DNA of 64,000 nucleotides from the IMG/VR virus record IMGVR_UViG_3300046786_000293, positions 1 to 64,000 of that record; one strand, 5' to 3'. The notes under the pieces were generated by a model that worked only from the letters and a program-made list of their open reading frames with translations, was not told where the DNA came from and searched no databases. Shown here piece after piece: positions 1 to 64,000 of this stretch (within the stretch, counting starts at the first letter, position 1; each line of letters starts with the position of its first letter). The position numbers were made by a program, and so were the translations under genes. Source of the DNA: a virus. Its lineage: Duplodnaviria > Caudoviricetes.

Positions 1-149
1 ACATATCCCAGTGCGCTTCCTATCACAAGCGGGGCAACCCATCCGTAACCATTGTGATGGCCATGACGATGATAATGAATCGGATTTGCTTGGCTTGGCA
101 TCACCGTCATCATTAATCCAGTGACCACTGCGGTTATTATCGTCTTCAT
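1..149 (-). CDS. Secreted or membrane small protein, partial (runs off window start)
   Basis: Manual translation from ATG at 149: MKTIITAVVTGLMMTVMPSQANPIHYHRHGHHNGYGWVAPLVIGSALGY..., with a signal-peptide-like N-terminus. Confidence 0.6.
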   Translation of the reverse strand, partial: MKTIITAVVTGLMMTVMPSQANPIHYHRHGHHNGYGWVAPLVIGSALGY

Positions 150-198
150 ACATTCTATCCTCCTAGTCTGTATAATATAATAACGCCACACTTGCAGA

Positions 199-477
199 TT
201 ACGTTGACAACTTCTCAATCTTTTTTACATTCATTACCTTAAATGATCTCCACTCGCTTTTGTCCAAACACCACACACTTAAGACTTCAGGATTGTATGC
301 TCTAGTCTTGTGATGCTCGGATAACTCCTTAGTAGGCAGTGCAGAATCACGCAAAGTACAAGGCATGGTTCTTTCTGATCCGTCCACTTTGGTAAATGTA
401 ATCACGTGATCTTCTTTAAGAATACCACGCAGATAATGATTACGTTCGTCTGCGGTCATTTGTTCAAATTCATTCAT
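199..477 (-). CDS. WYL-like SH3-fold protein (T4-like phage conserved, DUF2693/WYL_2 type)
   Basis: Motifs TFTKVDGSERTMPCTL and VWCLDKSEWRSF. Confidence 0.7.
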   Translation of the reverse strand: MNEFEQMTADERNHYLRGILKEDHVITFTKVDGSERTMPCTLRDSALPTKELSEHHKTRAYNPEVLSVWCLDKSEWRSFKVMNVKKIEKLST

Positions 478-650
478 TCTTTTGTCCTCAACATCTCAAA
501 CAATTCTTTCCCAAGTTTAGTTTTGAATTCTTCCTCAGTCATATGCACCAGGGTATCCATTGCCAGTTCCATTGGTAATCTTAATACGATTTCCATTTCT
601 GGGGCAAAGGTATCAGGATTCATTTTTATGTGTCTGCTGATTAATCTCAT
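474..650 (-). CDS. Hypothetical protein, 58 aa (not in ORF track)
   Basis: MRLISRHIKMNPDTFAPEMEIVLRLPMELAMDTLVHMTEEEFKTKLGKELFEMLRTKE; ATGA overlaps at both ends; GGAG RBS supplied by the upstream gene end. Confidence 0.7.
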   Translation of the reverse strand: MRLISRHIKMNPDTFAPEMEIVLRLPMELAMDTLVHMTEEEFKTKLGKELFEMLRTKE

Positions 651-880
651 TTTTCAACTCCGAAATGTTGTTTAATTTTTTTATGAAGGAATCCTTGATT
701 GTATCCGTACCCATCATGTCTAATTGTTTCAGATTGTAACACATCACAACATTCTTTCACAATCAACTCAGCGAACTTTTTGCAGAATGCAGAATTGGGT
801 TCAATTCGATATCGTTGATCCTCTGGATATTCTGCTGTATCAAACGCTTGGTCGGCAAGTTCTTTAATTCGTTCGTTCAT
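647..880 (-). CDS. MNERI-family hypervariable small protein, copy A
   Basis: MNERIKELA...KFAELIVKEC...KQHFGVEK. Confidence 0.85.
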   Translation of the reverse strand: MNERIKELADQAFDTAEYPEDQRYRIEPNSAFCKKFAELIVKECCDVLQSETIRHDGYGYNQGFLHKKIKQHFGVEK

Positions 881-1101
881 AGTTCAACTCCGAAATGTTT
901 CAACAAATCTTCTGGTTCAGGATGCCAAGCATTGTTAGCGTTATCATAACCTGAATTCTCATCCAGGAACTTAGCACATTCCCGAACAATCAACTCGGCG
1001 AACTTTTCCTGGTCCAGTGCTTTAATTTCGGTGTATCCGCCATCAGTGTATCCGACAACTTTTTGAGCCTGTTCAGCAAGTAGTTTAATTCGTTCGTTCA
1101 T
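877..1101 (-). CDS. MNERI-family hypervariable small protein, copy B
   Basis: MNERIKLLAEQA...KFAELIVREC...KHFGVEL. Confidence 0.85.
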   Translation of the reverse strand: MNERIKLLAEQAQKVVGYTDGGYTEIKALDQEKFAELIVRECAKFLDENSGYDNANNAWHPEPEDLLKHFGVEL

Positions 1102-1319
1102 TTTGTCTCCAGAAAATAATCCCAGTCCTTACCACCTAGCTTGGCCCAGTTTTCCCATTTGATCATTTCATCTTTGCACTGTTGCGGCATGCCTATACTA
1201 CCTACTACTGCACCGCACCCACAACGATAACTAATACCGCTAGAAGTATCAAAATATGCAGTCCCGCCACAGGGTAGGACCATCCCGTCCATTAGCTCGT
1301 TCATTTTGATCTCACACAA
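1098..1319 (-). CDS. Hypothetical protein (Cys-containing; start uncertain)
   Basis: ORF in the operon chain; overlaps its neighbours. Confidence 0.6.
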   Translation of the reverse strand: MCEIKMNELMDGMVLPCGGTAYFDTSSGISYRCGCGAVVGSIGMPQQCKDEMIKWENWAKLGGKDWDYFLETK

Positions 1320-1522
1320 CGATACCGATCAGGGTTGAGATTGAGTTGCCGGGCAGCTTCTTCGCACATTTCCAGCGCAGTCTTTCCACCAAGACGCCCG
1401 TGATCCAAGTGGAACTCGCCAATAGGTCGCCAGTCACGGTCACGATGCAGAATGTAATTGCCTGTACCTTGTCCTTGTATGGCAACTACAGTCCAAATCA
1501 CCAGAATGTAAGTGTATCCCAT
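1301..1522 (-). CDS. Hypothetical protein with hydrophobic N-terminus
   Basis: ORF in the operon chain. Confidence 0.65.
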   Translation of the reverse strand: MGYTYILVIWTVVAIQGQGTGNYILHRDRDWRPIGEFHLDHGRLGGKTALEMCEEAARQLNLNPDRYRCVRSK

Positions 1523-1755
1523 TATGATTTCAATGCCGCCATAGTTTGTTCACGTGCTCTACGTTCAAGGTCTGCTTCTTCTGCGGCGCGAATCTTGTAT
1601 GCCATCATGCCCATAAACTCCTGTACAGCTTCTTTACCTTCTTCGGTAAAGTGACTGTAGGACTCTCCTACAGTACTGTGGTAGTAATAACGGCGATCAC
1701 GGATAATCTCTTCGAGACTACCATAGATTAAATGTTTAAGTGCGCCTTTTTCCAT
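1522..1755 (-). CDS. Hypothetical protein (likely start MEKGALK at 1755)
   Basis: The ORF-track N-terminal extension overlaps ligase by about 200 nt; the ATG at 1755 abuts the ligase stop. Confidence 0.7.
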   Translation of the reverse strand: MEKGALKHLIYGSLEEIIRDRRYYYHSTVGESYSHFTEEGKEAVQEFMGMMAYKIRAAEEADLERRAREQTMAALKS

Positions 1756-1756
1756 A

Positions 1757-3082
1757 TTAAATTTTCTCACCAACTTCAAAGCCACGGAATCGGAGGAACC
1801 TCGGAAAACGTAGCGAATAACTACCATCTTGATTTTGTGTAATCGCATCTGCACGGACTTCCGCGATGGTGTTAAGAACTTTACTGCGACTAGCCCAATA
1901 ACCAATGCGCTGATCGTCACTAAATCCAGATCCAACGTTGACACGAATTGACTTTCCATCATCTACACCTTCACAAACGAATGCACCAAGACGCCCCACG
2001 TTCTTGCCTGTACCTTCTTCTACATCAACAACAGTAAGGCTAACTTCAATAAAAGGTTTCAACTTGAGCCAAGCTACACTACGCTTACACTCGTAGCCTG
2101 CATTGGGATCTTTAATCATAATGCCTTCGTAGCCTGCGGCAACAGCACGAGCATTGATAGCCTTGTACTGTTCTTGCCCTTGTGGGGTGTCCAAGTCAAC
2201 TAGTTCGTGACTGAGAATTTCTACGTTAGGCATGACATTTTCGTAGACTGCAAACCACTCAGCCAGCATTTCACTGCGACGACGTTGCGGCGTCACACTT
2301 GCACCTTTTTCAAATTCCTCCAGCGACAAAATGTCAAACAAGTTAAGCACAGCATCGTTGGCTTTGACGTTACTCTTGCGATGTACTTGCTTCATCAAGT
2401 CTTGAAAACTGGACGACATAATCTCGCCGTCAAAGACCATGGGCTCACTGAAGTGTCCACCAAGTTTGGTAACTGCTTGGAATTGTTCTTTGATGTGCGG
2501 AAAGTTTACAAGTTCTTTACCGTTACGGCTATACTGATCAACACGCCCATCTGGATAAACAACAGTGATAATCCGGACCCCATCGAGTTTAACTTCGATA
2601 AGTTTGCGTCCAGATACTTTCGATTCATGATTAGCACTATCGTGAGCAAGCTGACAAGAAAAAATTGGTACAACATATTCAGGCCATTCCTTTTCTACAA
2701 CCTTGTTAATAGTTTTTTCGCTGGCACCACAACGAAGATCCTTGATAAGGATGCGACGATACCAGCCATTCCATTCTGCCTTTGTGGCAGACTTCATCAT
2801 ATCGTTAACCATATCCCTAGCAGTATTGCCGGTGACTGCACGACTGACGAATCCAGTGATGACAAGAGTAAATGTTTCCCAAGGCAAGCCAGGACCGTCT
2901 GCGTCCTTCTTTTCGGGAATTTGCTTCAAGCCAAAAGTAATCATAGGGTCCAGTGCTAGTCTTGCACCTTCGAAGAATTCATTATTGCCCGCTCGCGCCT
3001 GTTCAAAGATAATCTGCTCTTTGTTAATACGGGAGGGATGATTTTCGAGATCGGCGATAACTCGATAGCAAGGATCTAACAT
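1757..3082 (-). CDS. lig: ATP-dependent DNA ligase
   Basis: KxDG motif I (EVKLDGVR), FDGE, EGIMIK, WLKLKP, OB-fold SLRFPRF; start MLDPCY downstream of a sigma70 promoter. Confidence 0.95.
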   Translation of the reverse strand: MLDPCYRVIADLENHPSRINKEQIIFEQARAGNNEFFEGARLALDPMITFGLKQIPEKKDADGPGLPWETFTLVITGFVSRAVTGNTARDMVNDMMKSATKAEWNGWYRRILIKDLRCGASEKTINKVVEKEWPEYVVPIFSCQLAHDSANHESKVSGRKLIEVKLDGVRIITVVYPDGRVDQYSRNGKELVNFPHIKEQFQAVTKLGGHFSEPMVFDGEIMSSSFQDLMKQVHRKSNVKANDAVLNLFDILSLEEFEKGASVTPQRRRSEMLAEWFAVYENVMPNVEILSHELVDLDTPQGQEQYKAINARAVAAGYEGIMIKDPNAGYECKRSVAWLKLKPFIEVSLTVVDVEEGTGKNVGRLGAFVCEGVDDGKSIRVNVGSGFSDDQRIGYWASRSKVLNTIAEVRADAITQNQDGSYSLRFPRFLRFRGFEVGEKI

Positions 3083-3109
3083 TTGAACTCCAACTGATAA
3101 TATAATGCT

Positions 3110-3138
3110 ATTATACAGTAATATTGAAAAACAGTCAA
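3110..3138 (-). promoter_or_regulatory. Sigma70-type promoter for ligase
   Basis: TTGACT-17 nt-TATAAT on the minus strand. Confidence 0.75.
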
Positions 3139-3143
3139 CCATT

Positions 3144-3168
3144 AAAAAACCCCTATCGGGGTTTTTTT
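3144..3168. terminator. Bidirectional rho-independent terminator
   Basis: AAAAAACCCC-TATC-GGGGTTTTTTT. Confidence 0.85.
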
Positions 3169-3649
3169 AAGTAACTACAACCTCGCCTCTAACGGTAACT
3201 ATTTGTGCATAAAATATCCATTGCCAACGAGCATACTCTTTAGGATTTAAAACAGACTCTACTGAACCGTCGGAAACTTTAATTAAGTTAATTCCGTCCA
3301 ATGTATATAGTCTGTTGTCGAATAAAATTGGGTATTTGGCTTGCATATTATTATATGCAGTCATGTCTGTCCAAATTCTGGTAGTTTGCTGGCCATGGCC
3401 GAGTTCGTCGTGATATTCAACATTAATAACATCCAGTAATCCGGGATTTTGTTGTTCTTGCCAATTGGCATCTATTTCGTCACATAAGTCAGAAATAATT
3501 GCGTCGACATCCGTTTGAGTCAAATTAGCAGTAGGATACAATGGATTTAGTAAATCGAGTGTAGTATTTGATGTAATGTACTCATTACGGCTAATGGCAT
3601 TACTATTTTGACAAACGGTTGTATTAACTTGGGTAACTGGCATATTCAT
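3167..3649 (-). CDS. Hypothetical protein
   Basis: 160-aa ORF with AAGGA RBS and upstream TAAATA. Confidence 0.7.
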   Translation of the reverse strand: MNMPVTQVNTTVCQNSNAISRNEYITSNTTLDLLNPLYPTANLTQTDVDAIISDLCDEIDANWQEQQNPGLLDVINVEYHDELGHGQQTTRIWTDMTAYNNMQAKYPILFDNRLYTLDGINLIKVSDGSVESVLNPKEYARWQWIFYAQIVTVRGEVVVT

Positions 3650-3672
3650 TCCTTTAATTAAACTTATTTATG

Positions 3673-4017
3673 TCAAATCAATGAAAGATGTTTGCATTTG
3701 CCCCTAAATTTAAACCCGCTACATGTACAAGTCAGCCCGTGTTCAGTCTGTTCGACAATATATTTGTCGCCTTTACTCCCCTTAACTTCCCACTGGGGAT
3801 TGTGGTTTTTTGATTCTTCGATTTCAAAATTAAAGGTATTTTTAATTTCTTTGAACATTCGACCGCGGCTGTCGATTTGTATTGGATTTTTAAACTTAAA
3901 CACGCTCTTGGAGCCAGCCCGGATAAACGCATACATTTTAGTCTTGCTGTCGTTAAGCAAATAAATCCCGTTTGGGGTATCTGTATGCCATTTAGTAGTT
4001 TCTTGATAAAACTTCAT
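3673..4017 (-). CDS. SWIM zinc-finger domain protein
   Basis: C-terminal CTCSGFKFRGKCKH (CxC...CxH); start MKFYQET after GGAG. Confidence 0.8.
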   Translation of the reverse strand: MKFYQETTKWHTDTPNGIYLLNDSKTKMYAFIRAGSKSVFKFKNPIQIDSRGRMFKEIKNTFNFEIEESKNHNPQWEVKGSKGDKYIVEQTEHGLTCTCSGFKFRGKCKHLSLI

Positions 4018-4124
4018 TTTTACTCCTGATGCAGTATTATAACACATTTGGGTAATTTTGAGCAAATAGTCAAAAAAATGTGGCTAAAAAGCCACATTCC
4101 CAAATGTAATACTTGAGTATTAAT

Positions 4125-4748
4125 TTATTTTGAGGTGCCTACAACTTCTATTTCAACTCGACGGTTTTTAGCACGACCTGCGGCTGTTTTATTGTCTGCT
4201 ATAGGTTGGCGTTCGCCTTTTGAATCTGTATAAACACGAGTCTTTTCAATTCCTCGGGTAACTAAGTAAGCCTTAACCGCCTCTGCTCTTCGACGGCCGA
4301 GGTTCATATTATATGAATCTGACCCTATCGAGTCGGTATGCCCAACAGCAATGATAACTTCAAGAATAAACTCTTTGTTGATTTTTCCGACTAGTCCGTC
4401 TAATACCAGACGACCTTCGGGTTTAAGTACACTCTTATCAAAGTCAAACAAAGTATCAGTGGCGTAAGTTAATTTAACAATCTTAGATGCTTGTGGTTGG
4501 GGAGCCGGTAACGTAGCTACCGGAGTTGGTGCAACTACCGGAGCAGTAAATGTAGCTTGGATGCGGGGAACAGGTTTAATTGCACAATCACAATCAGGAT
4601 GTGTAGTGGCAGGGGTCCAAGAACTATTACGCCAGCATTGTTCTGAAGAGTTTTTCCAAGGTGTATCTGTAGAATTGACCCAATTATTAGTTTGAGCACT
4701 CACTAGGCCTGCACTCACGGCAACAATTGTAGTAATAAGTTTTTTCAT
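4125..4748 (-). CDS. ompA: OmpA family outer-membrane/peptidoglycan-binding protein, Betaproteobacteria type
   Basis: Signal peptide; N-terminal W-K-N...CWR...WTP...CD; Pro/Ala linker; OmpA_C motifs LFDFDKS, VGHTDSIGSDSYNMNLGRRRAEAV, NRRVEI. Confidence 0.92.
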   Translation of the reverse strand: MKKLITTIVAVSAGLVSAQTNNWVNSTDTPWKNSSEQCWRNSSWTPATTHPDCDCAIKPVPRIQATFTAPVVAPTPVATLPAPQPQASKIVKLTYATDTLFDFDKSVLKPEGRLVLDGLVGKINKEFILEVIIAVGHTDSIGSDSYNMNLGRRRAEAVKAYLVTRGIEKTRVYTDSKGERQPIADNKTAAGRAKNRRVEIEVVGTSK

Positions 4749-4780
4749 AGTAAACTATTTATTTGTGTGTTTATTCTATC

Positions 4781-5365
4781 TTACTTTTTTATTCGTTGCG
4801 TTTGATAAACAATTCTGGGATCATTTGCACTACTAGCCCATAGTCCTTTGTCTATGCCCCACTGAATTAGTATAAAAAATATCAGTATAAAAGTAGCAAT
4901 AATTCCTACACCTATAGCAATGTCAGACTGAATTTCTTTTAATTCTTGTTTTTTCTTTTCGCGCATAGTTTTTTCGAATAGTTCTTTACTTTGTGCTAGT
5001 GCTTGTTCTTTTTCCAGTCTAAGGCGTTCTTTCACCATAGCATGATATATCTCACCATTGCCGGACCAGATTAGCAGAGTCTTAATTTCTGCTTCGTCCT
5101 CAATCATCTTTTTTTCTTTTATTGCAACATCTAATGCTCGAGCAGTTAGTTCATAGTAATCCTCTTGTCGGTTTTCCTTCAAGGATTCTCTTTTTTTCTC
5201 TTCAACTTGTCGGCTTTCTTGTTTAATTTGATGCTGGGCGTGAAAGAATTTTGTAAGATCTCCACTCACCTCGTAGATATCTTTGCCCAATTTAATGGCT
5301 TCTTTTACCGTTTTCACACTTGCTTGTGCCATGGCAAAAGCCGCACCAACTGTCAGCGGGTCCAT
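4781..5365 (-). CDS. Coiled-coil protein with C-terminal TM segment
   Basis: Start MDPLTVGAAF; charged helical middle; hydrophobic IAIGVGIIATFILIFFILIQW. Confidence 0.7.
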   Translation of the reverse strand: MDPLTVGAAFAMAQASVKTVKEAIKLGKDIYEVSGDLTKFFHAQHQIKQESRQVEEKKRESLKENRQEDYYELTARALDVAIKEKKMIEDEAEIKTLLIWSGNGEIYHAMVKERLRLEKEQALAQSKELFEKTMREKKKQELKEIQSDIAIGVGIIATFILIFFILIQWGIDKGLWASSANDPRIVYQTQRIKK

Positions 5366-5402
5366 ATTATTATTGTTGTCCTTCCCTGACAGAATATTTA
5401 TC

Positions 5403-5427
5403 AAAAAAAATGGACTCCTAAGAGTCC
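5403..5427 (-). terminator. Terminator at the end of the tmRNA coding piece
   Basis: GGACTC-TTAG-GAGTCC followed by A and T8 on the minus strand. Confidence 0.85.
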
Positions 5428-5651
5428 AATTTGGTTGTTTTGGTTACAAGGTAAGTCCTACCCCGGGTTTGGCACTATTAGGCCAATACAGCCTCGCGAC
5501 GAGCAGAAGCTAGCTTTACGCCTTTTCCGCTGAACTTGAAGCTACCATTTGTAGATGCTTTTGCATTTACTAGATTTATGCGATTAACGTTCGTCATCTA
5601 ACGTGCTGTCCACTCTGTTACTCTTTGCCCTGTCGAAACCATGGCAGGCCC
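5405..5651 (-). ncRNA. ssrA: Permuted tmRNA, coding piece (5' acceptor strand, D-loop, tag ORF)
   Basis: Starts GGGCCTGCCATGGTTTCGACAGGG (typical tmRNA 5' end); TAAAT|GCA resume context; tag ORF 5564-5478 ends in TAA. Confidence 0.88.
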
Positions 5652-5660
5652 ATCATAAAA

Positions 5661-5912
5661 TTACTTAATGTATTTGTTGATAACTTTAATTCCTGCGTAA
5701 GTTCCTAGCACAGTAAACATCATTTTGAATACTGTTGTCCAGTCAGTGGCATTACTTAAAGTTAGTTTAATAGGGCCTGCTTCGATGGAGTCTGTTGTTT
5801 TAGGATGATCTAAAAATTGAACATAATATAACAACAAATCCCAAGCATACTGGCTCAACAGATATATCGCAAACGATATAATAAAACCAGTAAACAAACC
5901 TCTACGATACAT
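5661..5912 (-). CDS. 83-aa two-TM protein inside the tmRNA intervening segment
   Basis: AGGAGA RBS directly after the tmRNA CCA; two hydrophobic segments; stop 9 nt before tmRNA G1. Confidence 0.8.
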   Translation of the reverse strand: MYRRGLFTGFIISFAIYLLSQYAWDLLLYYVQFLDHPKTTDSIEAGPIKLTLSNATDWTTVFKMMFTVLGTYAGIKVINKYIK

Positions 5913-5924
5913 TAAATCTCCTTA

Positions 5925-5990
5925 TGGTGGACCTGGCGGGAGTCGAACCCGCGTCCAGAACACTTTTCTCTTTGCTTCATACAGCAATAA
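5925..5990 (-). ncRNA. ssrA: Permuted tmRNA, acceptor piece (T-arm and CCA)
   Basis: ...GTTCTGGACGCGGGTTCGACTCCCGCCAGGTCCACCA; CAGGTCC pairs with GGGCCTG, giving a G3-U70 wobble. Confidence 0.9.
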
Positions 5991-5994
5991 CTAA

Positions 5995-6000
5995 TATTTA
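5995..6000 (-). promoter_or_regulatory. Putative T4-like late promoter TAAATA driving the tmRNA precursor
   Basis: TAAATA lies between a terminator and the acceptor piece; short motif, so position is the main support. Confidence 0.5.
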
Positions 6001-6005
6001 TCAGC

Positions 6006-6028
6006 AAAAAAGGCTCCGAAGAGCCTTT
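6006..6028 (-). terminator. Rho-independent terminator
   Basis: AGGCTC-TTCG-GAGCCT plus T-run on the minus strand. Confidence 0.85.
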
Positions 6029-6046
6029 GTAGCACACTTGCTGAAA

Positions 6047-6397
6047 TTACTCTGCAACAGCGTCAACGATGGCCTGAGCCTCGGACTTCTTAGAGCGAGC
6101 CTTAATAGCCTCGAGGCTGGGCTTTTCTGCCTTAGACGGCTTACTGACTTTGACAGTCTTAACTTCATTATACTTGGCATCTGCGGCATCGATTGCGGCA
6201 GTGTAACGAGCATCTGCATAGAGCTCAGTAGACTTGAGATAAGTAACCACTGCGGGCTTATCCATAGCCTCGGGCAGTTCGCGAAGCTCAATATCAGTAT
6301 GACCATTCTTGGCCAACACTTTAACACGAGTCATGTCATTGGCGAAACGAACTTTAGCTTCACCTTTGAGAACGGAAAGACCAGCAACTTTAAACAT
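6047..6397 (-). CDS. Conserved phage hypothetical protein with basic Ala/Lys-rich C-terminus
   Basis: 116-aa ORF with GGAG RBS, promoter upstream and terminator downstream. Confidence 0.8.
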   Translation of the reverse strand: MFKVAGLSVLKGEAKVRFANDMTRVKVLAKNGHTDIELRELPEAMDKPAVVTYLKSTELYADARYTAAIDAADAKYNEVKTVKVSKPSKAEKPSLEAIKARSKKSEAQAIVDAVAE

Positions 6398-6462
6398 AAA
6401 ATACTCCTAGAAAAAACAAGTTAGTTGAAAAACTGTTAACATCCATTTGCTAACATATTCAA

Positions 6463-6491
6463 ATTATAGTTGATTTTGGATTTGATGTCAA
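6463..6491 (-). promoter_or_regulatory. Sigma70 promoter
   Basis: TTGACA-17-TATAAT. Confidence 0.85.
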
Positions 6492-6544
6492 CCATTATTT
6501 GAATTCAGGTTTACCAAAATTAATTGGCAGATTCTTTTGAAAAT

Positions 6545-6817
6545 TTAGCCTTCGTAAATGGGACCAAACAGACCCAATTGGTCACAGACATCACCGGCCG
6601 CATCATCGAGACGGTCGGCAATGATTTCTTCTACCACAGTCATATCTTCGCCAACCATTGCTTCCTTGATGATTGTGAAAGCATCCTTCAATAGCAACTC
6701 GGCGAACTTGTAGATATCTACGCCATCTTCCAGGCCGTTTTCGGCATCACGGGCCAGACCGTATTTGTCTACAGTCATCCCGGCCTGTTCGGCCAGTTTT
6801 TCAATTCGTTTGTTCAC
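6545..6817 (-). CDS. MNERI-family protein, copy C (divergent C-terminus, GTG start)
   Basis: MNKRIEKLAEQAG...KFAELLLKD; lacks the HFGVE end. Confidence 0.8.
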   Translation of the reverse strand: MNKRIEKLAEQAGMTVDKYGLARDAENGLEDGVDIYKFAELLLKDAFTIIKEAMVGEDMTVVEEIIADRLDDAAGDVCDQLGLFGPIYEG

Positions 6818-6868
6818 GATTCAACTCCGAAATGTTGTTTGATTATTGGCACCGCATCGTCAACCAAA
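6814..6868 (-). pseudogene. Remnant 3' end of an MNERI-family gene fused to a -35 promoter fragment
   Basis: TTGGTTGACG followed by ...ATCAAACAACATTTCGGAGTTGAATCGTGA (IKQHFGVES*), with no start or middle part. Confidence 0.65.
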
Positions 6869-7042
6869 TTAGGCGTTCTTTTTAGGACGACCACGACCAC
6901 GTTTCGGGGCATCTGCAACCACGGCATTCTGATTGAGTTCAGCCAAACGGCCTGAATAAGCACCTTGCCCGGCTTTGTGGATCAATCCAGTTTGGGTAAA
7001 AGTAACAGTGCCGCCTTTAGAAGTAACAAAACCGTTTTTCAT
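6869..7042 (-). CDS. Small protein with C-terminal AT-hook
   Basis: MKNGFVTSKGG...KRGRGRPKKNA (GRP AT-hook core). Confidence 0.75.
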   Translation of the reverse strand: MKNGFVTSKGGTVTFTQTGLIHKAGQGAYSGRLAELNQNAVVADAPKRGRGRPKKNA

Positions 7043-7072
7043 TTCAATGTCCTTCTGTGTTGCAATATCAAT

Positions 7073-7105
7073 ATTATAGCAAAATTGGGAATTTTCGTCA
7101 ACCAA
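7073..7105 (-). promoter_or_regulatory. Repeated cassette early promoter
   Basis: TTGGTTGACG-AAAATTCCCAATTTTGC-TATAAT; 17-nt spacer; extended -10 TG. Confidence 0.9.
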
Positions 7106-7106
7106 T

Positions 7107-7364
7107 TTATTGGTCTTTCATCACGTAAGTGAACAGAATCCATTTGGCTTGATTCAGCATTTGGCGAATGTGTTCACGACTGTTTTCGTTTTGACCACTG
7201 AACGACAGCATTTCTTGTGCGTCGCTCATGAGGCTTGCGGCAACCATTGCAGGGCCTGAGAATTTGAAAGTGATGCTGGACTCGATGCTTTCACGAAGTT
7301 CGGCTTCGGAGCAACCATACATACGACGATCACGTTGTTGACTTTCGTTAAGGACTGCGGTCAT
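7107..7364 (-). CDS. Hypothetical protein (cassette gene)
   Basis: GGAG RBS; own promoter upstream. Confidence 0.8.
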   Translation of the reverse strand: MTAVLNESQQRDRRMYGCSEAELRESIESSITFKFSGPAMVAASLMSDAQEMLSFSGQNENSREHIRQMLNQAKWILFTYVMKDQ

Positions 7365-7394
7365 TTCAAACTCCTTTTGTGTTGCAATATCAAT

Positions 7395-7450
7395 ATTATA
7401 GCAAAATACCCAATTTCGAGCAACCGAAATTTTGTAATACTTTAGTACAC
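7395..7450 (-). promoter_or_regulatory. Repeated cassette promoter (TTGCTC variant) with partial upstream palindrome
   Basis: TTGCTC-17-TATAAT; GTAATAC half-site at 7434. Confidence 0.8.
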
Positions 7451-7642
7451 AAAACCTGCGGCTTCTTCTTTTGCAATCGCCAGATCCTTCAATTCAGCAA
7501 GAGCTTCTTCCTCAGTATCGAACCCGCAAGCATCATAGGAGCCATCGTACATCTTGACATAGTACGGACCGTTTCCGGGACTTGCTTCGGTGTCAATACC
7601 AACTTCGCCAACGCCTTCGATAACACGAGTAACTTGATCCAT
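7442..7642 (-). CDS. Small acidic hypothetical protein (cassette gene)
   Basis: Start MDQVTRV after GGAG. Confidence 0.8.
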   Translation of the reverse strand: MDQVTRVIEGVGEVGIDTEASPGNGPYYVKMYDGSYDACGFDTEEEALAELKDLAIAKEEAAGFVY

Positions 7643-7672
7643 TTTGTGCTCCTTCTTCCTTACTATGTCTAT

Positions 7673-7728
7673 ATTATAGCAAATTCGGGAATTTCGGTCA
7701 ACCAAAAAAAGTAATACTTTGGTATTAA
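7673..7728 (-). promoter_or_regulatory. Repeated cassette promoter with palindrome
   Basis: TTGACC-17-TATAAT; GTAATAC-TTTG-GTATTAA at 7711-7728. Confidence 0.9.
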
Positions 7729-7976
7729 CTATTAACAGTTTCGTAAGGACTGTAGATTTCCACAGCATCGGGGTTACTACGGACCCGGGTTACGTACTCA
7801 TTTTCCAGCAAAACACGGTCCCGGATAGCATTGTACACGCTAACGGGACTGTATAAAACCACAGTATGTTGAACTCCGCCGCCGTATTTGACACGGGACG
7901 ATTCAACGCGGCCCTTGACAGGAATAGATCCCATATAGTTGCCTTCGACGTGCATACCTTCCAAATTCCAGGACAT
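7725..7976 (-). CDS. Hypothetical protein (cassette gene)
   Basis: AGGAG RBS; own promoter. Confidence 0.8.
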   Translation of the reverse strand: MSWNLEGMHVEGNYMGSIPVKGRVESSRVKYGGGVQHTVVLYSPVSVYNAIRDRVLLENEYVTRVRSNPDAVEIYSPYETVNS

Positions 7977-8005
7977 ATGAACTCCTTGTTGCTTACAATA
8001 CCATA

Positions 8006-8038
8006 ATTATAGCAAAATAGGGAATTTCGAGCAACCAA
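8006..8038 (-). promoter_or_regulatory. Repeated cassette promoter (TTGCTC variant)
   Basis: TTGGTTGCTC-17-TATAAT. Confidence 0.85.
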
Positions 8039-8053
8039 AAAAGGTGTTGTTTT

Positions 8054-8413
8054 TTAGCTACAGATTTCGTTTGACAATCGTTGTGCTATGCTTTTTTGCT
8101 TACGCATATTGGCAGGCTGTCCAGTACCCAAATCGTCGTGTGTAAACATTCCGTACAATGTAATGACATTGCCATCCACTTTGTAGACTATGCTTAAATC
8201 TAAATTTAAATGAGCGTGTCGTATACCTGGTACAGCCTGTGTAAAAAATCCTGCACTTAAAAAAGGTTTATCACTTTTACCAAACTGCTGATTAGGATTA
8301 GTACGCTTTACTTCCATGAACTGGCGAAGCTTTTCTTTTAGTTGAGGATAAGGTTTGATCCTACTAAAGTAAGTTTCTTTATAAAGTTCACATCGACGAA
8401 ACGTTGTTTCCAT
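8054..8413 (-). CDS. YafQ/RelE-family mRNA interferase-like protein
   Basis: D-K-P...GIRHAHL..DLSIVYKV....TLY...THDDLG matches the YafQ pattern DHPL...GYRDAHVEPDWILIYKL...GTHAALFG. Confidence 0.72.
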   Translation of the reverse strand: METTFRRCELYKETYFSRIKPYPQLKEKLRQFMEVKRTNPNQQFGKSDKPFLSAGFFTQAVPGIRHAHLNLDLSIVYKVDGNVITLYGMFTHDDLGTGQPANMRKQKSIAQRLSNEICS

Positions 8414-8601
8414 TATTCCTGATCCCACGCATCCATTTCTGCCAGAAGTTCTTCATATGACATGGGTTTGGACCAGTTACAACTTTGTTCTTGTTGAACA
8501 ACACGCACGAGATCCTCTGTCTGGAAATTAGTGTCATTATTTTTGTCAATAGTTTCCGTTAGAGATTTTGTACTAGATACTTTAACTTCATTAATCTTCA
8601 T
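8413..8601 (-). CDS. Small acidic protein, candidate antitoxin
   Basis: 62 aa; TAATG overlap with the toxin start; acidic tail SYEELLAEMDAWDQE. Confidence 0.55.
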   Translation of the reverse strand: MKINEVKVSSTKSLTETIDKNNDTNFQTEDLVRVVQQEQSCNWSKPMSYEELLAEMDAWDQE

Positions 8602-8614
8602 ATAGATATTTACC

Positions 8615-9190
8615 TTACCACGGCAATTCACCACGCTTGCGTTTCAAATGAGTTTCAGTATTACAGTAAGGCCAAAGTGCAGGAATAACACGTTTTTCAA
8701 TACGTCCGATATCTGTACCGGAGAGATGATCCAAGTTCCAAACCATTACAGTTAGTTTATCTACATCAACTCGATGTCGAACTGGAAAGTCTAGTACACC
8801 AGGCGCAACTTTCTTGCGCCCAATACGTTGCCAGTGACTGGGAATTTCCGTAACACCTTCCACAATATATTTGCAAACTCCTGCCTTCCACCCTTCGGGA
8901 AACTGCCATTTGGGCTCTACTTTTTCCACAGGGGTACTGTAAAGTGTGGCAAGATCCACGTCTAGCTTGGGACGATGGGTGTGGTGGCGATTAATAACTG
9001 TATTAGTTGCCGCTTTACCAAAGTAAAAATTTACTTCAGGATAGATGAAGTAGAGACCGCGATGGTCTCCAACTTCTCCGCGATTAATGGCACCTTCAGT
9101 AGTTGCATAGGGCTCAACCCATGCAATACCCAAGTCTTCAAACACTTTACGAATTGTCGCTGTCTGATGTTGTGTTAACATTTTTACCAC
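8615..9190 (-). CDS. GIY-YIG-like nuclease
   Basis: GLYFIY...FYFGKA...NRH motif. Confidence 0.6.
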   Translation of the reverse strand: MVKMLTQHQTATIRKVFEDLGIAWVEPYATTEGAINRGEVGDHRGLYFIYPEVNFYFGKAATNTVINRHHTHRPKLDVDLATLYSTPVEKVEPKWQFPEGWKAGVCKYIVEGVTEIPSHWQRIGRKKVAPGVLDFPVRHRVDVDKLTVMVWNLDHLSGTDIGRIEKRVIPALWPYCNTETHLKRKRGELPW

Positions 9191-9623
9191 GCTTATAATC
9201 TTCGTTAAGAATAGTTTTATCGCTGTTACAGTCTAAGCAAAGGCTTTGAATGTTTTCTTTCGTATCATCGCCGCCATCTGCTTGACGAATCTTATGGTCC
9301 CCGATAATGCGATTACGACATAGTCTAAAAAACTTGTCGGGGTCAGATTCACGCAGACCCGGGTATCTCTTTTCGACCTCAACGCTTACATCTTTGCCAC
9401 AGTCAGCACATATCCATTCTCTATGAAATGTATGTGGCCTATCCATACGTCCGGGACCACCATACTCAATTTGGGCGAGTTGATGGTCACGGCAAAGTCG
9501 ATTCGATCCTGGACCTTGCATATTTGTCAAAGGCTTGTTGCATCCAGGAATGGAGCAAGTATGACCTAGCTCCTTCCTAATTTGAGCAAGACTTTTAGGC
9601 TTGTCAAATTTAAACAGTTTCAT
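9147..9623 (-). CDS. HNH endonuclease with zinc-binding Cys pairs
   Basis: DHKIRQADGGDDTKENIQSLCLDCNSDKT; CSIPGC and CADC. Confidence 0.85.
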   Translation of the reverse strand: MKLFKFDKPKSLAQIRKELGHTCSIPGCNKPLTNMQGPGSNRLCRDHQLAQIEYGGPGRMDRPHTFHREWICADCGKDVSVEVEKRYPGLRESDPDKFFRLCRNRIIGDHKIRQADGGDDTKENIQSLCLDCNSDKTILNEDYKRGKNVNTTSDSDNS

Positions 9624-10792
9624 TAGAACAAGTCTCCTGCGTCAGGAATAAACTCACTGCTAGTATTACTGGCCAATTTAGCAAAGCCTTTAACATCTTG
9701 CTTAATTTGTTCTGCAAGGAATGGGAAACCATGAATGGGCTCTTTGTTGCAACGAGGCGTACCATAAACAATATGTGCCGCATGCCAATTGCTATATGCT
9801 CGGCTAACTTTGGCCCAGAAGCGACTGCTAGGACTAAAGTCTGCACCCCATTTAGTCATTGCAAGACCTGCAACATCAAACACTTGTTGTTGCGTGAGCT
9901 TAAGTTTAGCAAGGCGGCAACGTTCGAAGAAGTAGGCCATCATAACCATTTCCTTCTCCTCAACTGCACGATGCTGAGCACCTACTGCAACCAAGTAGTC
10001 GCAAAGCCAAGCAAGGCTTTCAGTGTCCATCTTGTTAATTTCTTGCATACGACTAATTGCACCAGGCATATGGTCGTCACCAAACTTTTTGCTAGTTAGG
10101 AACAACCCGCGGCTTTCGACAATTTGTTGCTTTTGTTCTGCCAGCATCCACAAAGGATTTTGGCTACCATCAACCCGTACACCATAAATCATTTGCTCGA
10201 TCTTGTCAAACAAGTCCAGCATCTTTTTACCTTCTTCGCTGTTCAAGTCAATAAAGCAACCACGCATTTCGCTCTTTTGATGGCTAGCATAAACATTGAC
10301 AGGAATTTCGAAGTCTGTGGGATCTTCGGCAAACACCTGCGTACAGATAAGCCACAACAACACCAAGGTGTGTTGCCCGTCCCACGCTAGGTACTGCTCA
10401 ACATCGGGATCGGGTTGATATACATGAATGGGGATAACTTTTGTGGAAACAAACATGGTCAGCAAAGTCAACACCCAAGCAATATTGAGTTGACGTTGCA
10501 TAGTGTCGTCGATACAAACTTGACTCATTTTAACAGTCCAAGCCTTGGCCAACTGCTTCTTAAGGTCTTTGGTACCTTTGATGCTAGGATGGCGACGTCG
10601 GAATTCTGCAATAGCCGCACTTAGTGCGATATTAATGGCCTGTTGTTGAATCTTGGGAAGTGCATTGTATGTTTCGTCCCATCGTTGTTTAATGGTACGA
10701 ATTTGGCTTGCAGTTAGTGAAAAGCGGGCATTTTTCTGAGCCGCATAGGTTTGAGTCGTAGTTTGACTAGACCCGTTTTGAAAGTTCATCAT
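9623..10792 (-). CDS. ParB/Srx-like DGQH-motif protein
   Basis: IDDTMQRQL...IHVYQP...YLAWDGQHT. Confidence 0.65.
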   Translation of the reverse strand: MMNFQNGSSQTTTQTYAAQKNARFSLTASQIRTIKQRWDETYNALPKIQQQAINIALSAAIAEFRRRHPSIKGTKDLKKQLAKAWTVKMSQVCIDDTMQRQLNIAWVLTLLTMFVSTKVIPIHVYQPDPDVEQYLAWDGQHTLVLLWLICTQVFAEDPTDFEIPVNVYASHQKSEMRGCFIDLNSEEGKKMLDLFDKIEQMIYGVRVDGSQNPLWMLAEQKQQIVESRGLFLTSKKFGDDHMPGAISRMQEINKMDTESLAWLCDYLVAVGAQHRAVEEKEMVMMAYFFERCRLAKLKLTQQQVFDVAGLAMTKWGADFSPSSRFWAKVSRAYSNWHAAHIVYGTPRCNKEPIHGFPFLAEQIKQDVKGFAKLASNTSSEFIPDAGDLF

Positions 10793-10878
10793 TTTGGTTA
10801 CTCCAGTTTTGATTGAATATACACACAACGGCGTGTGTATGTTATTAATATAACATCAACTGGGTAACCTGTCAACCT

Positions 10879-11154
10879 TTATTTTACCAAATTTTGCATT
10901 TGGCGGCGTTGTTCTTCTGTTTGTCCCGGCAAGGGCTGAACTTGATTTTGTTTTGGCAAGGGCACTGGCTCAGCAACCCGTACAATTTGGTAGGGATTGT
11001 AAGGAACTTTAAGTTTATTCCAATAGTCTGGGGGAATAGGATTGGGCTCACAGCGTGGGCATTGAACCACATGGTCTCGATAATACGTATACTGAGGAGG
11101 TTTTGATGCACATCCTGCCAAAAGTAATACTAAAGTGTATAGGTAGATCTTCAT
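10879..11154 (-). CDS. Putative lipoprotein
   Basis: Lipobox LLAGC; Pro-rich; promoter TTGACT-17-TATAAT at 11189-11161. Confidence 0.75.
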   Translation of the reverse strand: MKIYLYTLVLLLAGCASKPPQYTYYRDHVVQCPRCEPNPIPPDYWNKLKVPYNPYQIVRVAEPVPLPKQNQVQPLPGQTEEQRRQMQNLVK

Positions 11155-11191
11155 ACCTATATTATACACTAGTTCGAAATAAAAGTCAAAT

Positions 11192-13039
11192 TTATTTTTT
11201 AAATCGGGCTTGCAGTATCTGCTTGAGTACTTGAACCGTGTAAGGATCGGTCGATGGAAGGATAGATTTTTGAACTAAAGCAAACCCAATATATCCGCTT
11301 CTGTTATTGTATAAACGTTGTACTCCTTTATCGGAGTATTCCATGACATCTTTAATTTGTGCCTCGTTCGTTGGGGACAAAGTTACAGTGATAAAGTTTT
11401 GTTCTGGTAATTGTTGTGCCTGTGCTTTTCTTTCGGGATTTTGCATAGTATTAACTATCAGTTGCTTGGCTTCTCCGCTGTTAGTTTGTGTGCTATGAAT
11501 TTGATATTGGTTCAATCCTAATTGCAGTGAATTAATTAGCGTACTAAGTTTTGACCTACCAGTGGTCATTATTTCGAGTTTGAACACTGGCAGACCTTTA
11601 GTTCTAAGATAGGTTGATAGATTTGACTCAGCAGGCGTCGTAGGTTGTGATATTTTTGCTAACTTAGTTTGATACTCTTTAGCGTAGGCATTGGGATCTG
11701 CGGCTATAATCATTGCACGAATAAAACGACCTACAGTATTTGCTATCTTGGCATAGTCTGCTAAGTAGTCTCCGCCTGCGTGTCTAAAGCTAATATATTT
11801 GCCATTGTTGCTGATACTGGCAGTATGCGAGCGTGTGGCATCATCGGCCATTCTTTGTAGGAAAACAAGTCTTGATTTTTGATCTTGGCTAGCTCTGCCG
11901 AGACTGTGTTGTAGTTGTTTTTCAGAACTAACAGCATATCTACTATCTAAACGATTAAACTGTTTTAGAACATATTGATCGCCCAAGAATACAGCCAACT
12001 TAAGTATATCTAATTTTTCTGGGATACTTATATTGATATGAATACCAGTACTGCTATTTGTATATAAGTTTAATTGTTGTGCCATGCCATAGAAATTCTT
12101 CAATGCCATCATAGCTTCACTGGCACCCAGAGGTGGGCTAACAATTTCCGCGGCGCCATCGTCATCGTTGTCAGGAGTTAAACTACCGTCAGGCTCTATG
12201 TACCAGTCTTTAAGATTTTTATCTTTTTCGTGATAGTCACTGAACACTCTAACAGGACGGCCAAATGCTCTCTTAACGGCAGGCCTTAATACTTTGGTTG
12301 CACCCTCATAGTCATATCCGTAGTCATAATCATCGTAGTCATAATCGGCATTATAGTCGTCTAGTTCTAATTGTTTATAAACTACAGTAGGATCATAATC
12401 AAATAAACGAGTAAACATACTATCGTTGTAATCCTTGCCTAAGTATTCAGTCAATACATGTCCCCATTCTAAGTAAGCGGCTGTATTGTATAATTGTTCT
12501 GCTAGATTTTGTAATGGCCTGGATCTTGTATTATATCTAGCATAATAACTTAGTTCGGACCCTAGACTTTTACCAAACTTTAGTATAGCAAAAGGATCGT
12601 TGTCACGAAAGTTTATTCTAGACCCTCGTTTGATTTTGGAAATTAATGTTTTTCTGATCTCTTCAGGAATCTGATCAAAAAGAGACCTAATAGCTTTGAT
12701 TTTTTTATCTAATAACGCATCACCGGCGGCTTCAATGGATTCGTAGTTTGTTTTAATTCCGGGCCTTAACTTGAATAATGCGTTGAAATTTTGCACACTA
12801 CTCAGGCCATCGAAATCTCTTTCAGTCCAAAAATCACTAGTTGAAAAAATCTCTTGTACTTTACGTTGATCTATTACTTTTCCGCCTTTGCCCATAGATG
12901 CAGCAGGTACTAGAACTTCAAACTCAAATCCAACTAATACGCCTTTTGTTTGCCCTTGCTCGGCCGCGGCAGCAAATGCGCCAGGATTCATGGCAACTTC
13001 GTCTATAGTGGATTCTGTAAAAAGATCGTATAACTTCAT
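11192..13039 (-). CDS. Putative amidoligase (COOH-NH2 ligase type 2) domain protein, copy 2
   Basis: GFEFEV, IEPDGSL, AEIVSPPL, TNSSTGIHINIS. Confidence 0.8.
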   Translation of the reverse strand: MKLYDLFTESTIDEVAMNPGAFAAAAEQGQTKGVLVGFEFEVLVPAASMGKGGKVIDQRKVQEIFSTSDFWTERDFDGLSSVQNFNALFKLRPGIKTNYESIEAAGDALLDKKIKAIRSLFDQIPEEIRKTLISKIKRGSRINFRDNDPFAILKFGKSLGSELSYYARYNTRSRPLQNLAEQLYNTAAYLEWGHVLTEYLGKDYNDSMFTRLFDYDPTVVYKQLELDDYNADYDYDDYDYGYDYEGATKVLRPAVKRAFGRPVRVFSDYHEKDKNLKDWYIEPDGSLTPDNDDDGAAEIVSPPLGASEAMMALKNFYGMAQQLNLYTNSSTGIHINISIPEKLDILKLAVFLGDQYVLKQFNRLDSRYAVSSEKQLQHSLGRASQDQKSRLVFLQRMADDATRSHTASISNNGKYISFRHAGGDYLADYAKIANTVGRFIRAMIIAADPNAYAKEYQTKLAKISQPTTPAESNLSTYLRTKGLPVFKLEIMTTGRSKLSTLINSLQLGLNQYQIHSTQTNSGEAKQLIVNTMQNPERKAQAQQLPEQNFITVTLSPTNEAQIKDVMEYSDKGVQRLYNNRSGYIGFALVQKSILPSTDPYTVQVLKQILQARFKK

Positions 13040-13047
13040 AGATGTAT

Positions 13048-13596
13048 TTATTGGTTTCTTATTCTATCAAAGAAGCTACGTGGCGGCGGTCCTTTAACTT
13101 CACCGTGTCTTCGATGTTGTCCGGCATAGTCATAGTAACGTCCTACAACATCAAAAGCTGGAGCAAAGAAAATAGCAGCAGGCATTAAACTAGATTGACG
13201 CAATAGGCCAACTCTTTTCTTACCCTCGGGTGCAGGTTCAATTCTTGATGTTTTATCGTTAACTGGTTGCAACCATGCATCGGGTCTGATACGAACTAAA
13301 AACACGTAGGGATTCTCAGTTGCATATGCGTTTTTGTTTTTTAGATAATATTTAAGTGGATAAAACCAAAGTGCTCGACGACCTTTGCCAGTACCAATGT
13401 AGTCAGGTTTAAAATTGGGATCATCTACATCAGGTGAACGAGCGAACGGCTGTTTGGCACTATAACCAAGGCGGTCTACCCCTGTAAAACGCACAAAGTA
13501 TTCATTAGGATTGCCGCCATGCTTTCTTACATCAGCAATGATTTGATCCCTGACGGAAGGAACTTTGGCTTCCTGGATAATGTCCGATGCTCGCAT
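13048..13596 (-). CDS. Hypothetical, probably virion-packaged protein
   Basis: Start MRASDIIQEA overlaps the upstream stop (TAATG); lies between two amidoligases. Confidence 0.8.
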   Translation of the reverse strand: MRASDIIQEAKVPSVRDQIIADVRKHGGNPNEYFVRFTGVDRLGYSAKQPFARSPDVDDPNFKPDYIGTGKGRRALWFYPLKYYLKNKNAYATENPYVFLVRIRPDAWLQPVNDKTSRIEPAPEGKKRVGLLRQSSLMPAAIFFAPAFDVVGRYYDYAGQHRRHGEVKGPPPRSFFDRIRNQ

Positions 13597-16253
13597 TAGG
13601 CTTCTCTCCACAAAGGCACAACTTCGAATCCTTCACCTGTCACGCCCATACCATTGTCTCTCAGCCATTGGGCAGCAATTCTGTTGGCATCACCTTGATT
13701 GTTGCCTATACCGTGAATCTGTGTAACTTCTCTGCCGTTAGGTAGTCTCACTGACCAGCCAACAAGTTCACGGCCAGTACCTAAAGGTCTTGGCGGTGTT
13801 CGTTGCGGTGCTATTTCTATATCTAAAGGCACTTCTGGGATTTGTTGTGCTGGATGTCTTAGACGAACATCGTAAAGGTTAGGATCTAATCCTAAGTCTC
13901 GCAGGATAGATTCAGCTTCTTGTTCGGCAGCAGCTTGGTTGGCTGCCCTAAATCCTGTGAGTTGGCTGCGATCGCTGATCTTGAAGATAATGTATTCTGT
14001 GCCACTGCTGGATTGTTGTTGTGCCGCACGTTGACGCTGTCGATCCAAGGTACTACCGGGAATTGGAGGTTGTCCGCGAGTCATTTGTGGATCGTAATGA
14101 ATATCCACATCGTCACCAGGATGCTCTTGTTGCCATTGTACTAACACATTGTTAGCATCGTCGGCACTGGCTGCGTTGAATCTAAACAACGGAACTGGGG
14201 GGTTTTCTCCTCGTCGAGCAAGAATAAAAGAACCTTCCGGATTAGTTTCTCGACTGCCTATTGCCGGGCCTTGTTGTCTAGCTGTTTGTGAAATCGCACG
14301 ATATCCATAGTTTTCAGTCTCGAGCGGTAGGCCATTGAGATCCAACCATTGACCGTATTTGCGAGCTGCGTCTTGATCAGTGTTGGCAATAAACACCATT
14401 TGTCTACGTCCTGTTCTGCGGTCTACAATTTCATAGTTTGCATCGCCTGTTTGGTCAGGCCACCCTAGACGATTTTCGTAGTCTGTTTGTGATGGAGTAT
14501 TAAAGTTGCCGCGCCCCACTGGTTGCGGTTCTCCTACTGTGGCTCTAACAGGACTATCATCATATGGTCGGATAGGTCTGATATCTACCGTACTAATATT
14601 TGCGGCTTGGGAATCAGTCAATCCCCATTCTCTTGCAGCCGCTAACTTAGCCTCGGCTTTGTTCTTAGCCACAACTTCCATACGCTGTCCATTGTAAGGA
14701 ACATTCCACCACCAGGATTGACCGCCTAGCGGATCCTTGGCAATCTTGCGTTCTAGCTGTGCTTGTCGAATAAAACTCTTAAGTGCAGTCTTGGGCAACT
14801 CTCCTGCGGCAAACTTAGCAAAATAACTTAGCGTATCTTCTTTGCTCTTAGGTTGTAGTAAGTTATATAATTTTTTAAGATACTCTTGACGATATTTTTC
14901 AGGATCTACAGCAGCATCCATGGCTACTACAAAGCGTAGTAGTGTGGGTTTGATCTTTGCAAAGTATGCATCATTTAACCAATCGCCTCCGGGACTACGA
15001 AATTCAATACGATTGTCTTTGGTATTGATACTGGTGTACTTGCTAGTAACGCCGCTGTGAATTGCTTTGCTGGCTAACTTATTAAGTCCATTCTTCATTG
15101 ACTGTAATAATGCACCGGCATCTTCGGGACGTTGTTGAACACGCTTTTTAACTTCGTCCATTGCACTCTTACAGTAAGTATTGCCAGCTCGTTCGAATTG
15201 ATCTAGTACATACTTGTCACCTAGCAACAATGCCAGTTTTACATAGTCTAGATTATTTAAATCGTAGCCCGGAACACTGACGTTAATATGTAATCCTGTA
15301 CTATCATTAGTGTAACAACCTTCGGCATCGGCCCACTTTTTGACTTGATCTAAGTCTTTGAACATTTCGTCTAATGCCAGTGGCGGGCTAACAAATTCTA
15401 ATCCTGCATCTGTGCTATCGTCAGGTTCTAAGCTGCCATCAGGCTCTACAATATAATAGTCTGAGCCTGTAGTTTGTCTACCTACGCTGCCGCTGTGATA
15501 TCCTGAACTACCTTTAACTCGTCTACCAATGGCGTTTTCAAAATTATCTGCTACATCGCTAATACTTTGTTCGCCACCTGTGTTCATACTGCGCCAGTGT
15601 GGCCATTCGACTATGTTGTCGTATCTATGCATGACATCTTGCATGGTCTCTAGACCTTCGCTTGAAAGCCACTCTGACTCTTGACCTCTATCGCCTACAT
15701 ATTCGCTTTGTGCTTCATCTCTGGCATCATCATACCAAGAAGATGAATTGGAATCTTCAATTACTCTTTCTGCGGCACTCTGATAGTCTTGCTTGGTAGG
15801 ATCGTTTTCCAGTACTTCTTCTGCTTCACCACCGTCTAGTTCAAGTATTTCCACAATGTCCCGGGCATTAGCATTGAGTCTTAGATACTCGTAAACTAAT
15901 TCGAATTGATTTTCCATCCAGTATTCATCAAAATGCTCTATGGCCCAATTGGCATAATCTTCGTGCATTGCAGTTTCTAGACGTTCTACTGCTCTGCGCC
16001 CATTATAATCTCCGTCGTAGAAAAAATTGTATGCATCTCGAATACTGTCTACGCTTTCATCTTCGTCAAAGTCAGGTTCTCTATCGCCCCCATCGTCATC
16101 GTCGTTTTCCACATTGGGCACGATCATTTCAAATTCCATACCTGCTCGGGCATCAATTTGACTGGCAATTTTTTCCAGATTGCTGGGACTCATGTTTATT
16201 TCAAACAGGTCTTCTTCGGATTCTATTAGTTTTTTAACTTCATTAAAGCGCAT
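13596..16253 (-). CDS. Putative amidoligase domain protein with C-terminal repeated modules, copy 1
   Basis: GMEFEM, VEPDGSL, GLEFVSPPL, TNDSTGLHINVS, RIEFRSPGG; start MRFNEV. Confidence 0.82.
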   Translation of the reverse strand: MRFNEVKKLIESEEDLFEINMSPSNLEKIASQIDARAGMEFEMIVPNVENDDDDGGDREPDFDEDESVDSIRDAYNFFYDGDYNGRRAVERLETAMHEDYANWAIEHFDEYWMENQFELVYEYLRLNANARDIVEILELDGGEAEEVLENDPTKQDYQSAAERVIEDSNSSSWYDDARDEAQSEYVGDRGQESEWLSSEGLETMQDVMHRYDNIVEWPHWRSMNTGGEQSISDVADNFENAIGRRVKGSSGYHSGSVGRQTTGSDYYIVEPDGSLEPDDSTDAGLEFVSPPLALDEMFKDLDQVKKWADAEGCYTNDSTGLHINVSVPGYDLNNLDYVKLALLLGDKYVLDQFERAGNTYCKSAMDEVKKRVQQRPEDAGALLQSMKNGLNKLASKAIHSGVTSKYTSINTKDNRIEFRSPGGDWLNDAYFAKIKPTLLRFVVAMDAAVDPEKYRQEYLKKLYNLLQPKSKEDTLSYFAKFAAGELPKTALKSFIRQAQLERKIAKDPLGGQSWWWNVPYNGQRMEVVAKNKAEAKLAAAREWGLTDSQAANISTVDIRPIRPYDDSPVRATVGEPQPVGRGNFNTPSQTDYENRLGWPDQTGDANYEIVDRRTGRRQMVFIANTDQDAARKYGQWLDLNGLPLETENYGYRAISQTARQQGPAIGSRETNPEGSFILARRGENPPVPLFRFNAASADDANNVLVQWQQEHPGDDVDIHYDPQMTRGQPPIPGSTLDRQRQRAAQQQSSSGTEYIIFKISDRSQLTGFRAANQAAAEQEAESILRDLGLDPNLYDVRLRHPAQQIPEVPLDIEIAPQRTPPRPLGTGRELVGWSVRLPNGREVTQIHGIGNNQGDANRIAAQWLRDNGMGVTGEGFEVVPLWREA

Positions 16254-16275
16254 AGTTATGTATTTAGCGCCCAAT

Positions 16276-16301
16276 AAAAAAGGACTACCGAAGCAGTCCT
16301 T
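16276..16301 (-). terminator. Rho-independent terminator
   Basis: AGGACT...AGTCCT hairpin with T-run on the minus strand. Confidence 0.75.
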
Positions 16302-16326
16302 GAAGTAAAAAGACTATGCCTCTGAA

Positions 16327-17145
16327 TTAGTCGTCTGACTTACCGCACTTAGCACGTTTAGCATTGGTTAACGCACCAAAATCTACACGCCATTCTTGTC
16401 CGGGATTCAGTTCACGAGCATTTGCTGGGAAACGATATTGGACGCCTGCTTGTTGTTGAATTTGCGCTACAGGCACACGAAACTTAGTTAAATCATTACC
16501 TAAGTTTTGATATGGTTTGACATGCGGGAACGCCCACCCCGCAATTTCATTAGTCGCTTGATTAATTACAATCTTATAATATCCGTGGGGGACAATGACA
16601 CCTTTACCGATATACTCATTTCCAGCGCCATAATATGCCCCAACGTATATAGTATACGGTTGATTGCGCTGTACGGTCCAACCTCTTACCGAAGTCTCCA
16701 ACAATTTCCAAATTCCCCTGTTTAAAGACCCGTGTTGAGGGTACATATTTGTCATTAAAAAACTTTCGTACTCTACAATTTGACTCCACGAAAGATCACC
16801 GTCGGGGGCTGCATGACCTTTGTCATAGCCTGTGCCTGCATAATCAGCAGGAGTAGCGCCTGTGCCGTTTAGACTAGCATCTGCCACAAAAGCATTTGTA
16901 CGTGGGAAACAACCTAGTGCATTTTGTGGTAATAAGGTATAGGCAACATAAACTGGAATTTTAACTGGCGCGTCATAAGCAACCAAGTAGGCCTCACGGC
17001 AAATAGGAGTGGCTGCTCTTTGTGTTTGTGCAAACCCCCAAGGACTATGTACTTGACAAGCCTGTGTGGGCAATGGGGCACGTTGATCCCAAGAATAACT
17101 GTTTAAAGAAAATAAGAATAAAACTGTCGATAGAAACTTTTTCAT
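16327..17145 (-). CDS. Secreted DNA/RNA non-specific endonuclease (NucA/EndA family)
   Basis: Signal peptide; YDKGH active site; NMYPQHGSLNRGIW. Confidence 0.9.
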   Translation of the reverse strand: MKKFLSTVLFLFSLNSYSWDQRAPLPTQACQVHSPWGFAQTQRAATPICREAYLVAYDAPVKIPVYVAYTLLPQNALGCFPRTNAFVADASLNGTGATPADYAGTGYDKGHAAPDGDLSWSQIVEYESFLMTNMYPQHGSLNRGIWKLLETSVRGWTVQRNQPYTIYVGAYYGAGNEYIGKGVIVPHGYYKIVINQATNEIAGWAFPHVKPYQNLGNDLTKFRVPVAQIQQQAGVQYRFPANARELNPGQEWRVDFGALTNAKRAKCGKSDD

Positions 17146-17174
17146 CGAACTACACCTTTATATACTAAGTTTAT

Positions 17175-18152
17175 TTAGTATAAATTGGTGTAATACAAGT
17201 CCAAGCACTTTTCAATATTTTCTTTTACAGTTTCTTCAAAGTTATGTTTTTTATTAATTCTAGATACAAGCTCGTAATACGAATCGTCACTGAAACAATA
17301 ATGACCGCCGACTAATGCTTTAAGATCCCGGGATCGGCTTTTTGTCCACTTAGACCACTTATTACTATCTATAATTTTTTGTTTGAAAACAGAACTATCC
17401 TCGGCATACATTGTGGCAAGATGTAATAACGTTCTAGTTTGAATAATTCCCAATTGCGGAGCAATATTAAGAGCATGAACTCCTGCGGTTTTCCTAAGTT
17501 GAATTTGTTCTGCTGTTAAATAATCTGCATTGTGTTCTTTTAATTTAACTCCTGCAGATTCTGCAAACTTTGCCAGTTCAGCAACAGCATTCCAATCGAA
17601 TGTTCCCGCTTGATGATCTTCATAGGTTAGACTACCCGTCTGTGCTACTACAAATTCTACATTAGAAAAATTCTTAACAAATTCTACGTCTTGTTTGAAT
17701 TTTTTAATACCAGCAGCCACTCCTACATTCTCTTCAGTGCCAAATTCAAATGCAATATCGGGATTTAGTTTGAGTGCATAGGTAAAAAGTTCGTCGGCTA
17801 CTTTGTACGGATCTTCGCAACGGCTGGTATCTATATGTATTAGATTAAACCCATTGGCAATATCTGTAGCAATAGTTTGTTTAGTTGCCGCTATTGCTTG
17901 TGCTAGCGTCAATGATTTTTCACTGTCTAAAAAGTATGGCCCGCAATGATCTCTACACAAACGTAGATGTGTACGAGAATAGTTTTCAAGTTGTTTAGCT
18001 AATTCTACTGTGGTCATTACATAACCACTGTCAGCATCAACTTGATTGCGACTGGCAATAATCATCAAAGGGCGTTCGTGCCGTACAGCATAGCCGGCCA
18101 TGATATCTACAATTAGTGGGCTCATGGGCCCGAATCCTAGTTTAAAGTCCAT
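17175..18152 (-). CDS. Tagatose-bisphosphate aldolase/epimerase-like protein (GatZ/KbaZ family)
   Basis: IIASRNQVD...GY, CRDHCGP, IHIDTS, FGTEE, KEHNADY, NIAPQLG. Confidence 0.7.
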   Translation of the reverse strand: MDFKLGFGPMSPLIVDIMAGYAVRHERPLMIIASRNQVDADSGYVMTTVELAKQLENYSRTHLRLCRDHCGPYFLDSEKSLTLAQAIAATKQTIATDIANGFNLIHIDTSRCEDPYKVADELFTYALKLNPDIAFEFGTEENVGVAAGIKKFKQDVEFVKNFSNVEFVVAQTGSLTYEDHQAGTFDWNAVAELAKFAESAGVKLKEHNADYLTAEQIQLRKTAGVHALNIAPQLGIIQTRTLLHLATMYAEDSSVFKQKIIDSNKWSKWTKSRSRDLKALVGGHYCFSDDSYYELVSRINKKHNFEETVKENIEKCLDLYYTNLY

Positions 18153-18609
18153 GACTTATATTCATTCTTTCTATAATATACATACAGGCATCCATTACTG
18201 CACCGTGACCGCCTGCGCTGGGAGTAACAAATTCGGCAGCAGTTCGTGCTTCAATTCTTGCCTGTTTGGGTGCGATACCAATTGCAGCCGCTTTAAGAAT
18301 TGGAGCATCGTAGTAACCATCACCCATATAGGCTATCTTGTCAAATCCCATGGCCTGTACATAGTTAAACCTATCTGCTTCTTTTACCAACCGCAGTTCA
18401 AATCCCATATGCGTTACAATTCGGCTATAGGAAATATCCCATCCCGACTTATCCGCAGTAATAAATTGTATTCTAATATGATTGCGTAGCATTTTGAGAC
18501 CATCATGGTCATAGTTACCAAATGCCTTAAAAGGTTTACCTTCGGTGCCCCAATAAATTACACCGTCGTTTAAGCATCCATCCACATCACAAATAAACTG
18601 TTCAATCAT
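18142..18609 (-). CDS. HAD phosphatase, KdsC-like
   Basis: DVDGCLNDG, ITAD, YMGDGYYD, GGHGAV. Confidence 0.85.
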   Translation of the reverse strand: MIEQFICDVDGCLNDGVIYWGTEGKPFKAFGNYDHDGLKMLRNHIRIQFITADKSGWDISYSRIVTHMGFELRLVKEADRFNYVQAMGFDKIAYMGDGYYDAPILKAAAIGIAPKQARIEARTAAEFVTPSAGGHGAVMDACMYIIERMNISHGL

Positions 18610-19742
18610 TTTAAGAACCTTGTATTAGGATTTATGTTAGTTAGAATGTCGTTTTTAATTTCTTGATCAAAAACACCAGTTCTAAGAATCACTATAGGGT
18701 TGTCAAACTCAGCTAGCATCTTAGGACTACGAACCATTAATTCTGTGCCATACAATCTTTTATTTTGTTTAGCTTCACTATTATCTAATATGCAGACTAA
18801 TTTAGAAGTATCTAATCCAAACACAATTAAGAATTGGCTGAATACATGAGCGCCGAATAGAAACACTCGACCGCTAGCATCTTTAATTTGATCGTTAATT
18901 TTAGCAATTAAATTTCTATGATACTCTAAGTAACTATTAATAAGAGTTCGATTCTCCTCATAGACTTCGGGAGGTTCTGTAATATTAATAGCTCTAGGTG
19001 TTTTTACTGCACTATAAAAAATACTATGATCATTCTTATAGTAATGTCTTTCTATTAGATTAAAACCATAACACTGCAACCACCATTCAATAAATTCTTC
19101 TGTACATAGATATGTATGTTCGAAATTAATTGTGTTGGTAAACTGTTGTTCGAGATGTCGACGTAGTGCTGGTACACTAAAACACATAAATGTACCAACT
19201 TTTAATTTACTAGCTGCTTGAAAGAATTCGTGCGGATTTAAAAAATGCTCTAATACATGACTATGAACTAACATGTTAAGATCATCGGGAATTTCTGTAT
19301 CCTTGGTATAAAACCCATTAATCATTCGAGCACGTAAATCTGGAACTGGTACAGGATTTGGTTCGATGATAGTCCACTCGTTGTCGGGCATTAATTGGTC
19401 GTAATACTTACTCAATTTGCCGTGTGCCCCTCCTATTTCAAATACTTTCTTAGGTTTGTACTTAAAGACAAATTCAGCAAAACTACGATGGTGTTCGTCC
19501 CAACTTACGCCCACGGTACCGGGATTGTGTGCAGACTGATATATAATTTCTAAAGGTAATACAGGATTTAATTGTATCATACCAGTACTACGACTAATAT
19601 AAAAACTCATATCACTGGTTAAGTCTTCGTTTATTGGTTGATCTACACAGCCCATAAACACTGGAAAATCTTTAAGAGTAAAAAGATGCGACAAGTCTTC
19701 TTGTTGACCGACAACATCGGCATTACGTTTGATTACAGTCAT
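18606..19742 (-). CDS. SAM-dependent methyltransferase, NDP-sugar C-methyltransferase-like
   Basis: FEIGGAHG, HSHVLEH, EHTY, C-terminal FLFGA...ILDNSEAKQNKRLYGT. Confidence 0.8.
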   Translation of the reverse strand: MTVIKRNADVVGQQEDLSHLFTLKDFPVFMGCVDQPINEDLTSDMSFYISRSTGMIQLNPVLPLEIIYQSAHNPGTVGVSWDEHHRSFAEFVFKYKPKKVFEIGGAHGKLSKYYDQLMPDNEWTIIEPNPVPVPDLRARMINGFYTKDTEIPDDLNMLVHSHVLEHFLNPHEFFQAASKLKVGTFMCFSVPALRRHLEQQFTNTINFEHTYLCTEEFIEWWLQCYGFNLIERHYYKNDHSIFYSAVKTPRAINITEPPEVYEENRTLINSYLEYHRNLIAKINDQIKDASGRVFLFGAHVFSQFLIVFGLDTSKLVCILDNSEAKQNKRLYGTELMVRSPKMLAEFDNPIVILRTGVFDQEIKNDILTNINPNTRFLK

Positions 19743-21277
19743 AGTACTTGGCTAAAATGTAATTGTGCTAATGCTACAAGAAATTTATCAAAAGGCGCTT
19801 CGTGTAAAGGACTCATGTTCAAGTAAATTAAAGGTACTAGTAATTTTACTTTACGCCAATCTAATCCTTTTTTATTCACAAAGCCTTGAAGTATATCTTC
19901 GTAGACTTGTGCATTTTCTACGCTAGGGATTTCTATTGTAGCATAGTCATTTCGATCAACGTAATCGTACTGATTGTCCTTAATGGATCTATAGTTCAGC
20001 CAAATACCGCCTAACATCTTGGCAAGGTCGTAGTATATGTCTCCGTATACACTACCTGCAAAATCTGTACGCCAATCTATTGCTGTGAACTTATCGGTTT
20101 TGGAGTTGTAGACCATGTTATCAAAATGTAAATCTCCGTGTATCCAACACCAATCTCTTTTCTTACATAACCAATCCCAGTCAATTCTATTAAGGTAGCT
20201 ATCAATAGTATCTACTTCTCTGCGGTTGACCACACAGCACTCACCCCAATCTGCATACTTGATACGAAACTGATTTACTCGTTCTAGGGTTTTATCTCGA
20301 TAAAACTTTTCACATAAAGGATAAGTGTTTTCATCAATCTCAGGATCAACCCAAATGTTTGTGTCACACCAATCTAGCATTTTACGAAATAGTTCAGGTG
20401 TAATTTGATTGTATAAAATATCCCCGTCGGTCCAGTCATGTACTAAGAAATGCCCTACGCCCTTCATATTAGTGGGCATACAATCAGGGTTGGCTCGTGC
20501 TCTACGTATTCTGCTAGTAACATGTTCTTCTTTAGAAAAATACTTTATAACTCTACCGTTGTCGTGATAGAAAATTTCATCGGGTTTTATAAAACTGTTT
20601 TCTTTTGTTTTACTGTTAATTGCTTGCCATTTTTCGTAGGTACCAAAATCTAACCATTCTCGAACAGTATGTGCTTTTAGATTCAAATTTGGAAAGCCTT
20701 GCGGAGTTTCTCGAGCTTTACGCTCTATTAGATTATCTAAGTATTGATCATCTTTACAATACATTAAGCCAATAAACGCATCTACAGCACGATCACTAGG
20801 CACTTTATTATGAATTAGATCTATAGTTTCACCGTCGCGGTCGATCCAGCAATAGTCCTTGGCGAGATAACTATCCACCGGATACACACCAATCCAATTA
20901 TGATCTAAGTTAGATGCATAATCAAAATCAAACAATGTATCGCAACTAATCCATAAAAATCCGTTTAGGATATGAGGAGCGCAATGTTGAATTGTAGTTG
21001 CAGGCCCAGTGTTACCTTCGCTGTAGTCGGGAACATCTACAAATACTACACATTTGTCATCGTGTACTGTGCTAACATAGTCTTTTACTTGTTGACCCAT
21101 GTGTCCACAGGCAATGACAAACTTAGTGGTCTCTTTAGGAAATTTATCAATAATATGACTAATAAGAGGTTTATCACCGTAAGGTACTAAAGATTTATTA
21201 ATCATTCGGCTAAAAGGTCCCATTCGACGACCATAGCCCGCCGCCAATATCAATACTGTTAAATTATTTGTGCTCAC
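19739..21277 (-). CDS. Nucleotidyltransferase fused to an aminoglycoside/choline kinase-like domain
   Basis: N-terminal LAAGYGRRM...NKSL; C-terminal IHGDLHFDN, IDWR, YDLAKM. Confidence 0.85.
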   Translation of the reverse strand: MSTNNLTVLILAAGYGRRMGPFSRMINKSLVPYGDKPLISHIIDKFPKETTKFVIACGHMGQQVKDYVSTVHDDKCVVFVDVPDYSEGNTGPATTIQHCAPHILNGFLWISCDTLFDFDYASNLDHNWIGVYPVDSYLAKDYCWIDRDGETIDLIHNKVPSDRAVDAFIGLMYCKDDQYLDNLIERKARETPQGFPNLNLKAHTVREWLDFGTYEKWQAINSKTKENSFIKPDEIFYHDNGRVIKYFSKEEHVTSRIRRARANPDCMPTNMKGVGHFLVHDWTDGDILYNQITPELFRKMLDWCDTNIWVDPEIDENTYPLCEKFYRDKTLERVNQFRIKYADWGECCVVNRREVDTIDSYLNRIDWDWLCKKRDWCWIHGDLHFDNMVYNSKTDKFTAIDWRTDFAGSVYGDIYYDLAKMLGGIWLNYRSIKDNQYDYVDRNDYATIEIPSVENAQVYEDILQGFVNKKGLDWRKVKLLVPLIYLNMSPLHEAPFDKFLVALAQLHFSQVL

Positions 21278-21731
21278 TATCTATTCTGCCGTGTTGTCTA
21301 TTCTTATCGTCTTGTAATCTAATAACATCGTCTAGCTCTGTAGTACTGGCTTCGATATATACTAGATCGCTAGTGGCAACCATTCTATGTATAGTGCCTG
21401 GTGGTGTGTGAAAGACTACACCCGGTTCTAGTTCCATAACGTTTAAGTTGTTTATAATGTTATCTATCTCAAACATGTTGTACTGCCCGGCGTTGTAACG
21501 CTCAACATTGAATAAGTCTTGACGGTACAGTAATTGTCCTGTGCCTTTTAGAATATAAATTGATTCCGACTTCTTTTCGTGTACTTGTAGGCTAGTACGC
21601 TGTCCTGCTAGTAACGTAAGTTCTTTTAATACAAACGGATACTGATCGCCGCCGGGTTGGATCCATTTTTCCTGTCCCCAAGGTTTGGAGACGGTTTTAA
21701 CTTGTTCGATTGTTTGAATTTCGATGGCCAT
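21264..21731 (-). CDS. Cupin protein (mannose-6-phosphate isomerase type II C-terminal-like)
   Basis: KPWG.E, RTSLQVHEKKSE, PPGTIHRM, EAST.ELDDVIRLQDD. Confidence 0.85.
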   Translation of the reverse strand: MAIEIQTIEQVKTVSKPWGQEKWIQPGGDQYPFVLKELTLLAGQRTSLQVHEKKSESIYILKGTGQLLYRQDLFNVERYNAGQYNMFEIDNIINNLNVMELEPGVVFHTPPGTIHRMVATSDLVYIEASTTELDDVIRLQDDKNRQHGRIDSEHK

Positions 21732-21754
21732 AATATAGTTGAAATACAGAATAT

Positions 21755-22345
21755 TTATCTGCGCTCAACTACGCTGTCTGCTAATCCATAGGCCACTGCT
21801 TCTTCGGCAGACATAAAACAATCGCGTTCCATATCAGCAGTGAGTTCGTCAAAAGTCTTGCCCGCCGAATTATGTTTAACATAAATTCCAGTTAGATTCT
21901 TTTTCATTGCTAGAATTTCTTCAACTTGGATTAACATGTCTGTTGCCTGGCCTCGAGCGCCGCCACTGGGTTGGTGAATCATATGCCTTGCATTAGGCAA
22001 TATATGCCGCTTACCAGCAGCACCTGCGGTAGCCAAAAGACTGCCCATAGAACAGGCTTGCCCGAGAACAATAGTAGATACATCGGGTTTGATAAATTGC
22101 ATTGTATCATAAATCGCCATGCCAGCGGTAACGACACCGCCAGGGCTATTAATGTAAAAGAGAATATCGGCATTTGGGTTTTCGCTTTCTAAAAATAACA
22201 TCTGGGCCACTACAAGACTAGCACTATGTTCATTGACATCTGTGTCTAGTAATACAATCCGATCTTTAAGCAACCGACTGTAAATGTCATAGGCACGTTC
22301 TCCGTTGGAGGTTTTTTCTAGTACTGTTGGTACAAAATTTGGCAT
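21755..22345 (-). CDS. clpP: ATP-dependent Clp protease proteolytic subunit
   Basis: [25 protein letters not shown] (catalytic Ser), MIHQP (His), MERD. Confidence 0.97.
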
Positions 22346-22346
22346 G

Positions 22347-23486
22347 TTAATCCTTTGTTAGTTCGTTAGTTAATTGTTTAAATATTCCAAGTTGTTTTCG
22401 AATCGAATCGTGACTTACTTTTCTGTGTGCTAATGTTTTTGTTAGAAAATCAACACACTTATCTCTTGCTTCAGGACTGTATATCGCCCGATGTATTCCT
22501 TCTATAAACTGTTCAATTTCTATTTTTTGTGTATTAGTTATTCTTGCTGTTATCATTTGTTGTCGTAACAAAGCTGTCAAATCGGCTTTTTCTGTTTCTG
22601 TAAGTATACCCCAGGACAAATGTTTAGGAGACGATAAGTCTTGAAAATGAGTTTTTAATTTAAACTTATTAAGGACTTCCAATGAATTAATTATTTGTTG
22701 TATGTTCAAAGGTTGTACTACATAAACAAATTTCATTTTAGCATTGGGTAATGTGTTTTTTAATGTTAATATATTTTCGCGTGTTGTTTCCCAGCGAGCA
22801 GGATAACGCATAAATTCATATGATTCATCAACCCCGTCTACACTAAATTCTAATTCTAATTTTTTAATTTTGGTTAATTTTTCTAATAGATTAGGAGTTA
22901 GTACCGTTGCATTTGTTACAATCCTACAAGTTAGATTCTTTTCTATAACTTTATCTAGTAGAGTTATATTATTCTTAAAAAGAAAAAATTCTCCGCCAAT
23001 AAAATCAATTTGCTCTAAGTTCACGAGTTCGTCCATTGCTTCTAATGCAAATTCTGTATTATCTACATAAGGGGCAGGTTTATCAATAAACTTTAATAAA
23101 GTTCTTTCTTGTCCAATTGATGAACTAGTCTCTGGACTACACATAAAGCAATTTAAATTGCAGGTATTACCAAACAAAACATCTAATAGTTTAATATCTA
23201 ATTTGTCAGAAAAGTATGGCTTTTTATTAAGGTGCATCCTTATGCTAGTTAACCCAAGTTTTTCTGATCCTATACAGGTTTTGCATCCTGGATTAGGGAC
23301 TGTTCCGTTACACAAGTTATTTCTGTGATCGGTCATTTCTTTACCGTGCAAAAATTCATCTAGTGTACTAATTTTACCAATTGGTCGATATACACACCCG
23401 GGTTTGTATACTATACCGTCACCCAGATCTTCGATTCGCATAGTGGCGAACGGTGCTGTACAAAAAATTTTATTTTCAGTGCTCAT
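22347..23486 (-). CDS. Radical SAM protein with N-terminal twitch/SPASM-like Cys cluster
   Basis: CNLNCFMC (CxxxCxxC); GGE; N-terminal CTAPF...GC...CKTC. Confidence 0.85.
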
Positions 23487-23506
23487 CTACTAATTATAGC
23501 AGACAG

Positions 23507-24004
23507 TTAGCACTTTGTAAAGTCTTGATATTTAAACCAGCGTTTTTGGCCGAAACTTTTTTTCAGTGTAAGACCATAATATTCAAATTGTTCACGCCAC
23601 TCATAAAAAGTGGGCCCATGACCCATACTATGTCTGTAAATGTCTTTACCTTTTTCGTTCATATAATACCAACGATTTACATCCCATTGGTATTGATGTA
23701 CCATTTCATGTGCTAGAGTGTTTAGAAACCACTGTGGGCAAAACCACTTGTCCATTAACTCTATTTTACACCAACTGCCATTTTGATGTTCGTAATCTAA
23801 CCAACTGCATAATCCCCATGCTTTTTTAATGATGCGTTGCTCGATTTCGGGTCGTCGTAAACAGTTGTTAAAAACATGTCTGTTTATGATATTATATGCG
23901 TAGTTAATATCTTGTATTTGGGGTCTAAAACTTTTACGGCGCTGATACGTAATACTAGGAAGAGATTGTTCCATAATGGAACGTATAGGATTTGGTCTGG
24001 CCAT
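23507..24004 (-). CDS. SprT-like zinc metalloprotease
   Basis: HEMVH and later HGPTF. Confidence 0.8.
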   Translation of the reverse strand: MARPNPIRSIMEQSLPSITYQRRKSFRPQIQDINYAYNIINRHVFNNCLRRPEIEQRIIKKAWGLCSWLDYEHQNGSWCKIELMDKWFCPQWFLNTLAHEMVHQYQWDVNRWYYMNEKGKDIYRHSMGHGPTFYEWREQFEYYGLTLKKSFGQKRWFKYQDFTKC

Positions 24005-24059
24005 AAAAATACCCCCAAGGTATTTAGCACCTTGGGGGTATCTTAATACTAACTGTAAA

Positions 24060-24830
24060 TTACTGGCCGCTAATAGTAACTTGTCCGATTACAGCGTTAG
24101 GTTTGCTCAGTGCTTCTGCCCTACGTTCTTTATATTCTTTGTTTTCGACATTGAGTAATTGAACTGGGCCACTGCTAGTATTAACTGTTTCTGTACCTGC
24201 TTTTACTGGTTCAACGTGACTTTCAGGTTTTGGTCCAACTTGCTGTTGTAGTCGCTGATCTGACTCAATAGCCTCTTGCCTACGTTGCTGACTATGCTGA
24301 TCCAAATCTTGGCGAGCACGTTGACTGCGAAGTTCGGACTCGCGCTTGAGTTGTTGAGCAGTTTTGGTTCTTTGCAAAGTATTATTTTCGTTCAAAGGGT
24401 AACGAACAAGAACATAAACCTTGTACCGACGACCATCAAATGTTGCTTGGCTATCCACACGTTGAGCACCGATCAAATCACCTTCGGCATTTTTCTGTAC
24501 AGTCACAGTAGTAGTTTCCAACATGTCATCGCCATTGTCAGTGCGATTGCTGAATACCTGACTGCGAACACGCCCTGAAAGCATTTCAGCAATCTTACGT
24601 TCGGCCTGTAACCGAGCCTTATCGTAGGCCATTTGCTCGTCCATACTAGATGCAGTACCTACACCAAATACCATTTCTGCAGTATCTTCGGGTAGTCTTA
24701 CAAACCAGTCTGGCGGATTTGCTGCCACTACCATGGATTGTTTAGGTAAAGCATAAGGATGCGGACGATCCTGTGCATGAGATGTTCCTAGCAAGGAAAG
24801 TAGTGCCAGGGCTACAAGTTGGTGTTTCAT
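24060..24830 (-). CDS. Exported protein, LPP20/LPTG-like
   Basis: Signal peptide; PPDWF, FGVGTA...AYDKA..A...IA. Confidence 0.6.
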   Translation of the reverse strand: MKHQLVALALLSLLGTSHAQDRPHPYALPKQSMVVAANPPDWFVRLPEDTAEMVFGVGTASSMDEQMAYDKARLQAERKIAEMLSGRVRSQVFSNRTDNGDDMLETTTVTVQKNAEGDLIGAQRVDSQATFDGRRYKVYVLVRYPLNENNTLQRTKTAQQLKRESELRSQRARQDLDQHSQQRRQEAIESDQRLQQQVGPKPESHVEPVKAGTETVNTSSGPVQLLNVENKEYKERRAEALSKPNAVIGQVTISGQ

Positions 24831-24870
24831 ATAAACTCCGTGGTTAAGATAACTTATTATATAATCAAAT

Positions 24871-25233
24871 TTAGAATTTGTCAATTACACGCCAAACGTT
24901 TGATTGAACTTCGCACATGATTCCTTGGAATTGAACTAAGTCCCTTTGTGCGGCATTTAGTTCAGCAAACCATCGACAACGAGTTTGTTGATAAAAAAAG
25001 TCATTTCGAATAATAGGATGCGGATTAACTTGATTAGACCGAATTACATCACCAATTCGTACTGGCCTGATTTCTCGCTGACTATCTTCTACACATCGTT
25101 CTCTTTGAATGGATCTGACAAGTGTGCCGTTTTTTTCAATAATACGCTCGTAGGTGCATTCGTGAATTTCTGGCAGGACTTGTGCTTGTGCCGAGAAAAA
25201 TACAATCAAGGGCAGTAAGTTCTTAATTGCCAT
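24871..25233 (-). CDS. Exported hypothetical protein
   Basis: Signal peptide; four Cys. Confidence 0.7.
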   Translation of the reverse strand: MAIKNLLPLIVFFSAQAQVLPEIHECTYERIIEKNGTLVRSIQRERCVEDSQREIRPVRIGDVIRSNQVNPHPIIRNDFFYQQTRCRWFAELNAAQRDLVQFQGIMCEVQSNVWRVIDKF

Positions 25234-25514
25234 ATTTTGCTTCTTGCCACAGCATTAAGTTGTCTAGCATCTGCTGTTAGTTGTTCAGGATTCACAGGAC
25301 GATTTCCGGCGATATTTTCTAGTACGGTTATCGTATATTCTTTTTGGTTACAGTCTAACCCAATTTGTCTAATTTGATCTACACTCATTCGAGTAAGTGC
25401 AGGATGACTATTAATTTGATAAACTGTAACCGCAGGATTGACTTGCACTGGCCCATTGCCGGACCCGCAGGCCATAGCAAGATTGCACAACCATGAAGCC
25501 AGTGTCTTTTCCAT
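25206..25514 (-). CDS. Hypothetical exported protein
   Basis: ORF in the operon chain. Confidence 0.65.
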   Translation of the reverse strand: MEKTLASWLCNLAMACGSGNGPVQVNPAVTVYQINSHPALTRMSVDQIRQIGLDCNQKEYTITVLENIAGNRPVNPEQLTADARQLNAVARSKIWQLRTYCP

Positions 25515-25672
25515 TATCGACTTTTATAACCCACCATAACTTCTTTTAGTGCTTGCCCTGCCGTTTTAGGGTCACACTGACTATGCTTTACCACATAGCG
25601 AATAGCCTGCTCGGTGGCCAATTGCAGATGAAAAACGGCTTCGTTAGCCGCGCTCAGGGTACGTTCGCTCAT
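25514..25672 (-). CDS. Hypothetical protein, 52 aa (not in ORF track)
   Basis: MSERTLSAANEAVFHLQLATEQAIRYVVKHSQCDPKTAGQALKEVMVGYKSR; AGGAG RBS; TAATG overlap. Confidence 0.7.
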   Translation of the reverse strand: MSERTLSAANEAVFHLQLATEQAIRYVVKHSQCDPKTAGQALKEVMVGYKSR

Positions 25673-25706
25673 AATAATCTCCTATGTTAAGCGAGGTTGA
25701 AAAAAA

Positions 25707-26141
25707 TTACCAGCTAGAATTGTAAAAAACACGAAGTCCCAAAATCAGTTCTGCTTTAGCATTACGGATAAATTTAAGATCTTCTTCTTGATAATAATCG
25801 TCTGCATCTTCGCCAAAGAAAAATCCAGACGTTGCTGGCAGATTGCCTGTTCGAACATCTTGTTCGAGTTGATCAAGATCCTCCCAGGTAAGTTCAAGTT
25901 CGATGCCGTTAAATGAAATGCCCCAAGGTGATTCACCTTTAGAGTGCAGTTTGTTTTCCCACAACTTTTCCATCCATCCTTGGAGATGCGGATGTTTGCG
26001 CCAGTAAGCAATCTCACGAGGTTTAGCTACTGTAGGCTTGTGCGGCTTCCACTCGCCGTCTACATACTCGCCTTCGGCTTCGTAGTATTCATTTTGTTGG
26101 CCTGCTTTTGCGGCAACATATGCGTATTGGTCAAGTCCCAT
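25707..26141 (-). CDS. Conserved phage hypothetical protein
   Basis: MGLDQY...EIAYWRKHPHLQGWM...GFFFG...YYNSSW-like end. Confidence 0.8.
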   Translation of the reverse strand: MGLDQYAYVAAKAGQQNEYYEAEGEYVDGEWKPHKPTVAKPREIAYWRKHPHLQGWMEKLWENKLHSKGESPWGISFNGIELELTWEDLDQLEQDVRTGNLPATSGFFFGEDADDYYQEEDLKFIRNAKAELILGLRVFYNSSW

Positions 26142-26199
26142 TTTCTTATACAGGAATTAGTTGAACATGTGTGTATTATACAATAATTCGGAATTAACG

Positions 26200-26976
26200 T
26201 CAATGCCAATTAATAGGATCTGTGTTTGTTGTTCCCAATTGAGGCGGTTGGTATTCGGCCTTCAAAGACTCCAAATCGCCTAGGTCAAAATCAACATGGA
26301 CTGCATGATCTCTAATTGCAATATGCGGAGGTATAAAATCATGCACCGATGACACAAATTTTACACCATTCGAATTAAAATATTCCATAATCATACAATG
26401 ATGATTGTGCCAGTTCTGAATTGCACCATTGCCCGAATGAATGTAATGATTGGCAGGTTTTCTGTGCCAATATCTATTTGCTATTATGTCATTTGTAAAA
26501 CTAGTCGAACGGTAATAGACATCATCTATTTCAGGAAACCCCATGGACGATGTCATTATACCTCCGCAGTTGCATACTTCATAGTCTTTCATAATGATCC
26601 AATCTTTTGTGTTGGGTCGCATATAAATGTCGGGGCGTGTTTCTACTACTTGATCGTAGACAAAATTATTTTTTAATTCGTTCTCGCGTTTTAAAATGTT
26701 TACCAGTTTTGCCAAATATGCTTGATTATAAAAGGTGGAAACTTTCTGCCCGATTTGAGGTATTACTATTTGCCCCACTAGATTTTGATTAAATCTGTCG
26801 AATGGTTCTTGCACATCGTCTCGAATTACAGGCTGTCCTCGAGTGTAATTCCATGTTGCAAAGAAATAGTCCACTCTGTCTGCTCGATCCTGAAACAGTT
26901 TAAACAAATATTTTGCAGAAGCTTGCCAAGTTCTGTACTCGCCGGCCACTAATACCGCAAGTGTTTTTATAGCCAT
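26200..26976 (-). CDS. Glycosyltransferase-like hypothetical protein
   Basis: AVLVAGEYRTW, DYFFATW, YDQVVETRPD pattern. Confidence 0.55.
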   Translation of the reverse strand: MAIKTLAVLVAGEYRTWQASAKYLFKLFQDRADRVDYFFATWNYTRGQPVIRDDVQEPFDRFNQNLVGQIVIPQIGQKVSTFYNQAYLAKLVNILKRENELKNNFVYDQVVETRPDIYMRPNTKDWIIMKDYEVCNCGGIMTSSMGFPEIDDVYYRSTSFTNDIIANRYWHRKPANHYIHSGNGAIQNWHNHHCMIMEYFNSNGVKFVSSVHDFIPPHIAIRDHAVHVDFDLGDLESLKAEYQPPQLGTTNTDPINWH

Positions 26977-27335
26977 TGAATATCAATCCGTTGTCGAGAC
27001 AGTGTGAGGTAGTCATTTACAGTTTTACTCATGTTGCCGAATATAGTATATACTGCTGGGCGACAATAAAAACAATCGAAGGTATTTTCTTTTGCTGAAA
27101 ACATAGTCTTGCTGTCTTGCGGAATGTACTTTTCCATCAAACAAAAGTCATCAAATTTTATATCACGAATTCGAGTGAACAGAACCCAATCAATCGCACA
27201 CCTACTACCAAATATAATCTGATCTAAGACCAGTGCAGAATGCAATATGTCCGACTGTTTAAAAATTTTGAACTGCTCAATAGGATTAACTATCGAGGCA
27301 ATATCGACATCTTGTTCTACTAAAAATACACGCAT
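26967..27335 (-). CDS. Hypothetical protein
   Basis: ORF in the chain; TRIRD motif resembles the neighbouring gene. Confidence 0.6.
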   Translation of the reverse strand: MRVFLVEQDVDIASIVNPIEQFKIFKQSDILHSALVLDQIIFGSRCAIDWVLFTRIRDIKFDDFCLMEKYIPQDSKTMFSAKENTFDCFYCRPAVYTIFGNMSKTVNDYLTLSRQRIDIQWL

Positions 27336-27340
27336 CGACT

Positions 27341-27574
27341 TTATTTATTGAGGCGGAATTTTCGCAGAAACTCATTGGCTTCTTCACAACCTTCAGCCAC
27401 AACATCTTCGGCAATAATGTCAAGTTCTTGCTCATGCAAATTAGAAATTTCACTGCGAATAAGTTGAATCATATACAACAGGTCTTCCATTTCGGCATTG
27501 TCCATGAACTCTTTTTGCTCACGAGCAGTAGCGTTAATAAACCAATCGAAGTTGTCTTTGTCGAAATCGTTCAT
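27341..27574 (-). CDS. Small acidic hypothetical protein
   Basis: GGAG RBS. Confidence 0.75.
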   Translation of the reverse strand: MNDFDKDNFDWFINATAREQKEFMDNAEMEDLLYMIQLIRSEISNLHEQELDIIAEDVVAEGCEEANEFLRKFRLNK

Positions 27575-27584
27575 TTTTAACTCC

Positions 27585-27887
27585 TTACTTTAGAGAAATT
27601 GCTTTGTAGCATTCGATATATACTTTATTTGCAAATTCTTTACTTGCACGAATCTGGTATTCAATAGTTCTATATTGAGGTTCTTCGTATGCCGATATGA
27701 TAATCGAAAGAACCACTCTATTACCATCAGCAATTGCAATAACCTGTGAGGCTGGAATTCCAGCCTGCCGAAGATCCATAATCTTATATGACAGTTCCTG
27801 CAAGTCATTGCATACTATTTTTTGTGCATTGGCACTTAACGATCCAGCCAGCACCAGCATCGCCAAAATACTTTTTATCTTATTCAT
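27585..27887 (-). CDS. Exported hypothetical protein
   Basis: Signal peptide; ATGA overlap with MNERI copy E. Confidence 0.75.
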   Translation of the reverse strand: MNKIKSILAMLVLAGSLSANAQKIVCNDLQELSYKIMDLRQAGIPASQVIAIADGNRVVLSIIISAYEEPQYRTIEYQIRASKEFANKVYIECYKAISLK

Positions 27888-28132
27888 TCTTCAACTCCGA
27901 AATGTTCTTCAATCGCTTGTTTATATTGTATACCCAAGGCACCCGGTGTTTGGCAATAGGTCTTATAAGCAACTACACCACATTCCCGAACAATCAACTC
28001 AGCGAACTTTTCGTCGTATACTTCATCAACAGGCCAAACTGGTTTTTCGGGCGGCGGAACCACAAGACCATCGTGAACAGCCATTGTATACTCCCAGGCT
28101 TGTTTTTTAAGTTCCTCAATTCGTTCGTTCAT
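27884..28132 (-). CDS. MNERI-family protein, copy E
   Basis: MNERIEELKKQA...KFAELIVREC...EHFGVEE. Confidence 0.85.
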   Translation of the reverse strand: MNERIEELKKQAWEYTMAVHDGLVVPPPEKPVWPVDEVYDEKFAELIVRECGVVAYKTYCQTPGALGIQYKQAIEEHFGVEE

Positions 28133-28380
28133 AGTTCAACTCCGAAATGTTGTTTAATCTTATCTACAATTTGTTGGCTTTGCTGTATTCTTGCTCTATT
28201 CCAATTGGCATCCTGTTCATTGAACACTTCCATATCCTCAACATACTTTTTCTGCCCATCTGCAATATTCATACATTCCCGAACAATCAACTCGGCGAAC
28301 TTGGCCTTGTCAAAATACCGGAAACCATCGTGCTCTTCGGTAGTTGCCTGTTCAGCAAGTTTTTTAATTCGTTCGTTCAT
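28129..28380 (-). CDS. MNERI-family protein, copy F
   Basis: MNERIKKLAEQA...KFAELIVREC...KQHFGVEL. Confidence 0.85.
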   Translation of the reverse strand: MNERIKKLAEQATTEEHDGFRYFDKAKFAELIVRECMNIADGQKKYVEDMEVFNEQDANWNRARIQQSQQIVDKIKQHFGVEL

Positions 28381-28381
28381 T

Positions 28382-28690
28382 TTACATGCTCCAATAGGTT
28401 TCCGAAGCCGGGTTGCAACACCACGGAGTGTCGGAGGCAATTTTTACATCTTTGCCAGTCATCAACGACTTCACAATTTTGTAAGTAGGTTCGTATTCCA
28501 TCTTGAACTGCGGAGTAGGATACAAGTGACGGAGTTCGCGCACTTCTCGTTCCATACCTGCTTCGTCGCGGCCTTGAAATTCGTAGGTGCCCACACAGCG
28601 CCAACCAATTTGGTTGCGGCTACCATACTTGGAAACACGAGTCAAACGCTTGTCTGCTTTGTAGATACGCAGGGTGTATTCTTGTTTCAT
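28382..28690 (-). CDS. Hypothetical protein (cassette gene)
   Basis: Start MKQEYT after GGAG; C-terminal PWCCNPASETYWSM. Confidence 0.8.
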   Translation of the reverse strand: MKQEYTLRIYKADKRLTRVSKYGSRNQIGWRCVGTYEFQGRDEAGMEREVRELRHLYPTPQFKMEYEPTYKIVKSLMTGKDVKIASDTPWCCNPASETYWSM

Positions 28691-28696
28691 TCGGCA

Positions 28697-28772
28697 CTCC
28701 TTTGTTGCAATACAAGTATTATAGCAAAAATGGGAATTTCGGTCAACCAAAAAAGTAATACTTAAGCATTAC
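28697..28772 (-). repeat. Cassette leader, promoter and palindrome; near-identical to 29048-29103
   Basis: TTGACC-17-TATAAT; shared ACTCCTTTGTTGCAATACAAGTATTATAGCAAAA; GTAATAC-TTAA-GCATTAC. Confidence 0.9.
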
Positions 28773-29041
28773 ACCAAGTCAACTTGCACTTGTTGGTAAC
28801 CAAAGCAAGAACGCACCAAGCCGGTGGGCACAGGCTTGCGAGTGGCTTCTGCCATACGACGGTCGTAGCTCAAACGAATCATTGCATCCCATACAGCGGC
28901 CCGAGCGTTGCCAGTGGCAAACTGCTCGCTCATTTGCTGGATAGTGATATACATACCAAATTCTTCGCCGCCTTCAGTCTGGAGAATAAAGCGGAATTTT
29001 TGACTGTTTTTAAAGCCTTCAACAAGTGTCTTAGTACGCAT
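28769..29041 (-). CDS. Hypothetical protein (cassette gene)
   Basis: Start MRTKTL after GGAG. Confidence 0.8.
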   Translation of the reverse strand: MRTKTLVEGFKNSQKFRFILQTEGGEEFGMYITIQQMSEQFATGNARAAVWDAMIRLSYDRRMAEATRKPVPTGLVRSCFGYQQVQVDLV

Positions 29042-29047
29042 CTGAAA

Positions 29048-29158
29048 CTCCTTTGTTGCAATACAAGTATTATAGCAAAATTGGGATTTTCGGTCAACCA
29101 AAAAGAAACCCGCCAAAATAGCGGGTTATTATTACAAAATGTAATACTTAGGTATTAC
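29048..29158 (-). repeat. Cassette leader, promoter, GC hairpin and perfect palindrome
   Basis: TTGACC-17-TATAAT; CCCGC..GCGGG hairpin at 29106-29127; GTAATAC-TTAG-GTATTAC at 29141-29158. Confidence 0.9.
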
Positions 29159-29397
29159 TTTTTAAAAGCAAACTTAGAAACGTCAAATTTGGTAGCTTCT
29201 TGTACCAACTTAGCTGTTTCTTGTGCCACAGAAGTAGCAGTATCAATACCGACTTTAGTAGCCTTTTTGGTATACTCGGCTTGAGCGTCGATAAAACTAT
29301 TCAATGCTTTGGCGATTGCTTCGTTTTGAACGAAAGTAGATACGAATTGCTTTTTGCTGTTTTGTACAGCGTCGATTGTTGCGTCTAGTGTAAACAT
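29155..29397 (-). CDS. Phasin-like amphipathic small protein
   Basis: Ala/Lys/Thr-rich helical sequence; AGGAGA RBS; phasin similarity is recalled, not verified. Confidence 0.5.
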   Translation of the reverse strand: MFTLDATIDAVQNSKKQFVSTFVQNEAIAKALNSFIDAQAEYTKKATKVGIDTATSVAQETAKLVQEATKFDVSKFAFKK

Positions 29398-29565
29398 AAT
29401 TTCTCCTTAAATAGACAAAATTTACTCGGGCGACCCACCTATTGGCATCACACAAAGTATTTAGTAATTATATGTGGCACTGCAACATAAATCAAGCATT
29501 TTTTCTAGTGAGTTGATACTAAAGTAAATACACTACATTCGATATAACTTGCAAGGAGATCAAGA

Positions 29566-29919
29566 ATGGAAATTTTATTAGTATTACTGGCAGTCATTAT
29601 TGGCTGGGTTCTTTGGAATCATAACCAAAGTCAAAAAGCCAAGGCGTCGGCCGCAGTTGCTGAGTCTGCAAAGGAAGAAGCACCTTATAAGGTTGAACCG
29701 CCCAAGGTTGAAGAAATCGCCGCGGCAGCTCAAATCAATAGTGTTGTTGGTGCTAGCGCCATCGCCGCAGTCGCAGTAGCAGAAAGCAAAGTAGAAGAAG
29801 CTAAACCAGCCAAGGCCAAAAAACCAGCGGCTATGAAAGCTAAGAAGCCAGCAGCCGCAAAAAAGCCGGTTACCAAAAAGGCACCGGCTAAGAAGCCTGT
29901 ATCTAAAAAGTCAGTTTAA
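29566..29919 (+). CDS. Membrane-anchored protein with histone-H1-like AKKP-rich tail
   Basis: N-terminal TM; repeats KPAKAKKPAAMKAKKPAAAKKP; AAGGAG RBS. Confidence 0.8.
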   Translation: MEILLVLLAVIIGWVLWNHNQSQKAKASAAVAESAKEEAPYKVEPPKVEEIAAAAQINSVVGASAIAAVAVAESKVEEAKPAKAKKPAAMKAKKPAAAKKPVTKKAPAKKPVSKKSV

Positions 29920-30956
29920 ACTAAACCTTTAAGTTGAGCATATTTGGCCAGTTCAAAGCTGGCCAAATTTTTGGCTTTACTTTCGCACATGATATCGTGT
30001 GTGCCCAAGAACTGTACAGCCCAATCATTGACTGCGGTGTTCCAATAGAAATCACTATGGGCTCGCAGTTTTTGCTTCTTGTGTCCGCTTTCCATTAGCG
30101 CATCATAGGCGGGACATCTGTCGCGGGCGTGATCCACAAGATAATCTTCGCGAGATACACTGTAATGTAGAGTAGGCCTGACACCGCGCCAACTATCAAC
30201 GACCCTTTTAACACGGTCGTCAGTAGGGCTAATATATTCGCCTTCTCGAACCCAATGGTGGTGAATGTCAAGCACCACAGGCACAAGATCACCAATGCTA
30301 AGACAATCATCCAATCCATAACTTATTTCCTCGTTTTCTATAGTGATACAATTACGTGCTTCATTCGATAGTCTCGTGTAAGCACTACGAATACCGTCAG
30401 GACCAAGACGACCACTGATGTGTACATTAATCTTAAAGTCCTGAAAACTCTTGCCATAACCCATGTAACGTGCCATGTCTACATGATACTCGAATTCTTC
30501 TATGCTACGATTTACAATGTCAGAGTTATCGCTAGCAAGCACAGTAAACTGGCCTGGATGCATACTGAGACGCACATTGTGGGTACGAGCAATTTCTCCA
30601 ATGCGAGCAAAATGACGTTCTGCGTAGGCCACCACATCTGGCTGACGCCAAAAGTAAGACCAATTAGGCTCAGTGTAAGCAGGAAGTATATCGCTTGACA
30701 AACGTACCATTCTAAGATGAGGATCAAGTTGACTAACCCTTTCGACTAGCATCCGGGTAGATTCGATGTTTTGACGCATCAAGTCCCATAGTTTTTCTTC
30801 AGCTACATGCTTACTTTGTCTATTTAGCCACGAAATGGTAGTAGTTCCGGTGTTGTACTTTTTGGCATCGTCTTTGGGACCGATGCCGTCAACTTGACCT
30901 GCGTGGTCAATCCACTTACAAGCGAAACCGATGCGGGGAGTAATAGTTGTAGTCAT
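29916..30956 (-). CDS. uvsE: UV DNA damage endonuclease (UvsE/UvdE)
   Basis: RIGFACK, RLSSD, RLSMHPGQF, IENEE, VLDIHHHW, RAHSD, MCESKAKN. Confidence 0.93.
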   Translation of the reverse strand: MTTTITPRIGFACKWIDHAGQVDGIGPKDDAKKYNTGTTTISWLNRQSKHVAEEKLWDLMRQNIESTRMLVERVSQLDPHLRMVRLSSDILPAYTEPNWSYFWRQPDVVAYAERHFARIGEIARTHNVRLSMHPGQFTVLASDNSDIVNRSIEEFEYHVDMARYMGYGKSFQDFKINVHISGRLGPDGIRSAYTRLSNEARNCITIENEEISYGLDDCLSIGDLVPVVLDIHHHWVREGEYISPTDDRVKRVVDSWRGVRPTLHYSVSREDYLVDHARDRCPAYDALMESGHKKQKLRAHSDFYWNTAVNDWAVQFLGTHDIMCESKAKNLASFELAKYAQLKGLV

Positions 30957-30987
30957 ACTGCAATTATAGCAGTATTTAATTTAATTG

Positions 30988-31431
30988 TCAACTATAAATC
31001 CATCCCAAATGCTCTAAACGATGTATCCACGTAAAAATGGGTGTTTCAAATTCTAATTCCCATTGTCCGTTCCATCCCAAATATGTAGATGATCGATGAA
31101 ATTTTGGTAAAGGTTTTGATTGTTCACTGGCCCACGGTTCTGGGTATTCTGGGTAGTATCTATTACTCCATTTAAACCTGTCTAAGGTCATTCCTTCGAA
31201 GGTAACAGATTCTATTTCTACAGCCATGTCGGGTGTTTCATTGGTTTTGTTTTCAAACTTAATATAAAAAATTATAGGCCCAGATTGCAAGTCAATATTA
31301 AAATCTAATGTAGTGTCGTGTTGTAATTCTAATAGATTAAATTCATCTAAGTGTTTGAAGCCATACGTTATAATTGGTCGAACTAAACCGTGAGGCTTTA
31401 ATTTAATACTGAATTCTGTATTATACTTCAT
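30988..31431 (-). CDS. Hypothetical protein
   Basis: 147-aa ORF; YLGWNG.W motif. Confidence 0.75.
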   Translation of the reverse strand: MKYNTEFSIKLKPHGLVRPIITYGFKHLDEFNLLELQHDTTLDFNIDLQSGPIIFYIKFENKTNETPDMAVEIESVTFEGMTLDRFKWSNRYYPEYPEPWASEQSKPLPKFHRSSTYLGWNGQWELEFETPIFTWIHRLEHLGWIYS

Positions 31432-32728
31432 ATCCTATAGATTGTAAAAATTCTGAATATTCAGGATAATAATCATATGCATTAAGATCAAAAGACTTAT
31501 CCCATTTTATCAACCAATTTGCTAGTTCTTTCCGTTGCGTCTCAATATCAATTGGTTCTGACTCTTTTAAGAGATGAATTATACTATTGCACTCTGCAAT
31601 TAATTGTATATCTAATCTGCTAGTATCCCTGCCGGTTGTTAATGTGCTAATAGATCTAGTAGACTGTTGTTGAATTATTGATTTTGTATTCTCATAATTA
31701 TCAATAAAACTTTTTCTAATAGATTCTGGCAGCACATTTATAGACAAATATGCAGGTCTTGCTAACGGTATTCCTTGCACAGCTAACTTCTGTTCCCATG
31801 CCCAAAGAATATATTCGTGATAATTGTTAACATTTAATAACTGCGGAACGCTACGTAATATTACTTTAAATGTTTCTGTTTGTTGAGCCGCTAATTTTTC
31901 TATATTTTCTTTGACAAGATCTGTTATAGATCCCATACCTTGTCTAATGTAATGATTGTTCTTGTGTAAAGATTCTATACTAATCTCAAGATCGAACGAT
32001 CTAAATTTTTTTAATTTGTCTATGAATTCTTGATCTAATATAGTTCCATTAGTTACAAAGCTGATACTAATACCAGTTCTGTTTGTATCAATTAAATAAT
32101 CCACTAATTGCTTGAATCTTTTACTAAGCATAGGCTCACCGCCCATTAGATGCAATCTATTAATATTCGAATTATCTACACTAATTAAAAAGTTATTCCA
32201 ACTTGTATCGTCATTGGTCCAATTTTTCCTACGTTCAAAAGGTAAGCCCCACGTAGTATACTTCGAGGCAATCTGACTACTGGCGTTAGGGTTGCACATT
32301 TTACAACTTAGATTACATTCATTACCTAAATCAACATGCCAGTCAATTGGTGGAGATTGATCTCTATCTGGTGCTTCAAATTTATCAATCCATGGACTTT
32401 GTATGTAACTTTTATCAAATGCCTGTTTTGTAAATATTACACTTTTAAAGTTTTCTTTAATGCGCCTACTTTCGTAGCCAATGGATTCTTCATAGTAACA
32501 TCTTTTACATATAGATAATTCTTTGTCTCCAGTGATATTATTTCTAATCTCTTTCATAGGCTTAGAATTATACCATTCAATTACTGTCATTTTTGACAGA
32601 TTATATTCGTCTTTAAGATCATCTCTGTAAGGTCTATGTTGCTCGCTACAACATGTTCCGAGACTTCCATCCCAATATATATGAGCATTAGTCCATGGGA
32701 CATTACAGAAAATTTTTGAATTAGACAT
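31421..32728 (-). CDS. Radical SAM protein with N-terminal twitch/SPASM-like domain
   Basis: CNLSCKMC; LMGGEP; N-terminal CNVPW...TCC...CKRC. Confidence 0.88.
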   Translation of the reverse strand: MSNSKIFCNVPWTNAHIYWDGSLGTCCSEQHRPYRDDLKDEYNLSKMTVIEWYNSKPMKEIRNNITGDKELSICKRCYYEESIGYESRRIKENFKSVIFTKQAFDKSYIQSPWIDKFEAPDRDQSPPIDWHVDLGNECNLSCKMCNPNASSQIASKYTTWGLPFERRKNWTNDDTSWNNFLISVDNSNINRLHLMGGEPMLSKRFKQLVDYLIDTNRTGISISFVTNGTILDQEFIDKLKKFRSFDLEISIESLHKNNHYIRQGMGSITDLVKENIEKLAAQQTETFKVILRSVPQLLNVNNYHEYILWAWEQKLAVQGIPLARPAYLSINVLPESIRKSFIDNYENTKSIIQQQSTRSISTLTTGRDTSRLDIQLIAECNSIIHLLKESEPIDIETQRKELANWLIKWDKSFDLNAYDYYPEYSEFLQSIGYEV

Positions 32729-32759
32729 GAATTAAGTAAAACAAAATATCGATATTAAA

Positions 32760-33482
32760 TTAAGAATCGAAATTAATACTAATTACGTGCTCGTAGTTTT
32801 TCTTAATAAGACTCTTGTACATTAAATTTTTATGCACTAAAAAGTTAGTAGCGCCAGCGTCCATACTAAATTTGGCTAGCTGTTTAAAAAATAAAGCACG
32901 ACGATTAAAGATTCCGCCGCAAGTGGATTCTAAACCGCTTAATTTATATACTGCGGTTTGCCAAAGTGTTTTATCACGTTGATCCCAGTCATGAATTTCG
33001 GTAAACGCTGTTAGATTATTGTTTGCTTTAATAATAGCAGGTTGACTATATTCACGATCTTTAAAGTCTTGATTTTTATAATCCTTAACTGTGGTTATAA
33101 TAGTACCGGTACTCGAATTACATAAATGTTCAATTGCTCTCTGTTGATCTTGTTCATTACCAAAGAATGTCAGATACTCGTCGAACGCAATTACACAGTC
33201 AAATTTCTTTGTTTCGCTAGCAGAATATTGTTTAACATTTATACCTTGTTGGTGTATCCAATCAATGACTGGTGGGTTAACTTCGTCTATATAAATTTCT
33301 TTAGCACTAATGCTTAAGATTGCAGGATTAAATCCGATGAACAATACCGAGTCAGCCGAGGTATTGTAATATTCAAAAATTCTGTCAACAATTTCTTGTT
33401 TACGATCAATAATGTCTTTTCTTTTATTATGCAGACAAAACGCATTGAAAATAATGTCATTGTAATTAGCAAATTGAGTCAT
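32760..33482 (-). CDS. Degenerate class I SAM methyltransferase-like protein
   Basis: SVLFIGF; KFDCVIAFDEYLTF; weak motif support. Confidence 0.45.
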   Translation of the reverse strand: MTQFANYNDIIFNAFCLHNKRKDIIDRKQEIVDRIFEYYNTSADSVLFIGFNPAILSISAKEIYIDEVNPPVIDWIHQQGINVKQYSASETKKFDCVIAFDEYLTFFGNEQDQQRAIEHLCNSSTGTIITTVKDYKNQDFKDREYSQPAIIKANNNLTAFTEIHDWDQRDKTLWQTAVYKLSGLESTCGGIFNRRALFFKQLAKFSMDAGATNFLVHKNLMYKSLIKKNYEHVISINFDS

Positions 33483-33505
33483 ATTATTGTTTTTATACCA
33501 ATAAC

Positions 33506-34525
33506 TTATTTATTGGATTCTCTATATAAGTCCAAGGTCACACAATGAAACCCGCCGCCTAATGTGCGACTATGTCTTAGTTCCAAGGGAATTACTTCTA
33601 TACCAAATTTATCTAATGTATCCATTAATTTTGTTTGATTACGGTCAACAATTACAGTTTTGGGATCAACACTAAGCATATTAAGTGCAATCCACTTACT
33701 AGCATAGGGATATTGATAAAACGACTGTGCAACTACATCGTCAACCCAAATCTTTTCCCAATCGTCGAATAGCTTAGGACAATTATCGGAGTTAACTCTA
33801 CTGGCATTTAGTACTACAAGTCCGTCACGCAATACAGTTATTGTACTATCTATGTGGGCATAGGCGTATAGGTTATCGATAACATGGACTCGATATTTTT
33901 CACCTAAGACATTTTGTAACCATCTAGCACCCAGTCTATTCCCACTGTTGCTAACAAGGTACAAAATATCATTGTTATGTCTAAGTATATTAGCAGCATC
34001 AAATATAGGTTCTCTATCGCTTAAGACAATGTTATTATCTTGTATATAATTTTCCTGTAATAGCAACCTAGGACGGGGGGCCGCAATCCAGCGTACATCG
34101 TCTTGGTAAGCACTTTGCTTAATTTTCCAATAAGCATTAGCTTCCATTTGACGAGCACGATAAGCCATGGGAGCTTCGATTACCAAATCATCTACTACTA
34201 ATAATACATCACGGGGACAATAATTATACATGCCATCGGTTTCCCATTCATGTGTACGTACAATGTGGCCATGATCTAAGTCTTTAGGTCTATATACATC
34301 AACGCCAAAACTTTTTAAAGTATTGGCAAGATTGTCTAGATCTTCATTTGCTTCATCGATTATATGTTGTGGGAATCTTCCTTTTGGGTGCGGAGTTTCT
34401 TTCCATCCAGTTATTTCCCAATTATATGCAAATATTTCATCATACTCGGGAAACCGTGCCCCAGTGGCATCCCCCACAATGCAGGTTTTTAACGTATCAT
34501 ATTCATTGCAACTTTTAATCTTCAT
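33506..34525 (-). CDS. Amidinotransferase (glycine/inosamine-phosphate amidinotransferase family)
   Basis: NEYDTLKTCIVG, YCPRD, FDAAN, HIDST, GGGFHCVT (Asp-His-Cys triad). Confidence 0.9.
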   Translation of the reverse strand: MKIKSCNEYDTLKTCIVGDATGARFPEYDEIFAYNWEITGWKETPHPKGRFPQHIIDEANEDLDNLANTLKSFGVDVYRPKDLDHGHIVRTHEWETDGMYNYCPRDVLLVVDDLVIEAPMAYRARQMEANAYWKIKQSAYQDDVRWIAAPRPRLLLQENYIQDNNIVLSDREPIFDAANILRHNNDILYLVSNSGNRLGARWLQNVLGEKYRVHVIDNLYAYAHIDSTITVLRDGLVVLNASRVNSDNCPKLFDDWEKIWVDDVVAQSFYQYPYASKWIALNMLSVDPKTVIVDRNQTKLMDTLDKFGIEVIPLELRHSRTLGGGFHCVTLDLYRESNK

Positions 34526-35043
34526 TTATGTCCTGTGATTTGCAATGTATATCTTGGCAAATTTCCAAGATTAGCAGCCATATGCGGAGTATTATATCTC
34601 CAAATTAAACAATCACCTGCTCGCCAATTAACAAAAGGTTCCCCGTTAAGTTCTGTATAATGTCCCGATTGCCAATCTTCTAAGAAAACTATGGCTCTAT
34701 AGATCCAATGCTCACTGCCCTGTAGTTTAAAAAGATCTATGTATTTTTTATACAAGTCAGAATGATTAGGCAGAACCGTGCCAGCATCCATACGATAGTA
34801 ACTAGTCCCAATATCTTGCCAACCTTTAGCCTCAAAAAAATCAATAAATCTTTTATTCCAACTTGGTTGCGGTTCTCGCATGTCACACATATATCCAGTA
34901 AAGGGACCGCTAAATCCTTGACTTACCCAGTTGCTTATACTGTCGGGATCATTGAAAGGTTCACGAGTATAATTCAATGATGTATACTCGTCGTCCCAAA
35001 ACTTTTGTATATGTATTTTATTACTGACGTCTAGTGTTTCCAT
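34522..35043 (-). CDS. 2OG-Fe(II) oxygenase/cupin-like hydroxylase
   Basis: HxD (NHSD)...PHMAAN...RYTLQITG. Confidence 0.75.
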   Translation of the reverse strand: METLDVSNKIHIQKFWDDEYTSLNYTREPFNDPDSISNWVSQGFSGPFTGYMCDMREPQPSWNKRFIDFFEAKGWQDIGTSYYRMDAGTVLPNHSDLYKKYIDLFKLQGSEHWIYRAIVFLEDWQSGHYTELNGEPFVNWRAGDCLIWRYNTPHMAANLGNLPRYTLQITGHK

Positions 35044-36259
35044 AATGGATTACTTGAATAGTAGGAGTAGATTCTAGCTTGCGCCATGGATCAACAATTA
35101 CACTTCCATGTGCGATAAGGCAATAAGGTTGTGTTTTATCTTGTTCTCCCGTATATTCATACGTAATCTGACGATCATGTGCCCACAAATAAACCGCTGG
35201 GCCATGAACTTCCTTAACAACTTCAGTTGGATCGTCTGCTAACGGATCTACATAAACTACACTACGTCCTGCCGATTTAACATAATAACCCACCAATGTA
35301 CTATAACTTCCTATACAATATGGAACATCAGGTTTGTATGCTTTACCGTGAATCACGATAGGCAAATTAAATTTATTTGCTTGCTCGACTAGGAACAATG
35401 CTAAATTCTTTGCTTGTATTTCTCTGGCGTGCATGACGGTATCAAACAAGTCATATCCGATATCGTATTCTTGAGCAAGCCAGCGTAGAGCAATGTTATC
35501 ACGTGGATGACAAGCACCAGCATCGCCCATACCTGCTGTCATGTACTTAGGTCCCATAATACGCATGGTACTGCGAGCAAGAGCATTAGTAACAACATCA
35601 ACATTGATGTTACCAATCTTAAGTGCAAAGTCTTGAATCATGTTTACTAGTCCAACTTTAGCACTAATGAATGTATTGTAAAAAATTTTAATTGCTTCAC
35701 ATTCGTCCCATGTACCAATTTCATAACGAGGATTGTTTTGCATAACTGTGTCATACAATGCACGAAGTTCTCCAGCTAATGCGTTAGGATTCCCGTCCTC
35801 GGTACCGATCATGATCATTTCAGGATTAACCATGTCCCATTTTACTGAACCCATGGCAATCAAGTAAGGGTTATACAAGAATTGATGTTTTGCATCCAAT
35901 CTTGGAAAGAAATGTTTGCGAGTGGTGCCAGGCAAAACTGTGCTAATTAATACAATCTTTTTGCTAGTTTTAGCATATTTGTTGATATTATCAATAGCAC
36001 TAAGAACAGCGTCGTGTCCGAAATCTTTAGGAGTCATATGACTACTAGGTACGCTGCCGTCGTAACCTTCTGCATGTGGGGTTGGTACTGCAATAAAAAT
36101 CCATTCTGCATTATCGACTAGTTCTTCGATACCACAAACTTTTACAGTGTTACTGGTTCTTGGGTAAATATCATATCCCCAGACTTCATGTTTTTCGGCC
36201 ATAACCTCAGCACAGTCTAACCCTAGTTTACCGATTCCAATAAATCCAATTTTACTCAT
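35021..36259 (-). CDS. ugd: UDP-glucose/GDP-mannose dehydrogenase family protein
   Basis: GIGKLG, IAVPTP, YNPYLIA, KIFYN, GACHPRD, GKAYKP. Confidence 0.9.
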   Translation of the reverse strand: MSKIGFIGIGKLGLDCAEVMAEKHEVWGYDIYPRTSNTVKVCGIEELVDNAEWIFIAVPTPHAEGYDGSVPSSHMTPKDFGHDAVLSAIDNINKYAKTSKKIVLISTVLPGTTRKHFFPRLDAKHQFLYNPYLIAMGSVKWDMVNPEMIMIGTEDGNPNALAGELRALYDTVMQNNPRYEIGTWDECEAIKIFYNTFISAKVGLVNMIQDFALKIGNINVDVVTNALARSTMRIMGPKYMTAGMGDAGACHPRDNIALRWLAQEYDIGYDLFDTVMHAREIQAKNLALFLVEQANKFNLPIVIHGKAYKPDVPYCIGSYSTLVGYYVKSAGRSVVYVDPLADDPTEVVKEVHGPAVYLWAHDRQITYEYTGEQDKTQPYCLIAHGSVIVDPWRKLESTPTIQVIHYGNTRRQ

Positions 36260-37449
36260 TGATGTTTTCCTTAGATAATTTCTATTACATATTATACGCA
36301 AATTTGTTAAAACCTGCAAACTTATACTCTTTATATTTCTATCCTTTTGGTAGCACTAGCAGTGAGAACATTTGCCAAGACTTTAGCAGTATTAGACCAA
36401 ATTGGGATAATAACATATTTCAGCACTGTTTGTATTACGATCAAGAACCATTGATAAAACAACATTTTGAAAAACTTAACTATCCCCAAAGATACCATTT
36501 GTTTTTTACAAACAAGTATTGTAAATTATTAGCCAATAGCGAACATTCACTTTTTAAGAAACAAATCTGCAAAGAAAACGGTTACATAGATTGGTACTAC
36601 TTTTTCCATGGATTTGCTGCACTTGATTGGTATAGAGATTTTCAGTATTTTCCGTCAGTCGAATATCAAATTACAAAGATATTTATATCACTAAATCGCC
36701 TGACAACAAAAGACAGAAGTTATAGACTTTTACTAGCAAGTCATTTAATAAATGAAAACTTATTAGAAAAAGGACATGTTAGTTTGAGTCTCGATGATGT
36801 GGGACTAGGAACATGGCAAGATGAATTAACTTACAAATATAGTAAATTGCCAGAGCATACTGTTCCGTTTGTAAAAGAGCAAATTAGTAAATTACCAGGG
36901 TCTTTAACTTTAGATCAAAAGAATCCGCAAGGAGATTTGAGTTCAAAGTTTGATCAACACAGTATAAGAATTAGTCAAGAAGCACTTTGGCATGTTGTTA
37001 CTGAAACTGTGTTTTATTATGATAAATTACATTTAACTGAAAAAATATTCAAACCAATAGTACATCGACGACCTTTTATTCTTGTGGCGGCGCCAGGCAA
37101 TTTAGCATATCTAAAAAGTTATGGATTTAAAACTTTTGATAGGTGGATCAACGAAAGTTACGACAACGAAAAAGATCCTGCTAAACGAATAGAGATGATT
37201 GTCTACGAACTTAAAAAACTTTGCCAACTCTCGATGCCAGAAATTAATTTAATGTACGAAGAAATGAAAGAAATACTAGAATACAATTTCAATCATTTCT
37301 ATGGCCAGTTTAAAACTCTTATAGCAAATGAATTAGTAGATAACTTCGATGGCTGTATAAGACAATGGAATAACGGACGAGTTGACGGCAGAACCGTGAA
37401 TATTAGTAATATAGACTTAGATAAAATTAAAAAATTATTGGGTCAATAA
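36259..37449 (+). CDS. Glycosyltransferase-like phage protein
   Basis: VVTETVF...HLTEKIFKPI...RPFILV...LKSYGFKTF..WI.ESYD pattern. Confidence 0.6.
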   Translation: MMFSLDNFYYILYANLLKPANLYSLYFYPFGSTSSENICQDFSSIRPNWDNNIFQHCLYYDQEPLIKQHFEKLNYPQRYHLFFTNKYCKLLANSEHSLFKKQICKENGYIDWYYFFHGFAALDWYRDFQYFPSVEYQITKIFISLNRLTTKDRSYRLLLASHLINENLLEKGHVSLSLDDVGLGTWQDELTYKYSKLPEHTVPFVKEQISKLPGSLTLDQKNPQGDLSSKFDQHSIRISQEALWHVVTETVFYYDKLHLTEKIFKPIVHRRPFILVAAPGNLAYLKSYGFKTFDRWINESYDNEKDPAKRIEMIVYELKKLCQLSMPEINLMYEEMKEILEYNFNHFYGQFKTLIANELVDNFDGCIRQWNNGRVDGRTVNISNIDLDKIKKLLGQ

Positions 37450-37494
37450 ATACATTATCAATGAATTTTAAGATTTAACTTTAAGGAAACTGAA

Positions 37495-38703
37495 ATGAAA
37501 AAACGCAACTATACTGTCGACGACGTTCGTCGGCTCCAAGGTAGTGTTCAGATCGAACATACATTAGCAAAGCGTGGCGCCGCAAAGCTTCGCACATTGC
37601 TAGCTACAGAACCTTATATAAACACCTTAGGTGCCTATAACGGTCAGATGGCGGTACAACATGCTAAAGCCGGATTAAAAGCAATTTACCTAAGCGGATG
37701 GCAAGTAGCTGGCGCAAATAACACAGCTAATCAAACATACCCCGATCAGTCATTATATCCAGTTGACTCAGTACCACGTGTGGTGAAAGGCATTAACAAT
37801 GCTTTCCGTCGTGCTGACCAAATCGAAACATTAGAAGGCAGTGTTACTACAGATTATTTTCTTCCTATTGTTGCTGATGCAGAAGCAGGATTCGGCGGTG
37901 CATTAAACGCATACGAATTAATGGCTGCAATGATTGAAGCAGGTGCTGCTGGTGTTCACTTTGAAGATCAACTAGCCAGTGAAAAGAAATGTGGTCATTT
38001 AGGTGGTAAGGTTCTCGTACCAACAAGTCAGATGATTCGTACACTTAACGCCGCACGTTTAGCCGCAGATGTTGCTGGTGTAGACACAGTTATCATGGCA
38101 CGTACAGACGCAGAAAGTGCCACATTAATCACTAGCGATCATGACCCACTAGATAAGGATTTTATTATTAATGAGCGTACTGAAGAAGGCTTTTATAAAT
38201 TTAAAAATGGTATCGATGCTTGTATTAGCAGAGGTCTTGCTTATGCCCCTTACGCTGATCTCTTATGGTTCGAAACTAGTACGCCTGATATCGCACAGGC
38301 TAAGAAGTTTGCTGATGCCATCCACGCTAAGTATCCTGACCAAATGCTTGCTTATAACTGTAGTCCTAGTTTTAATTGGCGCAAGTTTTTAAGCGAAGAT
38401 GAATGCGAAACATTTCAGCGTGAACTGGGTGAATTAGGTTACAAGTTCCAATTCATTACTCTTGCTGGTTTCCACTCTGTGAACCTTGCTACCTTTGAAT
38501 TAGCCGAAGCCTATAAGGATCGTGGTATGGCTGGCTATAGTGAAATGCAACAACGTGAGTTTGCTGCACAGGAGCGCGGATTTACTACCGTTAAACACCA
38601 ACGTGAAGTTGGCGTTAGCTACTTTGATGCAATTAGCACAGCAGTAGGTGCTACTTCTACTGTTGCTAATAAAACATCAACAGAAGCGGATCAATTTCAT
38701 TAA
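37495..38703 (+). CDS. aceA: Isocitrate lyase
   Basis: [28 protein letters not shown], catalytic [27 protein letters not shown]. Confidence 0.97.
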
Positions 38704-39404
38704 TGTCTGAATTAATATTCACTTTAATAGTAACACACATTACCATAGTGTGTGTTACATTATTTTTACATCGTGGGCAAGCGCATAAAGGAATAATCTT
38801 TCACCCAATACTAAGTCATTTTATGCGTTTTTGGTTATGGTTAACTACTGGTATGGTTACCAAGCAGTGGGTAGCTATACATCGCAAGCATCATCGATAC
38901 AGTGATGAGCCAGGAGATCCGCATAGTCCGCATGTTTTTGGTATATGGAACGTATTGTTTCGAGGAGCAGGTTTGTATCATGAAGCATCGAAAGATAAAG
39001 ATATGGTTAATACATATGGTGTTGGCACTCCTGATGATTGGGTGGAGCGCAACATATACACGCCTCACAGTAGACTTGGCATTGGCATTCTCCTTGTGCT
39101 CAACTGCTGGATTTGGGGTTGGGCTGGTGCCTTGATATGGCTAGTGCAAATGATTTGGATTCCATTTTGGGCGGCGGGTGTAATTAATGGCCTGGGCCAC
39201 TGGATAGGATATAGAAATGGAAGAACCCAAGATAAATCTAAAAATATTTCTCCAATTGGTATTATCATTGGTGGCGAGTGCCTTCACAATAACCACCATC
39301 TTGATCCTGCTAACCCGAAACTGAGCCGTCGTTGGTTTGAATTTGATATTGGTTGGATGTGGCTTAGTATATTTAGATTCTGCAGACTGGCTCGACTGCG
39401 TTAA
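38703..39404 (+). CDS. Acyl-CoA (delta-9-type) fatty-acid desaturase
   Basis: His boxes HRGQAH, HRKHH, HNNHH; FEFDIGW. Confidence 0.92.
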   Translation: MSELIFTLIVTHITIVCVTLFLHRGQAHKGIIFHPILSHFMRFWLWLTTGMVTKQWVAIHRKHHRYSDEPGDPHSPHVFGIWNVLFRGAGLYHEASKDKDMVNTYGVGTPDDWVERNIYTPHSRLGIGILLVLNCWIWGWAGALIWLVQMIWIPFWAAGVINGLGHWIGYRNGRTQDKSKNISPIGIIIGGECLHNNHHLDPANPKLSRRWFEFDIGWMWLSIFRFCRLARLR

Positions 39405-39604
39405 ACTTTACACATTGTAATATTAGAAATAATTTGTTTCCACTCATCTTCTTTGCCAGCAATAAACGAAGGGAAATAATATGTTTGTAACCATATATTC
39501 ATATAGTAATCGAACCAAATTCCCATTAACCCGTCTGTGTATTGAACAAACGGGTTAGTCATGAGAATGTTAGAATATTCTGCGATTAAAGAACGGTTAA
39601 ACAT
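39401..39604 (-). CDS. Hypothetical protein
   Basis: 67-aa ORF converging on the desaturase. Confidence 0.5.
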   Translation of the reverse strand: MFNRSLIAEYSNILMTNPFVQYTDGLMGIWFDYYMNIWLQTYYFPSFIAGKEDEWKQIISNITMCKV

Positions 39605-39619
39605 TACCTATTTACCGAT

Positions 39620-39775
39620 CTATTGTTCAATGTTTTTTGATAGTTTATTTGTTTCAATGGTTTTTGTTTCTATTCTTATTTCTACAGAAGTTGAATCGAC
39701 AGCTTTTTGAATCTTGCCAGCTGACCACCAACCAAATGAAGTAACAAACCCTATGATAAAATATGTTGTATACAT
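39620..39775 (-). CDS. Small membrane protein, 51 aa (not in ORF track)
   Basis: MYTTYFIIGFVTSFGWWSAGKIQKAVDSTSV...; TAATG overlap with the upstream gene. Confidence 0.6.
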   Translation of the reverse strand: MYTTYFIIGFVTSFGWWSAGKIQKAVDSTSVEIRIETKTIETNKLSKNIEQ

Positions 39776-40362
39776 TACTTGTTTGCTAAAGGATTATCGA
39801 TAGCTTTCTGAATTTTGTTGTCAACTTCTTTCTTTAATGTTTCTACTTCTCGAGAAATTTCTCTACGAGCATCGGCCATTTCTTTGCGGATTGCATTAAC
39901 TTCTGCACGAGCTTTGTCTAGGTCTTCTCGTACATCTTTACGTGCTTGACGCATTTCTTGTTCAGTTTCGCGCTGAGCTTGCTTGACACTACGCTCAACT
40001 TGTTCAGTTACAGTTTCGTTACGACGAATATCAGTCTTTAAGTCGTTCTTGATGTCGCGGGTGTAATCGCTAGTTTTTGTGCTAGTTTCCTCAATTACTG
40101 CTAGTCGCTTGTCGAATCCCGTCAAATCTGGTGCAGCATATTCGGCAATCTTTTTCTTCATACCTACGTAATCTTTATAAACCTCAAAAGCACCGTATAG
40201 TCCACCTAATGTACTACTTACAATAGTAAATGCTACCATTAGTTTTGCCGGTGTAAATTCATAACCGCCAATACTTATAACTGTATCTTTACTAGCGTAT
40301 TTTTTTGCCGCTGCTTCTAATTCGTCAACTTTTTTATTAACGTCTTTAATTTCTTCTCCCAT
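39775..40362 (-). CDS. TM-anchored coiled-coil protein
   Basis: Central TM segment; long heptad-like C-terminus; ends DNPLANK. Confidence 0.8.
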   Translation of the reverse strand: MGEEIKDVNKKVDELEAAAKKYASKDTVISIGGYEFTPAKLMVAFTIVSSTLGGLYGAFEVYKDYVGMKKKIAEYAAPDLTGFDKRLAVIEETSTKTSDYTRDIKNDLKTDIRRNETVTEQVERSVKQAQRETEQEMRQARKDVREDLDKARAEVNAIRKEMADARREISREVETLKKEVDNKIQKAIDNPLANK

Positions 40363-40374
40363 TACTAGCTCCTT

Positions 40375-42225
40375 TTATTTGTTTTTATATTGTTCGTCAA
40401 CCATTTCTTGATGCACTCTGTCACTAGCGCCGGTTAGACCTCTCAGCAATCTTACATTATCTACAGTTTTTTGACCGCGATATAATTCTTCGGGTTTGTA
40501 AAAGTTTACGTCCTTTAGTGTCATGGATGTATAAAGATCATATCCCGGTGGCATTTTTGCAATAGATGCAATAGAAACTGATCCGGCTGCATCGTTGTCT
40601 TGTACTTTACTGTTTACAGTAGATGTGTTTACACTAGATTGCATTTCATTTAAGTTATGCTTAGTGTTTACATATCCAGCTATAAAGTCTGTAGGCGAAC
40701 TCATGTCTATATTACGATTACTGTCAGACTCATTTAACTTTGGTGCTTCAGTCATCGGTGATGGTGATACAAAAATAGATGTTGTAAGCGGCGTAGAATT
40801 TATTGCTATATTAAGTCCTTGAGCAGGGTTTTCATTCTGTGCTATCGGAGCGGGCGGCAATAATTCATAACTACTCACAGTTGGTGTAACTACGTTTGAC
40901 CCAACATTTGTATTCACTGCAGGTGCAGGTTGTATTACCGGAGTATTAGTTTGTTGTGTATCTGTTGTAGTTGTTTGAGTGTTTGGTGGAAGCAAGACTG
41001 ATACTACAGGTTGCATTGCGCTGTTAGATCCAGCTTGTGGCGATGAAGCTGTAGTGTTTACGCCTGGTGATGGAGCACTATTAGCATTTGACGCACCGGG
41101 TAAACGTTCTGAGTTAATAGCAGAACTAGCTTGGCTTTGACTCAAAGCAATAGCTTGAGATTGCTCTACGGCTGTATTGGCAGCAGCATTGGCCAACGAT
41201 AAAGATTCACTAACTGATTTATCTTGTAATGCTTTTTCATTTGCTGCATTTTTTGCTATGACAGACAATGCATATGACGCCAATGAAGATTTGTCGTTAA
41301 GGTTAGTTCCCGCAGTAATACTAGCAGCAGATGCAGTTTCTGTCGTTTTATTGCTTTCTAATACCTTTGATAATATATCCGCAGATACTGCACTGGGTGG
41401 CGGGCCAGAAACTGTTGTAGTTTGTGTAACAGGTTGACTTTCTGTCACAGTTTGAGTTATTGCAATAGGTGAAGATGTAGATGACGTAGAAGATGTTGCA
41501 GGACCACTTAGCTTATTAAGGGCGTCTAAGAAGCCAGAACATGTAGGGCTATACAATGGATCTTTGATACAAGGATCAACGCTATATTTCAAGCTAAAAT
41601 TTACACCCTGAAGTTCAGGACCATATGGTCCAGCCCATCCATTGTTATCTTTACCTATGAATCCGTATTGAACTTGTCCTATTGATGTTGCTGACAATGG
41701 TGATGTGAATGTTTCTGAATAGTTAAAAGTTGTCCAGTCATATTTGTATGATAGATTATATGAATTGCCATATAATAAATTACTTGTACCTCTACCGCCT
41801 GTAGTATCCCAAAAACGAACCAATGCAGTCAATTGGTCAGTCATGCCGTTGTCCCACCCATTACCGTTTTTAGCAGTAAAACTAAAATTATATCCATTAA
41901 CTTGCAAGCCAGTGGAAGATGGCAAAATAGTAGATACATTTTGTTGTTGATAGATGTAAGTAGAACCGTAACTAAAGTTAATATTGTTACCGGGGCGAAT
42001 AATAGCATTAGGACCGCAATAGCCAGGGTCGCCCCATTGCCAGCAGGTTAAGCTACTCTGATAAACACCATTAACCCACGTGGATCCGCTACTGGTTGTT
42101 GTCTGTTGAACAATATTTCCAGTATTATATATTTGCCCTGGTACTAGTTCTTGACTATTAATTGAACCACTTGTTAACCAGGATGCCAATAAGAGCACCG
42201 AGGCCAACCTTCTGATAAGTGTCAT
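40375..42225 (-). CDS. Exported protein with N-terminal carbohydrate-binding-like beta domain and S/T/N/A/P-rich stalk
   Basis: Signal peptide; DNNGWAGPYGP; DPCIKDPLYSPTCSG; low-complexity middle. Confidence 0.7.
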   Translation of the reverse strand: MTLIRRLASVLLLASWLTSGSINSQELVPGQIYNTGNIVQQTTTSSGSTWVNGVYQSSLTCWQWGDPGYCGPNAIIRPGNNINFSYGSTYIYQQQNVSTILPSSTGLQVNGYNFSFTAKNGNGWDNGMTDQLTALVRFWDTTGGRGTSNLLYGNSYNLSYKYDWTTFNYSETFTSPLSATSIGQVQYGFIGKDNNGWAGPYGPELQGVNFSLKYSVDPCIKDPLYSPTCSGFLDALNKLSGPATSSTSSTSSPIAITQTVTESQPVTQTTTVSGPPPSAVSADILSKVLESNKTTETASAASITAGTNLNDKSSLASYALSVIAKNAANEKALQDKSVSESLSLANAAANTAVEQSQAIALSQSQASSAINSERLPGASNANSAPSPGVNTTASSPQAGSNSAMQPVVSVLLPPNTQTTTTDTQQTNTPVIQPAPAVNTNVGSNVVTPTVSSYELLPPAPIAQNENPAQGLNIAINSTPLTTSIFVSPSPMTEAPKLNESDSNRNIDMSSPTDFIAGYVNTKHNLNEMQSSVNTSTVNSKVQDNDAAGSVSIASIAKMPPGYDLYTSMTLKDVNFYKPEELYRGQKTVDNVRLLRGLTGASDRVHQEMVDEQYKNK

Positions 42226-43441
42226 CTTTCACTTCCTTTTCTGGTTCAGGTATCTTGCTTGGATTTGCTGCCCACGCAACTTTAGCTTGTTCTCCTATCT
42301 TACCTTCATACGGGCATGGTGTACCTGCTGCCATCATAGCATCCCATACACGCTTGTCTTGACACATTGTTGCAACCGCTGCCACTTTCATTCCCATATC
42401 AAATAGTGTCTTAGATAATTTTAATCGTTCACAATTTAAGTCACGTACTGTTCCGCCAGTCGAAACACCAAAAATTTGAGTTTGTACTGCACTAGAGGTA
42501 CCAGTTGTACATAAGTCTTGGTTTCCGCCACTCATCATCATTGGAGCGATAGCAGTCGGTGGTGGCTGAATAATCTTTTGTGTAATATTAGTGTCGTTTA
42601 TATTACGATTAGTCATGTCACCAGTTTGTACGTTTTGGTTAACATTGTTATTCGAATTTGTGCTGGTACTAGTTGAAGTGTTGTTATTGTTATTTGTGTT
42701 TGTACTTGTAGAAGTATTTGTATTGTTGTTTGTGTTGGTTGCAGTACTAGTATTAGTGTTCACATTGTTGCTAGTGCTTGTATTGGTATTATTGTTTGTA
42801 TTTGTACTTGTGCTGGTATTAGTATTGTTGTTTGTGTTGGTAGATGTGTTTGTATTATTGTTGGTGTTTGTAGCAGTACTTGTATTTGTATTGTTGTAAT
42901 TCATAGTACCATTGTTAATATTTGTATTGGTACTATTAATAGTATTGTTGTTTGTATTCGTACTAGTAGATGTGTTATTATTTGTATTGGTGTTGGTACT
43001 AGTAGAAGTATTAGTATTGTTGTTTGTGTTGGTTGCTGTAGAGGTATTTGTGTTGGTATTGTTGTAGTTTACTGTACCGCTATTGACGTTATTATACGTA
43101 ACCTCGCCGGATGCAACGTTATTGTTGGTGTAAGTCACAGAACCACTGTTTACATTATTATTGGTATAAGTTACAGAACCACTGTTTACGTTGTTATTAG
43201 TGTTCACGTTTGTGGATGTAACAGTGCTAGTTGCTGTGCTATTAGTAGTGGCTGTACTGGTATTTGTAGTATTAACTGTGCTAGTAGAATTAGATGTACT
43301 GTTAGTATCTACTAAACTGGCAGAACCGTAGCCGGCTGAAATAGAACTTTGATTAATCAGAGTTTGAGCATGTGTGCTTGCGGAAGCCATGAAAATGGCC
43401 AACATTACCGCAGTGAATTTTTTTATCATTTTTATCATCAC
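42158..43441 (-). CDS. Exported Asn/Thr-repeat protein with Cys-containing C-terminal domain
   Basis: Signal peptide; many TNTNNN/TSTSTN repeats; PPPTAIAP..DLC..CERLK..GTPCP. Confidence 0.85.
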   Translation of the reverse strand: MMIKMIKKFTAVMLAIFMASASTHAQTLINQSSISAGYGSASLVDTNSTSNSTSTVNTTNTSTATTNSTATSTVTSTNVNTNNNVNSGSVTYTNNNVNSGSVTYTNNNVASGEVTYNNVNSGTVNYNNTNTNTSTATNTNNNTNTSTSTNTNTNNNTSTSTNTNNNTINSTNTNINNGTMNYNNTNTSTATNTNNNTNTSTNTNNNTNTSTSTNTNNNTNTSTSNNVNTNTSTATNTNNNTNTSTSTNTNNNNNTSTSTSTNSNNNVNQNVQTGDMTNRNINDTNITQKIIQPPPTAIAPMMMSGGNQDLCTTGTSSAVQTQIFGVSTGGTVRDLNCERLKLSKTLFDMGMKVAAVATMCQDKRVWDAMMAAGTPCPYEGKIGEQAKVAWAANPSKIPEPEKEVKDDTYQKVGLGALIGILVNKWFN

Positions 43442-43711
43442 CTTAGTATAAAGACCACTAGGGCCCCATATACTTATACTAAATTGATAAAATAATTTTA
43501 TTGGGCTATAACCTATAGCTAAATACCAGACTTTTTATCTAACTTTTCTGGTCTTGTAGGTTTGGTGGATTCTTTGGTTTCTTTAAGCAGCCGTTCTGTT
43601 ACAGAACTCGTGCGATGATGTGGTAGGTGTTTAGGCGGTTCTTTGACTCGGGGTCTTCGTTTAAACCAACTCATATTGACTCCTTGTAACTATTTACAAA
43701 GAGTCCGAATA

Positions 43712-44020
43712 TTATTTTATTGTGCTATTAATTCTGTCTAAGATAATTTCGTAAAAACTATCTAATTCCCCGTTAAACTTTCCCATGAGACCTTGGGCAA
43801 TAACTACGCAATTATTGAAATTTCCTTGGTTATATTCTTTTATAAATTCTGCGTGTGTTCTTTTGCTACGTTCCAAGGTAGGCAATTCAGAAACTGGCAC
43901 TTCATTTACTACGCAAAATGCAGTTACTAGATTATCACCATTGCCGAATGTTTCTAGCTCTAGTACAGTATAGTTTGATCTAAGTTGATCTGCAACTTCA
44001 TGTCCCATAACAATGTGCAT
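43712..44020 (-). CDS. Conserved phage hypothetical protein
   Basis: YTVLELETF...GELDSFY. Confidence 0.75.
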   Translation of the reverse strand: MHIVMGHEVADQLRSNYTVLELETFGNGDNLVTAFCVVNEVPVSELPTLERSKRTHAEFIKEYNQGNFNNCVVIAQGLMGKFNGELDSFYEIILDRINSTIK

Positions 44021-44429
44021 CTACATCCTCCAATGCTTGTTCTATTTGCGCTAAATTAACTCCGTGTTCTAAGTATCCTTCTGTGACCATATTTAGATAG
44101 TATTCACTAGGATATCCAGCACCAGTATGATCTGTCATGAAATATATCATAGCCCGGATTTGGCGACCGTTGTATTGAACAGTAACTTCCTTTTTGCCAT
44201 AAAAATCTGGATAACCTTCTAGTAGATCCAGTGCATATTCGCATTCGGGTGTGATGTCCCATAAGACACAATCCATAGAACTGTCATGATTTATTACAGC
44301 ATCACAAAATTGTTTAAATGCTAATTTGTGACCTAAAAGTTTCACCGCTCCAAGACTACGGGCTTTGGGGCAGCGTCTGCCCATTTGTTTTTTATTTGTG
44401 TTCATGCCATAGGCAAGGTAATAACTCAT
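43998..44429 (-). CDS. Gamma-glutamylcyclotransferase (AIG2-like)
   Basis: YLAYGMN...QM..RCP; LDLLEGYP..Y; PSEYY. Confidence 0.85.
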   Translation of the reverse strand: MSYYLAYGMNTNKKQMGRRCPKARSLGAVKLLGHKLAFKQFCDAVINHDSSMDCVLWDITPECEYALDLLEGYPDFYGKKEVTVQYNGRQIRAMIYFMTDHTGAGYPSEYYLNMVTEGYLEHGVNLAQIEQALEDVDAHCYGT

Positions 44430-44956
44430 AATTCTGTTAAATTGTATCTACTAACTGCGTCTTGAATTGCTTCTGCTTGGCTTACGCAATCAGCCAATGC
44501 ATTGTGTAATAGTGATCCGGGGCGACGTGTATCACCTAATGCTTTTAGTAATGTGCGACTATCACGAATAGAATAATAAGGCCACGGAGCAGGTTTACCC
44601 AACTGTCTATATAGGTTTTCTAGAATAACAATATCAAACACCGGTCCTTGTGCCCAAATACGATTTGCTCCTAGTACAAATTTATTTAGAGACTTAGTGA
44701 AAGTTTCTAAATCAACTCTACCTTCTTCACCCAAAGCTTCTTCTCTAACTTCTTCACTTTGTGTGCCCCACCAAGCAACGGTGCCTTCATCGACTTTACG
44801 GCCTAATGTAATCTGTTCATCTACATTAATCCTAAAATATAGGCCTTGATCCATGTCAGTATCCCTATCAAAAGGATTAAATTTTATGGCACCTATAGTT
44901 AAAATCACACTATCCGGGCTTGTGGCTAGTGTTTCTAAGTCGAGCATTACGTCCAT
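44426..44956 (-). CDS. DEDDh 3'-5' exonuclease (Rv2179c-like)
   Basis: MLDLETL, WAQGPVFD, IRDSRT, HNALADC. Confidence 0.88.
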   Translation of the reverse strand: MDVMLDLETLATSPDSVILTIGAIKFNPFDRDTDMDQGLYFRINVDEQITLGRKVDEGTVAWWGTQSEEVREEALGEEGRVDLETFTKSLNKFVLGANRIWAQGPVFDIVILENLYRQLGKPAPWPYYSIRDSRTLLKALGDTRRPGSLLHNALADCVSQAEAIQDAVSRYNLTEL

Positions 44957-46083
44957 TATTTTCCTAAACAATAACTATCTGTAAAAATTCCAATAGTATC
45001 TTCAAAAAGTGTTCCGTTATGTTTCCACTTTGCGGGTAACAGTTTATCCAATTGATTCATACCATTTTGCCAATTCCTTACATGAGCGCTGTTTTCGTCT
45101 TTAAAGAAAAATTTATCCCAAGGTTGGACTACACTCCTGTCAGCTTTGGCTGGACTAAAGAACATTGGCAATGTTCTATTATATACGATATTGCCTATAA
45201 AGTCATGTTTTGTTCTACCAGTTAGATTATTCAAAATGCTAGGATTTATTCCACGCTCTTTAAGATAGCTTTTGATAACATGCCCTTGTTTTATTAACAT
45301 CAATCCTGTAGACTCTGCCCAGTAAAACGGCTCCACATACAAAGGATTCTGGCTTCCGGTTCCACGAAATGGAACTACCAAATTAATAAATTTATCCAAA
45401 AATTTTAGATAGAACTGTCCATTTCTGTAATCGACTATTGGCTTATCCACACCAATTAAATGGGCAACTGTTTTGCCCATGTCTGTAATTCTTCTAAATT
45501 CGGTATTCACTAAATCAAAATCTGCACGCCAAGCAATACCTGGAGTGAAGCTATTTAAAGGGTTACTGTCGAAGTTAAACCAGTCTGGATTATTTTTAAA
45601 ATAGTTTATTGTGTAATCGCATGTATCAACTACTGTAATTTTTAAATCAGGCAAGTACGTATTTTTAACATATTCTGCTAAAGGATATGATTGAAAAAAG
45701 ACTTCTGCATAGTTATTTTCAGGTCGGTTATTTGCAATAGACTTATCAACGACGCCAATAGGTCCCCTGATAAAAATTTCATCCAATTTAATATTGTTTC
45801 GAATGAATGTTTCAAGGATGTTAGTGCTGTCTGCACCCCCGCTAAAGTGCAAGACTAAGTAGTCATATCGGTTTCTAAGTTCCCAGGCCCGAGCTGAATA
45901 TAACTGATCTAAAGTTTGTGTTGGCTCGAGTTCCCAATTTAATTTTTTATAAATGTCGTCATATAAAACAAACTTCACCGGCTGTTGTTTACGTTCCGAT
46001 TCTAGTATAGCTTTTATTTTACTTAAATACTTCTCATGGCCTACTTCATAGTGACCGTAATAAGTCCCATCGTAAGATAACAT
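44956..46083 (-). CDS. PP-loop (N-type ATP pyrophosphatase) protein
   Basis: HFSGGADS motif. Confidence 0.7.
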   Translation of the reverse strand: MLSYDGTYYGHYEVGHEKYLSKIKAILESERKQQPVKFVLYDDIYKKLNWELEPTQTLDQLYSARAWELRNRYDYLVLHFSGGADSTNILETFIRNNIKLDEIFIRGPIGVVDKSIANNRPENNYAEVFFQSYPLAEYVKNTYLPDLKITVVDTCDYTINYFKNNPDWFNFDSNPLNSFTPGIAWRADFDLVNTEFRRITDMGKTVAHLIGVDKPIVDYRNGQFYLKFLDKFINLVVPFRGTGSQNPLYVEPFYWAESTGLMLIKQGHVIKSYLKERGINPSILNNLTGRTKHDFIGNIVYNRTLPMFFSPAKADRSVVQPWDKFFFKDENSAHVRNWQNGMNQLDKLLPAKWKHNGTLFEDTIGIFTDSYCLGK

Positions 46084-47012
46084 TAATTAGTAACTTTCTC
46101 AAGACCTAAGCGACGCCTCATATCTTCGAATCTATTGTATTGGAAATCTAAGAACTTTTGACTATCGGCAGGTGGTTTAATAATTTCATATTCTAATAGT
46201 TTAAGACTAGAAATCAGATTATTATCTTTAAACGCTGTTTGAGATAAGGAAAACACCCGAGTATCAACTTGATGTCCTTTGACTGCGGATATACCAAACC
46301 AGTAATAAAAATCGAAATCTTCAATGGTTTGTTTTATTATTGGCAACTGCGAAAACTCCTGATGTTTACCTTGACTTGCAATGGCAATAATTTTAATTTT
46401 ATTATCTCTATGAGAATTAGCTAACGTAGACAATGGATCTATTGCACAATCTATACTGCCGCCTATTAGGTTCGCCGTAACATCGCTTGCACCTTTAAAA
46501 GGAATTATTTCAGTCTGACTCAAGCCTAAATGTTTAACTATAAACCTGCCAGCAAACGCTGAGCCAGAATTGCTTACTCCACAATTTAATTTTCTCTTTT
46601 TAGATTGTTCTAAAAATTCATTCCATGATGTAATACCGCTCTGATTACTAACGGCTACTACTAATGGAGTTCTAGCCAACGGCACTACCATATCAAATTG
46701 AGAATAATCGTAGCCATTATTTGAATATAGGACTTTATTAAACAATACAGGACCCGTGGCTGCAATCATGAATGTATTAGAGTCTAACGGCTTATTTAGA
46801 ATATAGGCAACACCTATTTTACCGTCTGCTCCAGGTTTATTTACGATAACCGAGGGAACATTAGAGTTAATTAAGTATTTTTGAAAATTGCGAGCAAACG
46901 TATCTACTGCACCACCTGGAGGATACGGCACAACTAATTCAACTGGTTGAGTTGCATGAGCTATGCTAAAAAATATAAAAAACGCAAAAATAAATTTTGA
47001 TAAATGTTTCAC
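46083..47012 (-). CDS. Bug/TctC tripartite tricarboxylate transporter substrate-binding protein
   Basis: Signal peptide; VVPYPPGGAVD; VNKPGADG; IPFKG...L.GG.ID. Confidence 0.88.
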   Translation of the reverse strand: MKHLSKFIFAFFIFFSIAHATQPVELVVPYPPGGAVDTFARNFQKYLINSNVPSVIVNKPGADGKIGVAYILNKPLDSNTFMIAATGPVLFNKVLYSNNGYDYSQFDMVVPLARTPLVVAVSNQSGITSWNEFLEQSKKRKLNCGVSNSGSAFAGRFIVKHLGLSQTEIIPFKGASDVTANLIGGSIDCAIDPLSTLANSHRDNKIKIIAIASQGKHQEFSQLPIIKQTIEDFDFYYWFGISAVKGHQVDTRVFSLSQTAFKDNNLISSLKLLEYEIIKPPADSQKFLDFQYNRFEDMRRRLGLEKVTN

Positions 47013-47013
47013 T

Positions 47014-47325
47014 TTATTCTTCAGGTTCTAATTTAACTACAAGAGGATATCCGTTGTTACGTGCAAGTTGTGTAACTTCAAATCCCTTTTGTTCAGCCAT
47101 CTCGTGTGGTAAAGTAGCAACTACACCCGATCCATCTGTATGGATCTTAATGGTCATTTCTTCTGCGGCCATGCGATCATAATTGAATATAATGACCAAA
47201 GTTTCGGCAACAAACTCTTGTGTGGTAACTTCATCGTTGATGAAAATTACATTATATCTTAAAGGTTTTGGAATGTCGGTTCTGGGTTTAATTTTTGTAA
47301 CAACGTTTGGATCTGCTGTAGTCAT
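47014..47325 (-). CDS. clpS: ATP-dependent Clp protease adaptor
   Basis: YNVIFINDEVTTQEFV; IHTDGSGVV; A..K; YPL. Confidence 0.92.
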   Translation of the reverse strand: MTTADPNVVTKIKPRTDIPKPLRYNVIFINDEVTTQEFVAETLVIIFNYDRMAAEEMTIKIHTDGSGVVATLPHEMAEQKGFEVTQLARNNGYPLVVKLEPEE

Positions 47326-47371
47326 AATAATTGAAAGTTAGAAGGGGGAAGTTATCCCCCTGTTTATTATA

Positions 47372-47815
47372 TTACTTCTTGTAAGTAATAGCAATCTTCT
47401 TTGGCTTTTCTTCCTCGGGAATTACTAATTCCAAAGCGACTGCGAGAATACCGTTTTGAACGGTTGCTCCACGTACTTCTACGTTGTCTGCTAACGGGAA
47501 AGTGCGAGTAAAGTTTCGAGCACTGATGCCCTTGTGTAGATATTCTACTTTTGGCGCATCTTCTGCTTTGACTTTTTCACCTTTAACAGTTAGCAAGTTG
47601 TCCTTTAATTCTACATCGATTTCGTCTTCAGCAAAGCCAGCCACAGCTACTTCAATAATGAAATGTGTATCGTCCAATTGGGCGATATTGTGTGGGGGAT
47701 AGTTGTCTTTGCTATTAGCAAAAGTACGATTTAGTTCCTCAAACATACGGTCAAAGCCAATGGCATGACGATGTAGTGCAGGTAAATCAAAGGTACGAAG
47801 TGTGAATTGTGTCAT
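47372..47815 (-). CDS. ibpA: Small heat-shock protein (IbpA/Hsp20)
   Basis: IGFDRMF, YPPHNI, AVAGF, YLHKGISARNF, NGIL. Confidence 0.95.
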   Translation of the reverse strand: MTQFTLRTFDLPALHRHAIGFDRMFEELNRTFANSKDNYPPHNIAQLDDTHFIIEVAVAGFAEDEIDVELKDNLLTVKGEKVKAEDAPKVEYLHKGISARNFTRTFPLADNVEVRGATVQNGILAVALELVIPEEEKPKKIAITYKK

Positions 47816-47898
47816 TTTATTTCTCCTTATAAAGCAAGTTATGACATTTAAATGTAGACCCCACCCGGGCATCTACACAAATATTTATTATATAGAAA

Positions 47899-48108
47899 TC
47901 AATCTTGTTTGTCAATTGAGTTGGGCGTAGACATTGGTTCAACGAAATACCATCGTCTTTGGCTTTCAAAAGTTAACGCAAAAAAATTGTAAGTTTCTGC
48001 AGATTCTAAGATAACCCTAAGAGTATATTTTACAATTTTTATTTTGTACGGGAGTTGGTACTTATTACTCCAGTCAAACAGTTGCTTTTTTATTTCGTAA
48101 GCCGCATG
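47899..48108 (-). CDS. Hypothetical protein (start uncertain)
   Basis: ORF downstream of rpsU. Confidence 0.5.
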   Translation of the reverse strand, partial: HAAYEIKKQLFDWSNKYQLPYKIKIVKYTLRVILESAETYNFFALTFESQRRWYFVEPMSTPNSIDKQD

Positions 48109-48158
48109 TTGTGCTCCTAATCCTCCGGCACCTGTGGGCAATACGAACTCGATGTACA

Positions 48159-48371
48159 TTAGTACAACTTCTTGGGCAACGCCTGATCTGCTAGTCGCTT
48201 ACGCCAACGATTTCGTGCCGCAGAGGCTGCTTTTTTACGTGTTGTGGTGGGTTTTTCGTAAAATTCTTTGTCACGAAGATTCTGAAGTAAGCCGCTTTCG
48301 GCAACTTTTTTCTTGAATTTACGTAGAGCACGATCTACGTTGTCATCTTTAACAAATATTTTACAAGCCAT
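48159..48371 (-). CDS. rpsU: Ribosomal protein bS21
   Basis: V...NVDRALRKFKKKV...G.L...R.KEFYEKPT..RK. Confidence 0.92.
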   Translation of the reverse strand: MACKIFVKDDNVDRALRKFKKKVAESGLLQNLRDKEFYEKPTTTRKKAASAARNRWRKRLADQALPKKLY

Positions 48372-48374
48372 ACT

Positions 48375-49085
48375 TTATTTACGCCTAAACGTGTCAATTC
48401 GGCCGATCCAGTCCTTAAGATCACGTTGGCGATCTGGATGACTGTAATCGTCGGGATTTGTGGGATCTTGTCCGTCTGCGGCGTAACTACGCTCTTGGAA
48501 TGTAGAATCGTTGTTATTGCCTGTTACATCTGCACGGTCATGGTATACTTCTACCGCAATATTTTTCATTGCGGCCGCAGGTACTGTTACATTGTAGATC
48601 CACCAATCACTATGTGCTACAGGACTAATACACCCAAATAATTCAATCCAGCCGCTTGGAATAATTGGGAATAAAGCAAAGGGGTGATTCATACTTACGC
48701 AAGGCATACGCAGTAGACCGAAGTATCCGTCTTGTTCTACGATCTTATCGTCCCAGCCTTCGGTGAGCATGAGTGCATCATCGTTCCAGAACATTAGCCA
48801 ATCTCCCGTAGCTTGTTCGCCCAAGAAATTAACATAACGATTTAGTTTCATGTAACCAAATCGTTCGGTTTCAAAAATCTTACTAGTGGCATCACATTGT
48901 CCGATGTAGTCTGCCCAAGTGTTGGCAAAGAAATCTCTGCTTTCGTCGTCGTCGTTATCGTAGGCAATTAGAACTTCAATACGGCTAGTATCCGATGCTG
49001 TAGCCAAAAGACTATTAAGACTTTTGACTAGCATTTCGGTACGTTTGCGAGTGGGTAAAAGAATACTGATTTTAGGTTTTGTCAT
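48375..49085 (-). CDS. Glycosyltransferase family 2
   Basis: ISILLPTRKR; EVLIAYDNDD; WNDD. Confidence 0.85.
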   Translation of the reverse strand: MTKPKISILLPTRKRTEMLVKSLNSLLATASDTSRIEVLIAYDNDDDESRDFFANTWADYIGQCDATSKIFETERFGYMKLNRYVNFLGEQATGDWLMFWNDDALMLTEGWDDKIVEQDGYFGLLRMPCVSMNHPFALFPIIPSGWIELFGCISPVAHSDWWIYNVTVPAAAMKNIAVEVYHDRADVTGNNNDSTFQERSYAADGQDPTNPDDYSHPDRQRDLKDWIGRIDTFRRK

Positions 49086-50679
49086 TTGTAATTTGCTTGA
49101 GTTTTTCTGCTACTAGTTCTTGTTCACTAGCACTTAATTGATCCAGGTCATATTCACCTGACTGCAATTTTTCTATTAAGAATTGTATATATTGTTCGTC
49201 GTAACTGTATGTGTCGGTCTTGGATTTATCTACTTGAATCCATTTTGTTCCGTTATACTTGTACAAACGATTTGGTAGATAATCTACACGTAGGTACATT
49301 TCTCCTTTGTTTGCATTATCTGGGAACGATATACCAAAACTGCTTTTTGCAGGAGTTGCACCTACATTGTCTGCTACCAATTGTGATTTTCTGATATTCG
49401 CAGTTTCGGGAGGAGGTGGAGGGGGAGGTGCTTTATAGGCACGGCGTGCTTCAAGCGGTCCTTCGGTTACCCGTTCTTCTACGTAGTCTCCGGGACGCTC
49501 AGGACTAGATACTTCTGCCACGGGCTCTACTACAGGCTTTTTACGTCTTGGTGCTCTAGGTTTTTTAACTTCAACTGGTTCAGTCTCAGCTTGAGCTACC
49601 AACGGTCCTACGCTGACCCAACCTTCGGGCTTTTTCCAAAAGTCTTTGCTGTTTTTCAAATAAGAAAGTTCTCTGACTGTGTTATTTTCAACAACAGGCT
49701 CCGTATGTTTGTTCACCTCGTCAGGTGTGTGTTCCTCTCTCTTATCGAACATCCATCCAGGCGGATGCGGATCAACGCTTTCGATTTCAGCAAGTTCTTC
49801 AGCAGTAGGTTTTTCTCCCACATCTGCTACCCACGGATCCGGTGCCTTATCAAATGTGTCTAAAAGTTCGTCTGTACGTTCTTGCCAATTTGTTTCGGTG
49901 TCATTGACTGCAATCTCTTTGTCATCCCGGGCCCAACGTAAACTTTGCTGTGCGGCAAGAATTAATACAAGAGCCAAGGGATCAAATACTGCAACGATAA
50001 GAATGATAACCCAACGTACTGCACTTTCTAACAAGTTTGCATCTGGATTATCACCATAGATCATCGCGGCGATATACTTAATAGGGCCGACTTCTGCTTC
50101 GACCTTTCGTACTTCGGCGGCAATAGGCGCACGGGCATCGTTAAGTTCTTGGATAGACTTCTGCGACTGAAGTATTTCATTTTGAAGTCTAGCACGTTCT
50201 TTCTGCTGGGAGCGACGCAGAGCCACAGCCTTGTCGGCACCTTTTTCATCTGTTGAGCGGCCCAATACTTGGTCCACTCCTTCATCCATTTGTTTAAGTG
50301 CCTTACGGTTTGCTTCAATATTTTCTTTTTCGGTTTTGATCTTTTCATCATATATTGCAATCTTACTGGTAACGTTTCCACTTACTAGACTTTGGTCACT
50401 GTGTGCTTTACTTAGGAATCCAAAGATACCCATGGATGTTAGCACCATTAAAAATGCTACTGCGGGCACAAGATACATCTTGTAAGTCCACCTGGCACGA
50501 CTCCAATTTATTTTTAGCCATACTGCGGCTGTGACTTTGCCAACTTCTAATGCCGCACCCATAATGATAATAGGAATAACTGCGGCGGAGAAAATGGCAG
50601 TAAGGCCGACGATACTATAGTATGCGGCCACTGCACTGATTATTAATGCAACAAATAAAGTAAAAAATCCAAATATCAT
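49072..50679 (-). CDS. Multi-TM coiled-coil protein with acidic/Pro-rich tail
   Basis: N-terminal TM helices, coiled coil, VFDPLA TM segment; upstream TAAATA. Confidence 0.8.
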   Translation of the reverse strand: MIFGFFTLFVALIISAVAAYYSIVGLTAIFSAAVIPIIIMGAALEVGKVTAAVWLKINWSRARWTYKMYLVPAVAFLMVLTSMGIFGFLSKAHSDQSLVSGNVTSKIAIYDEKIKTEKENIEANRKALKQMDEGVDQVLGRSTDEKGADKAVALRRSQQKERARLQNEILQSQKSIQELNDARAPIAAEVRKVEAEVGPIKYIAAMIYGDNPDANLLESAVRWVIILIVAVFDPLALVLILAAQQSLRWARDDKEIAVNDTETNWQERTDELLDTFDKAPDPWVADVGEKPTAEELAEIESVDPHPPGWMFDKREEHTPDEVNKHTEPVVENNTVRELSYLKNSKDFWKKPEGWVSVGPLVAQAETEPVEVKKPRAPRRKKPVVEPVAEVSSPERPGDYVEERVTEGPLEARRAYKAPPPPPPPETANIRKSQLVADNVGATPAKSSFGISFPDNANKGEMYLRVDYLPNRLYKYNGTKWIQVDKSKTDTYSYDEQYIQFLIEKLQSGEYDLDQLSASEQELVAEKLKQITNDKT

Positions 50680-50707
50680 AAGTTAGTATTTATCGGCTAT
50701 TCTCCTG

Positions 50708-51061
50708 CTAGCGTATCTTAATTTTATCTACCTTGACTCTATCACTGTACAATTGTCGACCACGTTCACGAATTAGGTCAGCCATATATTGCGGATCTTC
50801 ATCAAATTGTCGACGAAGGTCTTGGGCTGTAATTGTGTCGTCAGTGTCAACAGCGTAAATTTCGTAATGACGCTGAGTGTTAAACCTAGCCCTAAGTACA
50901 AGCATATTCAAAATACTATTAACCGTGTTAGGGCGACCTTTGTTCGAGTTTTCCGATGTGTCTTTGAGTGCGGCCCACATATTTTCCTTGTCAATATCCG
51001 AAATATTAACAACGGCTTCGAGACCTTCACAATCCCAACTAAGAACATAAGTGTGCGTCAT
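50708..51061 (-). CDS. Conserved phage hypothetical protein
   Basis: SWDCEGLE...LRARFN.QRHYEIY. Confidence 0.75.
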   Translation of the reverse strand: MTHTYVLSWDCEGLEAVVNISDIDKENMWAALKDTSENSNKGRPNTVNSILNMLVLRARFNTQRHYEIYAVDTDDTITAQDLRRQFDEDPQYMADLIRERGRQLYSDRVKVDKIKIR

Positions 51062-51303
51062 TGTAGTAGTGCTCTGCCAACACCCATAAGATAAATTACT
51101 AGCAGTCCTGCATTCACTACTATAAGCGCATTGTCACGAATTCGCAAGGCCCAGATCAACCAAATAAGTGTGCCCACGTTCATAACGTAGATGTTAAGTG
51201 GATCTACAGCAAGGCTGGTCAGCACTGCACCAATTAGGATTAGTATAGTAGCAGACCATTTCAAAATGCTGTCTACTTGTCGATACGTTAAAGTTTTAAC
51301 CAT
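51058..51303 (-). CDS. Small three-TM membrane protein
   Basis: Hydrophobic ORF; likely start MVKTL. Confidence 0.7.
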   Translation of the reverse strand: MVKTLTYRQVDSILKWSATILILIGAVLTSLAVDPLNIYVMNVGTLIWLIWALRIRDNALIVVNAGLLVIYLMGVGRALLQ

Positions 51304-51304
51304 A

Positions 51305-51568
51305 TTATTTCCTTGATAAAATATCCCAATCCAATCCATGCCATGGTCGGAAACCTATTTCGCCCAGCCAAGTTTTTTGCTTGACAATCTCTGCCCACTC
51401 GCCTTCACTGTCTTGATAGACTACACGGCAAGAGCCAAATATATTCCGACACTCTTCAAAAACCAAGTCGGCATCGTTTGTGACACTGCGTCCGCCAAGG
51501 TCAAGGTCTCGGATAAACACAATGTCGCCTTCTTTTCTAACGAATTCCCAGCGGCTTCTTGACATCAT
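51305..51568 (-). CDS. Hypothetical protein
   Basis: SVTNDA...VVYQDSEGEW. Confidence 0.75.
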   Translation of the reverse strand: MMSRSRWEFVRKEGDIVFIRDLDLGGRSVTNDADLVFEECRNIFGSCRVVYQDSEGEWAEIVKQKTWLGEIGFRPWHGLDWDILSRK

Positions 51569-51801
51569 TCAACTCCGAAATGTTCTTTAATCCTGTCTTT
51601 AATAACTTGGGAAATATTGCCATTGATACCATCTTCACGACTATACCAAACCTGCTCCATACATTCTTCTACAATCAACTCGGCGAACTTTTTCATTTCT
51701 TCTTCACAGGTTTGATTATGGTATTCCAAATACCAGATATCTTTGTAATCTTCATAAAAAAATCCTGCTTGTATAGCAAGTTCTTTAATTCGTTCGTTCA
51801 T
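51565..51801 (-). CDS. MNERI-family protein, copy G
   Basis: MNERIKELAIQA...KFAELIVEEC...KEHFGVE. Confidence 0.85.
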   Translation of the reverse strand: MNERIKELAIQAGFFYEDYKDIWYLEYHNQTCEEEMKKFAELIVEECMEQVWYSREDGINGNISQVIKDRIKEHFGVE

Positions 51802-51802
51802 T

Positions 51803-51886
51803 TTAAAATCCATCTTTGACGATGACGGCCAGGCCCATGATAATGATAGGCAAGAGTACGATAATCAAATTGGTGATTGCAGTCAT
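51803..51886 (-). CDS. 27-aa hydrophobic peptide (not in ORF track)
   Basis: MTAITNLIIVLLPIIIMGLAVIVKDGF; GGAGA RBS. Confidence 0.6.
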   Translation of the reverse strand: MTAITNLIIVLLPIIIMGLAVIVKDGF

Positions 51887-52119
51887 TTAGTTTCTCCGTA
51901 AGCCAGTGCAAACATCATAAACTTTTTTTCGTCTTTGATAATACCATGATTCCAATAATTTTGACGGTTCTTGGTAAGCCCAATGCCAAATTCATTAAGT
52001 GCAATTTTTTGCATCAATCCTTGGTATCCACGAGCATTCGGGTAGCGTACCCAAGCCAACTGATATGAGACATTAAGAATGTTATTTCTAATAGAGGTGC
52101 TAACCCTGTTCATCGCCAT
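51883..52119 (-). CDS. Hypothetical protein
   Basis: ORF in the chain with overlaps. Confidence 0.65.
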   Translation of the reverse strand: MAMNRVSTSIRNNILNVSYQLAWVRYPNARGYQGLMQKIALNEFGIGLTKNRQNYWNHGIIKDEKKFMMFALAYGETK

Positions 52120-52397
52120 TCGCTCCCACGGTTAATTTCTTCCTCTGTGAATTGTCCACCCATACGATCCGGATTCTCTTTCCAGGAATCGTATGAGGCC
52201 TTTTCCATGCACTTCTCCACATCGGCCAGGATAGCACGGAGTTCATCGATGTTGATCTTCAGGAGTTCTTGCACGGAATGGAGAGCAATGTCTTCTCTAC
52301 AGTCGGCGATGCACCGGGCGGCACGAACCTCGGCAAGATACTTTTCCTTGCCGGCAATGGTATTTTTTAAGTTATCGCGGACGGTTTGGATGTTCAT
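52110..52397 (-). CDS. Hypothetical protein
   Basis: ATGA overlap with MNERI copy H; ends SWKENPDRMGGQF. Confidence 0.75.
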   Translation of the reverse strand: MNIQTVRDNLKNTIAGKEKYLAEVRAARCIADCREDIALHSVQELLKINIDELRAILADVEKCMEKASYDSWKENPDRMGGQFTEEEINRGSEWR

Positions 52398-52627
52398 TCT
52401 TCAACTCCGAAATGTTTCTTAATCGTAGCCGCATATTGATGAGGTCCTGGATTTACATAGGCCATTGCTAAACATCTATCAGCACATTCTTTCACAATCA
52501 ACTCAGCGAACTTTTGTTGCTGTTCCAACCAACCTTCACAATACACACGGCCAAAGTATTCGGGATCGGTGCTGTTGAAAAAGTCTATACCAGCCTGTTC
52601 AGCCAGTTTTTTAATTCGTTCGTTCAT
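52394..52627 (-). CDS. MNERI-family protein, copy H
   Basis: MNERIKKLAEQAG...KFAELIVKEC...KKHFGVEE. Confidence 0.85.
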   Translation of the reverse strand: MNERIKKLAEQAGIDFFNSTDPEYFGRVYCEGWLEQQQKFAELIVKECADRCLAMAYVNPGPHQYAATIKKHFGVEE

Positions 52628-52628
52628 A

Positions 52629-52793
52629 TCAATCCCTATCATAGCATCGTTTGTGGCTGATCAAGTCGCTATGAGTTTGGACCACAGCATTGTGAATACC
52701 AATCTTGGTTGAGCGATACAGGCTCTTGCTCAGGTGAATAACAAATAGCAAGGGCAGGAGCAGGTAGCCTGCATAGTATTCAACGGTCTTCAT
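52629..52793 (-). CDS. Small membrane protein
   Basis: Start MKTVEYY after AAGGAG. Confidence 0.65.
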   Translation of the reverse strand: MKTVEYYAGYLLLPLLFVIHLSKSLYRSTKIGIHNAVVQTHSDLISHKRCYDRD

Positions 52794-52803
52794 GTTAGGC
52801 TCC

Positions 52804-53034
52804 TTAGAGTGCAAACTGTTTGCCGAACTTCTTGGTGAAGTCAGTCTTTGAAATGCTTTCGATTGACACTTTGATCTCGTCAAAAATCTCAATGGTCCGG
52901 GCCACATCAAACACATCCAAAGAACCAAAGTCCCAGAAGCGATCCATATACATACCGTCCATGTCAATCATAACCATGATTGCACGATGATAACCGGTTT
53001 TGTAATCAACTACGCGGTACAGTGTGTGTTTCAT
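52804..53034 (-). CDS. Hypothetical protein (cassette gene)
   Basis: Start MKHTLY after AGGAG; own promoter. Confidence 0.75.
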   Translation of the reverse strand: MKHTLYRVVDYKTGYHRAIMVMIDMDGMYMDRFWDFGSLDVFDVARTIEIFDEIKVSIESISKTDFTKKFGKQFAL

Positions 53035-53064
53035 GATCAACTCCTTTTTGCTTTCTATGTATGT

Positions 53065-53116
53065 ATTATAGCAAAATTGGTAATTTCGAGCAACCAAAAA
53101 ATGTAATACTTAATAC
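53065..53116 (-). promoter_or_regulatory. Repeated cassette promoter (TTGCTC variant) with GTAATAC half-site
   Basis: TTGGTTGCTC-17-TATAAT. Confidence 0.85.
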
Positions 53117-53424
53117 TGATTCAATTGGGGTTGCAGTTCTGCAATGGTGCTACGCTCAAAAGCGTGGGCATCTTTGCGGCCACGTACAACGGCCAAAACA
53201 TCCAGTTCAAATGCATCAGCACCGTGTTCGCGGATGCTGGCACACAGGGCCCAATCCTTGTTTTCCGTCAGCGCACGACGAACGTGCTTTTGCCAACGAA
53301 CTTTAAGGGCTTTCTTGAGTTGCTGGCCGCAAACAGTAATACCTACGTAGTACTCCATAGTGTTGGTGTTCACTAACATATAGACAGCGTGTTTACGGTC
53401 GTTACGGGCTTTGCGTTTCATCAT
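53110..53424 (-). CDS. GIY-YIG domain protein
   Basis: AVYMLVN...YYVGIT...RWQKH...E. Confidence 0.8.
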   Translation of the reverse strand: MMKRKARNDRKHAVYMLVNTNTMEYYVGITVCGQQLKKALKVRWQKHVRRALTENKDWALCASIREHGADAFELDVLAVVRGRKDAHAFERSTIAELQPQLNQY

Positions 53425-53430
53425 ACAAGT

Positions 53431-53463
53431 ATTATAGCAAAAAACACATTTTCGAGCAACCAA
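53431..53463 (-). promoter_or_regulatory. Repeated cassette promoter (TTGCTC variant), only 6 nt above the ATG
   Basis: TTGGTTGCTC-17-TATAAT. Confidence 0.85.
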
Positions 53464-53489
53464 AATTAGTACTAGAAAAGTACTACTTT

Positions 53490-53624
53490 TTACACAGTTT
53501 CTGCTTCAAAAATCTGTTGCGTAATAACAACACCCCCATACAACGATTGATAAAGTTCTGCTACAGACTTGACAAAAAATTGCATGATTCGTCCATCTTT
53601 TGTAAGGAGTGTGTATTGCATCAT
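53490..53624 (-). CDS. 44-aa hypothetical protein (not in ORF track)
   Basis: MMQYTLLTKDGRIMQFFVKSVAELYQSLYGGVVITQQIFEAETV. Confidence 0.65.
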   Translation of the reverse strand: MMQYTLLTKDGRIMQFFVKSVAELYQSLYGGVVITQQIFEAETV

Positions 53625-53657
53625 GTCTTAATTATAGCATCGTTTTGGTATAAAAGC

Positions 53658-53681
53658 AAAAACCCTCCATTGCGGAGGGTT
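53658..53681 (-). terminator. Rho-independent terminator
   Basis: CCCTCC-GCAAT-GGAGGG followed by T5 on the minus strand. Confidence 0.8.
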
Positions 53682-53688
53682 ATGTAAG

Positions 53689-53877
53689 TTAGCAACGACT
53701 GACTTCGCCTACGTAGTAATCCTCAGAATCGCTATAGTCGCAAACGGCTTTTGCCCGGGCTTTTGCTTCTACTTCATTATCGTAGTACTCAACCCAAATA
53801 ATGCGCTGACCATAGCCCCTTTCACGTTCCACGAGCTGAACTTTCCAGAGACCTTCTTTGATGTTGACCTTTGCCAT
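53689..53877 (-). CDS. Hypothetical protein (cassette gene)
   Basis: AGGAG RBS; promoter TTGACC-17-TATTAT at 53931-53903. Confidence 0.75.
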   Translation of the reverse strand: MAKVNIKEGLWKVQLVERERGYGQRIIWVEYYDNEVEAKARAKAVCDYSDSEDYYVGEVSRC

Positions 53878-53934
53878 TTAGGACTCCTTTCTTTAGGCTT
53901 TTATAATAACATAAAGTGGAGTTTTGGTCAACCG

Positions 53935-54168
53935 TTATCGAATGCGTACTTTGGTTTTAACTTTCTTAAACTCAATATTCATGTAATGACGAACTAACTT
54001 GTCGTTAATACTGTTTGGTAAGTCCAAAAACGGTTCTTCTAGTACAAACTGAAATTTGCAGTTAGCCCATGTTCCTGTTTTCAAATAGTTTTGATATTCA
54101 CGCCTATGTTCAACGTTGGTGGCATCAAAAATAGCATAAGGTCGTGACAGTAAGAATGACTTTAGCAT
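53935..54168 (-). CDS. Hypothetical protein
   Basis: ORF in the chain. Confidence 0.75.
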   Translation of the reverse strand: MLKSFLLSRPYAIFDATNVEHRREYQNYLKTGTWANCKFQFVLEEPFLDLPNSINDKLVRHYMNIEFKKVKTKVRIR

Positions 54169-54170
54169 GG

Positions 54171-54389
54171 TTAATGTAGGGTGTGTGATTGAAAATTGGC
54201 TATATCGAAAATTTGCATTACCTTTTTTACATTGTCTGGCATTTCTACCATTTCAAACTCTTCAGGTAACAATACAGTTTTAAGAGTGCCATCTTGATTA
54301 ACGATAAAAACAAAATCGTGTTCTCCAATGCAATCAAAGAATTCATCTTCTGTAACTTCTTCTAGTTGGCTATTAAAAGGTTGTGGCAT
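54171..54389 (-). CDS. Small acidic hypothetical protein
   Basis: ORF in the chain. Confidence 0.7.
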   Translation of the reverse strand: MPQPFNSQLEEVTEDEFFDCIGEHDFVFIVNQDGTLKTVLLPEEFEMVEMPDNVKKVMQIFDIANFQSHTLH

Positions 54390-55038
54390 GATATTGTTGC
54401 TCCAGTTTTTTATAATACCGGTTAGTTAGTCGTACAAATTTTTCAACTACCGGATCTCGCTTGTTAAAAAACTTGGTATAAGTTTTATACAAACGAAGAT
54501 TTTCTAATTTTGGTTTTTTTGTTTTTATCGGAGTGAACGTTTCTATAGCCAATTCTGCGGCCGCAGTAAATGCATATGCATCTATTTCGTCAGAATCGCC
54601 GTAGTATTCCTGTGCTTCTTTAATAGTAATCACTTTGTGATTGCTTTTGTAGGCTCTGCACCAATTAAAATTTCTACGTCTAAATTGTTGTAGATGTACA
54701 AATTCATGTCCCAACAGTCCAGCAAGGTCAATGCACAATTCCGACCAATGATTTCTGGACAGATCTGCTTCGTCGAAATAGTAAAAACTTTTGCCTTTAG
54801 GCATGGCAATTTCAACTTCGATTGGTTGCATTCCTTCCTCGTCCATTTCAGGCATGTACGCTCCCGAAACATTGAATCTGTTTGTAGTCACACTCAAAGT
54901 CTTATTGCCAATAATTTTAACTTCTTCGAATGGCACAGCTCGTCGAATTTGTTTTAGTAAGTATGCAGAATTAACTATACGACCTTCTAGTCTATCGTAG
55001 ACGTCGTACAGGCTTTTTACCAATTGAAAAAAGTTCAT
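54373..55038 (-). CDS. Zincin-like (HExxH) protein
   Basis: GHEFVH...Q; DEIDAYA. Confidence 0.65.
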   Translation of the reverse strand: MNFFQLVKSLYDVYDRLEGRIVNSAYLLKQIRRAVPFEEVKIIGNKTLSVTTNRFNVSGAYMPEMDEEGMQPIEVEIAMPKGKSFYYFDEADLSRNHWSELCIDLAGLLGHEFVHLQQFRRRNFNWCRAYKSNHKVITIKEAQEYYGDSDEIDAYAFTAAAELAIETFTPIKTKKPKLENLRLYKTYTKFFNKRDPVVEKFVRLTNRYYKKLEQQYHATTF

Positions 55039-55039
55039 T

Positions 55040-55363
55040 TTATTTAAAAAGAATAAATGCCATCACAATAGCTTGGGCCATAAAACCTACACCAATTGTA
55101 ATGATGTTGAGCACATCTTTTAGCAGTATAGCACGAGCAAACAATAAAATCAAGCCCGCCCAAATAAACAGTACAATGTCAACGCTGGGCAGTCTGTCGT
55201 TTAGTCCTGCTAGCAGGGCCAGCATACTGGGAATGGTAGCACAATGTAGCACGATTGCGGCCATCCAACCCAATGTGTCTGCGGTGAGTTTTTTCAAATG
55301 ATCCAAGAAAAATTTACGGATCAAAACCCAAAGTCCCAAAAGGCTAAAACTTTTAATTCCCAC
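55040..55363 (-). CDS. Small multi-TM membrane protein
   Basis: Three hydrophobic helices. Confidence 0.75.
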   Translation of the reverse strand: MGIKSFSLLGLWVLIRKFFLDHLKKLTADTLGWMAAIVLHCATIPSMLALLAGLNDRLPSVDIVLFIWAGLILLFARAILLKDVLNIITIGVGFMAQAIVMAFILFK

Positions 55364-55365
55364 AA

Positions 55366-55941
55366 TTATTCCTTATAAAAAATATGTTGACCAATTTGTG
55401 CAATCTTTTCTTTCTTCCACCCAGGGCGTACATAGGTAGCATGATAGTAAAGTGCATTATTTAAACTAGGTAGTCTAAATTTTTCAAAGTAAACCTTCTT
55501 GGCTACTTCTTCGCTTTCTGCATAATGTTTTGGATATATAGGTTTGATCTTGTGATTACTTTCACATACCCACGAAAATTGGCAAATCATTTTTTCGTAA
55601 ATAACATTTTTTTGGTAAACAACCGCACAAACATCCTTACCAAAGCGCCCCGACTCTACGCGGTTTAGTGTGACTTGGGCAACAGCAACTTTGCCTTCAA
55701 AAGGCTCGTTAGCGGCTTCCCAATAGATATTTTTAGACAAACATTCTAATTGTCTGAATTGTTCGTTAATTGACACTTGGGTTGCATCAGTTTGAGCAAT
55801 ACGTGCTCTTAGACTGTCTAGTTTAGATTTGGTTACTGTAACTAATACTGTTGCAACAATTAATAATCCTATTATAAGTAAAGAGTTGCGTGTAACCGAA
55901 ATCACTCTGTCATAGTAACGATTTGATATAGCAGATGCCAT
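55366..55941 (-). CDS. Cell wall hydrolase, SleB/Hydrolase_2 family
   Basis: IYWEAANEPFEGKVAVAQVTLNR; CQFSW; YYHATYVRPGW; IGQHIFY. Confidence 0.92.
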   Translation of the reverse strand: MASAISNRYYDRVISVTRNSLLIIGLLIVATVLVTVTKSKLDSLRARIAQTDATQVSINEQFRQLECLSKNIYWEAANEPFEGKVAVAQVTLNRVESGRFGKDVCAVVYQKNVIYEKMICQFSWVCESNHKIKPIYPKHYAESEEVAKKVYFEKFRLPSLNNALYYHATYVRPGWKKEKIAQIGQHIFYKE

Positions 55942-56067
55942 ATGTCTTCTCCTTTCTTCAAGAGTGTAGTTTTATATACCAACAAAAAATCGGTAATAAA
56001 TGCTAGTTTAACGTGTTAACTGGTACTATTATACCAGGTTTTTTGATTATTTTCAAGTTTTTTGGTG

Positions 56068-57894
56068 TCAAAGGACGCCCAAAACTCGCACATTGACATT
56101 GGATAGTATGACTGCATTTTTAGCTTGTTCCAAAATTACTTTAGCCAAATCACCAGCATCGTTATTTTGAACCATGCCGTAGAGTGTTAAATCTGTCCCT
56201 AGATTTTCTCTGTCAGCACCAAAACCTGGCAGGCTACTCACAAAACTAAAAAATATGCTGTTGTCACCGTAATCGCTGATTTGTAAATTTGCCTTCATCC
56301 AATTTTGATATTCTAAACTTGTTTGACTGCATACAATATCATAATTGTCGTTGATTTGTTTAACAATGGATCTAATTCCATTGTCTGGATCAGCTACAAT
56401 ATTGGCTAATATATTGTAGTACTCTGTTTGGTATTGTTCGCTTTTAACTTGATAATAATCGGGCCCCGGTGCCTGAATGGTAAAAGTATTACCTTCTTCA
56501 TCGGTGCTGTATACACCAGGCGGCACCGGTGTATAACTGTTTGCAGCAGCAGCCTCTGCACTATCTGCAGGAATTTTTGCATCGTAACGACTAATCGTAG
56601 ATAACGTAGTAGAAATTTGGGAACCGTAATCTGTTGCTGCCAAGGCTGCTAGTCCTTCGTTCACTAATTGTATGTAATCAGTTAAGTAACCTGATGCCAT
56701 ACCTACTACATTAACTATGCTGATGGGCTGATTGTTTGCACTAATAGGCAAATAAGATCTTAGACTATCAATGATGTCCGGTCTCAGCATACTAGTCTGT
56801 GTGGCAATGTTGTCAACACTAGGTGGTACAGTATACTGTAAATTAGATAAGAAATTATAAATTTGTGTGCCAGTTGTAAATGTACTAATAGGTCCTCGTT
56901 TGTAAAGAACTGTGCCTATGTTAGCCATACTTGTATACGTACTGTCATTTGCAATGCCACTAGATTTTTCTATACTTACATAGTCCAATGCACTAGCGAT
57001 GTTAGGTATAGAACTGTTTATTACATATTGTATAGTATCTAGATCTGACGTACTAGTAATGTTTGCTAATGTTTCACTAATAACTGCTGTGTAATTATTA
57101 CTTGCAATATTTTGTAGAGTAACACCGTTCTGTAACAATGTCGTGCTGAGATTATTAATGGTCCCCAATCCAGCTTCTATTAGTGTTTGTGCTACGGCAT
57201 TAGGTGTCCCAAAGTTACCATTAACAATGGATTGAACCATTGTGCCTTGATTTTTTAATGCAAGTTTTACAGCATTACTCTTGGCCAGTACATCAAACCC
57301 TGTAGTTATTAACTGTGCAGTGTCGTGGGCACCATGATACGCAAGATTAGTATTTTGAGCATTGTTAAGACTAGAGATATAGCCGTTTGATGTTACAACC
57401 CAGCCTAATGCTTGATTGAATGCATTGATGAAATATTTAGAATTAAATGTATTACTGCCAGTTAGTCTGGTCATCTGTATGTCCATGTAATACAATAAAT
57501 TACCAGGCGTAGCAGAATACTTTGTTGGCATGACGCCTGTAATTGCAGGTATTGCACTGTTGGCGCCAAATATACATTGTCTAGGATCTTTTGTATACTG
57601 CCTAAAATATCCAGTCAGGTAAGGCCTGATTACTACGTTAGTAGCTTCTCCCGTGGCAGGATCAGTGGCTACAACAACGTAATTAAGACTCCCATTATTA
57701 AGTTGCATAGCAACCATATTACCTTGACTACTAAGACTTCCCGAATAGACACCGCTATACCCAGCGGCTTCTAAGTCTGCTGCGGAATAGGGTATTAATT
57801 GATTTGTGTCTATAAATGCGCCTGAGTTAAACTCTGCAGGAACTGCACCGATAGCAGAGCCAAATCCGATATAAGGTCCGTAATATGCTGGCAT
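56068..57894 (-). CDS. Probable virion structural (baseplate/tail-region) protein
   Basis: Large S/T/N/A-rich ORF downstream of PAAR; assignment from context only. Confidence 0.5.
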   Translation of the reverse strand: MPAYYGPYIGFGSAIGAVPAEFNSGAFIDTNQLIPYSAADLEAAGYSGVYSGSLSSQGNMVAMQLNNGSLNYVVVATDPATGEATNVVIRPYLTGYFRQYTKDPRQCIFGANSAIPAITGVMPTKYSATPGNLLYYMDIQMTRLTGSNTFNSKYFINAFNQALGWVVTSNGYISSLNNAQNTNLAYHGAHDTAQLITTGFDVLAKSNAVKLALKNQGTMVQSIVNGNFGTPNAVAQTLIEAGLGTINNLSTTLLQNGVTLQNIASNNYTAVISETLANITSTSDLDTIQYVINSSIPNIASALDYVSIEKSSGIANDSTYTSMANIGTVLYKRGPISTFTTGTQIYNFLSNLQYTVPPSVDNIATQTSMLRPDIIDSLRSYLPISANNQPISIVNVVGMASGYLTDYIQLVNEGLAALAATDYGSQISTTLSTISRYDAKIPADSAEAAAANSYTPVPPGVYSTDEEGNTFTIQAPGPDYYQVKSEQYQTEYYNILANIVADPDNGIRSIVKQINDNYDIVCSQTSLEYQNWMKANLQISDYGDNSIFFSFVSSLPGFGADRENLGTDLTLYGMVQNNDAGDLAKVILEQAKNAVILSNVNVRVLGVL

Positions 57895-58472
57895 TAGTAA
57901 AATCCTGTTTCTCCAGTACCGCTTGCCGCACTACCATTGGGTTGTGCTTCCCCGTAGTATTGCCAAGTTCGTATGGCAACATTAGCTAAATTTTCAATTG
58001 CAACTTTTTCATATCTATCAACTTCATTGGGTCCGCAGTCTTGTGCTCGTCTAACAATATGAATCATTTCACCTATCACTATATACGAAGTACCAGCAAG
58101 TCCCGGAGCAAATGGGGGCTGTATTCTTTGTCCGGTTTTGGGATCAATGGTGGCAGGAGTTAACAGTTTACTAGATGCAAATGTGTTCATAGCCGCAATA
58201 AAATTTGGATTTACTCCGAACGGAGGTGTAGTGCCCTTAACTAACTGGTCTGCTAACGCCAACTGATAAGAAGTTAAACTTGCAGGGGGAAGATTAGGAG
58301 TGGTTCCTTGAAACGGAACTGGGGTTATAGGACCAAATTGTATAGGTTTATCTGCTTTAAACTGATCACTTGCAGAAATAACCCCAGTAGTTGTAAAAGT
58401 TAGCGGCCCATTATTCACCGGAGTGTCGGATTTAAATTGATCGAATACTGCCATTTTATAATGCCTTGGCAA
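57894..58472 (-). CDS. Hypothetical protein of the PAAR cluster
   Basis: Overlaps PAAR and the downstream gene. Confidence 0.6.
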   Translation of the reverse strand: MPRHYKMAVFDQFKSDTPVNNGPLTFTTTGVISASDQFKADKPIQFGPITPVPFQGTTPNLPPASLTSYQLALADQLVKGTTPPFGVNPNFIAAMNTFASSKLLTPATIDPKTGQRIQPPFAPGLAGTSYIVIGEMIHIVRRAQDCGPNEVDRYEKVAIENLANVAIRTWQYYGEAQPNGSAASGTGETGFY

Positions 58473-58791
58473 CTAAGCCTGTAAACATACCAAATCCGCT
58501 TCCGGAAATAATAACATCAAAACTAGCACTACTCACTTTATGCCCGCATAGGCCTATACTACCTTTAACAATAGGTGGAAGACCATTTACATAAACACCC
58601 TCGGGTATAGAAAATGTTGGCCCAAAGCAATGAGTAGGAGGGCAACCTTTGACGCCACAACAAGGATGAGAAGTGTATACACACCCTTCTAATGCTACCG
58701 GGCGGCCGTTAACAAAAACATCAGGACTAAACGGTGCGGTTAACACACCGCCGGGTCCTAATATATCACCTACTCTTGCTATACCTGGCAT
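58456..58791 (-). CDS. PAAR-domain baseplate spike tip protein (T4 gp5.4-like)
   Basis: IARVGD, DVFVNGRPVA, Cys/His metal ligands, VYVNG, CGH. Confidence 0.88.
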   Translation of the reverse strand: MPGIARVGDILGPGGVLTAPFSPDVFVNGRPVALEGCVYTSHPCCGVKGCPPTHCFGPTFSIPEGVYVNGLPPIVKGSIGLCGHKVSSASFDVIISGSGFGMFTGLVAKAL

Positions 58792-58800
58792 TAACAATCC

Positions 58801-59112
58801 TTATACTACGATAGGACCTTTGCTTACAGTTTGAATACCAGTGGTAGTCTGAATGTAGTGGTCCTCGAGCTGTTTGATAACAGGTGCATGTAACATTACA
58901 TGTTCCTTTTTAATCTCTATATCCTTATTTATATCCGCAGAAAACAGGCTTTGCATCAACGCCAATCCTTGCGGGCTAGGCACTACAGTACACGGACGAC
59001 TTACAGTCCAACCAGTGAGATGAGATTCTACAATTTTAGCAACGATCTCGTCACCATTGACCATTTTAAAACAAGCGATTTCGCCTGCTTCATATCCTTT
59101 ATTCATTAACAC
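58801..59112 (-). CDS. Conserved phage hypothetical protein (Sm-like beta fold suspected)
   Basis: FKMVNGDEIVAK...Y...TTGI. Confidence 0.7.
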   Translation of the reverse strand: MLMNKGYEAGEIACFKMVNGDEIVAKIVESHLTGWTVSRPCTVVPSPQGLALMQSLFSADINKDIEIKKEHVMLHAPVIKQLEDHYIQTTTGIQTVSKGPIVV

Positions 59113-59353
59113 TTAGTTTTTCCTTTAGTTGATCTTCAGTTAATTTTGACAGGCCTTGAAATCCGCCTTGTACAAATAGTTTGCCATCTTTGTAAATTTG
59201 TGGAACAGTTCTATGTCCTTCATTTACAATGAATGTGCGAGCATCTGGTTGCTCTTCGATATTGATTTCTTCAAATGCAATATTTTTTAATTTTAATAAA
59301 TTTTTTGCCTGTACACAGAATGGGCAATTGTTTTTTGAATATACTGTTAACAT
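59099..59353 (-). CDS. grx: Glutaredoxin
   Basis: CPFC; TVPQI; GGF. Confidence 0.93.
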   Translation of the reverse strand: MLTVYSKNNCPFCVQAKNLLKLKNIAFEEINIEEQPDARTFIVNEGHRTVPQIYKDGKLFVQGGFQGLSKLTEDQLKEKLSVNE

Positions 59354-59370
59354 TTTATTCCCCTAACGTA

Positions 59371-60474
59371 TTATATAGCCGGCAATTCGTCGTAGTCTAA
59401 AGAATCACTCATTACACCGATTACATAATTAGTTGACTCATTTTCTTGTAGTGCTGTTTGTTTTTTACTTGTATCGCTATGCTTATTAAACCAAGGAATA
59501 GGTGTTGTCTTGGGTGCAGTAGCCCAATACTTAATACCAATATCTTTAAGCGCACCAACTGCTGTATAGTCTACAAAGTCTTTAAGAATATTTGCATTAA
59601 GACCAATAACAGGACCTTTCTTGAACAAATAGTCAGCCCATGCTTTTTCTTCGGCAATAACATCACGGTAAATTTGCATAACTTCTTCATGACACTCTTG
59701 TGCCACTCGAGCAAAGCGTGGATCTTCTTTGACTACTTGATTGATTAAGAAAGCAGTCCACCCTTTGTGTAGTAGTTCGTCTTGTAAGATAAGACTAATA
59801 ATGTTGCCGTTACCAATGAAGATTTTGTTCTCAACCATTGCCAGACTTGTAGCAAAGCTAACCATAAAGCGGAAGGCTTCCAAGGCATAACTTGCGTGTA
59901 GAGCCAAATAGATTGCTTTGATGTGTGCTTCTTCGCCTGCCATGTTAGGATCAATTTCTTTATAGCAATTGATCTTGTGTAGGTTGTCATAATGCTTGCC
60001 TACACTACTTGCCATATCAACAATCTCTTTGGTGTCATGAATTGTATTAAACACTTCTTTAGGCACGTTGTAGATGTTGCGAATAATATGACTGTAACTG
60101 CGACTATGAATGTTTGTCTCAAAGAATGTCCAGTTGTAGACCAGGGCTTCTAGTTCTGGCAAACTTACCACTGGTGTAAAAATTTGGCTTGGGCCTCGAC
60201 CTTGCAAACTGTCCAACGCTGTTTGACGTAGTAAGTTTGAAGTAAAAATATGTTTAACCGCATCCGACGCTTCTTTAAAGTCGCCTGCATCTTTTGTTAA
60301 ACTGATTTCTTCAGGTACCCAAAAGAATCCGCGAGCAGTCTTTTCAAAGTCTGCAATTTTATTATATTTTACTTCTTCAAAACGCTGGATAGTAACCGGA
60401 CCTGCAGGATCCAGAAACATTTTACGTGATAAGTAATCTGTTTTAGTGGTTAAGTTATATTGTTCTTTACTCAT
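59371..60474 (-). CDS. nrdB: Ribonucleotide reductase class Ia beta subunit
   Basis: FFWVPEEI, LDSLQGR, ETNIHSRSY, LEAFRF, DELLH, QENESTNY. Confidence 0.97.
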   Translation of the reverse strand: MSKEQYNLTTKTDYLSRKMFLDPAGPVTIQRFEEVKYNKIADFEKTARGFFWVPEEISLTKDAGDFKEASDAVKHIFTSNLLRQTALDSLQGRGPSQIFTPVVSLPELEALVYNWTFFETNIHSRSYSHIIRNIYNVPKEVFNTIHDTKEIVDMASSVGKHYDNLHKINCYKEIDPNMAGEEAHIKAIYLALHASYALEAFRFMVSFATSLAMVENKIFIGNGNIISLILQDELLHKGWTAFLINQVVKEDPRFARVAQECHEEVMQIYRDVIAEEKAWADYLFKKGPVIGLNANILKDFVDYTAVGALKDIGIKYWATAPKTTPIPWFNKHSDTSKKQTALQENESTNYVIGVMSDSLDYDELPAI

Positions 60475-60475
60475 A

Positions 60476-61075
60476 TTATTTCATTTGTATAGGTTTAACT
60501 GGTTTATCAAACGGATCGGGAGCGGCTACAGGATGTCTACCACATGCTCTCTTATTCCCTTGTCCTGCTTCTGTTAAAAACTCTGTGCCTTTGGCAATTT
60601 GACCGATAGGACAGCTACACGTAGCAGTCACAGTTCCATTTGTAGGATCTTTGTCGTATTTACACATCATACCCCAACAATTAGTAGATCCTTCTGCCAA
60701 AGCACCCGGGCAACTTTGAATTTGTGCTTTTGTTGCACTGGGGGGTCGTCTTGCAAAACCGTTTGCTTCTTGCGGGTAGTGAAATCCTTCTACCAATCGA
60801 GGTGCGAATAAACTCCATACTTGTGTGCTAGGATCATCCACGCTACAACTGCCTTTCATAACACCTGCACTTAGATCAGCAATACTAGGCCCTTCGAGTA
60901 CAGGACATTTACACACTACCTCAGGATAAGTAACACCGTTATTGGTAGTAATAGTTTTACCAGTCTTAGTACAAGTACTTGCGGCACATAGTGCAAATTT
61001 ACCTTGACAAATTGTTAATTCGCCGGCAAAAACAGATGAAGATAAGAACGCTAATAATAAAAATATTTTTTTCAT
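60476..61075 (-). CDS. Exported 12-Cys protein
   Basis: Signal peptide; 12 cysteines; lies between nrdA and nrdB. Confidence 0.8.
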   Translation of the reverse strand: MKKIFLLLAFLSSSVFAGELTICQGKFALCAASTCTKTGKTITTNNGVTYPEVVCKCPVLEGPSIADLSAGVMKGSCSVDDPSTQVWSLFAPRLVEGFHYPQEANGFARRPPSATKAQIQSCPGALAEGSTNCWGMMCKYDKDPTNGTVTATCSCPIGQIAKGTEFLTEAGQGNKRACGRHPVAAPDPFDKPVKPIQMK

Positions 61076-61083
61076 GTTATTCC

Positions 61084-63429
61084 TTAAAGTTTACACGATT
61101 CACAATCTTCAACATCATCATAGTCGTCAATGATAGGTGTTTTGATTGTATCCCACATCTTTTGTTCTTCAGTTCTGTTGTCTTGTGATTTGGAACCTTG
61201 CTTGTTGATTAGACTATAATAGAAAGTCTTAATACCCCACATCTGTGCCTGCATTAAATTCTTGGCAATCAATGTAGTGGGTACTTTACGACCTTCAAAA
61301 TGTGCAGGATTGTAGAAAGTATTTGTAGATATACTTTGATCAATGTAGGCCTGTAACACTGCGGCCGTTTTTAGATAACCAACGCAATCAGTTTGATCCC
61401 ACATTAATTGATATTTGTTCTTTAACTTTTGATATTCGGGCACAACTTGAGTAAAACTTCCTGCCTTACTTTCTTTTGTGCTGATTAAACTCATTGGCAT
61501 TTCTATACCGTTGGTGCTGTTAATTACTACGCTCGAGCTTTCAACTGGTGCAACTGCCATAAGGGTAGCGTTGCGAACACCATGCGTTTGCATTTTGACT
61601 CGTAGACCTTCCCAGTCCAGTTCTGGAGCAAAGGATGTGAGTTCATCCACTCCTTTAGATCTGCGTTCCCAAGGAAACACACCTCTACCATACCATGTAC
61701 GGTCACTATCCTTACAGCGACCGCGTTCGGCGGCAAGTTCCACAGTCGCTTCAGTAAGATAGTACGCTTGATGTTCCATCCAGGATTTAACTTCTGCCAA
61801 AGCGTCTGAATTGCCGTATTGGAGTCCACGTTTGGCATGCCAGTAAGCAAGGTTTGTAACACCGATACCCAAGGGTTGAATTTCATCGTTGGATAGTTTG
61901 CTTTGGATCGAAAGGAAGTCTTGGTAGTCAAGGATATTACATAAGGATCTCTGAAGAATGCGACAAGCACGGCGCATATCCTCAGGATTGCGGAACGCTC
62001 CCCAATTAATGGAGCCCAGTGTACAAAGTGCGATGCGACCTTGATCGTCGTCCAGGCGTTTGAAAGGTTTTGTGGGAAGTAGAATTTCACAGCAAAGGTT
62101 ACTCTGGTAGATAGTGTGATACTCAGGATCAAATGGTCCTTGATTCATCACGTTGTCAATAAACACTAGATAAATGCGACCAGTGTCTGTTCGCTCCTTA
62201 AGTATTCCAGATTTGAATACTTCCTCGGCACTCATTACTTTCTTGCGTAGGTCAGTGCGTTTTTCACACTTAACATATAGTTCTTCGAACAACGCTGTAT
62301 TAGAGTAGAAGGCTTCGTATAGGTCTGGTACTTCATTAGGGTCAAAGAAGGTAATATTCTCTTTATTCCTGAAGCGTCTCCAAAAGAATGCAGAAAGCAC
62401 AACACCGTAATCCATGTGTCGTACTCGGGTTTCGTCTGTACCTTGATTGTTCTTGAGCACAATGAGATCATCGAATTGATGATGCCATATGGGATAGAAA
62501 ACCGTAGCACTAGCATTGCGAATACCTCCTTGTGAACAACTACGCAAGTCACCAAACCACTTCTTCAAAAATGGAATCATACCAGTATGCATGATCTCGC
62601 CGCCTCGAATGGGTGATCCCAAAGGACGTAGACGTCCGATCTCTAAGCCAATGCCAGCACGTTTACTGGCATACTTGGCCATCATTTCGCCGCTAGCGAA
62701 TATACTATCCAAATCATCATCACTCCTAATAAGAACGCAACTAGAAAATTGTTTCGTCGGAGTGCCAAGGCCAGCAAGGACAGGAGTAGCAAGAGTAAAA
62801 AGACCATCACTAGCAGCATTATAATATTCCTTAATGTAACGCATACGAGCCGAATTAGGCTCTTCATTGTGGAAAACAGTAGCAGCCGCAATCATATAAC
62901 GTATCTGCGGCGTTTCATAAATTTCTTTAGTAGCACGATTGCGAACTAGATACTTTTCAATAAGTTGTTCAATTGCGGCATAACTGTAGTGCTCGTCTTT
63001 GGTATGATCGAGCAAGTCATTCATTCGATTCCAATCTTCTTGGCTATACCATTCAAGTAATTCCGGAGTATATAAACCAACAGCTACATTCTTTTTTACA
63101 ATATCATAAATGTGTGGAACATCATATGATCCGTAAACGTCTTTTCGCAACATTGATAGACGTTGTTTACCTGCTACATATTGATAATTAATATTACCAA
63201 CATCGGGATTAGATTCTACGTCAATGAGATCGACACAGGCTCTTAGTGTAATTTCGTCGATTTCTTTTGTAGTGATACCATCATAGAAATGTGGTTGCGC
63301 TTTAATTTCAATCATCGATTGACTAACATCTGCAATGCCACCGCATATTTTTGTTATTTGCGCTTGCCACTTCTCGATTGTCAACGGTTCTTTTTTTCCG
63401 GATCTTTTTGTAACTTGAATTATTGTCAT
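61084..63429 (-). CDS. nrdA: Ribonucleotide reductase class Ia alpha subunit with ATP-cone
   Basis: VTKRSG ATP-cone; QFSSCVL; QSNLCCEI; YY; C-terminal CESCKL. Confidence 0.97.
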   Translation of the reverse strand: MTIIQVTKRSGKKEPLTIEKWQAQITKICGGIADVSQSMIEIKAQPHFYDGITTKEIDEITLRACVDLIDVESNPDVGNINYQYVAGKQRLSMLRKDVYGSYDVPHIYDIVKKNVAVGLYTPELLEWYSQEDWNRMNDLLDHTKDEHYSYAAIEQLIEKYLVRNRATKEIYETPQIRYMIAAATVFHNEEPNSARMRYIKEYYNAASDGLFTLATPVLAGLGTPTKQFSSCVLIRSDDDLDSIFASGEMMAKYASKRAGIGLEIGRLRPLGSPIRGGEIMHTGMIPFLKKWFGDLRSCSQGGIRNASATVFYPIWHHQFDDLIVLKNNQGTDETRVRHMDYGVVLSAFFWRRFRNKENITFFDPNEVPDLYEAFYSNTALFEELYVKCEKRTDLRKKVMSAEEVFKSGILKERTDTGRIYLVFIDNVMNQGPFDPEYHTIYQSNLCCEILLPTKPFKRLDDDQGRIALCTLGSINWGAFRNPEDMRRACRILQRSLCNILDYQDFLSIQSKLSNDEIQPLGIGVTNLAYWHAKRGLQYGNSDALAEVKSWMEHQAYYLTEATVELAAERGRCKDSDRTWYGRGVFPWERRSKGVDELTSFAPELDWEGLRVKMQTHGVRNATLMAVAPVESSSVVINSTNGIEMPMSLISTKESKAGSFTQVVPEYQKLKNKYQLMWDQTDCVGYLKTAAVLQAYIDQSISTNTFYNPAHFEGRKVPTTLIAKNLMQAQMWGIKTFYYSLINKQGSKSQDNRTEEQKMWDTIKTPIIDDYDDVEDCESCKL

Positions 63430-63442
63430 TGATATTATTCTC

Positions 63443-63889
63443 TTATTGTAATTTGTCAAGACCTAGATCTTGAACAGTCAGGGTCTTTATTAACTTTAAA
63501 TTTTTGGAAACGTGTGCTTTATTTACAACCTCATCATGAACCAAATTAAGAACATATTTTCCTTTGTCAACAAATACTAAATTATACTGTTCCTTGGTCG
63601 AAGGTTCATTATATACTCTTATTTCAACATCCGGTTGATGGCTACTAAGATATAAAGTATACACTATTCCCAATGCTTTTGCAAGATCACAATAATAGTT
63701 TTCGTATATCAATTCCCATGGCCCGGGCCATTCTTCGATATGATCTGTAGTTAAGTAATGTGCCACGTATGGAGCATAACTCCAAAGATGTGTTGTTTCT
63801 TTAAGTGCTTGCTCAAGTTCTTGTTCGCTGATTTTTTTTCGAAAGTCATGCCAAAAGCGAAGGCGTTCGCTCGGTAGGTGATTCCACAT
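63443..63889 (-). CDS. Conserved phage hypothetical protein
   Basis: WPGPWELIYENYYC; upstream TAAATA. Confidence 0.75.
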   Translation of the reverse strand: MWNHLPSERLRFWHDFRKKISEQELEQALKETTHLWSYAPYVAHYLTTDHIEEWPGPWELIYENYYCDLAKALGIVYTLYLSSHQPDVEIRVYNEPSTKEQYNLVFVDKGKYVLNLVHDEVVNKAHVSKNLKLIKTLTVQDLGLDKLQ

Positions 63890-63909
63890 AAGATATTTAA
63901 AAATACTGA

Positions 63910-64000
63910 TTAAAAAGTTAAAGTGCTAAAATTATATTTAATATTAGCATTGGCACCTGTATTAGTTGCGACATACCCTATTTGTGTAAAGGTTGCACTA
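63910..64000 (-). CDS. C-terminal fragment of an upstream gene (partial)
   Basis: Open frame ...SATFTQIGYVATNTGANANIKYNFSTLTF* entering from the window end. Confidence 0.5.
   Translation of the reverse strand, partial: SATFTQIGYVATNTGANANIKYNFSTLTF

Follow-up and report, generated by a model that had tools for sequence, protein, structure and literature searches.

Two unlinked cassette positions in a large family of small proteins from uncultured phages

The MNERI genes of a freshwater T4-type phage belong to a family of small proteins whose members share three short DNA boxes separated by two variable modules, V1 (between boxes 1 and 2) and V2 (between boxes 2 and 3). Among 256 distinct family proteins, V1 identity and V2 identity were uncorrelated (r = -0.005). 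In the explanation we favour, with a probability of roughly 0.75, the genes are paralogues with two independent cassette positions that are shuffled by ordinary homologous recombination at the boxes, and box 3 acts as a translational coupler.

Gene copies and boxes in the window

The genome that carries these genes is a 338.5-kb, 97%-complete T4-type phage genome from freshwater, with Gp23 (5.6e-99), a gp21-type prohead protease and a RecA/UvsX-like gene as T4-type markers. A profile search of the whole genome found seven copies, all of them in the window, the 64,000-nt stretch of DNA analysed here. The seven ORFs were confirmed where the original prediction had placed them, on the minus strand, together with one C-terminal remnant (Table 1). 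Their full-length matches to the family profile had E values from 3e-32 to 3e-23; copy C, a divergent member without box 3, matched at E = 2.6e-23. The encoded proteins are 74-90 aa long, acidic and hydrophilic, with no signal peptide or membrane segments.

Table 1. Family genes, boxes, adjoining genes and predicted promoters in the window
Feature	Position	Strand	Product (aa)	Box 1	Box 2	Box 3	Remarks
Unrelated gene	474..650	-	58				ATG overlaps stop of copy A; predicted coupling via box 3 GGAG
Copy A	647..880	-	77	866-880	764-778	653-669	
Copy B	877..1101	-	74	1087-1101	991-1005	883-899	
Copy C	6545..6817	-	90	6803-6817 (2 mismatches)	6695-6709		GTG start
Remnant	6814..6868	-				6820-6836	Last ~17 codons of a family gene
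Predicted sigma-70-type early promoter	7073..7101	-					TTGAC-18 nt-TATAAT; heads 57-aa gene, remnant, copy C
Unrelated gene	27585..27887	-	100				phrog_2315 (unknown function); ATG overlaps stop of copy D
Copy D	27884..28132	-	82	28118-28132	27995-28009	27890-27906	
Copy E	28129..28380	-	83	28366-28380	28288-28302	28135-28151	
Predicted sigma-70-type early promoter	28718..28746	-					Heads 102-aa gene, copy E, copy D, 100-aa gene
Unrelated gene	51305..51568	-	87				ATG overlaps stop of copy F
Copy F	51565..51801	-	78	51787-51801	51676-51690	51568-51584	
Unrelated gene	52110..52397	-	95				ATG overlaps stop of copy G
Copy G	52394..52627	-	77	52613-52627	52499-52513	52400-52416	

Box 2 (AAGTTCGCYGAGTTG; 0.18 copies expected by chance) and box 3 (AACATTTCGGAGTTGAA; 0.02 expected) each had seven exact copies, and box 1 (ATGAACGAACGAATT; 0.29 expected) had six, plus that of copy C with two mismatches. 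With each box present seven times against 0.02-0.29 expected, the predicted three-box family of seven copies and a remnant was confirmed. The seven occurrences of box 3 stood, as did its absence from copy C, the box 3 at 6820-6836 being that of the remnant; the positions first given for box 3 were each one base too high. Exact tracts common to the copies are 17-34 nt long.

Copy B is chained into copy A, and copy E into copy D, via an ATGA overlap. It is from the remnant, placed behind the stop of an unrelated 57-78-aa gene, that copy C has its GGAG and its GTGA overlap. After each box 3 in the window, the stop and the next start codon overlap, the junction reading ATGA or GTGA. Among 108 genes with box 3, a downstream ORF overlapped the stop in 87 (81%), and GGAG lay about 8 nt ahead of the overlapping start in 81%. 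Orphan copies of box 3 end unrelated ORFs in L027 and L037. This anatomy, a GGAG with a stop-start overlap that also ends unrelated ORFs, fits the earlier suggestion of a portable translational coupler: with its Shine-Dalgarno sequence and ATGA, box 3 should couple the translation of the next gene. The 58-aa gene behind copy A had no match in Pfam and PHROG scans. Strict matches to sigma-70-type early promoters, which are predictions from sequence, numbered 11 and were on the minus strand only, and the MNERI genes appear to sit in early-type operons.

The protein family and its modules

The family comprises 7,976 representative clusters (50% identity) at E <= 0.001. The detected members all come from uncultured phages, mostly from freshwater; the proteins are about 70-95 aa long and acidic, and their number per genome ranges from 1 to 12. 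Pfam and PHROG scans of all seven window copies gave nothing above noise, and copies D and F had no tblastn match among 50,697 phage records, even with the cut-off relaxed to E <= 1. No paper was found in the literature for the motifs KFAELIV, HFGVE and FAELIVRE. Foldseek against the PDB had no match at E <= 0.001, and the best VIA-align score against 48,161 chains (Z 5.4) was to a generic helical structure. In the ESM Atlas, viral 'hypothetical protein' clusters of 1662, 185 and 252 members matched with TM 0.71-0.84, and the named clusters gave no usable match. A survey of domain fusions that might point to a function found tandem fusions, short C-terminal extensions and a single Cys-rich tail, and nothing else; P0166 was a spurious repeat protein.

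AlphaFold2 models of copy F (m45fa513dd1c8; pLDDT 83) and copy E (m71e192a34e9b; pLDDT 84), which carry different modules, have the same architecture, and they agree with the small helical scaffold with two variable parts that had been proposed. The fold is predicted to be a helix / beta-hairpin / helix / loop / helix bundle with three helices. In the models, helix 1 starts in residues encoded by box 1, the first part of helix 2 comes from box 2 and helix 3 closes with box 3; V1 forms the hairpin, and V2 runs from the last part of helix 2 through the loop into the beginning of helix 3.

The original prediction described the segments between the boxes as unrelated and hypervariable. In the window they are indeed unrelated, the highest pairwise identity being 0.27 for V1 (14-29 aa) and 0.32 for V2 (23-44 aa). 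Hypervariability was not found: the segments are discrete, old cassette types, with a within-type dN/dS of 0.14 for V1 and 0.06 for V2 at dS 0.45-0.51.

Shared pools of V1 and V2, freely combined, had also been predicted, and the lack of correlation between their identities and the presence of three four-gamete squares bear this out. Module identities were bimodal among the 256 proteins, and 87% of the pairs at least 70% identical in V1 were <30% identical in V2, equal to the background. The V1 type of copy F had 35 V2 partners and its V2 type had 44 V1 partners, counts that are inflated by sampling because the proteins were chosen by similarity to the window copies; this choice leaves the non-correlation of V1 and V2 unaffected. 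Mosaics of window modules were V1(F)+V2(B) in L008 (= P0005), V1(F)+V2(E) in P0003, V1(F)+V2(A), V1(E)+V2(F) in P0015 and P0037, and V1(E)+V2(B) in P0058. The V1 type of copy A was joined to other V2 types in L008, L009, P0049 and P0069, and its V2 type to other V1 types in L010, P0006, P0097 and P0110; the V1 type of copy G had other V2 types in P0041, P0081, P0089 and P0117.

DNA similarity within shared modules was 81-99%. It collapsed at the edges of box 2, and beyond the gene, before the ATG and after the stop, it was no higher than random. These breakpoints, at box 1, box 2 and box 3, support the idea that the boxes are joints between recombined modules. Products of unequal or illegitimate exchange at the boxes were also present (duplicated copies of box 2, genes fused in tandem, and boxes carried by unrelated ORFs). 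The evidence for exchange is all comparative, and the identity of the boxes prevents the placing of crossovers inside them. Congruent histories of V1 and V2 and a recent duplication, the two outcomes that the original prediction had named as speaking against it, were not found; recent duplication is ruled out by the synonymous divergence of control residues and of modules within a type.

Box conservation and the source of the mosaics

Minority codons are indeed close to fixed in the boxes. Genome frequencies of the box codons are 0.36 for AAC, 0.14 for CGA, 0.29 for AAG, 0.27 for TTC, 0.19 for GAG, 0.19 for TTG and 0.28 for GGA, so that box identity does not come from codon bias. In 144 homologues these codons were near-fixed in the boxes yet minor in the V regions of the same genes (box/V-region frequency: AAC 0.93/0.29, CGA 0.93/0.18, AAG 0.93/0.35, TTC 0.90/0.21, GCC 0.88/0.23, GAG 0.90/0.18, TTG 0.91/0.30, GGA 1.00/0.27). 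GC content is ruled out as well, because box conservation was independent of locus GC over a range of 0.32-0.54. Given the same amino acid, the same codon was used at 86% of box positions versus 50% for conserved control residues. Codon choice varied freely at adjoining conserved residues outside the boxes; the third base of the Val codon just after box 2, for example, was G in 59, T in 51, C in 12 and A in 9 cases among the 144 members. Box dS was low, not zero (0.30 in random pairs).

In the favoured explanation, the MNERI genes would be paralogues within a very large family, the V1 and V2 positions would each be filled from a big pool of discrete, conserved module types, and modules would be swapped between paralogues and between co-infecting phages. 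Because exchange would take place at the boxes, each module would move independently of its partner and of the flanking genes. The original prediction had suggested looking for a recombinase or reverse transcriptase, and no dedicated diversification machinery turned up: searches of the 97%-complete genome for reverse transcriptase (RVT_1), tyrosine integrase (Phage_integrase) and serine recombinase (Resolvase) found none. The presence of a RecA/UvsX-like gene only, with no dedicated enzymes, suggests that recombination is of the general kind, acting on short homology as is known from T4-type phages. The engine would be the phage's own UvsX/RecA-type machinery, a role that we infer from the presence of the gene, and crossovers would fall within the identical tracts of 17-34 nt at the boxes. 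Box 1 would be located in the unpaired initiation region. Near-fixation of codons would then stem from protein constraint and translation signals (boxes 1 and 3) and, in box 2 above all, from selection that keeps consensus joints or from homogenisation by conversion.

The boxes might instead be RNA or translation signals unrelated to recombination, with mosaicism as a passive by-product of identical tracts. Box 1 would be an optimal or regulated initiation region, box 3 a Shine-Dalgarno coupler and box 2 an RNA- or protein-binding site. Several results agree with this: boxes 1 and 3 span start and stop signals, GGA occurs in 110 of 110 cases, the position of GGAG is regular, and in partition-function folds of the 144 genes box 1 was the least paired mRNA region (mean pairing probability 0.34 versus 0.57 in the V regions). 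However, box 2 is internal to the gene, serves neither as a start nor as a Shine-Dalgarno signal and has no consistent pairing (0.9 and 0.7 expected base pairs with box 1 and box 3, respectively). With less than one expected base pair, mRNA structure linking the boxes was rejected as the cause of box 2 conservation. Furthermore, the poor codon CGA is fixed in box 1 although AGA is more A-rich, and the mosaics would still require recombination at the boxes. We consider this explanation unlikely, though it is the strongest of the alternatives.

It is rather improbable that the boxes are actively used recombination sites, at which a phage nuclease (e.g., the stand-alone GIY-YIG enzyme encoded near copy G) or T4-type break-driven replication preferentially starts the exchange. 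If they were, cassettes would be reassorted at a high rate within single infections, in a phage counterpart of antigenic variation that forms a self-renewing, combinatorial library of two-surface binders against host defence proteins, and the invariance of box 2 would result from selection for exchangeability. Even less probable is a dedicated or semi-dedicated system comparable to an integron, a shufflon or an antigenic-variation system, in which a site-specific recombinase or homing-type nuclease targets the boxes for active, high-rate exchange. Such a system could account for box 2 conservation, which lacks another explanation, and some 500 nt upstream of copy G there is a GIY-YIG gene standing alone (Pfam E = 1.7e-6), which has a homologue close to family copies in L053. 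GIY-YIG genes are, however, commonplace in T4-type phages. The enzymes searched for above were missing from the genome, the copies are all direct and complete, no attC-like hairpins were seen, and copy number varies greatly between genomes.

That the N-terminal box encodes a cleavable capsid-targeting leader, the proteins being packaged in the head and injected like T4 internal proteins, is very doubtful. The T4 cleavage motif is (L/I)-x-E, and L8-A9-E10 is similar to it; the genome has the gp21-type protease; and T4 internal-protein loci are likewise polymorphic behind a constant leader. But residue 10 is Glu in just 67 of the 144 members (47%), the N-terminal helix belongs to the modelled bundle with a pLDDT of about 91, and the genes are in units with predicted sigma-70-type early promoters.

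We find it hardly credible that the mosaics are assembly chimeras, generated by assembler crossovers at the repeated boxes. All the sequences are metagenome assemblies, and Logan contigs do end at box edges, but the exact tracts of 17-34 nt are no longer than the k-mer sizes used and far below read length. Combinations also recur in independent data: copy F is covered in full and without differences by a 399-nt contig from another study, and the P0014 combination is on 19 contigs. Moreover, synonymous changes inside shared modules, with dS up to >1, are not expected from co-assembled reads. A diversity-generating retroelement or other hypermutation, suggested by the alternation of constant and variable blocks, can be dismissed, as it is contradicted by the absence of RVT_1, by modules that differ in length and are unalignable between types, and by within-type purifying selection at high dS.

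Significance and comparison with known systems

With about 8,000 clusters at 50% identity, the family ranks among the larger phage protein families without a name; the search of 50,697 phage records did not find it, and Pfam, PHROG, the PDB and the literature have no entry for it. Its two modules of 20-30 residues, separated by no more than 20-30 nt, show complete linkage equilibrium in samples drawn from many studies. The family also offers a clean natural case for asking whether selection for recombinability can hold synonymous sites. Inside the infected cell, the proteins would most likely bind host or defence components through two surfaces. If so, the family would amount to a ready-made natural collection of small scaffolds, each with two recognition surfaces independent of one another.

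In the pilE/pilS system of Neisseria, RecA-dependent exchange among many copies is guided by short conserved DNA segments between the minicassettes, and one expressed locus is served by silent partial copies and a dedicated initiation element. The MNERI genes similarly have variable minicassettes split by short conserved DNA segments, but all the copies are complete and separately translated, and exchange is mostly between genomes. They do not form an integron- or shufflon-like system, as neither Phage_integrase nor Resolvase had a match in the 97%-complete genome.

In polymorphic toxins with CdiA-CT-type cassette replacement (Zhang et al. 2012, PMC3482391), as here, recombination at a short conserved junction joins a constant part to many variable parts, and orphan cassettes occur. 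Those proteins are large secreted toxins with immunity genes, and the C-terminal domain alone is swapped. The MNERI genes, in contrast, have no toxin, immunity pair or secretion signal, have two swap positions in 80 aa, and are not members of that class, encoding acidic proteins of 74-90 aa beside unrelated ORFans.

The PeSL cassettes of T4-type phages, each a promoter plus a terminator located between genes, transfer genes as a whole (Arbiol et al. 2010, PMC2839356; Comeau et al. 2014, PMC4122927). In both cases short conserved DNA motifs in hyperplastic early regions are the recombination joints, and small ORFan genes are shuffled between T4-type phages; the window, too, has repeated predicted sigma-70-type early promoters. 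The MNERI boxes are not PeSLs, however: they are in or at the ends of coding sequence, and the promoter-like repeats are not the joints. With coding joints, one of them in mid-gene, sub-gene modules are reassorted.

In the gp38 adhesin of T2/T6-type phages, glycine-rich motifs set hypervariable segments apart (Trojet et al. 2011, PMC3157838; also Tetart et al. 1998, as cited there). This adhesin is likewise a T4-type phage protein in which short, strictly conserved motifs make up a structural core and part the variable segments, each drawn from a restricted palette (PMC3157838). [quoted passage not shown] MNERI proteins, by contrast, are early-type operon proteins of about 80 aa with two cassettes that are fully unlinked, many paralogues per genome, and boxes that also hold start and Shine-Dalgarno signals. 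Shuffling of modules has been described for whole genes (PeSLs) and for a single adhesin (gp38); here it also acts below the level of the gene, in small proteins of early-type operons.

Independent reassortment of the V1 and V2 segments

The seven MNERI family genes in the window (copies A-G) and a remnant, the 3′ end of a family gene, lie where the original prediction had placed them, every one on the minus strand; its box 3 coordinates were too high by one base. Box 1 (ATGAACGAACGAATT), at the gene start, occurred six times exactly and in copy C with two mismatches, versus 0.29 occurrences expected by chance. Box 2 (AAGTTCGCYGAGTTG), in mid-gene, and box 3 (AACATTTCGGAGTTGAA), at the gene end, each occurred seven times, versus 0.18 and 0.02 expected. 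A profile of the seven copies detected no eighth copy in the 338,510-bp genome. As predicted, the segments between the boxes, V1 (14-29 residues, between boxes 1 and 2) and V2 (23-44 residues, between boxes 2 and 3), were unrelated among the window copies, with top pairwise identities of 0.27 and 0.32, respectively.

The modules of the window copies were found elsewhere in other combinations. For example, V1 of copy F was joined to V2 of copy B (protein P0005, from locus L008), of copy E (P0003) and of copy A (P0006), and V1 of copy E was joined to V2 of copy F (P0015, P0037) and of copy B (P0058). V1 of copy A occurred with three further V2 types, and its V2 with four further V1 types.

Linkage between the modules was analyzed in 256 distinct proteins. 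Relatives of the window copies are over-represented in this set, which raises partner counts and leaves the absence of linkage unaffected. V1 identity and V2 identity were uncorrelated (Pearson r = -0.005). Of the pairs with V1 segments at least 70% identical, 87% had V2 segments less than 30% identical, a proportion no different from that of unrelated pairs. The modules are discrete types because their identities were bimodal, with 957 pairs at 0.7 or above and just 25 between 0.5 and 0.7. The 235 combinations observed drew on 161 V1 types and 163 V2 types. For copy F, the V1 type had 35 partners and the V2 type 44, counts inflated by the enrichment of the set. Two V2 types were common to each of three V1-type pairs, so that all four gametes were present.

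Comparison at the DNA level gave 23 pairs with V1 in common (81-100% identity) and unrelated V2, 10 pairs of the converse kind, and none sharing both. In the module-sharing pairs, similarity dropped off at the borders of box 2 with its xEC extension, either 12-36 nt past the point where the box starts or 18-33 nt ahead of where it ends. Similarity upstream of the ATG was random (~0.25) in 21 of the 23 V1-sharing pairs, and over 150 nt downstream of the stop it was near-random (0.21-0.40) in all 10 V2-sharing pairs. Because similarity collapses at the box 2 edges and beyond the ATG or the stop, a module is a cassette with a box at each side, mobile independently of its partner module and of the flanking genes. 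The core of the original prediction, recombinational shuffling at the boxes, was thus borne out by unlinked modules, four gametes and similarity breaks at the boxes.

The description of the segments as hypervariable did not hold. Within a module type, dN/dS was 0.14 for V1 and 0.06 for V2, and dS was 0.45 and 0.51, individual pairs having a dS above 1. The peptides are old and conserved, and their variation is a many-allele polymorphism and not hypermutation.

Assembly chimerism, as an explanation of the mosaics, is opposed by several observations. The longest exact tracts common to non-adjacent window copies were 17-34 nt, short relative to reads and final assembly k-mers. The whole of copy F was found with zero differences in a 399-nt contig of another study, and in single samples box 2 of copy F led, in 6-9 distinct contigs, to other partners. 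Shared modules also carried many synonymous differences, which single-sample chimeras would not show.

Several irregular genes are the products expected if exchange takes place at the boxes: an internal duplication of box 2 (P0142), tandem fusions (P0009, P0010, P0155, P0177 and P0199), a gene whose N-terminal part, up to the joint at box 2, is foreign (P0138, L012), and unrelated ORFs starting with box 1 (L057, L068) or ending with box 3 (L027, L037). The remnant in the window (6814-6868) belongs to the same class as the box 3 ends on unrelated ORFs.

Nucleotide constraint in the boxes and the role of box 3

The codons used in the boxes are minority codons genome-wide (AAC 0.36, CGA 0.14, AAG 0.29, TTC 0.27, GAG 0.19, TTG 0.19, GGA 0.28). 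Across 144 members with DNA, comprising the window and 80 IMG/VR loci retrieved by peptide patterns, they were nearly fixed in the boxes, yet minor within the V regions of the same genes (AAC, 0.93 in the box versus 0.29 in V regions; CGA, 0.93 versus 0.18; AAG, 0.93 versus 0.35; TTC, 0.90 versus 0.21; GCC, 0.88 versus 0.23; GAG, 0.90 versus 0.18; TTG, 0.91 versus 0.30). GGA was found in the box in 110 of 110 cases and at 0.27 in V regions. Even the codon for the same amino acid differed by box, Glu being GAG in box 2 and GAA in boxes 1 and 3.

Control positions varied. The Val immediately 3′ of box 2 had third bases G, T, C and A in 59, 51, 12 and 9 cases, the Arg after it used four codons, and the codons of Gln11 and Ala12 were also variable. 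Given the same amino acid in random pairs, codon identity was 86% at box positions and 50% at conserved control positions. Box conservation was equal in loci of 32% and 54% GC. We concluded that the constraint on the boxes at the DNA level is real and is not caused by codon bias.

The V-region GC3 was ~0.30-0.33 in the 80 IMG/VR loci (L008-L087) regardless of locus GC, even at 44-54% GC. Together with the GC-independent boxes, this is consistent with genes that pass from phage to phage as a common pool rather than with residents adapted to a single genome. Family genes appear compositionally foreign in higher-GC phages.

In partition-function folds of the 144 mRNAs, no consistent pairing between boxes was seen (0.9, 0.7 and 2.2 expected base pairs). 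The least paired region was box 1 (0.34), as expected of an initiation region. Between random members the dS of the boxes (0.30) was below that found within modules of one type. Neutral sharing alone hardly accounts for this pattern, which is suggestive of purifying selection acting on the nucleotides of the boxes, or of biased conversion. For box 2, nothing explains the conservation other than service as a joint or as a putative binding site.

Box 3 has the anatomy of the coupler that had been proposed. Among 108 members with box 3 and sufficient downstream sequence, the stop was overlapped by the start of a downstream ORF of at least 40 aa in 87, of which 65 were unrelated genes and 22 family members; in the window this held for 7 of 7 occurrences. 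The commonest stop-start junction was GGAGTTGAAGAATGA. This arrangement accounts for GGA, GTT and the A-rich spacer, and from the anatomy we infer that box 3 is a translational coupler.

The genome around the family

The source record is an IMG/VR virus contig of 39% GC with an estimated completeness of 97%. Its genes include those for a major capsid protein of the T4 type (Gp23, E = 5.6e-99), a prohead protease of the gp21 type and a RecA/UvsX-like protein. The original prediction had proposed a search for a recombinase or reverse transcriptase; in this 97%-complete genome, searches for a reverse transcriptase, a tyrosine integrase and a serine recombinase found none. Near-identical DNA came from freshwater, aquatic and drinking-water metagenomes of 13 studies.

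The family copies lie in polycistronic units, at the head of which stand repeated promoters of the sigma-70 type (TTGAC-18 nt-TATAAT). Only strict matches are counted in the table; relaxed variants (e.g. -35 TTGCC, ~53090) were left out. Several of the 11 sites have a longer consensus in common, GGTTGACCGAAATTCCCAATTTTGCTATAATA, which resembles that of PeSLs, the intergenic promoter and stem-loop cassettes of T4-type phages. Pfam and PHROG scans of the small ORFans adjoining the family copies gave no informative match. Overall, the setting has the appearance of a T4-type phage's hyperplastic early region.

Further features of the window
Feature	Position	Strand	Remarks
WYL_2 / Sm-like SH3 barrel gene	199-477	-	Pfam E = 1.8e-11; flanks A/B pair
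ATP-dependent DNA ligase	1757-3142	-	<=35% identity to cultured-phage ligases; flanks A/B pair
OmpA-family peptidoglycan-binding domain protein	4125-4748	-	207 aa; signal-like N-terminal segment; Pfam E = 2.6e-20
Permuted (two-piece) tmRNA	5387-6021	-	ARAGORN prediction; tag peptide AKASTNGSFKFSGKGVKLASARREAVLA
Stand-alone GIY-YIG domain gene	53110-53400	-	96 aa; Pfam E = 1.7e-6; ~500 nt upstream of copy G
Strict promoter-like sites, TTGAC-N17-19-TAYAAT (n=11)	3138, 6491, 7101, 7701, 11189, 24884, 26203, 28746, 29097, 30991, 47915	all -	pattern match

The GIY-YIG product could be a local break-maker. A homologue, 76% identical, lies ~1.2 kb upstream of the family copies in locus L053.

Protein, distribution and comparison with known systems

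AlphaFold2 models of copies F (pLDDT 83) and E (pLDDT 84), whose modules differ in type and length, had a common plan: a helix at 3-12, a hairpin, a long helix from box 2, a loop and a C-terminal helix ending at box 3. The original prediction was also right about a combinatorial scaffold. No solved structure was informatively similar to the models, and the good structural matches were just three ESM Atlas clusters of viral 'hypothetical protein' entries. With pI values of 4.1-5.9, the family proteins are acidic, and they are hydrophilic as well. We regard them as putative intracellular binders with two independent surfaces, whose polymorphism would be maintained by host-phage conflict. The only recurrent added domain seen was a C-terminal Cys-rich (zinc-ribbon-like) extension after HFGVEE (L017/L018, 1500-1856; P0141).

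A word-indexed protein search, in which 8,000 candidates were scored, gave at least 7,992 that passed. An exhaustive search of 1.84 billion representatives gave 7,976 clusters with E <= 0.001 and, under the stricter threshold of E <= 1e-10, 1,402. For this family, no match was obtained from Pfam, from PHROGs or, with a threshold as loose as E <= 1, from 50,697 deposited phage genomes, and a full-text literature search yielded no paper with its motifs. Five other large contigs carried 12, 1, 2, 3 and 9 copies. Related genomes hold copies at non-homologous positions; for example, the copy in locus L016 sits between two genes whose homologues adjoin at ~274 kb in the source genome.

Whole ORFan genes of T4-type phages are known to recombine at short conserved motifs, the PeSLs (PMC2839356, PMC4122927). 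Such recombination is also established for the gp38 adhesin of T2/T6-type tail fibres, where conserved glycine-rich motifs, possible sites of crossover, separate the hypervariable segments (PMC3157838). In polymorphic toxins, it is the C-terminal domain that is exchanged, at a conserved junction (PMC3482391). What is new here is the scale, the resolution below the gene, with two completely unlinked modules in an 80-residue protein, and joints that serve three roles (protein core, translation signals and recombination), with fixation of synonymous sites. The MNERI family works like these three systems, yet belongs to none of them; PeSLs reassort whole ORFan genes, whereas MNERI joints reassort sub-gene modules.

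Follow-up and report, generated by a model that had tools for sequence, protein, structure and literature searches.

A permuted two-piece tmRNA gene of a freshwater jumbo phage with a conserved protein gene in its spacer

Introduction

A permuted tmRNA of betaproteobacteria, represented by the Rfam family RF01850, was reportedly described by Sharkady and Williams in 2004 (cited in PMC9004378). In phages, two-piece tmRNAs are carried by marine T4-like myophages such as the Methylophilales phage Melnitz and pelagimyophages (Buchholz et al., 2022, PMC9004378), and 53 of 133 unique phage tmRNAs were called two-piece by the program ARAGORN (PMC9004378). The inserts reported for tmRNA genes are group I introns in the T-loop that carry homing-endonuclease genes and, in the spacer, a tRNA-Ala gene or a repeat element (PMC11915505). 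An ordinary protein gene in the spacer is not mentioned in that survey of 11,946 permuted genes (2025 database, PMC11915505), nor did our full-text literature searches yield any description of a protein gene at this site. In another stable RNA, the 23S rRNA of Coxiella and Leptospira, intervening sequences with an S23p ORF have been described (PMC4990558).

The locus described here lies in the IMG/VR virus record IMGVR_UViG_3300046786_000293, which has a length of 338,510 bp, a G+C content of 39% and an estimated completeness of 97%. The source virus is a freshwater jumbo phage, and the whole ~338.5-kb record contains 40 tRNA genes. The stretch of DNA analysed, hereafter referred to as the window, is the first 64 kb (64,000 nucleotides) of the record. 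Our overall reading, which we regard as probable, is that the locus produces a two-piece tmRNA from a single transcript, that this RNA is charged by AlaRS and uses SmpB, and that a conserved protein gene lies in the spacer that is excised from the precursor.

The permuted tmRNA gene

A preliminary description of the window had placed a permuted tmRNA gene at 5403–6000 on the minus strand and had named ARAGORN and covariance models as checks. Both methods detect the gene. ARAGORN reports a single permuted tmRNA in the window, which is also the single one in the whole 338,510-bp record, with the tag AKASTNGSFKFSGKGVKLASARREAVLA followed by two stops. The Rfam model RF04321 (tmRNA_permuted) matches positions 5537–5986 over its full length (model positions 1–213) with a score of 104.9 bits (E = 2e-19), far beyond chance and well above the curated threshold of 47 bits. 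On the minus strand, the half with the acceptor strand, T-arm and CCA comes first and is followed by the spacer and then by the 5′ acceptor strand and the tag (Table 1). The proposed layout, with the acceptor piece ending at 5925, a 273-nt segment, the 5′ end at 5651, a tag ORF and a terminator, holds at all coordinates. ARAGORN placed the 5′ tRNA domain inside the spacer ORF; this placement is wrong, as both the Rfam alignment and covariation put the 5′ acceptor strand at 5651. The 5′ end of the acceptor piece (5990) was set from the position of the putative promoter. The hairpin at 6009–6028 was missed by the terminator scan because its U run lies partly within the stem.

Table 1 Features of the permuted tmRNA locus and positions in the window.
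Feature	Position	Strand	Remarks
Terminator-like hairpin ending the upstream gene (6047–6397)	6009–6028	minus	AAAGGCUC-UUCG-GAGCCUUU, then U run; read from the sequence
Whole unit	5403–6002	minus	acceptor piece, 273-nt spacer, coding piece
Promoter-like GATAAATA	5995–6002	minus	putative; 7/8 match to the T4 late consensus TATAAATA
Acceptor piece, ~66 nt	5925–5990	minus	Rfam alignment and covariation in 68 unique relatives
Distal P2 strand UGCUG	5986–5982	minus	acceptor piece
Proximal P2 strand UGUUCUG	5962–5956	minus	acceptor piece
T-arm GCGGG/UUCGACU/CCCGC	5952–5936	minus	acceptor piece; Rfam alignment
Acceptor 3′ strand CAGGUCC	5935–5929	minus	then discriminator A 5928 and CCA 5927–5925
Intervening segment, 273 nt	5652–5924	minus	predicted to lie outside the mature tmRNA
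Closing helix, 5′ strand	5907–5924	minus	UAAGG + AUUUAAUGUAU; spans part of the Shine-Dalgarno sequence and the start codon
Shine-Dalgarno sequence AAGGAG	5918–5923	minus	starts 1 nt after CCA, 5 nt before AUG
83-codon gene in the spacer	5661–5912	minus	sequence, homologues, selection test
Closing helix, 3′ strand	5656–5673	minus	AUACAUUAAGU (last codons and stop of the gene) + UUUUA
Unpaired leader UGAU	5655–5652	minus	directly precedes G+1
Coding piece, ~248 nt	5403–5651	minus	sequence, Rfam, covariation
Acceptor 5′ strand GGGCCUG	5651–5645	minus	coding piece
GGUUUCGAC	5640–5632	minus	coding piece
P2 strands of the coding piece	5632–5626 and 5608–5604	minus	
Hairpin ACGUU/AACGU ahead of the tag		minus	within the coding piece
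Tag reading frame	5475–5564	minus	resume codon GCA 5564–5562 after UAAAU; 28 codons to 5481, then UAA UAG
Post-tag hairpin GGUA-GGACU-UACC	5450–5462	minus	then conserved CUUGUAACCAAAA
Intrinsic terminator	5403–5428	minus	7-bp stem 5428–5411, then eight U 5410–5403

The two pieces are joined by a 7-bp acceptor stem (GGGCCUG/CAGGUCC) with G3·U70, the discriminator A and CCA, and by the P2 pairings CAGGGCA/UGUUCUG and CAGCA/UGCUG. These pairings were examined in a covariation set of 68 distinct sequences of the tRNA-like domain and P2. The G3·U70 pair is invariant (68/68), and three neighbouring acceptor-stem pairs switch among AU, UA, CG and GC; the pairs of the stem originally proposed covary or are invariant. 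Compensatory changes were also found in four of the five T-stem pairs and in the distal P2 helix (UGCUG/CAGCA). The helix-2 pairings first given as CAGGGC/GTTCTG and ACAGCA/TGCTGT agree with the Rfam alignment, and their pairs covary or are invariant in the 68 relatives. Between the window and the related locus L005, one acceptor-stem pair changes from U-A to G-C and the post-tag hairpin from GGUA/UACC to GGCA/UGCC, both in a compensatory manner. The hairpin before the tag covaries as well, ACGUU/AACGU being replaced by ACGG/CCGU and AGGG/CCCU in relatives. The pseudoknot region before the tag is reduced, and for a putative PK1 two alternative pairings of the loop to downstream sequence are possible. 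The compensatory changes indicate that the gene is under selection as an RNA, and support the view that 5403–6002 is a true phage gene for a permuted ssrA RNA.

Distribution and type of the tmRNA lineage

IMG/VR was searched with two exact cores, one of 26 nt from the coding piece and the other of 23 nt from the acceptor piece, and each matches more than 110 contigs. The tmRNA lineage is present in more than 170 viral contigs, is widespread in freshwater and has the permuted order throughout; both pieces were located in 130 loci, and the acceptor piece precedes the coding piece in all of them. A search of 185,579 species genomes found the 26-mer core in only one, where it lies on a MAG contig of 12.5 kb, and the lineage is therefore phage-carried and not a recent copy from a host. 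In the phage collection, no close relative of the locus was found; the matches cover only 6–10% of the query, in the tRNA-like domain. The runs holding the locus are nearly all freshwater or lake metagenomes.

A typical relative, L006 (tag ANDEQFALAA), matches the Rfam model beta_tmRNA (RF01850) from end to end (1–331) at 114.6 bits, above the threshold of 84 bits, and its post-tag element aligns to the model. On the same model, the window copy scores 12.3 bits, below the threshold, and aligns with its 3′ part only. It keeps the tRNA-like domain, P2 and the post-tag element; the region before the tag is shortened, and the tag is long and basic. Since L006 passes the model and the window copy fails it, the latter is a diverged derivative and not a typical member. 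Judged from its sequence, the window gene is best explained as a member of the betaproteobacterial permuted tmRNA lineage, in a branch that is carried by phages. This tmRNA type, together with the run metadata, points to a freshwater betaproteobacterium as the probable host of the phage.

About 95% of the 114 tags in the family are of the ANDExFALAA type. The window tag is an outlier, with 28 residues, a net charge of +5 and the ending AVLA instead of the usual LAA. A homologous tag of 32 residues and the same net charge (+5) is present in L124, which also has the upstream gene of the window (71% identity). The two tags have 14 of 28 aligned residues in common, five of which are encoded by different codons, and this suggests selection on the peptide. 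No SmpB was found to be encoded in the 338-kb genome, in agreement with the earlier proposal that SmpB of the host is used.

The atypical tag, its homologue in a second phage and the absence of a phage SmpB are also what would be seen if the RNA acted as a decoy or modifier, competing for host SmpB and ribosomes and either blocking host trans-translation or adding a non-degron tag that spares proteins from ClpXP. The phage DS6A provides a precedent, as its tmRNA, which consists of the tRNA-like domain only, inhibits host tmRNA (PMC4131195, PMC11915505). However, the window copy keeps the elements of full function, namely G3·U70, the T-arm, P2, the UAAAU-GCA resume context, an open tag frame and double stops. 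The last residue of its tag is still Ala, the tail is hydrophobic, and most relatives have canonical degron tags. We consider a decoy or modifier role unlikely and a functional tmRNA the better reading of the gene.

A conserved protein gene in the spacer

The spacer contains an 83-codon gene preceded by a strong Shine-Dalgarno sequence at ideal spacing; relatives with an ORF in the spacer keep this sequence as UAAGGA(A/G). The protein belongs to 34 homologue clusters, all of 82–89 residues and all unnamed, and 23 residues, including DSIEAGP, are invariant in the family. It is predicted to be a small membrane protein, and its AlphaFold model (pLDDT 71.5) consists of a helix, a β-hairpin and a helix. 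No fold match above TM 0.5 was found for this model. Pfam and PHROGs contain no match to the protein, and the language-model atlas gave sub-threshold leads only (scores up to 0.84).

The usual place of this gene family is between nrdA and nrdB, overlapping both. Comparison of the spacer gene with a 93%-identical copy between nrdA and nrdB of a 360-kb phage gave a dN/dS of 0.05 at a dS of 0.89, and the spacer gene is under strong purifying selection at the protein level. No second copy was found in the window, where a different gene of 199 residues lies between nrdA and nrdB. The same gene is found within the spacer on two further tmRNA backbones, L005 (Rfam score of 129.9 bits, tag ANAANDEVYALAA) and L193 (with a diverged T-arm), and directly upstream of the acceptor piece in L192, L194, L196 and L197. 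The C-termini differ by location: KYIK or KYVK in the tmRNA-linked copies and KVIK or KLIK in the nrd-located ones. In the closest tmRNA relatives, L124 and L143, the spacer is short and contains no ORF.

A gene in the spacer is common in this phage tmRNA lineage. The spacers of most relatives are 28–90 nt long. We defined a spanning ORF as one that starts within 30 nt of CCA and stops at the spacer end, and compared the counts with those in shuffled spacers. Spanning ORFs were present in 21 of the 26 unique spacers of 115 nt or more (shuffle mean 1.06, maximum 4) and in 25 of the 36 unique spacers of 80–115 nt (shuffle mean 8.6, maximum 15). Among the latter, at least 10 loci encode a conserved hydrophobic peptide of 24 residues. 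The longer ORFs represent about 18 families that are unrelated to one another, and one cargo is a full-length NifU_N/IscU protein (E = 3e-55). Most spacer ORFs come after a common leader, CCA-UAAGGAAGUUU-(A)UG, and many end in ...VSL, with the UGA stop one nucleotide ahead of G+1. No endonuclease is encoded by the spacer inserts, and the inserts are not introns.

The helix closing the spacer

In every relative, the first 10–14 nt after CCA are complementary to the 10–14 nt before a short UGAU or UAAU leader. In the window, UAAGG pairs with UUUUA and AUUUAAUGUAU with AUACAUUAAGU. Dozens of different sequence pairs form this closing helix among the relatives. Duplexes of spacer ends with their own partners have a mean energy of −13.5 kcal/mol, versus −7.3 kcal/mol with foreign partners. 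The complementarity of the ends in every relative argues for one precursor RNA molecule. The need to form the helix also explains the common ...VSL ends of otherwise unrelated cargo. For RNase P, the helix would create a substrate that resembles a tRNA and has U at position −1.

In the window, L005 and L193, the helix spans the Shine-Dalgarno sequence and the AUG of the gene. In L005, an A-U pair is replaced by G-C, which preserves the helix and is silent at the protein level. Through the closing helix, translation of the cargo and folding of the tmRNA may therefore interact; the burial of the Shine-Dalgarno sequence and AUG is equally compatible with poor translation of the ORF from the precursor.

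Such burial would fit a spacer ORF that is a passenger, untranslated at this position, selfish or recently landed, and with no role in or use of the tmRNA transcript. The usual home of the gene between nrdA and nrdB and the ORF-less spacers of the nearest relatives L124 and L143 point in the same direction, and the S23p ORF in the 23S rRNA intervening sequence of Coxiella, which is apparently not made into protein, is a precedent (PMC4990558). Against this, the low dN/dS at substantial dS indicates that the spacer copy itself stayed under protein-level selection. The AAGGAG is strong and ideally spaced, the window has no other copy and a different gene at the nrd site, the arrangement recurs on three tmRNA backbones (window, L005 and L193), and spanning ORFs in long spacers are far above chance. 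A passenger ORF is thus quite improbable, and the spacer gene is better read as a working gene of the tmRNA transcript.

Transcription of the locus

The preliminary description named a late TAAATA promoter as the probable source of the tmRNA. This hexamer is a poor match to sigma-70; at the position of GATAAATA, relatives carry TATAAT, TAAAAT or TAGAAT. The genome encodes a gp55-type late sigma factor at 207019–207921 (phrog_12791, E = 3e-79), which is ~43% identical to its counterparts in PA5oct-like jumbo phages, the nearest isolate relatives. The motif (T/G)ATAAATA occurs 23 times on the coding strand versus six times on the other, often 20–40 nt before start codons. Because a gp55-type sigma factor is encoded and GATAAATA-type motifs recur before genes, a late promoter is plausible.

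Assembled contigs from three freshwater metatranscriptome runs cover 5641–5992, 5641–5921 and 5605–5860, with 2–10 differences from the window. Each runs contiguously through the spacer and at least one tmRNA piece. None of these contigs extends over the flanking genes, and a DNA run spans the whole stretch. They are assemblies from related strains in which ends, strand and level are not readable and carried-over DNA is possible, and are suggestive of expression of the locus. Their unlike continuations match L193-type and L006-type coding pieces. The contig ends at 5992 and 5641 were considered as RNA ends and rejected, as they coincide with points where related strains diverge.

The two tmRNA pieces could in principle be independent genes with a protein gene between them, in which case they would share no precursor and no spacer would be excised. 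A weak sigma-70-like match (TCAACA-17-TATGAT) lies at 5680–5652, directly before G5651, and would be the promoter of the coding piece. It was rejected, since a −10 box abutting G+1 cannot start transcription at G+1. No terminator was found between the two pieces, the 28–90-nt spacers of most relatives are too short for a promoter, the complementary spacer ends make sense only on one RNA, and the RNA-library contigs cross both junctions. Independent genes are hence a most improbable arrangement, and we proceed with a single transcription unit.

Proposed mechanism

The unit 5403–6002 would be transcribed from the late-type GATAAATA promoter as a single RNA, bounded by the terminator hairpins on either side. 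Pairing of the spacer ends would prolong the acceptor stem and bring the two tmRNA pieces together. RNase P could then cut before G5651, where position −1 is U, and host 3′-end enzymes would trim to the encoded CCA at 5925. The predicted products are RNAs of ~66 nt and ~248 nt joined via the acceptor stem and helix P2. G3·U70 and A73 would direct charging by the host AlaRS, and host SmpB, the only option as the phage encodes none, would bring the tmRNA into stalled ribosomes. Translation is expected to resume at GCA 5564, adding the 28-residue basic tag that ends in AVLA. A YafQ-like mRNase at 8054–8428, 2 kb away, had no Pfam support at an E value of 0.01 or better and was kept out of this scheme.

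The spacer would serve as the mRNA for the conserved 83-residue membrane protein. With its Shine-Dalgarno sequence and AUG occluded by the closing helix, this mRNA is most likely translated co-transcriptionally or when the helix opens. In the phage-borne branch, the spacer appears to serve repeatedly as a slot for small genes. Going further, the spacer may be a selected, exchangeable expression slot and not an accidental landing site, a reading that we put forward tentatively and hold at somewhat below even chances. The conserved tmRNA pieces would act as recombination anchors for the swapping of cargo, and both products would be expressed from the strong tmRNA promoter. Cargo translation would be linked to tmRNA processing through the closing helix, as one of its strands contains the Shine-Dalgarno sequence and AUG, and the other, 1–10 nt from the RNase P site, contains the last codons and stop. 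As a further possibility, 3′ trimming of the excised spacer might remove the stop, and the cargo mRNA would then become a substrate of its own tmRNA.

If this scheme is true, the discarded segment of a stable-RNA precursor works as an mRNA, which would give phages a new means of gene packing and co-regulation. The locus would also provide a naturally occurring case of competition between RNase P processing and translation initiation for a single helix, and gene callers and tmRNA annotators would each miss half of the locus. The basic tag, kept in a second phage, raises the question of whether rescued proteins are redirected away from ClpXP.

Comparison with known systems

The preliminary description correctly related the locus to permuted ssrA genes and omitted the documented phage-borne two-piece tmRNAs (PMC9004378 and Menderavirus records). 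The tmRNAs of Melnitz and the pelagimyophages resemble that of the window in several respects: a permuted ssrA gene is carried by a large lytic myophage that encodes no SmpB and has T4-type transcription, the latter being putative in the window phage, and such genes occur mainly in aquatic phages. They were reported to be of the alphaproteobacterial type and linked to a glutamine riboswitch, whereas the window gene derives from the betaproteobacterial type. In addition, the window gene has a protein gene in its spacer, and its tag is atypical in being long and basic; PMC9004378 makes no mention of a spacer gene.

With the betaproteobacterial permuted tmRNA (RF01850), the window gene has in common the tRNA-like domain, P2 and the post-tag element, as do relatives such as L006 that match the full model and carry ANDExFALAA tags. 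It differs in its low score of 12.3 bits, the shortened pre-tag region, the 28-residue tag and its membership of a phage-carried lineage.

Stenotrophomonas phages of the genus Menderavirus (e.g. Marzo, MZ326868) have records that annotate a tmRNA with the acceptor half at its start, and this gene is therefore also permuted. It is ~81% identical over the acceptor piece; the likeness is limited to 68 nt of the tRNA-like domain, and the gene sits within a tRNA cluster.

The reported inserts of tmRNA genes show, like the spacer gene, that large inserts which are removed from the RNA are tolerated by these genes. The nearest analogue of the spacer is the S23p intervening sequence of 23S rRNA, likewise a stem-closed, ORF-bearing segment excised from a stable-RNA precursor. 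The S23p case concerns a different RNA, is cut by RNase III and has a single ORF family, whose protein is apparently not made in Coxiella; in contrast, the cargo of the window lineage is diverse (~18 families) and under clear purifying selection.

The locus adds a betaproteobacterial-type lineage, widespread in freshwater viral contigs (>170), to the documented class. The phage two-piece tmRNA itself is already known as such a class, and what is new is the nested, selected gene together with the atypical tag.

Sequence motifs flanking the tmRNA unit

The permuted two-piece tmRNA unit is flanked by the two identical copies of the 11-mer TGATAAATATT present in the genome. For the [TG]ATAAATA core of the T4-type late promoter proposed for this unit, there are 23 occurrences on the minus strand and six on the plus strand, fewer than composition would predict. 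A perfect sigma-70 consensus match precedes the immediate upstream neighbour of the unit (6047-6397, minus strand). The coordinates of these and other features are summarized in the table.

Features of the phage and of related tmRNA loci
Feature	Location	Strand	Remarks
TGATAAATATT, copy 1	window 5995-6002	-	ahead of tmRNA
TGATAAATATT, copy 2	window 5395-5402	-	immediately past tmRNA terminator, ahead of gene 4781-5404
Sigma-70 consensus promoter	window 6463-6491	-	perfect match, TTGACA-17-TATAAT; precedes gene 6047-6397
OmpA-family (peptidoglycan-binding) protein	window 4125-4748	-	Pfam PF00691, E 3e-20
199-residue protein	window 60476-61075	-	nrdA-nrdB interval, site of 83-residue gene in relatives
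tRNA, anticodon CUA	G000:C1:183606-183679, outside window	+	ARAGORN label tRNA-Pyl
Spacer, 184 nt	L084:3200-3383		ATG ORF without SD and without in-frame stop ahead of coding piece
Truncated acceptor piece	L007, L063, L066, L068, L106		1.5-3.2 kb upstream of second, complete tmRNA
Truncated acceptor piece	L197:526-580		break alone seen
tmRNA core match	L186 (DITF01000195.1)		12.5-kb contig, MAG UBA6191

Neighbouring and other genes of the phage

The OmpA-family protein is encoded two genes downstream of the tmRNA and has a signal-peptide-like start; its homologues adjoin the tmRNA in three related loci (L019, L048, and L086). The 199-residue protein also has a signal-peptide-like start, is cysteine-rich, and had no match in the Pfam search. 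The CUA tRNA, a candidate amber suppressor, lies on the opposite strand to the main tRNA cluster of the whole genome record (G000).

Spacers and acceptor pieces of related loci

Among 185,579 species genomes, the sole match to the tmRNA core was L186, probably a contig of phage origin that was binned with a bacterial MAG. Short spacers of 87-90 nt (L017, L022, L030, L050, L062, L110, L117, L141, and others) carry an ORF for a conserved hydrophobic peptide of 24 residues, MNDxLxxLAIGVVVVLVVFALVLL. UAAGGAG stands in front of this ORF, and the closing helix, formed by the two ends of the spacer, contains its final codons. The spacer ORF of L084 would become a non-stop mRNA once RNase P has cleaved.

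Truncated copies of the acceptor piece share one common breakpoint in the T-loop, after GGGUUCGAC (L007, L063, L066, L068, L106, and L197). In the five loci other than L197, several small MNERI...HFGVE-type genes lie between the truncated piece and the complete tmRNA, and these arrangements look like intermediates of the capture of cargo, the small gene inside the spacer, which would proceed via recombination at the conserved acceptor piece.

Follow-up and report, generated by a model that had tools for sequence, protein, structure and literature searches.

The protein quality-control genes of a freshwater T4-related jumbo phage probably form three separate modules

Six features related to translation and protein turnover in the window, the whole 64,000-nucleotide stretch of DNA analysed here, are best explained as three distinct modules, characteristic of T4-related jumbo phages and largely already described, a reading to which we give a probability of roughly two in three. 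The first module would be a phage-owned ClpAPS protease with helpers, in which ClpA (encoded after a class-II DnaJ), a bacterial-type ClpP and ClpS as N-degron adaptor would, in the infected cell, hold selected or aggregated proteins, unfold them and break them down; bS21 would meanwhile enter host ribosomes. The second would be a betaproteobacterial-type two-piece tmRNA that uses host SmpB and adds a 28-residue basic tag ending in AVLA, and whose excised spacer may double as messenger for an 83-residue membrane protein. The third would be a sporadic toxin–antitoxin (TA)-like pair, consisting of a 62-residue acidic partner and a YafQ-fold RNase, near sigma-70-type promoters. We observed directly the identities of the genes, their catalytic and docking motifs, the synteny and the distributions; the activities throughout, and any transfer of tagged proteins to the phage ClpAP, are what we infer.

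The genome, of a T4-related jumbo phage from freshwater, measures 338.5 kb (97% complete by CheckV), and the window covers its first 64 kb. Five of the six features score above curated family thresholds; the exception is the 'YafQ-like' ORF, which has no family match but a YafQ/RelE fold. All six features listed by the initial annotation are real, as judged from Pfam, NCBIfam, Rfam and ARAGORN and, for the YafQ-like protein, from its predicted fold. The annotation had called the genes dispersed, which holds for tmRNA (5 kb) and ClpP (22 kb) but not for bS21, Hsp20 and ClpS, which share one strand within at most 1.4 kb in a block at 47 kb. It had also proposed a search of the rest of the genome for smpB, clpX and clpA; ClpA is present, at 314 kb. 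No SmpB, ClpX, FtsH, deformylase or Aat is encoded in the 338-kb record, and ClpB was not found in this phage genome. A GGQ-only release-factor-domain protein is encoded inside the tRNA island. The data support a coherent protein quality-control set, fuller than the window alone showed. Upstream promoter-like motifs are not alike among set members, which counts as weak evidence against a single circuit. The tmRNA type of relatives indicates that the host type is likely to be betaproteobacterial.

The two-piece tmRNA, with its long basic tag and gene-filled spacer, is the most unusual item of the set. ARAGORN placed a permuted tmRNA at 5387-6021 (-), and the Rfam family RF04321 (tmRNA_permuted) matched 5537-5986 (-) over model positions 1-213 with 104.9 bits, against a cut-off of 47. 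The acceptor piece precedes the coding piece, an arrangement absent from the initial annotation. By alignment to RF04321, the acceptor piece (3′ half of the tRNA-like domain) spans 5925..5986 (-) and ends in CCACCA at 5930-5925. An intervening segment of 273 nt (5652..5924, (-)), predicted to be excised on maturation, carries the Shine–Dalgarno (SD) motif AAGGAG at 5923-5918 and an 83-codon ORF, and the coding piece (5400..5651, (-)) opens at 5651 with the 5′ strand of the acceptor stem. In the tRNA-like domain GGGCCUG pairs with CAGGUCC-ACCA, the T arm is GGGUUCGACUCCC and the CCA end is encoded. G3-U70, the alanine identity pair, was read directly in the sequence, with U70 of the stem partner opposite G3. 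Both two-piece processing and alanylation are predicted.

The tag frame (5564-5481) comprises 28 codons, starting from the resume codon GCA at 5564-5562, and encodes a basic peptide with C-terminal AVLA; it is followed by the stops TAA TAG (5480-5475) and by a terminator hairpin at 5428-5411. The tag is atypical in both length and end, although a similar one occurs in the related contig L128 and long tags are common among relatives. As no SmpB was found in the 338-kb record, the tmRNA would need host SmpB, as other phage tmRNAs do; this absence has no bearing on its RNA family membership.

The spacer is filled by a ribosome-binding site and ORF83 (5661..5912, (-)), which is predicted to encode a two-helix membrane protein. 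A 48% identical homologue occupies the same spacer position in L104/L165, and the homologues of L101 and L102 lie between ORFs with the size and sequence of nrdA and nrdB. A further homologue was seen in L103. In run X3, DNA contigs link 5641-5661 to 5913-5922, the boundaries of the spacer, and may represent tmRNA variants without the insert or with another one. Of notable elements within spacers, the tmRNA database paper (PMC11915505) names just two, a tRNA gene and a repeat element.

The YafQ/RelE-fold protein (119 residues; 8054..8413, (-)), recognised from its AlphaFold fold and an alignment of homologues, is the toxin-like half of a two-gene cassette. It has no Pfam or PHROG match and is not a member of NCBIfam RelE_StbE (E=0.006; 17 bits, below the cut-off of 27.9). 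The best PDB matches of its AlphaFold model (pLDDT 92.3) in Foldseek are DinJ-YafQ and YafQ chains (E 1.5e-5, TM by target 0.82), and the best PDB sequence matches of its profile are YafQ-family toxins (E 0.07-1.4). Residues H68, D72 and H92, invariant or nearly so across 22 homologues, correspond in the alignment to the His/Asp/His positions conserved in YafQ-family toxins (CH..D...SH in HP0892/HP0894). The protein is a putative mRNA interferase, for which ribosome-dependent cleavage is predicted.

An acidic, antitoxin-like ORF of 62 residues (8413..8601, (-)) precedes the YafQ-like gene and overlaps its start with its stop. A separate upstream ORF is found in 13 of 16 related loci and an in-frame fusion in two more. 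An antitoxin would not typically be fused in frame to its toxin, as the partner is in some phages. The predicted complex of the two proteins, in which the partner's C-terminal helix lies on the toxin, scored an ipSAE of 0.76 (0.00 for the best control), with at least 74% of contacts agreeing between runs and a partner pLDDT of at least 56. Solved complexes reach the mark applied to this score in 58 of 80 cases and mismatched pairs in 2 of 110, and the mark may have been passed here through likeness to solved DinJ-YafQ-type complexes. A conserved, antitoxin-like partner with predicted binding suggests that the YafQ-like protein is normally held inactive. The cassette region contains strong sigma-70-type promoters. 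The YafQ-like profile matches one of 14 related genomes, and near-complete relatives keep tmRNA and Clp genes without it; the gene belongs to a sporadic TA-like pair.

The initial annotation had joined all six features in one cleave-rescue-tag-degrade circuit, in which the YafQ-like RNase would cleave ribosome-bound mRNAs, the tmRNA would rescue the stalled ribosome and add a phage tag, and the phage Clp protease would degrade the product; with help from bS21 and Hsp20, ribosomes would be freed again for late synthesis. We consider this unlikely. Every part is present, ClpA completes the protease, and ssrA tags are recognised by ClpA in E. coli; the unusual tag and its likeness in L128 also fit. 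Likewise, the tags of three near-complete genomes without ClpX end in VLA or LVA and those of two with ClpX in LAA, but L177 (ALAA, ClpX not found) and L174 (LAV, ClpX present) are counter-examples. The distance from the cassette to the tmRNA is 2 kb in this phage, and in four other contigs a tmRNA lies 3-10.5 kb from the cassette, a closeness that could reflect a link ignored by the separate-modules reading, but in related contigs it represents shared synteny, not independent events.

Co-occurrence was counted in nine (near-)complete genomes, which are mutually related and not independent samples. ClpP, ClpS, ClpA and Hsp20 are each present in all nine, bS21 in seven, ClpX in six, tmRNA in five to six (permuted tmRNA over the cut-off in five) and the YafQ-like gene in one. 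ClpA, ClpP, ClpS and Hsp20 co-occur throughout, but bS21, ClpX, tmRNA and the YafQ-like gene are distributed otherwise, and a single co-inherited circuit is not borne out. As the initial annotation itself named independent distributions as grounds for rejection, these differences count against the circuit. Furthermore, tmRNA was not found in Atu_ph07, PA5oct or SCTP-2, which all keep the Clp set, and the scarcity of the YafQ-like protein and the suggestion that it is normally inactive, described above, also argue against it. This phage has lost ClpX, which in E. coli is the chief protease partner for ssrA tags, and SmpB is absent. Moreover, E. coli ClpS diverts ClpA from ssrA-tagged substrates and inhibits ClpAP on them (Dougan et al. 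2002, as cited in PMC6102473). A closed circuit is thus unsupported.

A more elaborate proposal, which we regard as a long shot, is that the lineage-specific, long basic AVLA tag would be read by the phage ClpA-ClpP and not by host ClpXP, because the lineage discarded its own ClpX. The neighbouring YafQ-like RNase, once free of its partner, would supply truncated messages, and precursor processing would free the spacer as a working membrane-protein messenger, its output tied to tmRNA maturation.

The bS21 block has the order orf535-[ClpX or GT2]-bS21-orf86-Hsp20-ClpS. Its conserved first gene, orf535 (49072..50679, (-)), has homologues in 18 of 20 loci, SCTP-2 included, and matches only viral hypothetical proteins. 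A family-2 glycosyltransferase, GT2 (48375..49085, (-)), occupies the ClpX slot of relatives. bS21 (48159-48371, (-)) is supported by Pfam PF01165 (7.9e-17; 61.2 bits against 27) and TIGR00030 (60 bits against 28.95), and is tightly packed between GT2 and orf86. Entry of a phage bS21 into the host 30S subunit is experimental only for the HTVC008M protein, as cited in PMC9723584. The conserved small gene orf86 (47899..48159, (-)), between bS21 and Hsp20, has no family match but same-position homologues in L131, L141 and L142. Hsp20, an IbpA-like small heat-shock protein (47372-47815, (-); PF00011 1.2e-18, 67.5 bits against 20.8), has IbpA as its best NCBIfam match, at 142 against an equivalog cut-off of 212, and is no equivalog. 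Upstream of hsp20, a sigma-70 promoter-like site (47887..47915, (-)) has the perfect consensus TTGACA-17-TATAAT, as a consensus match only. Of 20 loci, 19 have Hsp20 and ClpS as neighbours. With local gaps, the block is found again in relatives as distant as PA5oct (annotated gp229 ClpX, gp228 S21, gp225 Hsp20, gp224 ClpS), Atu_ph07 and SCTP-2. The dnaJ-clpA pair is also found in Atu_ph07 and PA5oct, and in Phosso with def in between.

This conservation bears on the idea that the features are host-derived passengers (morons), unrelated to one another and playing no coordinated role, reflecting the coding capacity of jumbo phages. The wide spacing of members from 5 to 314 kb, their differing distributions and the exchange of ClpX for a glycosyltransferase would all be expected of passengers. 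However, ClpA, ClpP, ClpS and Hsp20 persist in nine of nine genomes with alpha- to gammaproteobacterial hosts, at 40% protein identity the gene order bS21-Hsp20-ClpS and the pairing of dnaJ with clpA still hold, and partner-specific motifs (the IGF loop of ClpA, the pocket residues of ClpS) are kept, which makes the passenger explanation quite improbable.

ClpP (21755-22345, (-)) matches its Pfam family (1.6e-76, 256.7 bits) and the bacterial NCBIfam model PRK00277 (NF001368; 296.8 bits, cut-off 249), and falls below the TIGR00493 equivalog cut-off (284.7 against 308.6). Aligned with a bacterial ClpP, it retains the Ser/His/Asp motifs. That ClpP is instead a virion-assembly (prohead) protease with no ClpA/ClpS partner, and that the phage has no ClpAPS machine, is suggested by its top PHROG matches ('head maturation protease' families) and by its PA5oct homologue, so annotated and flagged by mass spectrometry, but is very unlikely, as ClpP does not reach the cut-off of the ClpP-related head-maturation model (99 against 120), aligns over its whole length with bacterial ClpP with few mismatches, lies among radical-SAM, cupin and nucleotidyltransferase genes and not structural genes, co-occurs with ClpA and ClpS in all nine genomes, and finds its docking loop kept in ClpA, and as a separate T4 gp21-type prohead protease adjoins the capsid gene at 192.4 kb, leaving ClpP free for ClpA. 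Given the annotation and the flag of the PA5oct homologue, ClpP could still have a structural role.

ClpA and DnaJ are encoded outside the window, at 313.6-316.7 kb, where the class-II DnaJ gene (J domain and C-terminal domain) ends 8 nt before clpA. ClpA (764 residues) aligns end to end with E. coli ClpA at 607 bits, continuously over E. coli residues 4-726, and comprises Clp_N, two AAA+ modules and D2-small (Pfam) with no long middle domain. Its score below the NCBIfam ClpA equivalog cut-off (834 against 993) marks it as a divergent member. At the position of the E. coli IGL loop it carries SIGFG, the ClpP-docking IGF loop, and with this ClpA encoded the ClpA-ClpP-ClpS set is complete. ClpS (47014-47325, (-); Pfam 1.5e-22, 79.6 bits, cut-off 23) scores below every NCBIfam equivalog cut-off. 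In its alignment to E. coli ClpS, the pocket residues equivalent to N34, D35, T38 and H66 are kept and M40 is replaced by Q.

ClpA-ClpP-ClpS with DnaJ, Hsp20 and bS21 appear as the stable core of a widespread jumbo phage lineage with alpha-, beta- and gammaproteobacterial hosts, within which tmRNA, ClpX and the YafQ-like cassette come and go. What benefit a virus draws from having regulated proteolysis of its own could be studied concretely in this lineage, and PA5oct and Atu_ph07 are cultured relatives with the conserved block. The long variable tags and the gene in a discarded part of a tmRNA precursor could bear on stable-RNA genes as messengers and on degron diversification, a wider import not established by this work alone.

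Both the gene set and the bS21-Hsp20-Clp neighbourhood are already published, and this phage is a further case of the jumbo-phage Clp/tmRNA/bS21 set. Clp gene sets were described for Atu_ph07 (PMC6102473), tmRNA, S21 and Hsp20 for Sinorhizobium phage AP-J-162 (PMC11242549), and tmRNA, S21 and release factors for huge phages (PMC7162821). With the Rak2-like/T4-related jumbo phages Agrobacterium phage Atu_ph07, AP-J-162, Phosso, Pseudomonas phage PA5oct and Salicola phage SCTP-2 (ClpA about 39-44% identical), this phage has in common ClpP, ClpS, Hsp20, DnaJ before ClpA, and bS21, as well as the bS21-Hsp20-ClpS neighbourhood, although Hsp20 lies elsewhere in SCTP-2. The Sinorhizobium phage Phosso likewise has a permuted tmRNA, and AP-J-162 a reported tmRNA. 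Unlike these relatives, it lacks ClpX, ClpB and FtsH, has a glycosyltransferase in the ClpX slot, and carries a TA-like YafQ cassette missing from the others and a gene inside its tmRNA spacer. Among the genes up to ten away from bS21 in 388 phage genomes, Chen et al. 2022 (PMC9723584) counted Hsp20 (n=127) and two families of Clp protease (n=50 and 47), and the block is an instance of that proximity; in their clades of Bacteroidetes phages bS21 lies beside structural genes, whereas here it lies between the glycosyltransferase and Hsp20-ClpS.

The E. coli ClpAPS N-degron pathway is matched in the ClpA N domain, two AAA+ modules and IGF/IGL loop, the ClpP triad and the ClpS pocket; the phage differs in its scattered genes with no clpS-clpA operon, the M40-to-Q change and the lack of an Aat transferase. 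The betaproteobacterial two-piece tmRNA (RF01850/RF04321) and that of OM43 phage Melnitz (PMC9004378) share the piece order, G3-U70, the CCA end, the GCA resume codon and the lack of a phage SmpB, but the spacer here is 273 nt with an SD and an 83-codon gene, and the tag has 28 residues, is basic and ends in AVLA, not LAA. Similarly, DinJ-YafQ and other RelE-superfamily type II TA systems share the fold, the His/Asp/His residues and a small upstream partner overlapping the toxin start. The phage toxin-like protein exceeds YafQ by about 25 residues, has a conserved C-terminal helix and lacks Pfam or NCBIfam membership, its partner has no recognisable DNA-binding domain and is fused by its N-terminal part to the toxin in some phages, and the cassette is carried by a lytic-type jumbo phage.

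The virus record spans 338,510 bp (CheckV completeness 97%), and the window is its first 64 kb. Genes for a T4 gp23-type capsid protein and a gp21-type prohead protease, 40 tRNA genes called by ARAGORN (38 within one island at 111–126 kb) and the length of the record identify the phage as a T4-related jumbo phage. The stretch occurs in DNA runs labelled as freshwater or estuary metagenomes. A megablast search of 20 kb against deposited phages returned a sole, chance-level match of 39 nt to Bacillus phage G, so the phage has no close cultured relative at the DNA level among deposited phages. Relatives were gathered through the capsid protein and through ClpA, and each gene family in turn was then sought across their entire records. 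Because tblastn with the short ClpS protein overlooked Atu_ph07, Phosso and SCTP-2, profiles were run against the whole records instead. The resulting set of nine complete or near-complete genomes comprises this phage, four uncultured relatives, and phages Phosso, Atu_ph07, PA5oct and SCTP-2.

The initial annotation had proposed that a tmRNA, a YafQ-like RNase, bS21, ClpP, ClpS and Hsp20 form a dispersed circuit that cleaves, rescues, tags and degrades. All six features are real, but they do not co-occur as one set. ClpS, ClpP, ClpA and Hsp20 are each encoded in all nine genomes and bS21 in seven. ClpX is found in six, being missing from this phage and two close relatives. A permuted tmRNA scores above threshold in five genomes, and a sixth (G004) has a tmRNA that is split by a 101-codon insert; every match of the one-piece tmRNA model RF00023 in the relatives falls below threshold, mostly on tRNA genes. 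The YafQ-like profile matches this phage only. What survives of the proposed circuit, judged by sequence comparison, is a conserved proteostasis module made up of ClpA/DnaJ, ClpP and a bS21–Hsp20–ClpS block; the tmRNA and the toxin–antitoxin-like RNase are separate, less stable additions to it.

The bS21, ClpP, ClpS and Hsp20 proteins all score above their Pfam thresholds. ClpP additionally exceeds the NCBIfam threshold for bacterial ClpP, and its Ser/His/Asp triad motifs are intact. ClpS keeps the residues that contact the substrate α-amino group in the E. coli protein, and its gatekeeper methionine is replaced by glutamine. The genome's single AAA_2 protein, a ClpA of 764 residues, is encoded outside the window; its alignment with E. 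coli ClpA is continuous, and it carries IGF at the ClpP-docking loop. A class-II DnaJ gene, also outside the window, ends 8 nt ahead of the ClpA start; this pairing recurs in Atu_ph07 and PA5oct, and in Phosso def is inserted between the two genes. The genes around ClpP (19739–24004, minus strand) are not structural; they encode a nucleotidyltransferase–kinase fusion, a cupin and a radical-SAM protein, and one gives a weak SprT-like match whose 24.8 bits fall just short of the 25.6 cut-off.

The phage therefore possesses a complete ClpA–ClpP–ClpS set. The proposed search for smpB, clpX and clpA partners yielded ClpA, but neither SmpB nor ClpX was found in the 338,510-bp record; the search that missed ClpX here scores the relatives' ClpX at about 110 bits. 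ClpB, FtsH, peptide deformylase and Aat were likewise not found in the record. Because they are absent, SmpB, and ClpX if needed, must be borrowed by the phage. The hand-over of tagged proteins to the phage protease gained no ground, as nothing in the analysis shows such a transfer; in E. coli biochemistry, ClpS would act against the ssrA-type hand-over of tagged proteins to ClpAP. Outside the window, between tRNA genes of the tRNA island, a release-factor-domain protein of 124–139 residues (minus strand; G000:C1:111723-112142 in this genome, equivalent to L200:1411-1830) has the GGQ domain only, without a codon-reading domain, and may hydrolyse peptidyl-tRNA independently of codons, as an ArfB/PrfH-like enzyme.

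The description of the genes as dispersed does not hold for bS21, Hsp20 and ClpS, which their coordinates place together in nearly all cases. Across 20 scanned loci, the block order is orf535, ClpX or a family-2 glycosyltransferase, bS21, (orf86), Hsp20 and ClpS. The deposited annotation of PA5oct lists ClpX, S21, Hsp20 and ClpS in this order and places FtsH and ClpP some kilobases further along, and ClpS lies 3–4 kb from bS21 in four more partial genomes. In the present phage the ClpX slot, between orf535 and bS21, is occupied by the glycosyltransferase gene (48375–49085, minus strand), a swap that is shared with the related loci L141 and L142. No usable match to orf86, orf535, orf375 or ORF83 (a predicted membrane protein in the tmRNA spacer) came from Pfam, PHROGs or NCBIfam. 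An Atlas search with orf535 matched viral hypothetical proteins only, and orf86 has no similarity to PA5oct gp227, which occupies the equivalent position. A gene for a TctC-type periplasmic solute-binding protein (46083–47012, minus strand) starts at the ClpS stop codon; its homologue also follows ClpS in the related locus L146.

ARAGORN and Rfam agree on the tmRNA, which is encoded on the minus strand. It is of the circularly permuted, two-piece type and scores 104.9 bits with RF04321, for which the threshold is 47. The sequence of the acceptor piece reads CCACCA at its 3′ end (5925, minus strand). In the coding piece, which runs from 5651 on the same strand, GGGCCUG pairs with CAGGUCC and provides the G3–U70 alanine identity pair. 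The tag frame (5481–5564, minus strand) starts with GCA at 5564 and comprises 28 codons, ending in AVLA and a double stop. The resulting basic 28-residue tag resembles that of the related locus L128, which likewise ends in AVLA. Tags of relatives (L090, L128 and L152–L198) differ greatly: some are short and canonical, with ten residues ending in ALAA, others long, with 24–31 residues and shared internal motifs; the tag of genome G002 is also long by homology, though ARAGORN picks a later resume codon. Rfam was applied to a sample of 15 loci: 14 are scored as permuted tmRNAs, and eight of these also exceed the threshold of the betaproteobacterial model.

The two tmRNA pieces are separated by a 273-nt spacer (5652–5924, minus strand) that begins with the Shine–Dalgarno sequence AAGGAG and is nearly filled by the 83-codon ORF83. 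An ORF with 48% identity to it lies in the same spacer of another phage contig (L104/L165), in which the RNA parts are almost identical. Other ORF83 homologues (L101, L102) lie between ORFs that correspond to nrdA and nrdB in size and sequence. In such related contigs, the homologue fills the nrdA–nrdB gap with overlapping stop and start codons; in the present phage, a 199-residue ORF with no family match lies between nrdA (61084–63459, minus strand) and nrdB (59371–60474, minus strand).

The exact junction of CCA end and Shine–Dalgarno sequence recurs in 48 viral contigs. In 32 of these, it is followed by a hydrophobic ORF of 20–24 codons that ends at a conserved UUUUAUGA directly before the coding piece; in other contigs this position is taken by ORFs of 101, 125 or 151 codons, or by a complete IscU. 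RNA structure alone is insufficient to explain the conservation of the mini-ORF spacers, because their RNAs fold no better than shuffled sequences (z −0.7 to −1.2). Across 13 distinct sequences of the 24-codon ORF, synonymous codon differences number 487/1098 in frame, compared with 149/1096 and 44/1089 in the shifted frames. The codon pattern indicates that the short hydrophobic peptide is under purifying selection. Contigs from a freshwater DNA run (X3) join across the spacer (5641–5922) at several slightly different points, and may stem from phage variants that occur together and differ in their spacer cargo or lack one. The notable spacer contents given in a tmRNA database paper are a tRNA gene and a repeat element only (PMC11915505).

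The label 'YafQ-like' stands for fold but not for family membership, since neither the ORF nor its partner has a usable match in Pfam, PHROGs or NCBIfam. The structural model, built from a 22-sequence homologue alignment, is confident (pLDDT 92.3), and its best PDB matches are the YafQ chains of DinJ–YafQ complexes, followed by YoeB, RelE, ParE and HigB. A sequence-profile search of the PDB also placed YafQ-family toxins first, aligned across an invariant His...Asp...His pattern. An acidic 62-residue ORF lies upstream, its stop overlapping the YafQ-like start; such a partner precedes the gene in 13 of 16 homologue loci in viral contigs and is fused to it in frame in two more. In the predicted complex, C-terminal residues 44–60 of the partner (pLDDT at least 56) pack on the first strand and helices of the toxin. 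The complex scored 0.76, against 0.00 for the best control; solved complexes attained that mark in 58 of 80 cases and mismatched pairs in 2 of 110. The runs share at least 74% of contacts. As complexes of the DinJ–YafQ type have already been solved, this modelling result shows likeness to a toxin–antitoxin pair rather than proof of binding. The tmRNA is on the same fragment in six of the 16 cassette-bearing contigs, 3–10.5 kb away in four; the contigs are relatives, and this closeness is therefore probably shared synteny.

The RNA data consist of assembled RNA-library contigs, which carry no levels, ends or timing and are uninformative for uncovered stretches. One contig from run X19 reaches from the acceptor piece into the spacer ORF and bridges that junction only, and contigs from run X4 match the ORF116 region and the interior of the YafQ-like gene at ≥99% identity; DNA carry-over is possible for both. 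Sigma-70-like sites are no more numerous overall than in shuffled sequences, and perfect or near-perfect matches alone are noted here. Such sites lie at 6463–6491, 7073–7101 and 7673–7701 (minus strand), ahead of the short ORFs among which the YafQ-like cassette is embedded, and the region between tmRNA and cassette looks like an early-gene region. Upstream sites serve as a weak proxy for timing: a perfect consensus site also precedes hsp20, and no promoter-like site of its own was found for bS21. The motif GATAAATATT, found upstream of the tmRNA, has eight copies genome-wide on the gene strand and none on the opposite strand. The copies in the window are at 5393, 5993 and 21750 (minus strand), one immediately ahead of the tmRNA 5′ end and another immediately past its terminator. 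The motif is similar to the T4 late promoter, TATAAATA, and may be a late-type phage promoter element.

The Clp, S21 and Hsp20 genes of PA5oct go undiscussed in the omics paper on that phage. The bS21–Hsp20–Clp neighbourhood is already published: the genes most often counted within ten genes of phage bS21 include Hsp20 and two Clp protease families (Chen et al., PMC9723584). Equivalent Clp, chaperone, S21 and tmRNA genes are listed in the papers on Atu_ph07 and the Sinorhizobium phage AP-J-162, and tmRNA, S21 and release factors are known in huge phages (PMC7162821). The gene set of this phage is of a kind previously described in jumbo phages.

Follow-up and report, generated by a model that had tools for sequence, protein, structure and literature searches.

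The stretch of DNA analysed here (the window, 64,000 nucleotides) encodes a tmRNA, a gene of known kind, with an unusual variant of the peptide tag that is genuine and under selection and that is a member of a sizeable family of phage tags. The window spans the initial 64 kb of the genome of an uncultured phage, which measures 338.5 kb and is 97% complete, and nearly all of the DNA runs in which the tmRNA stretch was found among public sequencing runs were freshwater or lake metagenomes. The setting is a giant lake phage with its own tmRNA.

According to both ARAGORN and Rfam, the minus strand carries a circularly permuted (two-piece) tmRNA at approximately 5403-5992 (Table 1). ARAGORN returned one permuted tmRNA (5387-6021, minus strand) with the tag AKASTNGSFKFSGKGVKLASARREAVLA followed by two stops, and the Rfam model RF04321 (tmRNA_permuted) matched 5537-5986 on the same strand over model positions 1-213 of 213, scoring 104.9 bits against a cut-off of 47. 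The gene has a tRNA-like domain, a permuted order and a pseudoknot 1 upstream of the resume codon. By Rfam alignment and sequence reading, the acceptor stem is made up of seven base pairs, GGGCCUG with CAGGUCC, with G3-U70 at the third pair, and the T arm is GCGGG/UUCGACU/CCCGC. The first stem of pseudoknot 1 was marked by Rfam and the second, AGAU with AUCU, is a putative pairing that was read from the letters. The ORF that fills the spacer has the appearance of a small membrane protein.

Table 1. Features of the tmRNA locus and of the phage Clp genes within the window
Feature	Position	Strand	Basis
Promoter-like motif TGATAAATATT, immediately before the tmRNA gene	5993..6003	-	Inferred promoter
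Acceptor piece	5925..5992	-	Rfam alignment and sequence reading
Parts of the acceptor piece: helix 2 3' strands, T arm, 3' acceptor strand CAGGUCC, discriminator A, encoded CCA	5925..5992	-	
Intervening segment, removed on maturation (273 bases)	5652..5924	-	Sequence reading
Spacer-filling 83-codon ORF with a strong TAAGGAG ribosome-binding site	5661-5912	-	
Coding piece: 5' acceptor strand GGGCCUG, helix 2 5' strands, pseudoknot 1, tag frame, 3' tail	5403..5651	-	ARAGORN, Rfam, sequence
Pseudoknot 1: CGUU/AACG stem; loop AGAU would pair with downstream AUCU	~5571..5603	-	
Tag frame, 28 codons, preceded by GUAAAU	5481..5564	-	ARAGORN, Rfam, sequence
Tandem stops TAA TAG	5475..5480	-	ARAGORN, sequence
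Intrinsic terminator: 7-bp stem at 5411-5428, then a T run	5403..5428	-	
Phage ClpP	21755..22345	-	Pfam CLP_protease, E 1.6e-76
Phage ClpS adaptor, adjoining the Hsp20 gene	47014..47325	-	Pfam ClpS, E 1.5e-22

The resume codon, which the preliminary description of this DNA had taken from its context, is the GCA at 5564-5562. It was confirmed by ARAGORN, by the Rfam alignment, in which the window sequence UAAAU-GCA is matched to the RF04321 consensus resume site UAAaU-GCa, and by the frame-specific excess of synonymous changes described below. The frame opens with this Ala codon, has neither a start codon nor a ribosome-binding site, and runs to the tandem stops with a nonpolar C-terminus. Its length of 28 codons, on which ARAGORN and direct reading agree, had been given correctly, as had the span 5478-5564, which is the frame together with the first stop. 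The earlier account of the tag as basic and non-canonical also stood: there are six Lys or Arg residues against one Glu and one Asn, giving a net charge of +5; the acidic SspB-type element is absent, with no Asp and no Asn-Asp motif; and the end called by ARAGORN is Ala-Val-Leu-Ala and not Leu-Ala-Ala. A Pfam search of the 28-residue tag gave no match. The tag is very probably real and translated as annotated.

Comparison with related tags supported this reading. When 27 distinct basic-tag DNA sequences were joined in a minimum spanning tree, 67 of the 111 single-base codon changes were synonymous against 27% expected (p = 2e-13). In two subfamilies, synonymous to nonsynonymous-type changes in frame 0 stood at 10 to 5 and 10 to 7, and frames 1 and 2 of the same subfamilies had no such excess (0-3 synonymous to 12-16). 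The tag stretch was also the best-conserved part of the tmRNA gene. Between the window and its relatives L004-L006 the tag frame was 94-97% identical, whereas the flanking stretches of 95 bases were 59-61% identical on the upstream side, which includes pseudoknot 1, and 75-79% identical on the downstream side. An excess that is limited to the annotated frame, together with the conservation of the tag, indicates on comparative grounds that the frame is read as protein and that the peptide is under purifying selection.

The preliminary description took the tag for an isolated case, but it is an allele within a tag family that is widespread in phages. The protein of 116 residues whose gene lies immediately upstream of the tmRNA (6047-6397) served to retrieve 56 related viral loci (the anchor loci), and ARAGORN and Rfam identified tmRNAs at 21 of these. 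Long basic tags were present at eight of these 21, some near-identical to the window tag and others, such as AKTSKLGTVKVAMGKNFRFGSRTEAVAA, plainly related to it. A DNA pattern composed of the resume context and the first five codons matched at least 118 further viral stretches, most of them permuted tmRNAs according to ARAGORN. The family gathered comprises 23 distinct basic tags of 27-34 residues, encoded by 27 distinct DNA sequences on approximately 35 viral contigs, and the tags align well. They start with Ala-Lys-Ala-Ser/Asn-Thr, a conservation that is partly circular because the search pattern fixed these five residues in much of the family, and the same start is present in the unbiased anchor loci. 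A strand-like stretch follows (Ser-Phe-Lys-Phe in the window, Thr-Val-Lys-Val or Glu-Val-Thr-Val in others), then a Gly-Lys-Gly/Asn turn and a second strand (Val-Lys-Leu, Val-Lys-Phe or Phe-Arg-Phe), and past this a basic patch, either Ala-Arg-Arg-Glu or Ala-Arg-Thr-x-Lys. The last residues are nonpolar in every basic tag (Val-Leu-Ala, Val-Ala-Ala, Ala-Phe-Ala or Leu-Ala-Val). From its residue pattern, the core may take the shape of a strand-turn-strand hairpin.

A second class of long tags was acidic and aromatic, with 21-31 residues, for example AKANTFEYFQVPVTLATANDAEFAIAA (L062-L179; L103, L064, L066). In many of these an ordinary ANDxxFALAA tag comes after an N-terminal module, and several long tags of both classes have a module of approximately 20 residues ahead of a complete ordinary tag. 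One long tag ends ANDSRFALAA, which is the entire tag of the sibling L003, and another (L029) ends ANDSAVLLAA. The placing of a module ahead of a whole ordinary tag suggests a separable add-on and a C-terminal degron; in the window tag, a basic segment appears to have taken the place of the ordinary part.

The DNA pattern was also run against 185,579 bacterial and archaeal genomes. Most of the matches listed (at least 120) were chance matches inside protein genes and only one basic-type tmRNA was among them, which suggests that the family is phage-borne. This one, a permuted tmRNA of phage type whose basic tag has 32 residues, lies on a 2,038-base contig (L194) in a Dehalococcoidia MAG, and the contig is probably phage DNA that was mis-binned. 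Three alphaproteobacterial or proteobacterial MAG loci (L238, L261 and L262) have permuted tmRNAs with long non-basic tags of 26-40 residues and Ala-Ala ends, and their resume context is the same as that of the phage family. When the locus was compared with sequenced phages by BLAST, only the T-arm region matched, to the tmRNAs of Stenotrophomonas and Xanthomonas phages.

Basic and ordinary tags are exchanged among close relatives. Ordinary tags, such as ANDEQFALAA, were present at 13 anchor loci, the same locus as that of the window tag, and in six tmRNAs farther from the anchor gene on larger sibling contigs; sibling tags at the same locus end ALAA. On the anchor-protein tree, a minimum of six changes of tag type is required and the types cluster no more than shuffled labels do, and both tag types occur in both well-supported halves. 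As the tree rests on 109 columns, it shows interleaving and not the order of events. By identity, the closest anchor sequence to that of the window (L003, 82%) belongs to a locus with an ordinary tag. Metatranscriptome contigs from two runs (X15 and X16) have a window-like acceptor piece and spacer ORF joined to an L004-type coding-piece head (5641-5992), which suggests that mosaic tmRNA genes exist in nature, with DNA carry-over possible, and the joining of these pieces to another coding-piece head fits cassette exchange inside the gene. For a close relative, metatranscriptome contigs run from the acceptor piece through the spacer into the beginning of the coding piece and stop short of the tag region; such contigs do not show transcript ends and may include DNA carry-over. 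The locus thus offers a natural series of peptide-selected tags, from an ordinary 10-mer through a module plus ordinary tag to a fully basic tag, exchanged at one site by close relatives.

The gene resembles the betaproteobacterial two-piece tmRNA (RF01850, RF04321), which also has phage copies such as that of Methylophilales phage Melnitz (PMC9004378). Both run from acceptor piece through spacer to coding piece, pair G3 with U70 in the acceptor stem, and have a T arm, CCA, pseudoknot 1 and a resume codon for Ala. On RF01850 the siblings at this locus reach scores of up to 169 bits, and their tags are of the form ANDxxFALAA. The window gene differs from this type in its tag of 28 codons, with a charge of +5, no Asn-Asp and a Val-Leu-Ala end, and in the protein gene in its spacer. 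With the E. coli ssrA tag AANDENYALAA (SspB, ClpX, ClpA; PMC9382460) it has in common addition by trans-translation, an Ala start and a nonpolar C-terminal end. However, the window tag is nearly three times longer and has neither the SspB-binding element nor the terminal Leu-Ala-Ala, and so departs from the canonical ssrA degron of 10-14 residues with an Asn-Asp or acidic part and a Leu-Ala-Ala end. The commonest length of tmRNA tags is 10 residues (PMC11915505) and nearly all of them have a nonpolar C-terminal end (PMC4131195). Among 18,146 phage genomes, tmRNA genes have been reported in 402, of which 53 have the two-piece form, and two-piece genes are known from aquatic phages too (PMC9004378); phage tmRNAs are also listed elsewhere (PMC4131195; PMC7162821); the tags were not analysed in these three studies. 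Our literature search found no published description of long basic phage tmRNA tags.

We propose that the locus encodes a two-piece tmRNA with a two-part degradation tag, for which host Clp or Lon, or the phage ClpA-ClpP-ClpS, would be candidate readers, and we hold this overall reading with slightly better than even confidence. Host AlaRS would charge the phage tmRNA. No SmpB, SspB or Lon was found in the phage genome (97% complete), and in the absence of a phage SmpB the tmRNA would depend on host SmpB for its delivery to stalled ribosomes. On such a ribosome, translation would resume at the GCA at 5564 and extend the unfinished protein by Ala and 28 residues. The nonpolar Val-Leu-Ala end, with the basic patch before it, would be the part most likely to be engaged by an AAA+ unfoldase; in relatives the counterparts of this end are Ala-Ala, Phe-Ala or Ala-Val, and the patch Arg-Arg-Glu just before the end recalls the basic MuA-type C-terminal ClpX signal. 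The basic core (strand, Gly-Lys-Gly/Asn, strand) would replace the acidic Asn-Asp element of ordinary tags and could act as a second recognition element for a putative adaptor or unfoldase, giving a tag with two functional parts. That the tag is a degradation signal seems likely, although its end differs from the Leu-Ala-Ala preferred by ClpX. One extension of this model is that the basic core is a built-in docking element through which tagged proteins reach host ClpX/ClpA or phage ClpA-ClpP without host SspB, creating a private tag-and-destroy channel in infection, with tag cassettes (basic, acidic/aromatic, ordinary) traded under pressure from host proteolysis or defence. We regard this extension as unlikely, and a phage-private degradation route is in itself doubtful.

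The phage does supply some of the possible readers. The ClpP and ClpS genes named in the preliminary description were recovered with Pfam (Table 1), and a ClpA-type unfoldase of 764 residues, with Clp_N, two AAA modules and a D2-small domain, is encoded outside the window at approximately 313.6-315.9 kb; no ClpX-sized AAA protein was found in the phage genome. The suggestion that rescued proteins are rerouted to the phage protease is plausible but gained no support from these genes. ClpP and ClpA belong to the core genes of the phage clade, and siblings with ordinary tags have them equally (G029 and G030 with ANDEQFALAA, G024 with ANDSQFALAA), the siblings including one complete 357-kb genome. 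No association was found between ClpP/ClpA co-occurrence and tag type, and because most contigs are fragments the absences of these genes mean little. Neighbour-gene clustering found no gene specific to basic tags within 2.5 kb, with an 'ordinary' class that was contaminated by non-tmRNA pattern matches. Since these two genes also accompany ordinary tags in siblings, the phage protease can be counted among the candidate readers but has no specific tie to the tag.

Other explanations for the tag differ in what would read it. A private tag read by phage ClpA-ClpP and tuned by ClpS, on a degradation route apart from host SspB-ClpXP, would fit a genome that encodes ClpP, ClpS and a ClpA-type protein and lacks SspB and ClpX. 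However, as the ordinary-tag siblings demonstrate, this protease set does not co-vary with the tag, and in E. coli ClpS lowers the use of ssrA tags by ClpA (PMC9382460), so we consider such a reader quite unlikely. Another possibility is that the tag is Lon-directed, a strand-like basic and hydrophobic degron that moves rescued proteins from ClpXP to host Lon. Its alternating hydrophobic and basic residues do resemble known Lon degrons. The long tags of Mollicutes, which are read by Lon, have a similar length of roughly 27 residues and already provide a case of a long tag that redirects proteins to another protease (PMC9382460; PMC8403727). The window tag, in contrast to these tags of organisms without ClpXP, has no NYAFA end, is basic and not Asn/Glu-rich, and comes from a phage that has no Lon and carries ClpP, ClpA and ClpS; its relatives keep Clp-type ends such as Ala-Ala, and a Lon-directed tag is a rather poor prospect.

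The tag may instead not be degradative at all, and could stabilise, relocalise or aggregate the rescued fragments, or turn them into decoys that jam a host protease or defence sensor, in which case the swapping of tag types would reflect an arms race. The repeated changes of tag type on the neighbour-gene tree, at least six and with clustering not above that of shuffled labels, would be in keeping with this, as would a net charge of +5, which is unlike that of any ordinary tag. Yet a nonpolar C-terminal end, a hallmark of degradation tags, is found in every family member, and some relatives have a complete ordinary tag behind the added module, making a non-degradative role very unlikely. It could also be argued that the peptide is irrelevant, with conservation arising from RNA structure or recent spread and the length and composition from drift. 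Window-type copies are very similar to one another, and part of the tag frame can be folded as a long imperfect hairpin; but this predicted fold is no better than those of shuffled sequences (z = -0.74), the synonymous excess is confined to frame 0, and the peptide motifs of the basic-tag family are retained at 63-75% DNA identity. We consider this last explanation extremely improbable. What the degradation tag that we favour would mean depends on its added module. If the module recruits a reader of its own, the family would be an example of a virus re-addressing the waste-protein label of the cell and could provide new orthogonal degradation tags for synthetic biology; if the tag is only a longer Clp degron, it would be a modest extension of known tag diversity.

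Some relatives encode a full ClpX (L311:564-1772 in G005, L312:618-1814 in G004 and L313:569-1759 in G003), with the zinc-binding N-domain, GYVG pore loop and IGF loop, and ClpX-sized matches were present in G003, G004, G005, G017 and G033. In four of these five the tags end in Phe-Ala, Ala-Val or Val-Ala, with no tmRNA found in G033, and four genomes that are at least 70% complete and have tags ending in Ala-Ala or Leu-Ala (G000, G014, G029 and G030) are without ClpX, a comparison based on a small sample with no correction for phylogeny. The loop of E. coli ClpX that reads the tag end is Arg-Lys-His; the corresponding loop is RKKH in one relative and SRKQ in another. Complex prediction for a 33-residue basic tag from a relative with two copies of the zinc-binding N-domain of that phage's ClpX gave a score of 0.01 (mark 0.32), which speaks neither for binding nor against it.

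The motif TGATAAATATT that precedes the tmRNA gene recurs as an exact 11-mer at 5393-5403 (minus strand), past the terminator, so that two copies bracket the gene. Copies with one mismatch precede other genes, at 21750-21760 and, before the Hsp20 gene, at 47880-47890 (both minus strand). The motif may be a T4-late-like promoter, with seven copies found against 4.2 expected, a number not above chance. The ClpS gene is flanked by genes for a TctC-family solute-binding protein (46083-47012) and the Hsp20 chaperone (47372-47872), both on the minus strand. TctC genes are abundant in Burkholderiales, and the one beside ClpS may be a hint at the host.
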